Assembly (NCBI GenBank): GCA_036172245.1
Contig: JAYWIR010000044.1
Location: forward strand, 1,674,001-1,707,368
DNA from: Raillietiella orientalis
Taxonomy: Eukaryota
DNA length: 33,368 bases
Reading direction: 5' to 3'
Of this stretch, positions 1 to 33,368 are shown piece by piece. How positions within the stretch are numbered: position 1 is the stretch's first letter; each line of letters opens with the position of its first letter. The position numbers were made by a program, and so were the translations under genes. The notes below the pieces were generated by a model that was given only the letters and a program-made list of their open reading frames with translations, did no database searches and had not been told where the DNA came from.

Positions 1-2520
1 TGAGTGGGCCACGCATCGAACCCCTTAACTTTTCCGTACGTGCCGAATGTACAAGTAGCTTCCGCATGCAAGGAGTGGTGTGAGCTTGCGAAAGCAAATT
101 GCACTTCCAGCCTTTGTTCCTTCGCACCTGGTTCCCGTGCTCATTTCTTCGCCCCACGATAGGCTCTTCCCTGTTCGCAGTTGCCTGCTTTTGCCAGTGG
201 TGCGTTCGCTGCGACGGTACAGGTGGTATACTCCTGCCTTGTTGCGCTTGCACACGTTATTCTCAAATCTGCCGTTATTCGACATGCTCCAGCGGGATGT
301 TCACGTGTTAAAGGGAACCCTTTTCGCAACCTTCGGTGTCGGAAAATTCATTTCTCGCCTGCTGCTGCTTGTCTTTCGTCGCAATCTTCTTATGGACGTC
401 TCCTATCTTGTTCAATGCTTTTTCCCAATCAGACTTGAAAGCTGTCATGGTTCGTCACCTCCAGTCAGCTCTCCGTTTTCTCGTATTGCATGTTATGTTG
501 CAAACTCTTTGAGGTTTCTTTCTCACTTCGAGAGCATTCCGTTTACCATGTTGTGGGCGAGTTTTCTCACGAATGCGAATAATTTCTCCGCCTGCGTTCT
601 GCCGAGAACGTCCTCCGATGTGGGAAAGTAAATTATCCGTTGGTTTCCGCGGCAAGACGAGAGAGATGCCAGCACTTGTTGCAAGGACCGCGTAGGAGAA
701 GGAGGGGGGAGGAAATTCCATGTGCTGGAGGAAACCGCGAGTAAATCTGTATAAAACCCAGCGGAGCGTTGTGCTTTTCTCAATCTGTTGCAGCATTCTG
801 CGTCTGTTTTAGCTCATATTTCGAGAGAAAGGATGCTGTCACTTCAATTCAACATCGTAAGCAGTAGTTAGTTTTTCAATGCATGTTTCGTGTAGGATTT
901 CAGTTCTTGTTTCGCATGCAAGACGATTTCTGGACATTGTCTACTGAATCCTTTATTTACGGGTTAACAGAGCGTTGTGGTACGAATCGTTCGCCTGTTC
1001 GCTTGGAGGCTTTCTCAGTGATTTAGCTGCTGCTTGTATTCGCACGTCAATGACTTCGTGGTACTTTGAATTTTTCCCATGATTCGTTTCTTCCGTTGCA
1101 TTGCCGGTTTCTGAATTTCCGCTTCGAGAATTTCCAACAAGTGTATCATCTTGTGGTTGGTAACTTCTTTTCTTGATCTATTTTATTTGTTATGAAGGAT
1201 ATGCTGCTCTTGTTCTTTCCTCTGCTGTTCTGGATACATCTGGTTAAGTTTTGGTTTCATTGGATTATTGTCTGCGGTTCTGCACTCGTTGATCTTGATG
1301 TGGAATGAGATGGAAGACTTGCACTTGAAACTAACGTGTTCTGTGTCTGGAAAGAGTTTTCTATTTTTTCGATGGCTGGTACAGGAGTCATGCGCCTGTC
1401 AGTCGGTAATGCAGGTAGTTCTGTCGTTTGTGGTTTTTTTCTTCGCTCCCTATGGCTGGTGTGCTTGTATTACCAGATAGTGACTTTTGTGAAATTCTTA
1501 CATGTTGTTGGAGACTACTATTCATTTGCTTAATTGTTTGCAAATGTTCACTGCAGTTGTTTCCTTTTTATGTCGCTACTGTACTCATGTTTGGTAATGC
1601 AATGAGCACTCCGGAAGACATTACTTCTGTGGGGTTGAAAGTTTTCCCACACGTCATTGGTCTGCGTGCCCCTGTTGGTGGATGCCAATATACCTTCGAC
1701 AATAGGCATGCCACATGTGAATTGTCTATCAACAGTCGTTCGAATGATCTACGTGAAGGTCAGTGCTCTGCACAACTATATGTAAGTGTGTGTTTTCTTC
1801 GTTCGAAAATCATTGATAATTTTAGGTAAAAGGAAGTAGTCAACCCATGGGGGTTACTTTTTATTTGAACCCATTCAATGGTCAGTGCGACCTCGTTTAC
1901 CCTGGTTGGAAACAGAGGTATGACGTTCCAAATATTTATTTCACTGTAAATTTTGTTGTCTTTGATTAGCATCATGCAAAGCATGTTTTAATTGTGTTGT
2001 TTCGACTTTTGCAATACCTGTGTACTTCAACTGTATCAATTTGAGGATTTCATTGTAATATGTATTCTTCTGATTTGCGAAAATTGACAGAGTTTGAGGT
2101 TCTTCTCAATGGACTAACTTTTTCATCATATATTCGTTTTGAGTATGCTGAAGATTTCAGGAAATCTGTTAGAATGTTCCTTGGGTATTTGATATTCTTT
2201 TTCTTTCGTTCCTGATGCATATGTCATTGACAGCATGCTTTATAGCTAAGGCTTTCTATTTACAATTTCAAACTGGTAGACGGGTCCTTGATGCAAAAAC
2301 TATTCGAAAATTTCGGATACTAGATATTCGATGGTTAAAGAATAAAAGGATAAAATTGTTCCCTTTTTCGCTTAGACTATCCGTCGGTCGAAATGCTGGA
2401 AGATTACCAACCACTTTATCTTGTAGTTGGAGTCGAGGCACCTTACTAAACCTCATCGTCAAGGATTGAGGAGCTCATAGATTCCTTGTGCGTTTGCATC
2501 TGAAAATAATAAAAGAATTT
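1..2520 (-). pseudogene. AT-rich, heavily decayed coding-like remnant, possibly an old LTR-retrotransposon gag/protease region
   Basis: Composition is clearly more AT-rich than the LINE nest. Minus-strand fragments QAEKLFAFVRKL (523..783) and GTYGKVKGFDAW near the window start loosely resemble the Ty3/gypsy capsid and the segment before a retropepsin. Many stops; no diagnostic motif. Confidence 0.25.
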
Positions 2521-2522
2521 CT

Positions 2523-4680
2523 TTATTCCATCTTGAGATTTTCTGGTCCGCTAAGGTTCACATTTTCTTGGTAAACGTGTACGGGCCACACAGGAACAAA
2601 CATCGATGTGCGGAGGCACTGCATGCGGCACTCCGGGAAGAGGTCGCGCCCAATGATGTCGTGATCGTTGCTGACGATCTCAACGTCCTGGCCGAACCCA
2701 CCCGATCCCAGGACGCCGGAGGAAGGAAGGCGTATCAGCGGCTTTCCGACGAGTTTGGATTGCTGTGGCGAACAGGAAGTTACAAGTCGATAGACCACGT
2801 CTATCACAGCACGGAATTAGAGAACCGCATTCAAAGTTTTCGCGACATCCCCTCCGCGTTGTCCGATCTCACGTATGTGCGATTTTCCCTGAGGACGAAA
2901 AATCTTTGGCGGAGGCAAGGCACCAGTGCGGCGCTCATCAACATGCCCACCTGGTTCGGAAATCATCCCTGTCATGAGGAAGTTCTGGAGACGATTCTGA
3001 AGACCACCACGATCCGAAAGGTCGCCAATTGGGACAGCCTGAAGCACAGGATCTATCTCTTTGCAAATATGCAATTCGGAGATAAGAGATTGAGGCAGGA
3101 GGCGTATCAGGAGCTGAACATCCAAGATCGCTCCTTCTGAAAGTACTCTGATCATTACGAGAGTCGGTACGTCTTCCATAGCATAAAAGGGGAAGTCGGT
3201 GAACTAGAGAAAAAGAATCTGGCCACAGATATCTTTCGGATTCAGTACGGCGACCATAGCCGACACACGTCGGAGGACATCGTTGATGCCTTTGAAAGGC
3301 ATTACACGAAAGACTTTCGGCGCGATCATCTGTATCCGGAGATACAGAAGGCCTTCTAGAGTCATCTGAAAAGGAATCTTGGTGAGCTCCAGCGGAAGAG
3401 TCTGGAGGAGGACTTTTCCGAGAAAGAGGAGAAGACTGAGTTTAAGGAATTACTCAAGGATGTAGCGGCAGGGCCTGACAGTGTTCCCATCATTTACTAT
3501 CAACGGTACCTGCACGCCTATTTGCGGTTATTGCACCAGTTGACCCTTTGCATCCGCCAAGAAGGACGATTGATGGAGTCCTTCTACGAGAGTAGGACGA
3601 GATTGCTGCCGAAAGGAGGTGATCTAACGCAGGTCATCCAACGGAGGCCAATCTCAATCTTCAACTCGGATGCCAAGTGGTTGGCAAAGATCGGGGCCAA
3701 CCGCTTAAGCAAAGTTATGTCGAGGCTGATTTCTCCCATCCAGACATGTGCGGTACTCGGACGTTACATGTTGGACAATCTTAAGTGCGCGCAGGCCAAT
3801 GTGGGACCTAGCGAATACATCGGCGAGAACCTGGTGCTGGCGTTCACCGACATGGAGAAAGTCTCCGACACCATCGACCATGGGATGCTGCTGAAGATTC
3901 TGGAAAAGCTGGGACTTCCGGAATACTTCAGCACCTTTGCGGAAATAATCCTAAGGAATCGAGGTGTCCGGATAAAGATCAACGGTTTGGAAACAGTAGC
4001 TATTCGGATGGAACGAGGAGTCCGGCAAAGCGACTCGCTAAGTCCGATGCTGTTTGCTATCTATATGAAGGCACTCTCTTCATTCAATGAGAAGACTGGG
4101 AGATTACAAGGGATGAAAATTGACAACCAGAAGCTCAACCACCTCGCCTAGGCGGACGATCTCCTCTTCTTTATAAGAGGAAAGAGGGATCAACAAACGT
4201 TCCTGGATATGGTGAGGCTTATGAAAGATGGACTGGGACTGAAGATCAAAGCCCAGAAAAGCCAGCTGTTTCCCGTCGGAATCCTGAACCTCTTGCTCTC
4301 ACGGTGAGAGGATTCCGAACGGTGGACACGGCCAAGTACCTGGAAGTCTACATTGGCGACAACTCTGCGTCGAAGCTACTGTAGAAGGAAATCCTGTGGA
4401 AAACGACAGAGGAAGCAGCGACTGGGTTTTGAAATGAAGAGACAGGCCAACCTATGGAATAGAGTACTCCTTTCAAAGGTACTCTTCGGAACAACCGTCG
4501 TCAGGTTGAACAAAGAAAACACCAGAAAAGTGGAAAAGCTGCAGAGAAAGACATTGTGGGGACATTATCGCCCAAGAGTCCGGCTGAAAAAACTGTGTCG
4601 CACCAGGGAAAAAGGCGGCTCAGGGATAAAGTCGCATGCATATTCTATGGAAATCATGGATACGCGAAATATCCTGGATC
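2523..4680 (+). mobile_element. Family A copy A1: truncated L1-like LINE ORF2 (APE + RT), pseudogenised
   Basis: APE motifs VNVYGP, VADDLNV, IDHVY and SD in 2568..3140. RT motifs LLPKGGD, RPISIFNSDAK and GVRQSDSLSPMLF in 3522..4151, then LA*ADDLLFF at ~4143-4172 and KYL. Collinear with 32152-33368; similarity to it stops at ~4679. Confidence 0.9.
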
Positions 4681-5140
4681 TCAGCCTGCCCCGGAGTCCT
4701 TTCAATGCTTTGCGGCAAAGCTGGCCCCACTGCAGCTGTAGGTGACCAGGCTGATCTGAGACGGAGGCGACTTCCCCGCCTCGTTTCGGTTAGAAAGAGT
4801 GAGGCTCCTCCCGGAGGGAGTAGACCTGAGACCACTCAGCAATTGGCGTCCGATCACAATTCTAAACACGGACACCAAGCTGATCGCTGGGCTGTGGGCT
4901 TCGCGTTTAGAACAGGTTGCAGACTGCATAATTAGCCCGGAGCAGACATACCCTGTTACCGGGAAGTATGGATGCCATCCTGTTCTTCGCAAGCATATGG
5001 TTCCATGTGCAGACCAGTCCTAACGAAACAGAGACCAGGATTGGCAATCCCACTTTTAGGCCGCCAGCCGGGCTGAAAAGAGACACCGGGGCTGGGAAGG
5101 GGGCCATAGGGATCACAGTCGATCTCTACAAGGAGTTCGA
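4681..5140 (+). pseudogene. N-terminal half of a LINE RT (C/D-like), ending exactly at the DLxKxFD motif
   Basis: VRLLPEGVDLRPLSNWRPITILNTDTKL...ISPEQTY (4799..5023), then GAIGITVDLYKEFD encoded by gtcgatctctacaaggagttcga (5118-5140). The family B 3' end follows immediately. Confidence 0.85.
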
Positions 5141-6860
5141 TTTTCACTCGGATTTCGCCGGAACGTCTATTAAAACAACAAACTTTTACAAAGACGTCCA
5201 GTGGCTGGATCAGTGCTTCAGCCACACACGAAGAAACACAGAGCCTGCCGGGTCAGCGTTTCGAACATAGGTACGGCCCACAACGGCAGAAGGGGGAAGG
5301 GACAAAAACCAAAAACAAAACAAAAAGAAAAGAAAAAGTGGGAGGGTAAGCGAAGGGATCACAGTTGCTGCAGGGGCCGTTGCATCCTTTGCAGGATGCC
5401 AACAAGCACTTTCTGTATTGCTGGATCCAGGTGGAACCATCTTGATGCTCTCCACATGAATTAAGAGGCTGGCTGGATGGCACCCTCATCGCGTGGAACT
5501 CTCGTAGCCTTATTTCAGGCGGCGACGATCCCTCGTAGGCAGCACAGGGCTGCTAACGAGGCCGCAGGCCGAAGTGCGTCGGCAATGAAGGGAGCTTTTA
5601 GAGTGGCCTTGGGGTTGCCGCAAGGGATGCCGATGGACGGGGCAAAGCGGAACCAAAGGAACCGAAATTCAATACAATCCACCAGCAGGTGGGGGAGGGA
5701 CTCCCGTTCCCCACACCTGACGCAATTGGCGTCCACCGCACTCAGGTCCAGTGATGTCGGCGGGCGTTGCAGGGAAGTATCCAGTGCTGCAAAAGCAGAG
5801 CCAACTCTTGCCATTTTAAAAAAAGGGTGGAAGTGTTCATGAGCACCGGGAGCCGCTTCAGACGTTCAAGAGAAACGTCGAGCAGACCGCCCTAGCGCAG
5901 AAGTCCATTAGGAGGCGTACTCGGGGTGGCAGCGTTAGTCAGCAGAATTGTCTTCCACTCTCCTATCTTCTGCTCCCTTCCGGAGATTTTTTATTCTGAC
6001 CTCCCTATTCGCCGCAATATCGGTGTACTAATCTTCCATTAGTAAGTCCAGCGCAGCGGCGAAAGGGGTTCTTGCTGACAACGCTCGCTTCTTTGGATCC
6101 TCCAGGATCTCACGGAGCGTGCAACTTCTATAACCTCCAAATAGGAACCTTCGTTCCTGTTGGGAGCGTTGCATGCCGAACTGTCCCCACGTACGAACGG
6201 TTTCCTGCAACCAGGCACTACCGTTCGCTGGGAGACAGGTGATCCGTCTTTGGTTTTCTCGTGTCAGTAAAGCCACCCTCCGTAGCTGCAGTCCACATCT
6301 GTTGACGCGGCAGCGGAGTGCAAGAAAGGTCGTGAGTCCCGTCTTGACGGTGGCATGCTGAAGTAGGTGACGTGCAGAGACGCAGCACCAGGTGCACCAC
6401 AACTCCGGCACCACGGCCATCAAACGGAACTGGAGCTAAATCTCCAGCCGCTCCAACGTCAGGAAACCGAGACCGCCGTCCCAAAGCGGAACTTACAAGT
6501 CCTTTAAGCGGAAACGCACCCTCCCGCTGCCCCAAAGAACAATAAGAAGGAGGACCTTCGTCCGCTTTTTTATCCTCTCTCTGGTGGGCAAACAAAATGC
6601 TCGGGGCGGAGAAGAGGAGCCGCGAACGTATTCCAAATCACGACCCGTTCAGGCAGCAGATACCCGCCGACTCGGAACGGGCCGATCGCCGTCTCTACTT
6701 TTTGGAGGGAACAGGTGCTCGTCAAGAAACACGTGGTCGATGCTGTCTTCTATCTCCGGTGCACTGGCCAACAAATTACAGGTGTGCACCGCCATGCACA
6801 CCTCGTTGACGAGGTCACGCTCGTCATTCTGCCCATCTGTATTCAGGCGAACGTTGAAAT
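5141..6860 (-). mobile_element. Family B copy B1: 3' UTR, ORF2 C-terminus and an APE fragment, with an internal deletion of ~1.6 kb
   Basis: Collinear with B4 25690-27256, then jumps at ~6706 to the B4 28862-29017 sequence (IDHVFLDEHL, FNVRL). Zinc finger CVRCGERESLPHLLVDC in 5515..5814. Confidence 0.9.
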
Positions 6861-9825
6861 TTTTTACCCGGTCACGCTGGGACGTTTATTGATATAAACG
6901 AGCTGGAAACAGTTGTTTCCAGCCCACAACTATTCAAACATACAGCGAAGATTCAACACTGGCACGCAGAGCAGGAAAACGGAAGAACATGGACTACTGA
7001 GGGGAGTCCAAAAAAAAAATGTAAATGGGAGGAGTGAGCCAGGGAGCTTTAATGACGCTCCGTAGACTCAAAGAAACTGAAAAGTTTTAGCACCAAAAGC
7101 ACTGCGGAGCGTATAAAGAGAAGGACGCAAGAACAAAAAAAAAAATCAATTAAAAAGAAAATGAAGGCGGATCACTGGCTCCGTCGTTCTAAGCCGTTGC
7201 TTATCCGGCGATGGATACCGGTTAGCTCCTCCGTTGTGTCTTCCTATAAGTGTCGTCACCCAGCTGCCGATCTGATGAAGTCAGCTGCCTTCCTGGTAAC
7301 ACAACATTGCTGTCCAGTGTCCTCCAGCACGTCTCGGACCGCGACGATGGCGTGGATGTAGCCAACAGTGGAAATCGTAACAGCCCTCGAAAGTGCTTGT
7401 GGCTGGAAGAACCTTCGCAGCACTTCAAAGGTGGTGTCCTCCGGTGGCAGGATAGCTGCTGCTAACAATCTTCAGAGTTCCTGGAGGGCAACACAGTCCA
7501 TAACAAGGTGCGGGAACGACTCCGTCGCCCCGCACCGAGCACAGTAGGGAGAAGCCACCCCACCTGAAACTCGGTAACGCCACTCGTTTTTGCGCAAGCT
7601 TCAGTGCAAGAAGAGCAAGACGTCTTGCTTCCAAGCAAGGGGAAACACCGAACCTTCCAAACACCAAGGAGGGATTGCAAGTTCCTCGGGGGCAACACAT
7701 ACAGCTTCCCCTCACCGAAGTAATCCCTTTGGTGTTGCACGAGGAGTGTCGGCATCCGCAAGCTCGCTCATGGGCCATTCGCCAACTGGTTTTGTTCCTT
7801 CTTGAATGGTGCAGGAGAACTCCCACTTTGCCAGCTGGCTACTCTCATCTCGATGCACGAATGCAGACAGTTCTTCGGCGAGGGGCGTGGCGGCCAGGGA
7901 GGAAAAGTTCATTCCGTTGTGCATGACATGTTGGAGGTACCAAGGTTGAAATCGACGCAGGGGGCGGAATTCTTCACGGCTCATTCCTAAGGATACAGCC
8001 CAAGAATCAATGCATTCCTGCCTCCAGCCATTGTAGTTCATAGGGCAGCAGAAAATCCACGCATTGGCTTCAAATAAAAAGGCGATTTGCCTCAGAGGAT
8101 AGCCAAATCCCTGTTTCCTGTGACACATGCCAGGCACCAAGTCCTTCACTGCCTGCACACCTTCTAAGGAGGATGCGTGCAAGCGCACACAAGGAGGAAG
8201 TCCATAGCTCCGCACACAGTGCGACCATCCGCAACTGAATTTGCAGTCCGATTCTCTCCATCGTAAGGATGCCAAAACCAGCATCCTAGAGTGGAGCCGC
8301 CAGATCTTTCTGACGGATCCTTGATCGCGCCGGACCCCAGAGTACGTTCTTTAGCAGGCGTTTTGCCCGCTCTTTGGCCGCATAGCGGGGGGCCAAGACA
8401 AAAAAGGGACGGTTAAATGAGGAGGGCAACGGAGGTGTTTCAAATAGTTGCCCGTTCCCGCAAGCTGAAATTGCCGTTAGTGAACGGACTGGCTGCCAAA
8501 TCCGCCTTATGAAGAAGGCAGTCCGACCACGCCTCGGAAGAACCGAGGTCGCCGAGCGTAACTCCAAGGTACTTGAAATACCCTGCCGTGGGGATCCCCA
8601 GGCGAATCCAGTCGGACTGTCTCTATCACGACGCTCCTACAGGTACGACCACGCTCTTCCGGTTCACACTCACGTCCGCTACCCGAAGAACCAGTTCGAA
8701 GCAATTTTCGACACTGGTCGCCGGGCTGGACATGGGGAGCAGAAGAAGCAGGTAGTCTGCATAGGGACCCACGGCAGGCGTACCCGGGGAAGAGCTAGGA
8801 ACGTACTCCAGCGTCAGCCTGTACGCCCTCAGCACCAGCTCGAAGAAGATGCTGAAGAGCAGCTTGCTTAAGCTGTCACCCTGTCTGATGCCCCTGCGCC
8901 CAGGAATACCGTACACCTGGCAGCCGCTAAAAAAAATGCAGGTTAGCGCATGGCGCCAGCAAGCGCGTAAGTACTTTAGGAGATGCGCTGGGAGACCCAG
9001 GCGTTCCAGGCGCTCTAATAAGAGCCCTTAGTTCACGCAATCGAACGCCTTGTGCAGGCCGACTGCGACCGCGAAGGCACCAGGAGTACCCTCCTGCTGC
9101 TTCTGTCGATACCGTGTGCCTTTGGCAGCGGCCTTGGACACGGATCGGCTTTGCTGCGCTACACGCTGCTGCAGCTGCATCCAGGTGCGGGCAAACAGGA
9201 GGTTTGCGTCCATGGACCGCCCGCGAACAGCGTAAGTCTGCTCCGGGCTTACCAAGGACTGCGCGTTTCTCCTTAGCCGCAAAACCCACAGCTTAGAGAA
9301 AAACTTGACGTCCAAATTCACCAGAATGATCGGACGCCAGTTGTTGAGATGGCGTGCGTCTCCACCTTTCGGCAGGAGACGCACGCTCGCTGAACGGAAA
9401 AAATTGAGAACATCCCCCGAGAACCTTATCAGAGAGGAGATGCTGAGCACCAGAGGGACGAGTTCTGCCGAGAAGCTCTGATAAAACAACGCCAGTAGCC
9501 CGTCCTTACCTGGTGCTTTTCGTCTCTTGAATCCAGCGATAGCGGAGGAAATTTCCTCTGCCGCGAAGGACTCGTCGAGACATGCGCGCTCCTCTTGGAT
9601 AACAACGGGAGCAGCCTGGGAAAGAAGTATCTCCGAAAAGATATCTGTAGGCGCTTCCGCGTATAGCGGAAAGTAATGACCCCTCACGATGTGGCGAATA
9701 CCGTCTGGATCCACAGCCAACGACCGACGTGTATTCGAAGCGCTCCGTCAAGAGAAGGGTTCCTTTGTATTCTGTCGTGTGCTTTCGCGGCTGTTGACGG
9801 GCAGCGATGTCTGGAAACGCGGCCG
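6861..9825 (-). mobile_element. Family E copy: LINE ORF2 (RT to C-terminal zinc finger) plus 3' UTR; 5' part absent
   Basis: KAPGKDG, LLPKGGD, NWRPI and LHKAFD (9028..9720); GIRQGDSLSKLLF and PYADYLL (8626..8916); CARCGATESFPHLVMDC at ~7490-7545; 3' end aataaacgtcccagcgtgaccgggtaaaaa at 6861-6890. The 5' boundary is approximate. Confidence 0.88.
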
Positions 9826-10003
9826 TTAGAGGCAAGGGAGGCAGAAAACTCCGCCTTCCAAGTCTGCTGAGGTGGGGTCTCGCCTTACCACCCAATCGAA
9901 CCCCGCCGCCCCGGCGAGGGAATGGAGCGCGGTGGCTGCGGCCAAAATGCCGGACGTCGCCGCGGAAATTGCGGCCTACATACAGGAGGGCTATAAATCC
10001 GCC

Positions 10004-10017
10004 CTCCTGTACAAGGT
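10004..10017 (+). repeat. Left copy of the 14-bp target-site duplication ctcctgtacaaggt flanking D1
   Basis: Identical 14-mer at 11237-11250. Removing D1 and one copy restores ORF1 LLYKVGNL. Confidence 0.93.
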
Positions 10018-11236
10018 TTTTCACCCGGGTAAGCCGGGGCTTTTATTACTAAAATTCTGACATTACAAAATTTTGTAACAAAGTCTATGTTGTTAAAATT
10101 TTTCTGTTTACGACGTCAGAAGTTCAGATCAGAAGTTCAGTAGCACTTGTCCTTACCGACCCGGAGGTCGATAAGGTCCTTCACTGGCGCCGGGACGGGA
10201 AAAATAAAACAAAACAAAAACAAAAAAAGAAAAACGTCTGGAGGGCAAAGTTTTCTAGGAAGGGGGAGGGAGGGAGGGGATCACGGTGCGCCGTGAGCAG
10301 GCCTTTGCATCCGGTTTCGGATGCGAACAAGTGCTGGCAAATGTTTTTGAAGTCGGCGCCAACGGCACGCTTTCTCCAAGGAGATCGCTGCCCAGTGGAT
10401 GGCATTCCGGCTGGTCCTTCCTCTCCTAGACGCGGTCCACTTCTCCAGGATACCGCGTATGCAGCAGAGCACTGCTACGCTCCCGGAGGCTGGCAAGCCG
10501 TCTCGCGTCAGAAGGCCTCTAAATAGATTTTTAGGGTCACCCTCCGGAATGTTGAGGATCGACGAGAGTCTGTCCCGCATTTCGTGAAGGGCAACACACT
10601 CCAGAATAAAGTGGAAGAAGGTCTCCCTTTCCCCGCACTCTGCACAACTAGCATCCACATTCCCCGATGTCCAGCGAGACAGGCGTGCTCTGCTTAAAAG
10701 TCCCCAGTGGAGCAGAAGCAACGCCGTCTCCTTCCACTGCAGGGGAAGGGTGCCGTTGTCCCATGACGCTGGGGGCCACTTCACCTCCTTCGGAGGTATA
10801 CCGAGCAGCGCGCCCCAGCGTAAAAGTCCGTTCGGCGGGACACTCGGGGTACTAGCGTCCGCTAGTTCCCTCGGCGTCCACGCCTTCAGTGATTTTTTCC
10901 TTCCTCCGATGAGGCAGGACACTTCCCACGATGCCTGTTGGTGGCTGTCCCGAACTTCCCTGAGGGAGGGCAGCACTGGGGCAAGGGGGGTGAAGGAAGC
11001 CCACAGAAGTTTCCGTGGGTTGGAAACGATCTCCTGGAGTGGCTGACCAGCGTGGCTCCCTCTGCGGAGGCAGAAGTCCTCATCGCTGGTGCCATTGATC
11101 TTCGCCCATGCGGATACGGACTCCTGAAGCCAGGTAGAACAGTCCGCAGGGATGCAGGAGATCCAAGGGTTGTCTCTCATCAGAGCAACCAAATCCCGCA
11201 GCTGATAACCACAATGGTTCAGGCTGCGTTCGTTGG
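10018..11236 (-). mobile_element. Family D copy D1: 5'-truncated LINE (ORF2 C-terminus + 3' UTR) with TSD
   Basis: Open 303-aa frame 10281..11192 with CAECGERETFFHFILEC. 3' end aataaaagccccggcttacccgggtgaaaa. Near-identical inverted copy at ~17643-18867. Confidence 0.93.
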
Positions 11237-11250
11237 CTCCTGTACAAGGT
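11237..11250 (+). repeat. Right copy of the 14-bp TSD ctcctgtacaaggt
   Basis: Identical to 10004-10017. The first 2 nt (ct) are also shared with the element sequence. Confidence 0.93.
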
Positions 11251-11782
11251 AGGCAATTTAGTTTCGCCTTTCCGCGCGCGAAAATTTGGGATTGCCATCC
11301 TTAGGATAAGCATTAAGGAAGAGGGGATTGCGTGCCTCTCCGTGCGCAGCGGCAGGCAGTTTGCCGAGTTAATCTGCAAAGATGCAGCTCTGACTCACAA
11401 ACTGCTCTGCACGCCTGTGCAGATGGAGGGTCGTAACATCGTTTTCTATACGGTGAAACGTTCAATTGTGATCCACCTAACGGAAACAACGGTGCGAATG
11501 GACGATACGTCCATTCGCGCCGGAATTGGAAAATATGCAGCGATTTATGCCAAGTGGCGGAAGCCGAACACTTTCGGTATTAGGACTGCCTTTAGCGGGC
11601 GCGTCACCGCACGCGTGACCCGTCGCGAGGGGTGCGAACTTCCCCACAAACTCCAGATAGGCACCGAGTTTGTAGAAGTATGGTATGTGGGGAAGCCGAA
11701 GTTTTGCCTCATATGTAAGACGTTCGGGCATCTCAAAAAGAGATGCCCGGACGCATTATGCCCCACGTGCGGCGCTAAGGGG

Positions 11783-14700
11783 TAGGTGGGGGTGTTCATG
11801 AGCACCGGGGGCCACTTTAATTGTTCCCGCGAAGCATTTAGCAGCTCGCCCCAGCGCAAAAGTCCAATAGGGTTGGTAATCCGGGCCGCAGTATCGCAGA
11901 GAATTCCCGTTTTCAATTCCCCGATCTTTTTCTCCGAACCGGAGATTTTAACATAAACATCCCATTTCGCAGCAGTGTTGCCGTTTAAATGTTCCGCGAG
12001 CGAAAACAGCATGGCAGCAAGGGGAGTTTTTCTTGCCCAAGCTCGTTTTTGGGGGTTCTCCAGGAACTCCCGGAGCAATCAGGCGGTCATTACGGGCGAA
12101 GAACTGTCTCTGCTCTGCTTGAGTGGGTTGCTGGTAGCTCCTTGCCCACGTCTGAACCGTTTCCTGCAGCCATGCTGGTCCGCCACCGGGGCGACAGCAG
12201 AGCCATCCTGCGTTCTTCCTCATCAGGTCAAACAACTAGCCGCAACTGCAACCCAAAGTGACCGACTTGGCGGCGACGACGGAGGGCAAGGAAGGATGAC
12301 AGTCCCTCCTTGCCTGTAGCCTGCACGACGAGGAGATGTGCGGGCTCGCACCAACTGCTATTCCGATATTACGTCACTAGGGTGAGTACCCGAAACTGGA
12401 GCTGGAGCTCCAGCTGCTCTAGCGTCAGGTGTACGAGACCGCCGTTTCGACGTGGAGCGCTCAAGTCCTCAAGGCGGACTCGGGCCCTCCCATTACCCCA
12501 CAGGGCAATCTTTACGAGGTACTTCGTCCGCTTTTTAGTTTCTGTGGTGGGGGGAAAAACAAAAAGCAGGGAACGGAGGAGAAGCGCCGCGAATGCGTTC
12601 CACACCGCGGCCCGTTCCGGCAGGAAAAACCTGCAGCCTTCGAACGGCCCGATCGCCGTCTCTAGCTTTTGAAAGCAGCTGGACCACGTATCCGAAGGGA
12701 GATAATCACCCATCGGTACACCGAGGTACGTGATGTACCGTACCGTGGGGATCCCCATTGGACCCAGTCCGCCTGCCCTGCCCAAGCCGCACCGACTGGC
12801 ATGACGGACGACTTCGCCCTGTTTACCTCAAGCCCGGTTCTCCGATGCAGCATGTCGAAGAACTCCTCGACCGCCGATGCCGGGGTGGAAATAGGGAGCA
12901 GCAGCAGTAAGTCGTTTGCATATGGTGACACCGCGGGCGCACCAGGATAGTCGCGCGGCAGGTGCGCTAGACTTTCCCTGTACGCTCTGAGTACCAACTC
13001 GAAGTAGGTACTGAAGAGCAAGGTACTCAGGCTGTCTCCCTGCCGTATGCCGCGTGGCACCGGCACGCCGTGCAGGGTCTGCCCGCTGAAAGGAACGCTG
13101 TTGAGCGCGTCGCGCTAGCATGAGCGCAGATAGGCCACTAATGAGGCCGGGAAGCCCAAGTGTTCCAGAAGCTCCAGAAGGAGATTTGGTTCGACGGAAT
13201 CGAATGCTTTGCGCAAGTCGATTGCGGCCGCAAGTGCTCCTACTCCCTTCCGACCATCCGACCCCTTGCCGGCGCACGCACCGGAATTCTGGCTGCGAAC
13301 CAAGCTTCTTTCTTGCTGGAGTTCTAGCCAGGTCAAAGCGTGAAACAGGTGCGCCTCCATGCTTCGCCCAGGAATACCATATGTCTGTTCCGGGCTGATG
13401 AAGATGTTGGCAACCCGTCCCAACCTCTCCGTACAAACCCTTGCTAGCTACTTAGCGTCCGCATTCACTATTGTGATGGGACGCCAGTTGTTCATGCACC
13501 TCAGATTTCCTACCTTAGGGAGGGGCCGCACCTTTGCCTAACGAAACGAGGCGGGAACGTTACCTGTCTCGCGTATCAGCAAGGTGAGTTGCTGTACCAA
13601 GGGGGTAAGCTCAGCCGCGAAAGTTTGGTAGAACTCCGCGGGAAGGCCGTCCTCCCCTGGAGCCTTGCGCCTCTTTGCTTTCCGATGGCCGAGAGGGTCT
13701 CGTCCATCGTGAAAGGCTCGTCTAGGGTTTTTCTCTCCTCCTCCCCGAGCGCTCGAGCGCCTTCCGGAAGCAGAAGTCGTGAGACGTTCCTTTTCGGAGG
13801 TGCCCTGGCATACATGAAGGAGTAGTAACTCCGCAGCAGGCCGCGGATTTGGGCGGGTGCCGTGTGCTCCTGGCCCTGTTCGTCCAGCAAGCTGACCGAT
13901 CCGGACGGCCAGGCTTGCCTCTCAGTTCTTGCTTTGTATTCCGCCAGTCTGCGGATGTCGGGGTTTTCGGCGTAACAACGGGCCTGCAGGTAAACGCGTT
14001 CATTACGGACCCCGGTCCCAAAACCCGTGGGTAGGCGGAGCAGAGGGAACTGGTCGCAGAACTCCTGGACCGATGCTTGAAGCGGTCCCAATCCTGGAGT
14101 TTCCGCAGCCTGAAGCTCCGTATGAACGTGCGGAGATGTTACGTTGCGTCCGGGAGCTTCAGCCAATCCCCTAAGAGACGCCACGCTGACGAGGGGGAAC
14201 ACCTGTCGCGCGGATGGATCTCGAAGCCTAGCGGACGAGGGTCGAACAGCTCGCACGGTAACTTGCCGCGCCTGCCCACACGAGTGCACAGGTGCTCGTC
14301 AAGGAACACGTGATCGATGTTGTGCTCCATCCCTGGTACACTGGCCAACAGATTACAAGTATGCACCGCCGCGCACACCTCGTTGACCAGGTCACGCTCG
14401 TTATTCGGCCCAGCCGGTTTCAGACGAACGTTAAAATCGCCTGCAACCAGATGGGCATTCCGCACGCCTGCCTTGGTCAACCAGTCGCGATGGAGGGCAA
14501 AGGCAAATTCTTTCCTGGCCCTCCTGTTCGTCAGGTGCGCTCCGCTCGAGGCGTAAACGTTCGTAACGATCAAGTCGATCGAGTCGGACCAGCTGAGAGT
14601 CAGTTGACCGACACTACCGTGATCGTCGAACCGAACTCCACGGGCGGCGGCCTCGATGGCGGGCCGATGCAGGTAGGCGACACCACAACTTCTCGATGTT

Positions 14701-14903
14701 GCACACCGATACCACAGCCGCCTTCCGTAGATGCGTTCGATCTCCTGCGCTTGTTCTGCAGAGATCACATGGATCTCCTGCAGCAGCACAAGGTCGAACG
14801 ATCCTAGAATGGCCACCATGTCTCGTCTCCTGCCGCCGTCTGTCATGCTGTTCACGTTCCAAATGGCGATGCGCAGAGGACGGCGGGAGGAGATTCCCGG
14901 CAT
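11783..14903 (-). pseudogene. B2 ORF2: APE endonuclease + reverse transcriptase, frameshifted
   Basis: IWNVNS, LQEIH, VTNVYA, AGDFNV and IDHVF (14139..14903); IDLRKAFD (13115..13423); GIRQGDSLSTLLF and PYANDLL (12662..13066); YLGVP (12369..12785). Confidence 0.92.
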
Positions 14904-14905
14904 TA
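14901..14905 (-). promoter_or_regulatory. TAATG overlapping ORF1 stop / ORF2 start (B2)
   Basis: catta on the + strand; both ORFs share base 14903 in the ORF track. Confidence 0.85.
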
Positions 14906-16617
14906 ATGCCGGGAAGATGACGGTGTGGGGAAACCCGCCTCGTAAGAGGCGGGTGAGATGACCATTAGGGTTTCAGCCTCCTCAGGCACCTTGGGTACCT
15001 TTCCGGCTTCCACCCCCTCCATCTCCTCCGTGTCTGTGCGTGGTGGTCTCTCGGGTGACGATTCTCGGGATTCTCCCACGCTCATGGCACCATCGCAGTC
15101 GGAAGTCATCTTCACGCCTTCGATCTGGAGAGGGGCTTTCCGGGGTTTGCTGGACTTCCTTCCAGCCTTCCGGCGGGGTGCCGTGGAGATGGAAACTTGG
15201 TTTCCGGCCTGCGCTTTGGGGTCGGAAGTTACCGACTCCTCGGTGGAGGCCGGACGCCTCACTGCCTTTTTGCTAGCCTTGGAGGGGTCTGGCTGCAACG
15301 ATGCAGCTAGCTCCTCCGCCGCACGCTCGAAGGCGGCGTCATCGATCACGGTCTCGATGACGGACGCTTCCGCCGGTTCGCTCCCCACGCTGTTGACATT
15401 TTCAACAGTGGGCTGCTCGTCGGTAGCAGCGATTTCTACCTTGCGGCGTTCGGCGGGGACTCGTTCCACGACGACGGTGCATTCTTTTAAATTCTCGCTA
15501 ACCTGCTGTTTTTTATTTTGGTAGGCGAGCTTTTTTTCAATTCGTCGTTCTTTCTTCGACTTTTTCTTTTTCGCTGTGGCTTCTTGCCATACCGAAACCT
15601 GACCGCTTTTGTCGATCTCTTCGGCATTCGTTGCCGGGGTGTCGGCTGAGGCCTGGACCACGGAAGTGGGAGGCACAGCTTGAGCGGCAGCCTTCGCCGC
15701 CAGCCTTTTCTGTAGCAGCCGCTCGCGTTTTTTTAGGTTCCTCGCGGAAACCACGCGCACAGCGGATTGTGGACACACTTCCCTCGTGTGGTTCATTGTC
15801 CCGCATACCAGGCACTGTACGTTGGGGCACCTCCTTTTGAGGCGTCCCGACGTGTTTCAGAAGCCACAGTATTTGGGCTTCCCCACGTATCAGAGGTCGA
15901 CACTTTCTCCGCCGACCACCAGTTTGTGGGGAAGGGTAGAGCCCTCCCGAAAGGTTACACGGGTAGCCGTGAAGCCGCACTGAACTGTAATATAGTCCTC
16001 AAAAGGACTAGGCTTGGTCCATACTCCATGGACCGTGCCTTCTTTTCACAACGCGGCGCGTAACTGTTCTTTCCGCATCCACGCGGTAGCTCCTAAAAGG
16101 TGGACCACCATACTCTGGTCCGCCGTAACGGGAAGGAGCCTGCGTGTCCCCATTACCACGGGGGTTTAAAGCTGACGTTGGGCCAGATCTGCATGTTTGC
16201 AGATCACCTCTACGTACTGCCCCCCACTACGAATGGTCATAGCGCTGAGCTCCTCCTCTTTAACATCGAGAGCGCGCATCCCCTTCGAAAAGGCGCGCGC
16301 ACTCTCAGCAGAATACAAATTTCCTACCTTGTAGAATAGTGATGAGTTATACCCCTCTTCCACATAGTCAGATAATTCCGCCGCGGCTGCAGGCGAGGCG
16401 CCGACACGATGGCGCTCCACGCCCGCGCTGCAGCGGGGACCGGTTTTGTGGGGGCGAACGTTCCCAGATCCTTCGCCACTGAAGGCGACGTTGCCGCCGC
16501 CTCCTGGCACTCCACCTTCCCTATAGGCGACGTTTCCGCCGCCAACTGGCACTCCATTTCTTCAGGAGGCGACGTTGCCACCGACCCCTGACACGCACTG
16601 GTGGTCGTGTCAGTCAT
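14903..16617 (-). pseudogene. B2 ORF1: nucleic-acid-binding protein with two CCHC knuckles and a K/E/S/P-rich tail
   Basis: ATG at 16617 (MTDTTTS). SSLFYKVGNLYS (16166..16552), degenerate knuckles at ~15780-15870 and a low-complexity tail (14903..15796) ending in TAA that overlaps the ORF2 ATG. Confidence 0.88.
16484..16595 (-). repeat. Imperfect 42-bp tandem repeat (14-aa unit) in the ORF1 N-terminus
   Basis: ggcgacgtt recurs at 16484, 16526 and 16568; encodes ATSPPEEMECQLAA / ETSPIGKVECQEAA / ATSPS. Related units occur in B3 and B4. Confidence 0.8.
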
Positions 16618-16711
16618 TGCTGCCAGATCGACCACCACCACAGACGAAGCCTACACCTAGGGACGGTTCCCGGCACGAGGAGCACCGAGGAAACACGTCC
16701 GCTCTAGCCGA

Positions 16712-18867
16712 TGTAAAGCTTTCGACTGCCGTCGACCAGGAGCTCTAGAAGGAGCTCCTGGAACGCTTGGGATTTCCGGCCGTCTTTCTGGCCTACCTGC
16801 GCTCCTGCTGGCGCTTCGCGCTCATCAATATCAACTTCAGAGGCCGGCACGTGTTCGGCGTGCCGGTTCGTCATGGCATCCGGCACGGTGACAGCCTCAG
16901 CCCCCTGCTCTTCAGCATCTACTTTGAGTTGGTGCTGAGAGCATACAGGGAGACTTTGGCAACCCTGCCGAGCTCGTGTCCCGGCACGCCTGCCGTGTCG
17001 GCCTATGCCGACGATCTTGTGCTCCTGCTTTCCGGGTCCACCCCGGCATCGGCGCTAGAGGATTTCTTCGAGTTGCTATACCGTGGGACAGGCCTCCAGG
17101 TGAACAGGACGAAGTCGTCGTTCCTTTTCACCGACTCGACGAGGGCCGGATGGTCGGAATGGATCCGCTTGGGGATCCCCACGGGCAGGTACATCAAGTA
17201 CCTTGGCGTTCCGTTGGGGGACTTCTGCTCTGCAGAAGCCTGGTCCGAACGTCTACAAAAGGTGGAGCTGGCGATCGGCCCGTTCCGGGACGGCAAGTTT
17301 CACTTGCAGGAAAGGGCCAAGGTAAGGAACGCTTTTGCGCCCCTCCTTCCTCGCTTCCTACTTTTTGTGTGCCCTACCCCGTATCAAATTAGGACACGGA
17401 CTAGGAGCCTTATACGAAAAGCCCTCTGGGGCAACCGGAGGCCTCGCGTCCGGCTCAAAGACTTGTGCGCTCCACGCAGGGACGGTGGACTTGGTGTCCT
17501 CACGTTGGAGCGCATATAGCGACAGCTCCAATTCAGAAAACTTGCCCTTGTGGCAAAGTTTTGGACAGCATCCTGGTGTGCACCAACAAGACTCCTTGCT
17601 CACAGGGCAAGCGGCTGCTTCGTATTGACATCAATCCTGGTAGCCAACGAACGCAGCCTGAACCATCGTGGTTATCAGCTGCGGGATTTGGTTGCTCTGA
17701 TGAGAGACAACCCTGGGATCTCCTGGATCCCTGCGGACTGTTCTACCTGGCTTCAGGAGTCCGTATCCGCATGGGCGAAGATCAATGGCACCAGCGATGA
17801 GGACTTCTCCTGCCTCCGCAGAGGGAGTCACGCTGGTCATCCACTCTAGGAGATCGTTTCCAACCCACGAAAACTTCTGTGGGCTTCCTTCACCACCCTT
17901 GCCCCAGTGCTGCCCTCCCTCAGGGAAGTTCGGGACAGCCACCAACAGGCATCGTGGGAAGTGTCCTGCCTCATCGGAGGCAGGAAAAAATCACTGAAGG
18001 CGCGGACGCCGAGGGAACTAGCGGACGCTAGTACCCCGAGTGTCCCGCCGAACGGACTTTTACGCTGGGGCGCGCTGCTCGGTATACCTCCGAAGGAGGT
18101 GAAGTGGCCCCCAGCGTCATGGGACAACGGCACCCTTCCCCTGCAGTGGAAGGAGACGGCGTTGCTTCTGCTCCACTGGGGACTTTTAAGCAGAGCACGC
18201 CTGTCTCGCTGGACATCGGGGAATGTGGATGCTAGTTGTGCAGAGTGCGGGGAAAGGGAGACCTTCTTCCACTTTATTCTGGAGTGTGTTGCCCTCCACG
18301 AAATGCGGGACAGACTCTCGTCGACCCTCAACATTCCGGAGGGTGACCCGAAAAATCTATTCAGAGGCCTTCTGACGCGAGACGGCTTGCCAGCCTCCGG
18401 GAGCGTAGCAGTGCTCTGCTGCATACGCGGTATCCTGGAGAAGTGGACCGCGTCTAGGAGAGGAAGCACCAGCCGGAATGCCATCCACTGGGCAGCAATC
18501 TCCTTGGAGAAAGCGTGCCGTTGGCGCCGACTTCAAAAACATTTACCGGCACTTGTTCGCATCCGAAACCGGATGCAAAGGCCTGCTCACGGCGCACCGT
18601 GATCCCCTCCCTCCCTCCCGCTCCCCAAAAACATTGCCCTCCAGACGTTTTTCTTTTTTTGTTTTGTTTTCTGTTTATTTTCCCGGTACCGGCGCCAGTG
18701 AAGGACTTTATCGGCTTCCGGGTCGATAAAGACAAGTGCTATTGAACTTCAATGAACGTCTGACGTCCGAAAAAGAAATTTTTTTTTTTTACAACAAAGA
18801 CCTTGTTACAAAATTTTGTAATGTCAGAATTTTAGTAATAAAAGCCCCGGCTTACCCGGGTGAAAAA
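16712..18867 (+). mobile_element. Family D copy D2: RT C-terminal half from the KAFD motif, zinc finger and 3' UTR
   Basis: Begins tgtaaagctttcgac (CKAFD). GIRHGDSLSPLLF, AYADDL and KYLGVP in 16767..17519; CAECGERETFFHFILEC in 17907..18602; AATAAA at 18837 and terminal ccgggtgaaaaa. Confidence 0.92.
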
Positions 18868-19735
18868 CCTAGGATGGGAGACGTGAGGCCCATGTCTCCC
18901 CAACCCATGGAGGTGGGGTCATGCCCCACGAGAAAATCAGCCCCCGCCACCCCGGCGTGGGCGTGGAACAAGGTAGCCGCGGCGGCTCCGCCGAACGTGG
19001 CCGCCTATGTGCAGGCCTACATACAGGAGTGCTACAACCCAGCCCTCCTTTACAAGGTAGGAAATCTTTATTCACCGCTTACAACGCGGAAATTTAGAAA
19101 CGCCATCCGTAGGATGAGAATCTCTGACGAGGAGATTCTTTGCTTCTCGATTCGGAGCGGCGGGCAGTTAGCGAAGCTGATCTGCAGAGATGCAGCGCTC
19201 ACACACAAACTGCTCTGCACTCCCGTTTCGTTCGAAGGGCGGAATCTCCTCCCACAGACGGTGGATCACTCTATGGTGATCCACCTCACGGGTACAACGG
19301 TGCGGATGACCGAGGAAGCCATCCGCACTGAAATCAACAAGTTCGCGGAGATATACGCGATGTGGTCGAAGCCCAACGCCTTTACTTATCGAGGAGCATT
19401 CAGTGGGCGAGTTGCCGCACGCGTAACTCTCCGCGAAAACAAAGAACTTCCCCACAAGCTGGAGGTCAACGACGAGCTCGTCGACCTCTGGTACGTGGGG
19501 AAGGAAAAATACTGTGGGCTGTGCAACACATTCTGGCAACACATTCCCTCTGCACCGCCTACCTACGGGTTTTGGGAGCGGCGTCCGTAACGAACGAGCC
19601 TACCTTTGGTCTCGTCGTTATTCTACGACCCTCGACATCCGCAATCTAGCGGAATATAAAGCGGGAGCCGAGAAACGAGCCTGGCAGTGCGGATCGGCCA
19701 GATTGCTGGACGATTAAGGCCAGGAGCATTCAGCG
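18868..19735 (+). mobile_element. Internally deleted LINE: ORF1 up to the first knuckle, fused to the APE-RT linker
   Basis: ORF1 ...AYIQECYNPALLYKVGNLYS...WYVGKEKYCGLCNTF (18874-19533), then FPLHRLPTGFGSGVRNERAYL...LAEYKAGAE (19514..19717), which matches the ORF2 linker of B4. Confidence 0.85.
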
Positions 19736-20694
19736 TTTATTAATAAACTCTACATGCGTGGTACGAGGCCCCATCACGGCCTCACCACTGCCTTCCAGCA
19801 CTCAATCAAGGTTGCTGATCCGTCCGCGTCCGTTATAGCGTCCTCTGGAGCACACGAGAAACCGTGCGCGGGTGCCCTCGGAGCTGCCTCTCAACGGCAG
19901 TCTCCTCCTACGGCGGTGGAGATCACGTCTTCCACGGCGAAGGCACGAGCAGCGAAGGCTGCAATAGTGCCTCACGGGACTACGGCAATGACCGTTGTTT
20001 CGCTCGCTTCTTCTAAGGAGCAGGTGAAGTGCGTAACGGGGACGGAGCCGTCTCCCGTCGCGAACGCGAAAGTGATCCGGCATCTGCGGCCAAACAATTC
20101 AGAGAGGCGTCGGCCTCCCAGGAGGGCGTTCCCGAGGGGGGCTGGACTCGCATCTCCAGTACGCCCACAAAGGGGAAGAGGAAGGTTGACCCTTCAATAT
20201 TCCCCATCCTTAAGGTGGGTGGGGGACAGAAGAGAGGCACTCCGAAGAAGGCACGTACCCAGGTACGCACTACGGCTGCGTGCTCTGTCTCTGTGGCATC
20301 GCGCGAGAGGGCGGCTGCGGAAGCCAAAGCTCCGGAAGCAGGGTTGGCGTCTACGAAGACCCCCGCGCGGGCAGGGCAAGCCTCCAACTGCCGCAACAAA
20401 AAGAGACTGGCAAAACGCCAGTCTCGCGCCATGCACTCGGAATCCGAGGTGGAGTCCGAGTGCAAACAAATAGAGCGCCGATCCCGGGGTGAACCGGTAG
20501 CGCGCAGGGCTATAGTGCGAAAGCACGAACCTGTTTTCGGAGGCGGTTCCGGCTCCTGTACGGAGACCGAGGCGATGATCCTCGGCTACCAAGACTCAGC
20601 TGAGCGCGATGTGGCTGCGAACGGGAGCGATTCAGCTTCCCAATTCGCTCTCCTACCAGCTGACTACTCGCCTGACGGGGAGAGGAGCACGCTG

Positions 20695-20699
20695 TAATG
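20695..20699 (+). promoter_or_regulatory. TAATG overlapping ORF1 stop / ORF2 start (C)
   Basis: ORF 20029..20697 ends in TAA that overlaps an ATG. APE motif CWNVNAL lies ~50 nt downstream, now one frameshift away. Confidence 0.7.
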
Positions 20700-23600
20700 T
20701 CCGCAGCAGTGCTGCGTGTACTCGCTCCGCTCGTGGCGTCAGCGTGGCCTGTTGGAATGTGAACGCGCTACGTGATGCTGACAAAAGGCGAACGGTAGCC
20801 AACGCTTTGCGTGCGTTCGATCTGGTGCTGCTGCGGGAGATACATAGCATCTTCGACCTGCAGGCATCGGATTTGGAGGAGAGCCCGGGCGGGACGCTAC
20901 ACTGGCGGCAAGGCTCCGCGCACACGTGCGGAGTCGCGTTTCTCGTCCGAGTCAGGGTGGCGGAGGCGTTGCGGAACGTTTGTTTCCACCAGGAAGGTCG
21001 TGTGGGCCAACCTGTCCTCAAGTGGTCCGAATCGATCGACCTGGTCGTTACGAACATCTACGCGCCGAGCGGCGGCCGGCATTACGCCCAGCGACTTGCA
21101 TTCCTGGGTGGCCTGCGCACCCACTGACTCCCTGACTCCGGCGCTAACGTGGCGCACCTCCTTGCAGTAGACTTCAACGTCCACCTGCTAACAGAGGAGA
21201 GATGCGGCTTGAGGGAGAAGCAGCTGGTGAGCGAGGTATGCGCGTCCGTGCGCGTGCAAAACTTGCTTGCTGGTGAGCCCGGGATGGAGGGATCGCGGGA
21301 CCATGCATTCCTCGATGAACACCTGCTCTCATGAGTAGGTCGGAGAGGGCGCCTGCTGTCCTCGATTTCGGATCATCCGAGACTGGAGTTCGAGCTCCTC
21401 CTGCCTGGCAAAGGGCCTTTGATAAATGTCTGGAGGCTGGCGGCCGACTGGCTTAGAAATTCGGAGGCGGCGGGGCATCTCCGCCAACACCTCCGGGGCT
21501 TAGCCATCTGTGACCTCGAGGACTGGGACGATCTGAAAAGATCGGTCCGCGAGTTCTGCTGCCGGTTTCCCTTGCACCTGCTTCCCCGCGGCTTCGGGGA
21601 GGGTGTCGCCAACAGCAGATCCTATCTGCAGGCGCGTGCCTTTTCAAGATGCCCGGACGTCCGGCGTCTGGCGGAGTATAAGGCCAGGGCCGAGCGCCAG
21701 GTTTGGCAGTCTGGAGCGGCTTGTCTGCTCTATGACGCTGGTTAGGAATGCTCGGCTGCAGGCGAAGTACACCGCGTAGTCAAGCGCTACTACTGCTCGT
21801 TGTACGCGGAGGAGACCACGGAACGCAGTTTCTCCGAGCTGCTTCTTCCGACGGGTAACCCTGCTATCGACGAGGAGGAACGCGCCAGATTGGATTAACC
21901 CTTCACGGCGGAAGAAGTATTTACCTCCATAGCAAGCCTGAATAAACGTAAGGCGCCAGAGAAGGATGGGCTGCCTGCGGAGTTCTTTCAGTGCTTCGCG
22001 GCGGAGCTCGTCCTCCTGGTGCTAAGCCTTTCCTCGCTGTTCGGTAAGACGGGAGATGTTCCCGCTTCTTTCCGCTCAGCAAAGGTGCGGCTCCAGCCGA
22101 AAGACGGGGATTTGAGTCACCTCAGCTACTGGCGTCCGATCAACTTGGTGAAATCGGACGTCAAGCTGTTCTCAAAGCTATGGGCTTCGCGCCTGGGGAG
22201 AATCGCGGAGTTCTTGGTAAGTCCGGAGCAGTCGACCGCAGTTCCGGGGTGGTTCATGGACGCGAATCTCTTCTTCGCGCGAACATGGTTCGAGTTGCAG
22301 CAGCGTGTGGCGTAGCAGAGCCACGCAGCCGAAATCGCCTCTGCCAAAGGTAAGCGGCGGTGTTCAAGGCACGATGGAACGCCGGGAGCCTTAGCGGCCG
22401 CCGTCGATCTCTGCAAAGCTTTCGACAGCGTAAACCAGGAGCTTCTTCTAGAGCTTGTTCGACGCCTAGGCCTTCCGACGCAACTCATCGCCTACTTGCG
22501 CTCCTGCTGGCGCCACGCGTTATGATTTATCTCTTTCAGCGGGCGCCAAATGTACGGAATTCCAATACGGCGGGATATCGTACATGGAGACAGCTTATGC
22601 CCCTGCTTTTCAGCATCTTCTTTGAGTTGGTGCTGAGGGCGTACAGGATGACTCTAGCTAACCTGCCGAGCTCCTGCCCGGGAACACCGACCGTGGCCCC
22701 CTATGCTAACGACGTTCGCCTGCTGCTGCCCATGTCCACCCCGGCATCTAGGCTCGAGGACTTCTTAAAGCTCATTCGTCGGGGAGCGGGCCCCAGCGTC
22801 AACACGATGAAATTAACCGTTGCCCCGGTTGGTTCTACGTGAGAGGGGCAGTCCGAATGGATCTGCCTGGGGATCCCCACAGGCAGGTGCTTGAAGTACC
22901 TCGGCGTTCCCTTGGGCGCCTTCTTTCCAGCAGAAGCGTGGTCGAACTGCCTTCACAAGGCAGAGACTGCTCTGAGCCCGTTCCAAGGCGGCAGGTTTCT
23001 CCTGTCGGAACGCGCCTTTGTGTGGAACATTTGCGTTGCCTCCCTCCTCAGTCCTTTCTTTTTGGTTTGTCCCCCTCCCTGCTCGGCTAAGCGCCGGGTG
23101 CAACGCCTGTTGCGTAACACCCTGTGGGGACCGGCGAGGTCCAGGATACGCCTGAAGGACCTGGCGCCTCCTCGGCGGGATGCAGGATTGGGCATCCTGA
23201 CGCTGGAGCGGATCGGACTGCTAGTGCAGTTCCGCATGCTGGCACTTTGTGCGCAGCTCTGGACAACTCCCTGTTGTGCTCCAGCGCGGCTGCTGCTGCG
23301 GCGCTGCACGGGTGGCGACGGACTACGTTCGTTGCATCTGCGCACGGAGCGCGCCCAGAGAGGATTCGGCTTCCCTTTGAAGCAGGTCGCCACGCTTCTG
23401 GGAAAGCATGAGTGGATCTCCTGCCGGCCGACGAACTTCAACGCCTGGAGGCAAGAAGCCTTATCGTCCTGGGCAGCGGAACAGGATGTGTCCCGTTTAG
23501 AACTCCGTTGCGTGAAACTTTCCCATACAGTCCAGTGGGGGAGGTGCTGGAAGACCAGCACCAGTGTACACGCCTAGCCGCTACGCCACTCGCCGAAGCA

Positions 23601-24281
23601 CTGTGTGCACTGATGGTGCGAGATGACACTGACCTGCCTGCGAGGTGGGAGATCACTTGCGAAATCGCAGGCGAAACCCGACTGCTGAACGGCTGGCGGA
23701 CTTGCGAAGTGGCAGACTCTGCCACACCTCGCATTCTCGCAAAGGGGCTTCTCCGGTGGAGTGAGCTCCTCGGGGTGCCGACCGATGAACTTGTGGTCCC
23801 TTCTGCGTGTTTGGACGCGACTCTCTTCCGCCTTCGGTGGAAACAGGACGCTTTTATGCTGGTGCATTGGGGGTTGTACTGCAACCAGCGGGCGAACCTG
23901 ATTTCCGAATAAGTTGCTTCCCCGATCTGTGACCAATGCAAAGCGGTGGAATCGCTTCCTCATTTGCTGTTTGAGTGCGGTGCCCTTTAGGATCTGTGGC
24001 GGCGGTAGTCTTCAGCGCTCCTGCACCTCGGACACACCGCACTCGATTGAATGCGCCGCTTTCACACGCGTGGCAGTCTTTCTCATGGAGCGGTCTTCGC
24101 AATCATCTGCAGCGTTCGCGCCATTTTCAGGGCCCGCCACGTATTGCAGATGCGAGCAGTCCTAACATCGGTCCCCGCTACCGCACCCTGCAAACTGCAA
24201 ATGGCAGCCGGGTGGCCACACCTGGGAGCAGAAGTGAGGACGGAGATCGGCGGCGTTTACCGCCGGTTCTCAGAACAGTAA
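20697..24281 (+). pseudogene. C ORF2: APE + RT + zinc finger, many stops and frameshifts
   Basis: CWNVNAL, LREIH, VTNIYAP, VDFNV, DHAFLD, YWRPI, VDLCKAFD (22403-22426), PYANDV, KYLGVP and CDQCKAVESLPHLLFEC (~23928-23978). Confidence 0.9.
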
Positions 24282-24479
24282 CGGCTAAACTGTATACCCC
24301 TATCCCCGCCCTCCTTCCTAATTGATTTATTTATTGTCCCATCCCCTCCTGTTCCGAACTCTTTGTGTACCCGGCTCGCGCTCCGGGAAATCTACTCCCC
24401 ATTCTCTGTTCCCCTTCCCTGGGTACACAGTTCGCATTTGATATTATGAATAAACGTCTCGCCGCAACCGGGTATTAAA

Positions 24480-25675
24480 CGACATCGCCGCATTCTTCTA
24501 TTTGCTCGCTTGCCTGCTGTTTTTTCTGGCGGTACGCGAGATTTTTTTCTGATCTCCTCACCTTCTTTGGTTTTTTGGCCGTTGCCAATTGACACCCATT
24601 CTCCTGGTCGGCTCCCTCAACTTTTTCGGTGTTGGTAGTCAAAGTCTCGGATGCGGCCTGGATCATGGGCGCGGATGGCACAGCCTTCGCGGCAGCTTTC
24701 GCCGCCATCCTTTTCTGCAGAAGCGGGACGCGTTTTTCAAGGTTTCTCTATGGAAACCACCCGCACTGTTGCTTTAGGGCACACCTCTTTCGTGTGACCT
24801 ATTCTGCCGCATACTTGGCACTGAACGTTGAGACACCTCTTTTTGAGGTGGCCCGACGTGTTGCAGAAGACGCAATATTTCGGATTCCCCACATACCAGA
24901 GGTCGACGGTTTTGCCTTCGACCACCAGTTTGTGGAAAAGAGTGCAGCTCTTCTGAACAATGAAGCGCGCATCCGTGAATCCGTGTTGAAGCCCCGTGTA
25001 GTCCTCGAAAGGACTAACTTTCGTCCACTGCGCGTGGACCGTTCCAAATTGTTCGAGCGCGGCGCGAACCTGTTCTCTGAGCATTCCGTGGTTGCGCCTG
25101 ACAGGTGGACCACAATGCTACGGTCCGCCGTAGTGGGGTGGTGCCGGCGCGTCCCCATCACAACGGGAGTTTTAAGCAGTCGTTGGTCCAGGTCTGCTTG
25201 TTTGCAGATGACCTCAACGTACTGACCCTCACTGCGGATGGTCATAGAGCTGACCTCCTACACTTTCACATCGAGAGCGCGCAAGTTCTTCGAGAAGGCG
25301 CGCGCTCTCTCTAAAGAATAAAGGTAGCCAACCTTGTAGAATAATGAGGAAATGTACCCCTCCTCTACACAGGCCGAGAATTCCGCCGCGGCTGCTGGCG
25401 ATGGCGCCGACACAACCGCGTTCCACGACCGCCCTGCAACGGGGATTGATTCTGTGAGGGCGGATGCTTCCACCTATATCGCCTCTTGGAGCGACGTTGC
25501 CGACGCCCCCTGGCTCTCCATCGCCTCTGGGGGCAGCATTTCCGCTGCCCCCTGGCCATCCCAGGTGGTCGCGTCAGGCATCGCTGCCAGATCGACCACC
25601 AAACCACACGACATTTGCACTGAGGGAGACTTCCTCGCGCGAGGAGCACCGCGAAAACACGTCCACCTTGGAGCA
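24480..25675 (-). mobile_element. Family B copy B3: 5' end and ORF1 N-terminal two-thirds
   Basis: ATG at 25581 (MPDATT), SSLFYKVG and intact double knuckle CVFCNTSGHLKKRC..CQVCGRIGHTKEVC (24737..25084). Ends at the C 3' end. Confidence 0.92.
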
Positions 25676-25689
25676 GTCAAGGCGTTCGA
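25676..25689 (+). repeat. 14-bp target remnant gtcaaggcgttcga between B3 and B4
   Basis: Lies between the B3 5' end and the B4 3' tail; 12/14 identical to 31261-31274; reads V-K-A-F-D on the + strand. Confidence 0.85.
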
Positions 25690-25907
25690 TTTTTACCGGG
25701 ATTTCGCCTGGGCATTTGATGTAAAATAAACTTTTACAAAGACGTGCGGTGGCTGGACCATTGCTCCAGCCACGCACGAAGAAACACAGAGCCTACCGGG
25801 TCACCGGTTTGCGGACCGGTACGGTCCATCACGGCAGCAGGAGTAAGGGGGAGAAACAAAAAACAGAACAAAAAAGAAAAGAAAAGTTGGGAGGGTAAGG
25901 GAAGGGA

Positions 25908-28900
25908 TCACAGTTGCTGGTGCGGCAGTTGCATCCTTTTCAGGATGCCGGCAAGCTCCTTCTGTATTCCTGGATACAGGTAGGGCAATCGGGACGTTCT
26001 CCTCAGGAACTGGGAGGCTGGCTGGATGGCACCCTGGTCGCGATGTCCTCCCGTAGCCTTGCTCCAGGCGGTGACGATCCCGCGTAGGCAGCCCAATCCT
26101 GCTGACGAGGCCGCTGGCCGAAAAGCGTCGGAAACGAAGAGGGCTTTCGGTGCGTCCCTGGGTTGCCGCAGGGGATTCTGATGGCCGCAGCAAAGCGAAA
26201 CCAAAGGGGCCAAAGGGCAACACAATCCACTAGCAGGTGGGGTAGGGACTCCCGCTCCTCACACCTAACGCAATTGGGGTCCACCGCTCCCCAGGTCCAG
26301 TGGTGTCGGCGGGCGTTGCAGAAGAGTAACCAGTGCTGCAACAGGAGAGCCGAGTCCTGCCATTTCAAGGGAAGGGCGGAAGTGTTCATGAACACCGCTG
26401 GCCACTTCAGATGTTCAATAAGAACATCGAGCAGCGCGCCCCAGCGCAGAAGTCCATTAAGAGGCGTACTCGGTGTCCCAGCGTCTGTTAACTGGCCCGT
26501 CTTCCACTCTCCTATCTTCTTCTCCTCTCCGGAGATTCTTACTGTAACCACCCACTTCGCCGCAACATCGCTATCCAGATGTTCCATCAGGAAGGGCAGC
26601 GCAGCAGCAAGGGGAGTTATTCCTGCCCACGATCTCTTCTTTGGATCCTCCAGGATCTCGCGAAGCGTGCAATTTCTGTAACCCCCAAACAGGAAACTTC
26701 GTTCCTGTTGAAAGCATTGCATGCCGAACTGTCCTTACGTTCGAACGGTTTCCTGCAACCAGGCACTACCGTTCAAAGGGCGACAGGTGAGCAATCCTGG
26801 GTTTTTGCGATGCAGCGCAGCCACCCTCCGTGGATGGAGTCCGAATCGCTTGACGCGGCGACGGAGTGCAAGTAACGACGTCAGTCCCGTCTTGCCGGTG
26901 GGTTGCTGGAGAAGAAGACGTGCAGAGATGCACCAACAGGTGCATCACAACTCTGGAGCGAGTGCAGACAATCGGAACTAGAGCAGAAGCTCCAGCCGCT
27001 CCAACGTCAGGAGGCCCAGACCACCATCCCGACGAGGAGCGCACAAGTCCTTTAAGCGGACTCGGGCCCTCCCGTTGCCCCAAATGTCGATACGGAGGAG
27101 GTTCTTCGTCCGCTTTTCGATCCTCTATGTGGGGGGCCAAACAAAAAGCAGGGAGCGGAGGAGAGGAGCCGCAAACGTGTTCCAAACCGCGGCCCGTTCA
27201 GGCAGGAAAAACCTGCCGCCTCGGAAAGGGCCGATTGCCGTCTCCACTTTTTGGAGACAGCCGGTCCACGCTTCCGCAGGGGGGCAGTCCCCCAAAGGCA
27301 CACCAAGGTACTTGAAGTACCTCACCGTGGGGATCCCCAAACGGACACAGTTCTGCTGCCCTGCCCACGCCGCACCAACTGGCATCACTGACGATTTCTC
27401 CCTGTTCATCGTAAGCTCAGTTCTTCGATTCAGAAGTTCTAAGAACTTCTCGACCGCCGCAGCCGGGGTGGACATAGGAAACAGCAGCAAAAGGTCGTCC
27501 GGTTATGCTGAAATGGCCGCCGTACCGGCACAGTCGTGCGGCAGGTGCGCCAGAGTTCCCCTGTACGCTGTCAGTACCAACTCAAAGTGGGTACTGAAGA
27601 GCAAGGGGCTCAGGCTGTCTCCCTTGTGGATCAAACGCCGCACCGGTACGCCGTGCACGGTCTGCCCGCTGAAAGTAACATTGATGAGCGCGTTGCGCCA
27701 GCAGGAGCGCAGATAGGCAACTAATGAGGCCGGGAAGCCCAAGCGTTCCAGAAGCTCCAGAAGGAAATTCTGGTCGACATAATCGAATGCTTTTCGCAAG
27801 TCGATTGCGACCGCAAGGGCTCCCTCCCCCATCACTCCAACCCCTTGCGGGCGCACGCACTGGGATTCCGGCTGCGCACCAAGCTCCTTTCATGTTGGAG
27901 CTATAGCCAGGTGGAAGCGTGAAACAGGTTCGCCTCCATGCTTCGCCCGGGAACAGCATATGTCTGTTCCGGGCTGAAGAAGATGTTGGCAACCCGTCCC
28001 AGACGCTCTGCCCAAACCTTAGCCAGCAACTTGGCGTCCGCATTCACTATTGTGATGGGACGGCAGTTGTTCGTGCTCCTCAGATCTCCTCCCTTAGGGA
28101 GCAGCCGCACCTTTGCCGAACGAAACGAAGCGGGAACGTCACCTGTTTCGCGTATCAGCAAAGTGAGTTGCTGTACCAGGGGGGTAAGCCTTCCCGCGAA
28201 AGCTTGATAAAACTCCGCGGGCAGGCCGTACTCCCCTGGAGCCTTTCGCCTCTTGAGCTTTCCGATGGCCGAGAGGATCTCGTCCATCGTGAAAGGCTCG
28301 TCGAGGGTTTTCTCTGCTCCTTCCCGATCGCTGGAGCGCCTTCCGGAAGCAGGAGTCGTGAGACGTTCCTCTCCGGAGGTGCCCTGGAATACAGGGAGGA
28401 ATAGTAATCCCGCAGCAGGCCGCAAATTTGGGCAGGTGCCGAGGGCTCCTGGCCCTGATCGTCCAGTAAGCTGGCCGATCCGAACTGCCAGGCTTGCCTC
28501 TCGGCTCCCGCTTTGTATTTCGCCAGCCTGCGGAAGTCGGAAGACCTGGTGTAACGACGGGCCTGCAGGTAGGCTCGTTCGTTACGGACCCCGGTCCCAA
28601 AACCCGTAGGTAGGCGGTGCAGAGGGAACTCGTCGCAGAAATCATGGACTGACCGCTTGAAGCGGTCCCAATCCTGGAGTGTCCGCAGCCTGAAACTCCG
28701 CATGAACGTGCGGAGATGTTCCGCCGCGACCGGGAGCTTCAGCCAGTTTTCTGGGAGACGCCACGCTGACGAGGGGGGGCCCCTGTCGCGCGGTTGAATC
28801 TCGAGGACTAGCGGGAGATGGTCGGACAGCTCGCACGGTAACTTGCCGCGCCTGCCCACGCGAGGGCACAGGTGCTCGTCAAGAAACACGTGGTCAATGC

Positions 28901-29483
28901 TGTCTTCCATCCCCGGTGCACTGGCCAACAAATTACAGGTGTGCACCGCAATGCACACCTTGTTGACCAGGTCACGCTCGGGATTCTGCCCATCTGGTTT
29001 CAGGCGAACGTTGAAATCGCCTGCAACCAGATGGGCATTCCGCACGCCTGCTTCGGTCAGCCAGTCTCGCCGGAGGGCAAGGAAAAACTCTTTCCTCGCC
29101 CTCCTCTTCATTAGGTCTTTGCCGCTCGGTGAGCACACGTTCGTGACGATCAGATCGATCGAGTCGGACCACCTGAGAGTCAGCTCGCCGACACGACCGT
29201 GATCGTCGAACCGCACACCCCGTGCCGCGGCCTCGACGGCTGGACGAAGCAGGTAGGCGACACCGCAACTTTCCGCTCTCCCACACCTGTACCATAGCCG
29301 CCCTCCGGAGATCCGTTTCATTTCTTGCGCTTCTTCTGCAGAGATCACGTGGATCTCCTGCAGCAGCGCAAGGTCGTAGCACTCCAGAAGGGCGGCCATG
29401 TCTCGTCTCCTGCCGGCGTCTGTCATGCCGTTCACGTTCCAAACGGCGATGCGCAGACGACGGCGGGAGGAGATTCTTTGCAT
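25908..29483 (-). pseudogene. B4 ORF2: APE + RT + zinc finger, frameshifted
   Basis: VWNVNG, LQEIH, AGDFNV, IDHVF and SDH (28155..29483); KAPGEYG, LLPKGGD and CRPI (27901..28425); IDLRKAFD and GDSLSPLLF (27503..27856); catalytic site decayed to A*PDD; CVRCEERESLPHLLVDC (26003..26722). Confidence 0.93.
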
Positions 29484-29485
29484 TA
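29481..29485 (-). promoter_or_regulatory. TAATG overlapping ORF1 stop / ORF2 start (B4)
   Basis: catta on the + strand; ORFs 29483..29698 and 28155..29483 share base 29483. Confidence 0.85.
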
Positions 29486-31166
29486 CTGCTGGGAAGATTG
29501 AGGTGTGGGGGAGCCCTCCTCTTGCGAGGCAGGCGGGATGTCCATGGGGGTTTCGGCCTTCTCAGGCACCTGAGACACCTGTTCGGCCTCCACCCCCTCC
29601 ATCCCCTCCATCTCCTCCGTGTCAGTGCGTGAGAGTCTCGCGGGCGACGGGTCCCGAGAGTTTCCCACGCTCATGGCACCCTCGCTTGCGGAAGCCATCT
29701 CTTCCCCTTCGACGGGAAGACGAGCTTCCTAGGCGTTGTGGACTTACGTACAGCCTTCTTGCACGGTGCCGTGGAAACGGAGTCTGCGTATTCGGCCTCC
29801 ACCTCGGGGTCGGAAGTGGGGGACTCCTGAGGGGAGACCGGACGCCTTGAGGCCTTCTTGCCAGCCTTGGAGGGTTCTGGCTGCAACGAGGCTGCCAGCT
29901 CCTCCGCGGCTCGCGCGAAGGCTAAGTCATCGATGGTGGTGTGCATGACGGACGCCGCCGTCGGCTTGCTCCCCTAGCTGTTGCCAGAGTCAAGAGAGAA
30001 GAGGTCGTCGGTAGCGGCGAGTTCTTTCCGGCAGCGTTCGGCAACATCGAGAACGCGTTCGACAACGACGCTGCACTCTTTAATAATCGCGCTACCCTGC
30101 TCTTTCTGCTTCTGTTGGTAGTCGATTTTCTTTTCCATCCTCCTCTCCTTCTTTGATTTTTTTGCCGTTGCCACTTAGCACTCAGTCTCCTGACCGGCTC
30201 TCTCAACTTTTTCGGCGTTGGTCGCCGGGGTCTCGGGTGCGGCCTGGGTCTTGAGCGCGAGTGGCAAAGGTTTCGCGTCAGCTTCCGCCGCCAGCCTTTT
30301 CTGCAGAAGCCGGGCGCGTTTTTTAAGGTTTCTCTTGGAAACCACCCGCACTGCTGCTTTTGGCACACCTCGCTCGTGTGACCCATTGTGCCGCATACTT
30401 GGCACCACACATTGGGACACCTCTTTTTGAGGTGGCCCGACTTATTGCAGAAGCCACAGTGTTTCGGCTTCCCCACATACCAGAGGTCGACGGTTTCGCC
30501 TTCGACCACCAGTTTGTGGGGAAGAGTGCATCCCTCCCGTACGGTCACGCGCGCAGCAGTGAGGCCGTGTTGCAGATCCTTCTAGTCCTCGAAAGGACTG
30601 AATTTTGTCCACTGCGCGTGGACTGTTCCGTATTCCTCTCACGCCGCGCGAACCTGTTCTTTGCGCATGTGCGCGGTAACACCTAACAGGTGGACCACCA
30701 TGCTGCGGTCCGCCGTAATAGGGAGGAGCCTGCGCGTTTTCATCACTACCGGGGTTTTAAGCAGTCGTTGGGCCAGCTCTGCTTGTTTGCAGATGACCTC
30801 AAAGTACTGACCCCCGCTGCGGATGGTCATAGCGCTGAGCACCACCTCTTTCACATCGAGAGCGCGCATGCCCTTCGAGAAGGCGCGCCCGCTCTCTAAA
30901 GAATATAATTTGCCTACCTTGTAGAACAATCAGTGGTTGTACCCCTCCTCTACATAGGCCGACAATTCCGCCGCGGCTGCAGGCGATGGCGCGGATACAA
31001 TGGCGCTCGACGCCCGCGCTGCAGCGGGGACCGATTCTGTGGAAGCGGATGGCTGCACCTCCATCACCTCCGGGGGCGACGTTGTTGCCGCCCCCTGGCT
31101 CTCCATCGCCTCTGGGGCCGCCGTTGCCGCTGCTCCCTTGCCATCCCTGGTAATCGCGTCAGGCAT
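29483..31166 (-). pseudogene. B4 ORF1 with two CCHC zinc knuckles, frameshifted
   Basis: ATG at 31166 (MPDAIT), FYKVGKLYS and CGFCNKSGHLKKRC..CQVCGTMGHTSEVC (29922..30548). Confidence 0.92.
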
Positions 31167-31260
31167 CGCTGCCTGATCGACCACCGAACCACACGAGGCT
31201 TGCACTGGGGGAGACTTCCTCGAACGAGGAGCACCAAGATAACACGTGCACCCTGGAGCA

Positions 31261-31274
31261 CGCAAGGCGTTCGA
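31261..31274 (+). repeat. 14-bp target remnant cgcaaggcgttcga between B4 and B5
   Basis: Lies between the B4 5' end and the B5 3' tail; reads R-K-A-F-D on the + strand. Confidence 0.85.
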
Positions 31275-32151
31275 TTTTCACCCGGATTTCGCCGGAGCGT
31301 TTATTGTAAAATTAACTTTTACAAAGACGTGCGGTGGCTGGACCTTTGCTCCAGCCACGCACGAAGAAACACAGAGCCTGCCGGGTCACCGGTTCGCAGA
31401 CCGGTACGGTCCACCACGGGAGCAGGGGAAAGGGGGAAAAACAAAAAACAAAACAAAAAGAAAAGAAAAAGTTGGGAGGGTAAGGGAAGGGATCACAGTT
31501 ACAGGTGGGGCCGTTGCATCCTTTGCAAGATGCCGGGAAGCTCCTTCTGTATTCCTGGATCCAGCTGGGGCCATCGGGACGCCCTACTTAGGAACTGCGA
31601 GGCTGGCTGGATGGCACCCTGTTCGCGTTGTCCTTCCGTAGCCTTGCTGCAAGCGGTGACGATCCCGCGTAGGCAGCACAAAGCTGCTAACGAGGACGCT
31701 GGCCGAAGGGCGTCGGCAACGAAGAGGGCTTTCAGTGCGTCCCTTGGGTTGCCGCATGGGATTCCGATGGCCGCGGCAAAGAGAAACTAAAGGAGCCGAA
31801 GGGCAACACAATCCACTAGAAGGTGGGGGAGGGACTCCCGTTCCCCACACCTGACGCAATTGGGGTCCATCGCTCCCCAGGTCCAGTGGTGTCCACGGGC
31901 GTTGCAGGGGAGTCCCCAGTTCTGCAACAGGAGTGCCGAGTCCTGCTATTTTAAGGGGAGGGCGGAAGTGTTCATGAGCACCGGGGGCCACTTCAGATGT
32001 TCAATGGGAACATCGGGCAGCGCGCCCCAGCGCAGAAGTCCATTGGGAGGCGTACTCGGAGTCGCAGCGTCTGTTAGCTGGCCCGTCTTCCACTCTCCTA
32101 TCTTCTTCTCCTTTCCAGAGATTGTTACTGTAACCACCCACTTCGCCGCAA
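31275..32151 (-). mobile_element. Family B copy B5: 3' UTR and ORF2 C-terminus only
   Basis: Collinear with B4 25690-26565; similarity ends after cccacttcgccgcaa at 32151. Confidence 0.9.
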
Positions 32152-33368
32152 GTCGTTGTGGTTGAACCACACTCCGCGGGTCCTGTGGGTAAACCTTCCT
32201 AACATCATCTCTGTATACCGAAGTATACGTGTTTGATGTAGGTAGCCTCCTCGCCTCCACTCCTGGATTTGCAGTAGGGTAACTCTGGACCGCTGGTAGA
32301 TCCAGCTTCTCGTGTCCGGCGGGACAGGAAGCAACCAAGGGATCACCAGGATAAACTCGTCCTGCCAGAGTTCCCTGCTTCGCGGCACGATCTTGATTTG
32401 GTGCTTCCGCACCAGCCGTTGCTTCCTCCTCCAGGTCGGGTCGATTGTTATCCATTTCCCTACTTTGCCTAGCAGCGCAGTCATCAGGCCTTTCGAGATG
32501 TTAAGCAACAACGCGTAGGCCCTGTGCGCCGCATACGGTTAGTCATCCCAGTAAGTGGCCATGTCCAGGATGTGTCGCGTATCCATGATTTCCATGGAAT
32601 GTGCAAGCGACTTCATCCCGGAACCGCCTTCTACCCTGGGACGACACAGGGGTTTCAGTCTTACTCTTGGGCGATAGTGGCCCCAGAGTGTTTTTCTTTG
32701 CAGCTTGTCGAACTCCCTAGTAGTGTCCTTGTTCATCCTCGCGAAGGCCGCCCCGAAGAGCACTTTCGGTAGGAGTACTCCGTGTCATATGTTGGCCTTT
32801 CGCTTCATCCCAAGGTCCGTTCGGGTGTACTTGGCTGCTTCCTTGGCCATTTTCCCCAGGATTTCCTTCCACAGCAGCTTCGACGCAGAGCCGTCGCCGA
32901 TGTAGACTCCCAGGTACTTGGCCTTGTCCACCGTACGAAATCCACTACCCGTTAGAGTAGAGAGATCCAGTATTCCGACGGGCAAAAGCTGGCTCTTCTG
33001 GGAATTGATTTTTAAGCCCAAGCCCTGTTCCATCTGGTCCACCACATCCAGAAACGCACGCTGATTTTTCTTTCCCTTGATGAAGAAGAGTAGATCATCG
33101 GCGTATGCCAGATGGGTAAGACGCTGGCTAGCGATGGTAATCCCGCATAGTCCTCCGCTCTTCTGGATAAAGGACGACAACGCCTCCATATAGATGACGA
33201 TCAGCATCGGACTTAGCGAGTCGCCCTGTCGGACTCCTCGTTCCAACCTGATTGCTGCCGTCTCCCGGCCGTTGATCTTGATCCGGCAGTACGGGTTCTG
33301 GAGTACCGCCCTCACGAAGATACTGAAGTGTTCCGAAAGCCCTAGCTTCTCCAGAACCCGTGTGCTCC
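32152..33368 (-). mobile_element. Family A copy A2: RT C-terminal half, running off the window
   Basis: GVRQGDSLSPML, LAYADDLLFF and KYLGV (32785..33315); KLQRKTLWGHYRPRVRLK is shared with A1. Confidence 0.92.

What the first reader, a model, noticed from the sequence alone, without database searches (positions are those of the whole stretch)
5118..31295. A LINE that hunts LINEs: family B inserts site-specifically and antisense into the codons of the conserved RT motif DLxKAFD
Seen: every preserved end of family B abuts the same kind of 14-mer on the + strand. (1) At 5127-5140, tacaaggagttcga ends a + strand RT N-half (VDLYKEFD) and the B1 3' tail follows. (2) At 16712-16725, tgtaaagctttcga follows the B2 5' end and begins a + strand RT C-half (CKAFDCVDQ..LERLGFP). 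(3) gtcaaggcgttcga at 25676-25689 and (4) cgcaaggcgttcga at 31261-31274 lie between B copies. The B 5' ends are fixed independently by an ORF1 ATG 94 nt inside in B2, B3 and B4, so the 14-nt length is not arbitrary. Established: TPRT makes TSDs; Tx1-clade APE elements are often sequence-specific (Tx1L targets a DNA transposon); D-x-x-K-A-F-D carries a catalytic aspartate and is among the most conserved non-LTR RT motifs. Inference: B nicks the victim's sense strand after TTCGA, uses a target the victim cannot easily mutate, destroys a competitor's RT and lands where the host is unharmed. I do not know of a described LINE with this target, but I cannot search the literature.
Basis: partly seen in the sequence, partly recalled or inferred. 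Interest (0 to 1): 0.93.

Follow-up and report, generated by a model that had tools for sequence, protein, structure and literature searches.

The report
LINE that lands in other LINEs' RT motif
A 5.6-kb LINE retrotransposon in this repeat-rich stretch always ends against the few codons that encode the catalytic "KAFD" motif of other LINEs' reverse transcriptases, which suggests it inserts there on purpose, though only one window could be examined.

Summary
All 6 preserved ends of family B (three 3' ends, three 5' ends) abut four 14-mers that read x-K-A/E-F-D on the + strand, antisense to B. Two of the 14-mers run in frame into real RT coding sequence: an N-half ending ...ITVDLYKEFD at 5140, and a C-half starting CKAFDC(V)DQEL..LERLGFP at 16712.

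B is an L1-superfamily LINE with APE and RT domains. Related families in the window share its terminal hairpin and A-rich tail, but their four 3' ends have unrelated flanks.

Two results argue against one chance hit that was then amplified. B2 and B4 diverged with a third-codon-position excess, so they come from different active lineages. The 14-mers also differ like natural motif alleles (T2 is 13/14 to family D's own motif; T4 is 13/14 to family C's). One contig from a public run shows a further junction of the same kind.

Best reading: site-specific, antisense target-primed insertion into motif-A codons, with head-to-tail re-insertion. Confidence about 0.6.

No genome was available, so a genome-wide flank survey was not possible. 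The "hunting competitors" story and Tx1 membership are untested.

The parts
25690..31260 (-). B4: the only full-length B copy (5571 bp). 94-nt 5' UTR, ORF1, ORF2 with APE and RT, 3' UTR with a pyrimidine tract, terminal hairpin and GTAAAAA tail. ORFs are broken in several places. Its own motif A at 27783-27793 is intact.
   Evidence: (Exo_endo_phos 1.3e-10; RVT_1 2.1e-07)
5141..6861 (-). B1: an old 3' part of B with an internal deletion (equivalent to B4 positions about 27265-28836). It is cut at 6861 by the 3' end of family C.
   Evidence: (flat divergence of about 20% from B4)
11780..16711 (-). B2: a B copy of a different lineage. The 5' end is preserved at 16711; the last ~680 bp of the 3' end are missing.
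   Evidence: (Exo_endo_phos 3.9e-12)
24474..25675 (-). B3: a 5' part of B (5' UTR and ORF1), cut at about 24480 by the 3' end of family D.
31275..32152 (-). B5: a 3' part of B. Homology to B4 stops at 32152, where an X-like LINE on the minus strand follows.
5127..5140 (+). T1: tacaaggagttcga (Y-K-E-F-D). It ends the N-half RT, and the B1 3' tail follows.
16712..16725 (+). T2: tgtaaagctttcga (C-K-A-F-D). It follows the B2 5' end and begins the V RT C-half. It is 13/14 identical to family D's own motif.
25676..25689 (+). T3: gtcaaggcgttcga, lying between the B3 5' end and the B4 3' end.
31261..31274 (+). T4: cgcaaggcgttcga, lying between the B4 5' end and the B5 3' end. It is 13/14 identical to family C's own motif.
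4667..5126 (+). Victim N-half: the RT N-terminal part of a 5'-truncated LINE. It is 60% aa identical to P0004 and 54% to B4, and collinear up to motif A.
16726..18870 (+). Victim V C-half: RT from just after motif A to the 3' end (hairpin plus GTGAAAAACCT). RVT_1 profile positions 101-204; carries a zf-RVT hint.
9041..9051 (-). Unoccupied perfect target (c-AAGGCGTTCGA) in the RT of family C (C spans about 6862-9750, minus strand).
22415..22425 (+). Unoccupied motif A (AAAGCTTTCGA) in family D (ORF2 20726-24020; 3' end at 24480).

Best explanation
B is an autonomous L1-superfamily LINE of about 5.57 kb, with ORF1 and an ORF2 carrying an APE endonuclease and an RT. It has no poly(A) tail; the 3' end is a short hairpin (CCGG-CGAAAT-CCGG) followed by GTGAAAA.

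It integrates by target-primed reverse transcription, sequence-specifically and antisense, into the DNA that encodes RT motif A (D-L-x-K-A-F-D) of other LINE families.

Inferred steps:
1. The victim's sense strand is nicked right after ...TTCGA, inside the Asp codon, and that 3'-OH primes cDNA from the B RNA tail. Pairing of TTCGA with a read-through ...AAAAUCGAA RNA end may help.
2. The other strand is cut about 12-14 nt upstream. The x-KAFD codons are therefore duplicated on both sides of B.
3. Because each insertion regenerates the target, later B copies enter the same site and build head-to-tail arrays with one 14-mer between copies.

Shown directly: the anatomy, the junction sequences, the orientation, the RT continuity of the flanks, and the lineage difference between B2 and B4.

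Inferred only: the nick positions, what determines the specificity (endonuclease or RNA pairing), and the sequential re-insertion.
For: 1. 6 of 6 preserved B ends abut an x-KAFD 14-mer.

2. Both outer flanks that survive are RT coding sequence, collinear and in frame with the 14-mer. The N-half KEFD falls on P0004 KAFD 231. The V C-half continues as CVDQEL..LERLGFP, as in P0004, B2, B4 and D.

3. The four 3' ends of related families (V, V2, C, D) have a similar terminal hairpin and A-rich tail but unrelated flanks: 0 of 4 abut KAFD, against 3 of 3 for B.

4. B2 and B4 differ most at third codon positions in all three ORF2 regions: 33.6/29.4/21.5%, 20.8/13.5/11.2% and 20.2/13.6/11.0% for positions 3/1/2 (p = 0.016, 0.0014, 0.0012). 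Under the same method B1-B4 and B5-B4 are flat. B2 and B4 therefore descend from different active lineages and are separate insertions.

5. T2 is 13/14 to D's own motif. Within the KAFD codons it differs from T3/T4 only at synonymous third positions (AAA/AAG, GCT/GCG). T4 is 13/14 and T1 is 12/14 to C's own motif. The 14-mers therefore come from different victims and were not carried in by B.

6. One contig of public run X1 joins B (up to 26184, a different 5' truncation point) through ACAAGCAAGGCGG to D-like RT from 22422 (TCGAC...). That reads x-K-A-V-D followed by an RT C-half.

7. TTCGA occurs 79 times in the window on both strands, so repeated use of the motif-A copies is not explained by a 5-nt preference.

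8. Tandem copies sandwiching one TSD are described as the product of sequential insertion in Tx1-mobilised elements (PMC4494074, passages read).
Against: Everything comes from one 33-kb window, and no genome is held.

Other routes to more copies gave nothing:
- The metagenome scan gave only chance 20-mer matches.
- The protein-database proxy for flanks gave no hit.
- The one public run held a share of only 0.09 of the sampled words, and its tables were cut (401 loose ends and 667 pieces not shown). The supporting joint there is a single contig of depth 2.7 with 34 letters on its shorter side.

No matched TSD pair exists. T1 and T2 share 9 of 14, and T3 and T4 differ in their first 2 nt.

Neither outer flank of the B3-B4-B5 array is preserved. 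B4 and B5 differ in a neutral pattern of about 10%, so that array could be an in-situ duplication.

The locus is heavily rearranged: B2 lacks its 3' end, B3 lacks its 3' part, and B1 has an internal deletion. The number of independent events is therefore at least 2 but not certain.

A perfect target in family C (9040-9051) is unoccupied.
Confidence: 0.6

Rival explanations
1. There is no real specificity. One (or very few) chance insertion of B landed in a LINE RT inside a LINE graveyard, and the unit [B + TSD] was then amplified in place by unequal crossing-over or segmental duplication. Later rearrangement scattered the copies.
For: The window is a dense nest of LINE fragments, so LINE-in-LINE insertions are expected by chance. 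B4-B5 and B1-B4 divergence is neutral in pattern. The B3-B4-B5 array has no preserved outer flank. N-half and C-half lie in the order and orientation expected of one split victim.
Against: B2 and B4 diverged under purifying selection, so they are not in-situ duplicates. T2 differs from T3/T4 by synonymous motif-allele changes and matches family D's own motif 13/14. T1 and T2 share only 9/14. A contig from run X1 shows another junction with a different truncation point and a D-like victim.
Confidence: 0.17
2. The preference is loose rather than motif recognition. B prefers LINE-rich (Zepp-like cluster) chromatin, and its 3' end primes wherever a short microhomology (TTCGA, pairing with ...AAAAUCGAA) is available. 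KAFD sites are simply the commonest such word in a LINE pile.
For: The boundary between the B tail and the 14-mer is ambiguous by up to about 5 nt, because TCGA could be templated. Nested insertion of LINEs into existing copies without a defined motif is described for Zepp (PMC8226300 and PMC3446292, passages read). The targets that were hit vary upstream of TTCGA.
Against: TTCGA occurs 79 times in the window, yet every B junction uses one that lies in a motif-A context and in the same orientation. Three of the four 14-mers share CAAGG(C/A)GTTCGA.
Confidence: 0.15
3. The 14-mer is part of the B terminus (a terminal redundancy carried in the RNA), and its resemblance to KAFD codons and the RT flanks are coincidence. 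Alternatively, junction 2 arose when a 5'-truncated V copy joined next to B2 by microhomology at its own motif A.
For: Between tandem copies there is exactly one 14-mer, which a terminal word would also give. Microhomology-mediated 5' truncation of LINEs is established knowledge (recalled, not read here).
Against: The 14-mer sits beyond the 3' end at junction 1 and beyond the 5' end at junction 2. In both it is in frame and collinear with flanking RT sequence. T2 is of the V/D type throughout, not the T3/T4 type. The sequence right of V's 3' end (18871 onward) is not an RT C-half.
Confidence: 0.05

Closest known systems
Tx1-clade sequence-specific LINEs that target other transposons (Tx1L into the piggyBac-type Tx1D; Tx1-Mar into Mariner-N4_AMi; Tx1-9_AMi into Harbinger; Tx1-8_Crp and Tx1-4_AMi into LTR retrotransposons). 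Source: PMC4494074, passages and section 15 read.
   Same: APE-type LINE. The target is a defined short sequence inside another multicopy mobile element. TSDs are about 14-16 nt. Tandem copies sandwich one TSD and are explained by sequential insertion. Insertion can be in opposite orientation to the target element.
   Different: Here the target is another LINE, at the codons of a catalytic RT motif shared across several LINE families, rather than a family-specific non-coding stretch. Tx1 membership of B was not tested, because no reference RTs were available. The nearest solved relative is human L1 ORF2p.
Zepp / ZeppL L1-type LINEs of green algae (PMC8226300 and PMC3446292, passages read; Higashiyama 1997 not held, cited only through these papers).
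   Same: L1-type LINEs that insert into existing LINE copies, producing nested clusters and tandem arrays in GC-rich repeat islands.
   Different: Zepp is described as targeting its own copies and giving arrays of 3' ends. The passages read report no defined codon-level target. B shows full-length copies separated by a fixed motif-A word, and it hits other families. Phylogenetic relation to Zepp was not tested, and the organism is unknown.
rDNA- and telomere-specific LINEs (R1, R2, SART1/TRAS1). Source: the search listing and abstracts, plus my own recall.
   Same: Homing to a conserved multicopy sequence. Precise 3' junctions without poly(A). A possible role for read-through RNA pairing with the target.
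   Different: Those targets are host genes or repeats, not a mobile element's catalytic motif. R2 uses a restriction-like endonuclease, not an APE.

Membership tests
APE-type non-LTR retrotransposon (LINE), L1 superfamily | ORF2 with an N-terminal apurinic/apyrimidinic-type endonuclease followed by an RT | tested here: met
   Exo_endo_phos 1.3e-10 (B4) and 3.9e-12 (B2). RVT_1 2.1e-07 (B4) and 1.9e-05 (B2, 24.9 bits, below Pfam's 29.6-bit cut-off). Order and collinearity.
APE-type non-LTR retrotransposon (LINE), L1 superfamily | RT and EN closer to L1-type than to R2-type proteins | tested here: met
   Best solved matches are human LINE-1 ORF2p: RT 5.4e-18 and 9.2e-11; EN 1e-3. R2 matches are weaker or absent. 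This compares solved structures only and is not a clade phylogeny.
Tx1 clade | Placement inside Tx1 in an RT phylogeny with reference elements | not testable with these tools
   No Repbase or named reference RTs were available.
Sequence-specific LINE | Independent insertions share the same target sequence and orientation | tested here: inconclusive
   6 of 6 B ends abut x-KAFD. At least 2 lineages are involved (B2 and B4). There are 2 outer flanks in RT plus 1 external contig joint. All of this comes from one window, and no genome-wide survey was possible.
Sequence-specific LINE | Target-site duplication of fixed length flanking single insertions | tested here: inconclusive
   No matched pair. 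T1/T2 share 9 of 14; T3/T4 share 12 of 14, differing in the first 2 nt.
Sequence-specific LINE | Tandem copies separated by exactly one target or TSD unit | tested here: met
   B3-T3-B4-T4-B5.
Zepp / ZeppL | Inserts into copies of its own family and builds arrays mostly of 3' ends | tested here: not met
   The own motif A of B2 and B4 is intact. The victims (N-half, V, and the D-like contig) belong to other families at 58-71% nt identity. One full-length copy and two 5' ends are present.
Zepp / ZeppL | Phylogenetic grouping with Zepp RT/EN | not testable with these tools
   No Zepp sequences are held.

The most novel reading that the evidence does not exclude
B belongs to a lineage of L1-type LINEs that recognises, on the antisense strand, the DNA encoding the catalytic motif-A word x-K-A-F-D of other LINE reverse transcriptases. 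It would be a retrotransposon whose habitat is other retrotransposons' RT genes. Such a hyperparasite would find a safe, self-renewing, cross-family target, would knock out each RT it enters, and would by itself generate LINE-only nested clusters of the kind seen at some algal centromeres.
Probability: 0.5. Interest if true: 0.8.

Novelty: new variant of a known kind. Interest (0 to 1): 0.62.

Why it matters
Site-specific LINEs are known to home to rRNA genes, snRNA genes, telomeres, microsatellites, DNA transposons and LTR elements. A LINE whose target is the conserved catalytic motif of other LINEs' RT would be a new target class.

Three consequences would follow:
- The target is kept constant by selection on the victims, and is shared across families.
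- It would be a direct case of transposon-versus-transposon interference.
- It would offer a simple mechanism for building LINE-only nested clusters.

It would also supply a natural APE endonuclease (or RNA-guided priming) with recognition of roughly 12 nt, which is of interest for targeted insertion tools.

In four full-text searches (and the Zepp search) I found no paper describing such a target. The library lacks most subscription journals and Repbase Reports, so prior description cannot be excluded.

Tried and rejected
- **Whole-genome search for B ends:** no genome is held.
- **Metagenome scan** with an invariant B 3' 20-mer: 3 loci, all chance matches of 20-22 nt only.
- **Public runs:** only 1 run, holding a share of 0.09 of the sampled words. 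Laid at 80% likeness it gave 645 pieces, 374 of them under 90% alike. Most tables were cut, depth over the B 5' regions was very low, and no usable loose-end survey came out. Parts without cover are not evidence.
- **Protein databases:** the 'longer' search with the APE ORF found nothing. The representative search found only distant relatives (70 at E<=1e-3, 0 at 1e-30). The Atlas gave generic APE clusters.
- **Proxy flank survey** with the + strand ORF that reads KAFD plus the antisense B tail: no hit.
- **Earlier findings of this scan:** none.
- **Twin-priming inversion as the origin of the B2/V junction:** rejected. The two parts overlap by about 1.4 kb in element coordinates and are only about 70% identical.
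- **N-half and C-half as one victim with T1/T2 as its TSD:** considered unlikely but not excluded. They share 9/14, B1 looks old while B2 looks younger, and V is 95% identical to V2.
- **dN/dS from tblastn pieces** (0.56-0.67 for B copies): judged too biased by how the alignments were selected, and replaced by the codon-position test.
- **Papers:** Higashiyama 1997 and Yamamoto 2003 are not held.
Full report
**What is in the window**

The window is a eukaryotic LINE graveyard. No whole genome is held for it.

Of 136 stop-to-stop frames of 100 aa or more, 8 match RVT_1, 2 match Exo_endo_phos and 2 match zf-RVT at E<=0.01. A self-comparison and tblastn with the reading frames of the full-length copy give the following map.

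| Element | Coordinates | Strand | Notes |
|---|---|---|---|
| B1 | 5141-6861 | - | 3' part, internal deletion |
| B2 | about 11780-16711 | - | 5' end kept, 3' end lost |
| B3 | 24474-25675 | - | 5' part |
| B4 | 25690-31260 | - | full length, 5571 bp |
| B5 | 31275-32152 | - | 3' part |
| X | 2529-4678 | + | distant LINE |
| X-like | 32153-33368 | - | distant LINE |
| N-half | 4667-5140 | + | short RT N-terminal piece |
| C | about 6862-9750 | - | |
| V2 | 10014-11238 | - | |
| V | 16712-18870 | + | |
| D | ORF2 20726-24020, 3' end 24480 | + | |

**The observation**

Alignments of the three B 3' ends and the three B 5' ends show B homology ending exactly at them. So 6 of 6 preserved B ends abut a word that reads x-K-A/E-F-D on the + strand, antisense to B. 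An ATG lies 94 nt inside the 5' end in B2, B3 and B4.

Left of T1 the + strand reads ...PGSMDAILFFASIWF...GKGAIGITVDLYKEF, which aligns with the same stretch of families C, D, B2 and B4. Its KEFD falls on KAFD (residue 231) of P0004, an intact 619-aa relative from a public collection.

Right of T2 the + strand reads CKAFDC, then a 1-nt frameshift, (V)DQEL, an in-frame stop, then ELLERLGFP... P0004 reads KAFDCVDQELLLELLERMGFP at that point. Nucleotide homology of V to other RTs starts at 16712-16715.

**What B is**

B4 has a 94-nt leader, an ORF1 and an ORF2. A weak CCHC-knuckle hint (E=0.004, below cut-off) comes from the B3 ORF1, not from B4. ORF2 carries APE then RT. The 3' UTR contains a pyrimidine tract. 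The terminus is a short hairpin, CCGG-CGAAAT-CCGG, followed by GTGAAAA, with no poly(A).

All copies have broken frames. Among solved structures the best matches of the RT and EN are human LINE-1 ORF2p. Among 1.8 billion representative proteins only distant relatives exist: 70 at E<=1e-3 and none at 1e-30. B is therefore an L1-superfamily APE LINE. Tx1 membership could not be tested.

**Is the flank a property of B?**

Families V, V2, C and D end in a similar hairpin plus A-rich tail, but what follows differs:
- V is followed by AGGATGGGAG...
- V2 is followed by TGTACAGGAG...
- C is followed by the APE codons GDF|NVRL of B1
- D is followed by the ORF1 region of B3

So 0 of 4 non-B 3' ends, against 3 of 3 B 3' ends, are followed by the KAFD word.

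**One event or several?**

This is the crux. A single chance insertion followed by in-situ amplification of [B+TSD] would give the same internal junctions. Three results argue for several events.

First, codon positions. I assigned codon positions in B4 from its matches to distant families, then counted differences.
- B2 and B4 differ most at third positions in all three ORF2 regions. C-terminal region: 33.6/29.4/21.5% for positions 3/1/2. RT: 20.8/13.5/11.2%. APE: 20.2/13.6/11.0%. The p values are 0.016, 0.0014 and 0.0012.
- B1-B4 (20.3/22.1/17.4%, p=0.24) and B5-B4 (9.4/9.9/10.6%, p=0.9) are flat under the same procedure.
- Part of the B2-B4 divergence was therefore laid down in active, selected lineages, so B2 and B4 are separate insertions. 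B4 and B5 could still be in-situ duplicates.

Second, the 14-mers behave like natural alleles of the motif.
- T2 (TGT AAA GCT TTC GA) is 13/14 to D's own motif.
- Within the KAFD codons, T2 differs from T3/T4 only at synonymous third positions.
- T4 is 13/14 and T1 is 12/14 to C's own motif.

Third, one contig of the single public run found (X1, share 0.09) supplies an outside junction.
- It joins B sequence up to 26184, through the letters ACAAGCAAGGCGG, to D-like RT from 22422 (TCGACAGCG...).
- That is a B copy truncated at a different point, abutting x-K-A-V-D and an RT C-half.
- It is a single contig of depth 2.7 with a 34-letter side, so it is a hint only.

TTCGA alone occurs 79 times in the window, so a 5-nt preference would not explain the repeated use of motif-A sites.

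**What stays open**

- T1 and T2 share only 9/14. B1 looks old (about 20% neutral divergence from B4). V is 95% identical to V2.
  - N-half and V C-half are therefore probably parts of different victims brought together by deletion or rearrangement. One old split victim is not excluded.
  - Distances do not settle the family of the N-half: it is 58-61% identical to all others.
- No matched TSD pair exists, and T3/T4 differ in their first 2 nt, so the duplication is 12-14 nt at best.
- The B3-B4-B5 array has lost both outer flanks. D cuts B3 and an X-like element follows B5.
- A perfect target in C and the motifs of D, B2 and B4 are unoccupied. B's own motif (CGA/CGC AAA GCA TTC GA) is 11/14 to the hit allele T2, so no self-immunity is evident.

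**Mechanism (inferred)**

B is antisense to its victims, and the 14-mer precedes the complement of the B 3' tail on the + strand. The primer for first-strand cDNA must therefore be the victim's sense strand, cut right after ...TTCGA.

A second cut 12-14 nt upstream on the other strand would duplicate the x-KAFD codons. The regenerated word then allows re-insertion and head-to-tail arrays. Kojima describes this for Tx1-mobilised SINEU-3 copies 'sandwiching a TSD' (PMC4494074, passages read).

The data cannot say whether the endonuclease or pairing of a read-through RNA end (…AAAAUCGAA) with TTCGA supplies the specificity.

**Comparison and novelty**

Tx1-clade LINEs target DNA transposons and, in two families, LTR retrotransposons (PMC4494074, section 15 read). 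Zepp LINEs insert into existing Zepp copies (PMC8226300 and PMC3446292, passages).

Three target-directed searches and the Zepp search found no paper describing a LINE whose target is the RT motif-A codons of other LINEs. The library lacks most subscription journals and Repbase Reports, and supplements were not consulted.

I rate this a new variant of a known kind (a sequence-specific APE LINE with a new target class). Confidence in the site-specific reading is about 0.6. The adaptive 'hunter' narrative is untested.

Noticed in passing
window 10014-11238 (-) and 17642-18870 (+): V2 is a 5'-truncated copy of family V, 95.4% identical to the 3' part of V, in inverted orientation 6.4 kb away. Homology stops exactly at the element's 3' end, so these are either two separate insertions or copies homogenised by conversion.
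   Followed up: partly
window 6862-6900 (-): The 3' end of family C (…CCGGGTAAAAAA) abuts the APE codons GDF|NVRL of B1, in the same orientation. C therefore inserted into B1.
   Followed up: partly
window 24440-24490 (+): The 3' end of family D (…CGCCGCAACCGGGTATTAAA) abuts the ORF1 region of B3, antisense. The missing 3' part of B3 is not found left of D, which implies a deletion or rearrangement.
   Followed up: partly
window 2529-4678 (+) and 32153-33368 (-): Two copies of a more distant LINE family X lie at the two ends of the window in opposite orientation. They are 74% nt identical over about 790 bp. Motif A of X reads TDMEKVSD. The right-hand copy ends in a hairpin GTGGTTCAACCAC exactly where B5 homology stops.
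   Followed up: partly
window 6679-6861 (-) and 19544-19727 (+): Two short internal B fragments: one from the APE region (6679-6861) and one from the APE-RT linker region (19544-19727). They are 93% and 84% identical to B4. The first joins B1 across a ~1.6-kb internal deletion that removes B1's own motif A. The second lies alone on the + strand between V and D.
   Followed up: no
window 25850-25905 and 31424-31474: An A-rich tract on the + strand (the pyrimidine tract of the B 3' UTR) draws very high contig depth in run X1 (334 in the bin 25686-26351). This is a simple-sequence effect, not a copy number.
   Followed up: no
P0004 (public collection, 619 aa): An uninterrupted RT, 64-75% identical to B4 and 58% to V, with AVDLRKAFDCVDQELLLELLER. 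This shows that intact members of this LINE group exist elsewhere. Its contig could not be fetched.
   Followed up: partly
window 1-2400: The left end has lower GC (0.44-0.47) and a strong T excess (AT skew -0.27 in the first 2 kb), with no Pfam match in its frames. It may be the edge of the LINE cluster.
   Followed up: no

Follow-up and report, generated by a model that had tools for sequence, protein, structure and literature searches.

Growth of head-to-tail LINE arrays in Raillietiella orientalis, probably by re-insertion at a landing site borne by the element

In the genome of Raillietiella orientalis, copies of a non-LTR retrotransposon, here called B, are found head to tail and separated by 14 bases of target-like sequence. 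Comparison of the copies points to an order of insertion in which the copy at the 5' end of its neighbour is usually the younger, and the 14-mer at that end generally follows the lineage of the element. We consider it likely that B RNA bears the target at its 5' end and anneals through it, that the 5' 14-mer of an older copy then serves again as a target, and that arrays grow upstream with respect to the element.

The array in the window

The window, that is the whole stretch of 33,368 nucleotides that was analysed (contig JAYWIR010000044.1), holds a head-to-tail array of three B copies, B3, B4 and B5, all on the minus strand and joined by two 14-mers. A preliminary description had reported three diverged copies in the same orientation with these junctions, and it proves accurate save that B3 starts at 24479 and not 24480; B5 ends at 32151. 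B3 (24479–25675, minus strand), by its divergence the oldest of the three, retains only the 5' 1.2 kb, comprising the 5' UTR and the first part of ORF1. It is cut by a family-A element (19798–24478, plus strand), the left bound of the array, the 3' end of which lies at the fixed target of A (ACGAC...) in ORF1 of B3, and the 3' part of B3 is absent from the window. A reading of B3 as a terminal repeat, based on the recurrence of this 1.2-kb 5' piece, was ruled out, the fixed break being the target of family A. The spacer GTCAAGGCGTTCGA (25676–25689, plus strand) is the target-like end of B3, nicked after its last A by B4, and at the B3–B4 junction it is followed by TTTTT. B4 (25690–31260, minus strand), the only whole copy of the three, is a complete element decayed by stops and frameshifts. 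Its own target-like end, the spacer CGCAAGGCGTTCGA (31261–31274, plus strand), was nicked by B5 behind its final A and is followed at the B4–B5 junction by TTTTC. B5 (31275–32151, minus strand), apparently the youngest, consists of the 3' 877 bases (0.88 kb) of a B copy; its 5' part was lost by deletion, and it is fused over a 2-base overlap, with no duplication, to a family-C LINE fragment (32150–33368, minus strand; 97–98% to other C copies). Both outer ends of the array are thus lost. B3 and B5, a 5' and a 3' piece, have no sequence in common, and their identity to B4 is 82% and 90%, respectively.

The junctions are not a product of chance: a 12-mer of the junction occurs 13 times in the window, where 3.96 matches are expected, and 0 of 100 shuffles reach that number; genome-wide, 32 sites match a 35-base junction pattern and 0 match the reversed control. 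The B–B junction sequence is very uniform.

Element B and its target

B is an APE-type non-LTR retrotransposon of the L1 group in the wide sense, a classification made because ORF2 holds an APE endonuclease, a reverse transcriptase (RT) and a C-terminal zinc region, ORF1 holds nucleic-acid-binding motifs, and the element shows target duplication and 5' truncation and has no LTR. In B4, the broken ORF1 (29922–31166, minus strand; first ATG at 31166, with a provisional end) has two zinc knuckles (Cx2Cx4Hx4C and Cx2Cx4Hx4C-like); for the ORF1 of a sister copy, CCHC/ZCCHC3-like look-alike clusters were obtained at 0.91–0.94, with a weak Pfam match (E 0.13). The endonuclease part of ORF2 occupies 28155–29561 (minus strand; Pfam Exo_endo_phos, E 1e-10), and the RT and C-terminal zinc region lie in pieces at 26003–28581 (minus strand); an open 1215-aa frame of a sister copy matches RVT_1 with E 4e-21. 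The 3' end of B4 is formed by AATAAA, a short hairpin and four A, without poly(A). In an RT tree, B and its host LINEs form their own branch (support 100), about 30% from database proteins, none of them a named Tx1. A homologue search with the B4 endonuclease piece gave no match, and one with the RT gave distant matches only, except for two metagenome proteins at 68–71%. At the 5' end of B, no Rfam match near the gathering score was found at 30900–31600, an HDV-like layout could not be fitted by eye, and pseudoknot-free folding of 97 B 5' ends gave a consensus of only -1.9 kcal/mol and no conserved fold.

B inserts antisense at the DLxKAF/D codons of the RT gene of sister LINEs. Its sequence-specific target consists of RT codons and not 28S rDNA. 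Of 30 exact B 3' ends, 29 follow TTCGA and one follows GTCGA; 21 are located in host RT, six behind a B 5' end, three elsewhere and none (0/30) in the RT of B itself. All 30 B 5' ends carry the 14-mer, followed by host RT in 26 cases and by a B 3' end in four. In a wider set, taken from all the DNA analysed, the target was seen at 99/101 3' ends and the 14-mer at 104/108 5' ends. In a comparison aimed at self-avoidance, exact filled sites stood at 65 vs 822 for the host type and at 2 vs at least 77 for the own type, with search patterns that differ in length. Own-type sites are filled rarely, in nine cases, four by B and five by its sister subfamily B', and the own KAFD 14-mer of B4, CGAAAAGCATTCGA (27783–27796, minus strand), is an empty site. 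The target counts at both ends and the comparison in the window bear out the earlier proposal that B is site-specific and that its copies were inserted successively at the same bond.

Origin of the 14-mer spacer

Host families differ at several positions of the 14-mer, and therefore whether a target copy was duplicated or carried by the RNA can here be tested from sequence; to our knowledge nobody can tell the two apart in rDNA, where the target is uniform. B 5' ends (n=93) depart from host sides (n=37) at positions -13, -12, -9, -6 and -5, with p from 0.0008 to 0.02. Both ends were available for 21 insertions, three of which were dropped for mismatched flanks and three of which were uninformative; in 13 of the 15 informative insertions the 5' 14-mer differs from its own host site, and in two it keeps the host form. 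Among the 13 element-type pairs, CpG decay could account for one (L157), and two others, L156 and L161, are sister copies. Paired 5' ends were obtained for 8/14 and 0/7 stretches in two sets, the rest probably being interrupted. Subfamily B' has its own 14-mer at 10/11 5' ends vs 1/17 host sides (p=9e-6). Less favourably, 14-mer variants cluster only weakly on a star-like quick tree of B 5' regions, with 3/200 shuffles as low. On balance, it would seem that the 14-mer at full-length B 5' ends is usually not a host remnant and follows the subfamily of the element. The earlier term "KAFD remnant" is apt for a distant origin of the spacer only; at full-length 5' ends the 14-mer tracks element lineage and not the local host.

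These junctions might also be explained by an ordinary host duplication, not borne by RNA, that was homogenised later among B copies through gene conversion or ectopic crossover, with growth by re-insertion retained. Crossovers between B copies do occur, and the 2/15 insertions in host form are in keeping with such an origin. However, the swap ends at the nick, and host sequence, which resumes at about +1 past the insertion, matches the empty site in the flank beyond. Moreover, the 14-mer is specific to the subfamily, whereas 5'-truncated B copies have true target duplications of the host, and we regard this explanation as unlikely. Of 50 broken ends, nine carry a 10–15 base duplicate of the left site, and two of these nine lie off target.

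Order of insertion

B3 differs from the family majority at 145 positions and B4 at 82 over 1195 columns (p=1e-5), and B4 and B5 differ from it at 60 and 40 positions over 876 columns (p=0.05), from which it appears that B3 is the oldest and B5 the youngest copy and that the array arose in the order B3, B4, B5. Genome-wide, the left copy is the older in 19/25 B–B junctions (sign p=0.015), in 23/30 junctions overall and in 8/8 B–B pairs compared over the same columns, while 6/25 B–B junctions tie or run the opposite way; 15 of 45 junctions had been dropped from dating with fewer than 150 aligned bases on one side, and before separation of the subfamilies the bias was 24/37 (p=0.10). A second three-copy array, at C32, gives 0.113, 0.093 and 0.047. 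In 20 whole copies, divergence is no higher in the 5' than in the 3' regions (8/20). Crossovers also yield chimeric B copies, with flank swaps in 3/21, and this blurs ages. Growth would thus have favoured the 5' side of the older copy, as a bias and not strictly from one side. The preliminary description had taken the array for a chronological stack growing from one side: the stack is supported by both the window gradient and the genome-wide excess of older left copies, the one-sidedness holds only as this bias, and the age polarity sought across arrays is present but opposite in direction to the one envisaged.

That direction had followed from re-use of the upstream half-site, by which each new copy would land at the host-left half-site before the 3' end of an older one, making B3 the newest copy and B5 the oldest. 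The 14-mer plus T is indeed kept at the left site, in 3/3 same-region B/B' pairs it is the right copy that stands farther from the B majority, and there are the six B–B junctions without an older left copy. Nevertheless, divergence falls from B3 to B4 to B5, most junctions (19/25 and 8/8) are opposite to this expectation, and B' on the right is younger in 4/5 cases when measured against its own subfamily. This route is already contradicted for the B3–B4–B5 array, and it is quite unlikely as a general one.

R2 is able to undergo template jumping. Were the RT of B, within a single insertion, to reach the 5' end of one B RNA and continue on the 3' end of a second, the spacer would be an RNA-borne 14-mer; the same junction is predicted, the element-type spacer is accounted for, and about seven junctions are nearly equal in age on both sides. 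Equal ages are, however, what template jumping predicts throughout, whereas B3 and B4 differ (p=1e-5), and the tandem share of ends (6/30, 4/30, 9/30) is by estimate close to the expectation for plain site re-use. We hold it to be very unlikely.

Least probable of all is a duplication, whether tandem or segmental, or the read-through co-mobilisation of a unit spanning the junction, for which the very uniform junction, two junction loci that duplicate others (C357/C49, C103/C32) and a raw left–right distance correlation across junctions of 0.23 (p=0.06) might be cited, but that correlation is 0.79 (p=0.001) in whole copies, nearest neighbours agree on both sides in only 2/32 junctions, the closest junction pairs differ by 5.9% and 4.3%, and B3/B4 and B4/B5 differ at 209/1195 and 90/876 columns with seven and four shared derived sites. 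No co-mobilisation was seen when left and right ancestry were compared across the 32 B–B junctions, and an age-corrected Mantel test, which lacked power, gave no separation (junctions 0.07 vs controls 0.10). Recent tandem duplication had been doubted at the outset, rightly on these figures.

Probable re-insertion at an element-borne landing site

What the junctions display is a sequence pattern; its probable cause is a B RNA that has the target at its 5' end and anneals by means of it. Under the preferred reading, full-length B RNA would start with a copy of the 14-mer and the end of the cDNA would anneal to the target overhang, giving exact 5' junctions in which the 14-mer is mostly the element's own version. 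Each full-length insertion would leave a canonical site between its own 5' end and the downstream host sequence. The head-to-tail stacking would follow from the new 14-base site that every full copy supplies at its front, and since later copies would use the 5'-end site more often than the 3'-end site, arrays would grow element-upstream, from B3 to B4 to B5. Other site-specific families, deletions and crossovers would cut the array afterwards.

A wider reading, which we put forward tentatively as a serious possibility, is that of a LINE guild, in which families target the conserved coding motifs of one another (B the RT of A, and A the ORF1 of B). Each would have a heritable copy of its target at the 5' end of its RNA, which would prime the second strand, overwrite the host site with the version preferred by the lineage and plant an optimal landing pad.

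Comparison with known systems

R1 already provides examples of tandem arrays with a target duplication as spacer, and an array alone is no surprise. For R1 in Drosophila 28S rDNA, arrays were proposed to grow as new copies insert into the duplication that flanks a resident copy on its 5' side (Stage and Eickbush 2009, PMC2718515). R1 is likewise an APE-type site-specific LINE with a 14-bp duplication and head-to-tail copies spaced by it (PMC2718515), and B arrays share a target copy of about 14 bp between copies and, as a bias, entry at the resident 5' end. In contrast to the rDNA target of R1, that of B is an RT motif of sister LINEs that varies among host families. Furthermore, ancestral-type R1 RNA is said to be without target at its 5' end and its junctions to be variable, whereas those of B are exact and lineage-marked (PMC2718515).

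Some R2 elements have target sequence at the 5' end of their RNA; in these a cDNA–target heteroduplex leads to uniform 5' junctions, and earwig and sow bug R2 have inherited, substituted copies of the downstream target (Eickbush et al. 2013, PMC3774820). R2 differs from B in its restriction-like endonuclease and HDV-like ribozyme, B having APE and no ribozyme having been found. In the account of Kojima (2015, PMC4494074), the Tx1 clade includes L1-group, sequence-specific LINEs with transposon targets (Tx1 in Tx1D; Tx1-Mar and SINEU-3 in Mariner-N4_AMi; Tx1-8_Crp and Tx1-4_AMi in LTR elements), and tandem SINEU-3 copies around one duplication are ascribed there to sequential insertion. These targets are DNA transposons or LTR elements, whereas that of B is a coding motif of related LINEs. 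Zepp and ZeppL of green algae are L1-group LINEs that also nest by insertion into existing copies, but Zepp is described as inserting into copies of itself, for the most part as 3' ends with 5' truncation, whereas B enters other families antisense and often at full length (PMC8226300, PMC3446292). In the mostly open-access literature searched, we found no report of a LINE aimed at the RT motif of its fellow LINEs.

Significance

The 13/15 element-type 5' junctions bear on an open step of LINE integration, the priming of the second strand, in an APE-type element. The B endonuclease is a naturally occurring APE enzyme with sequence specificity for a protein-coding motif, and B arrays give the order of insertions. 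If the guild reading is true, such arrays would preserve, as dated stacks, the order in which subfamilies were active, and the choice of target could drift through the RNA.

The B3-B4-B5 array and its order of insertion

The window forms the end of contig C44 in a 210-Mb eukaryotic assembly and consists of a nest of decayed LINEs. The array comprises B3 (24479-25675), B4 (25690-31260, the only whole copy of the three) and B5 (31275-32151), joined by the spacers GTCAAGGCGTTCGA and CGCAAGGCGTTCGA. All three lie on the minus strand, B3 being 82% and B5 90% identical to B4, and the preliminary description of diverged, co-oriented copies spaced by a 14-mer is borne out. Neither outer end of the array is preserved: the 3′ end of a family-A LINE interrupts ORF1 of B3, at a site which A uses repeatedly, and B5 is fused to a family-C LINE through two shared bases and without a duplication, a join that reads as a deletion.

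Over 1195 shared columns B3 has 145 differences from the family majority against 82 in B4 (p = 1e-5), and over 876 columns B4 has 60 against 40 in B5 (p = 0.05). Since divergence falls from B3 through B4 to B5, the array is a stack with its oldest copy at the left and its youngest at the right, in which the 3′ end of each newcomer joined the 5′ end of an older copy. Junctions across the assembly, with two duplicate loci excluded, lean the same way. Before the sister subfamily B′ was separated from B the left copy was the more diverged in 24 of 37 (p = 0.10); after separation, when 15 of 45 junctions with alignments that were too short had been dropped, it was the older in 19 of 25 B-B junctions (sign test p = 0.015, Wilcoxon 0.004) and in 23 of 30 overall. 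On identical columns the left copy is more diverged in 8/8 B-B pairs, and the copies of a three-copy array on contig C32 diverge by 0.113, 0.093 and 0.047. The bias is not caused by the region of the element compared, because in only 8 of 20 whole copies does the 5′ part show the greater divergence.

The left-older bias is not absolute, and template jumping may be the source of the few pairs of equal age. It had been proposed that the array grows from one side as newcomers re-enter the host-left site, ahead of the 3′ end of the older copy. Sequential re-insertion into a chronological stack is supported and the expected age polarity exists, but it runs opposite to that predicted by half-site re-use. 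Duplication is rejected, as was anticipated for recent tandem events, since left and right halves correlate at only 0.23 across 32 junctions (p = 0.06; an age-corrected version lacked power) against 0.79 between the ends of 18 whole copies, and nearest neighbours agree on both halves in 2 of the 32.

Recombination acts later. Contigs C103 and C32 (loci L163, L164 and L169) carry duplicates of one locus; the single right copy of C103 matches the middle copy of C32 for 1.6 kb and is nearer the right copy past that point. At C103 a crossover has reduced an array of three copies to two and left a chimeric copy. Host families differ between the two flanks in 3 of 21 whole insertions.

Origin of the 14-mer spacer

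A plain duplication is expected to match the host site at the other end of the element. Among 21 insertions with both ends, 13 mismatch the host site, two retain the host form, three are undecidable and three were dropped. In one host family, with the empty site CACAAAGCATTCGA, five insertions retain the host flank from about +1, the 14-mer being of B type in three and of host type in two. Host sides (37) and 5′ ends (93) use different bases at −13, −12, −9, −6 and −5 (p 0.0008-0.02), with G at −5 in 14 of the 5′ ends against none of the host sides, and the YGTAAAGCT-type 14-mer of B′ is found on 10/11 5′ ends against 1/17 host sides. The variants cluster weakly, in a star-like tree. On contig C37 a truncated B′ copy stands behind a full B′ 5′ end with a B′-type 14-mer on both flanks, as expected if the truncated copy had duplicated the end of the older one; a host of B′ type is possible but rare. 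The spacer, previously taken for a remnant of the KAFD target, is thus mostly element-borne, the host form persisting in 2 of the 15 informative cases.

A GGTCGA variant of the 14-mer is restricted to 5′ ends (14 of 93 in B). Its predicted perfect pairing with GGTGGTCGA, some 85 bases inside the UTR, hints at an RNA stem or at copying by fold-back.

Target site and frequency of tandem insertion

Thirty exact B 3′ ends, sampled irrespective of flank, are preceded by TTCGA (29) or GTCGA (1); 21 lie antisense in DLxKAF/D codons of other LINE families, six behind a B 5′ end and three elsewhere. All of 30 exact 5′ ends carry the 14-mer, followed by host RT in 26 and by a B 3′ end in four. B′ uses the identical bond and is in tandem at 9/30 of its 3′ ends. 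A pattern search for junctions matched 32 behind B, 11 behind B′ and none in controls. Exact host sites number 822 and insertions a few hundred, and on this basis we estimate that a tandem share of 13-30% requires no special attraction. Broken or truncated ends, screened for left-site matches alone, carry a left-site copy of 10-15 bases in 9 of 50 cases (two of them off-target); the remaining 41 lack such a copy, most of them stopping at a nested insertion or a deletion.

A B′ copy at locus L220 (contig C8) has entered the same RT motif at its other TCGA, on the opposite strand, an insertion suggesting that TCGA is the core of recognition. In genome-wide match lists B copies are concentrated at contig ends, on small contigs and in a handful of internal blocks, a distribution like that of large nests in heterochromatin or at centromeres.

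The B element and its neighbours

B ORF2 carries an APE endonuclease, an RT and a C-terminal zinc region, ORF1 contains zinc knuckles, and the 3′ end consists of AATAAA, a short hairpin and four A. Together with most of its hosts B forms a single radiation, with RTs 53-91% alike and about 30% from database proteins, none of the latter a named clade reference. All families, including A, F and a fourth, share a GACGTGTT(T/C) box that lies 15-30 bases in from the 5′ end (window 31240-31250) and a 3′ end of AATAAA and a CCGG hairpin without poly(A); these may act as an internal promoter and as a signal recognised by the RT.

ACGA, or a variant of it with one letter changed, follows the family-A end in 30/30 cases, and 18 of the 30 align to B ORF1 at the position of the B3 break or next to it. 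Family A (window 19798-24478; L121-L150) enters B ORF1 antisense at a fixed ACGAC site and B enters the RT of A-like elements, so that targeting is reciprocal; pairs of A copies arranged head to tail, with the target-like end of A between them, occur as well (L122, L148). Four or more additional fixed break points occur in B copies (B4-equivalent positions about 28020-28040, 29320-29331, 29864-29876 and 30044-30062), and at each lies the end of another family. At one of them family F is inserted in the same orientation and has a duplication of 10-13 bases, the 5′ side of which varies as it does in B. B2 (11776-16725) is a B′ copy whose 5′ 14-mer, TGTAAAGCTTTCGA (16712-16725), is of B′ type and continues into host RT. 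B1 (5127-6707), 80% identical to B4, lies within an A-like RT, at TACAAGGAGTTCGA, and is joined to an internal piece of B (6705-6860). Positions 10014-11238 and 17642-18870 are an inverted pair of 3′ parts of one family (95% identity), and 700-2400, at the nest edge, is AT-rich (40-44% GC) and unmatched elsewhere in the window.

Proposed mechanism and known systems

B inserts antisense at a fixed nick with a 14-base duplication, its 5′ 14-mer is marked by lineage and its arrays are biased in age. In the mechanism that we propose, the 14-mer would stand at the start of the B RNA, the cDNA end would anneal to the target overhang, and mismatches in the 14-mer would be resolved mostly in favour of the element. 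The site at a 5′ end, canonical and with the original downstream bases, would be cut more readily than the site followed by TTTTCAC. No ribozyme was found at the B 5′ end.

A literature search to which Repbase and most subscription journals were closed found no paper describing a LINE that targets the RT motif of its fellow LINEs, and B lacks the membership features of R1, R2 and Zepp that were tested. Zepp nests are described in PMC8226300 and PMC3446292, Kojima reports Tx1 elements with DNA transposon and LTR element targets, and tandem SINEU-3 (PMC4494074), and Eickbush et al. describe R2 RNA with inherited target sequence, and heteroduplex priming (PMC3774820). Stage and Eickbush (PMC2718515) describe R1 arrays in which a 14-bp duplication separates the copies, and explain them by insertion at the 5′ ends of copies already in place; B works as R1 does, on a different target.
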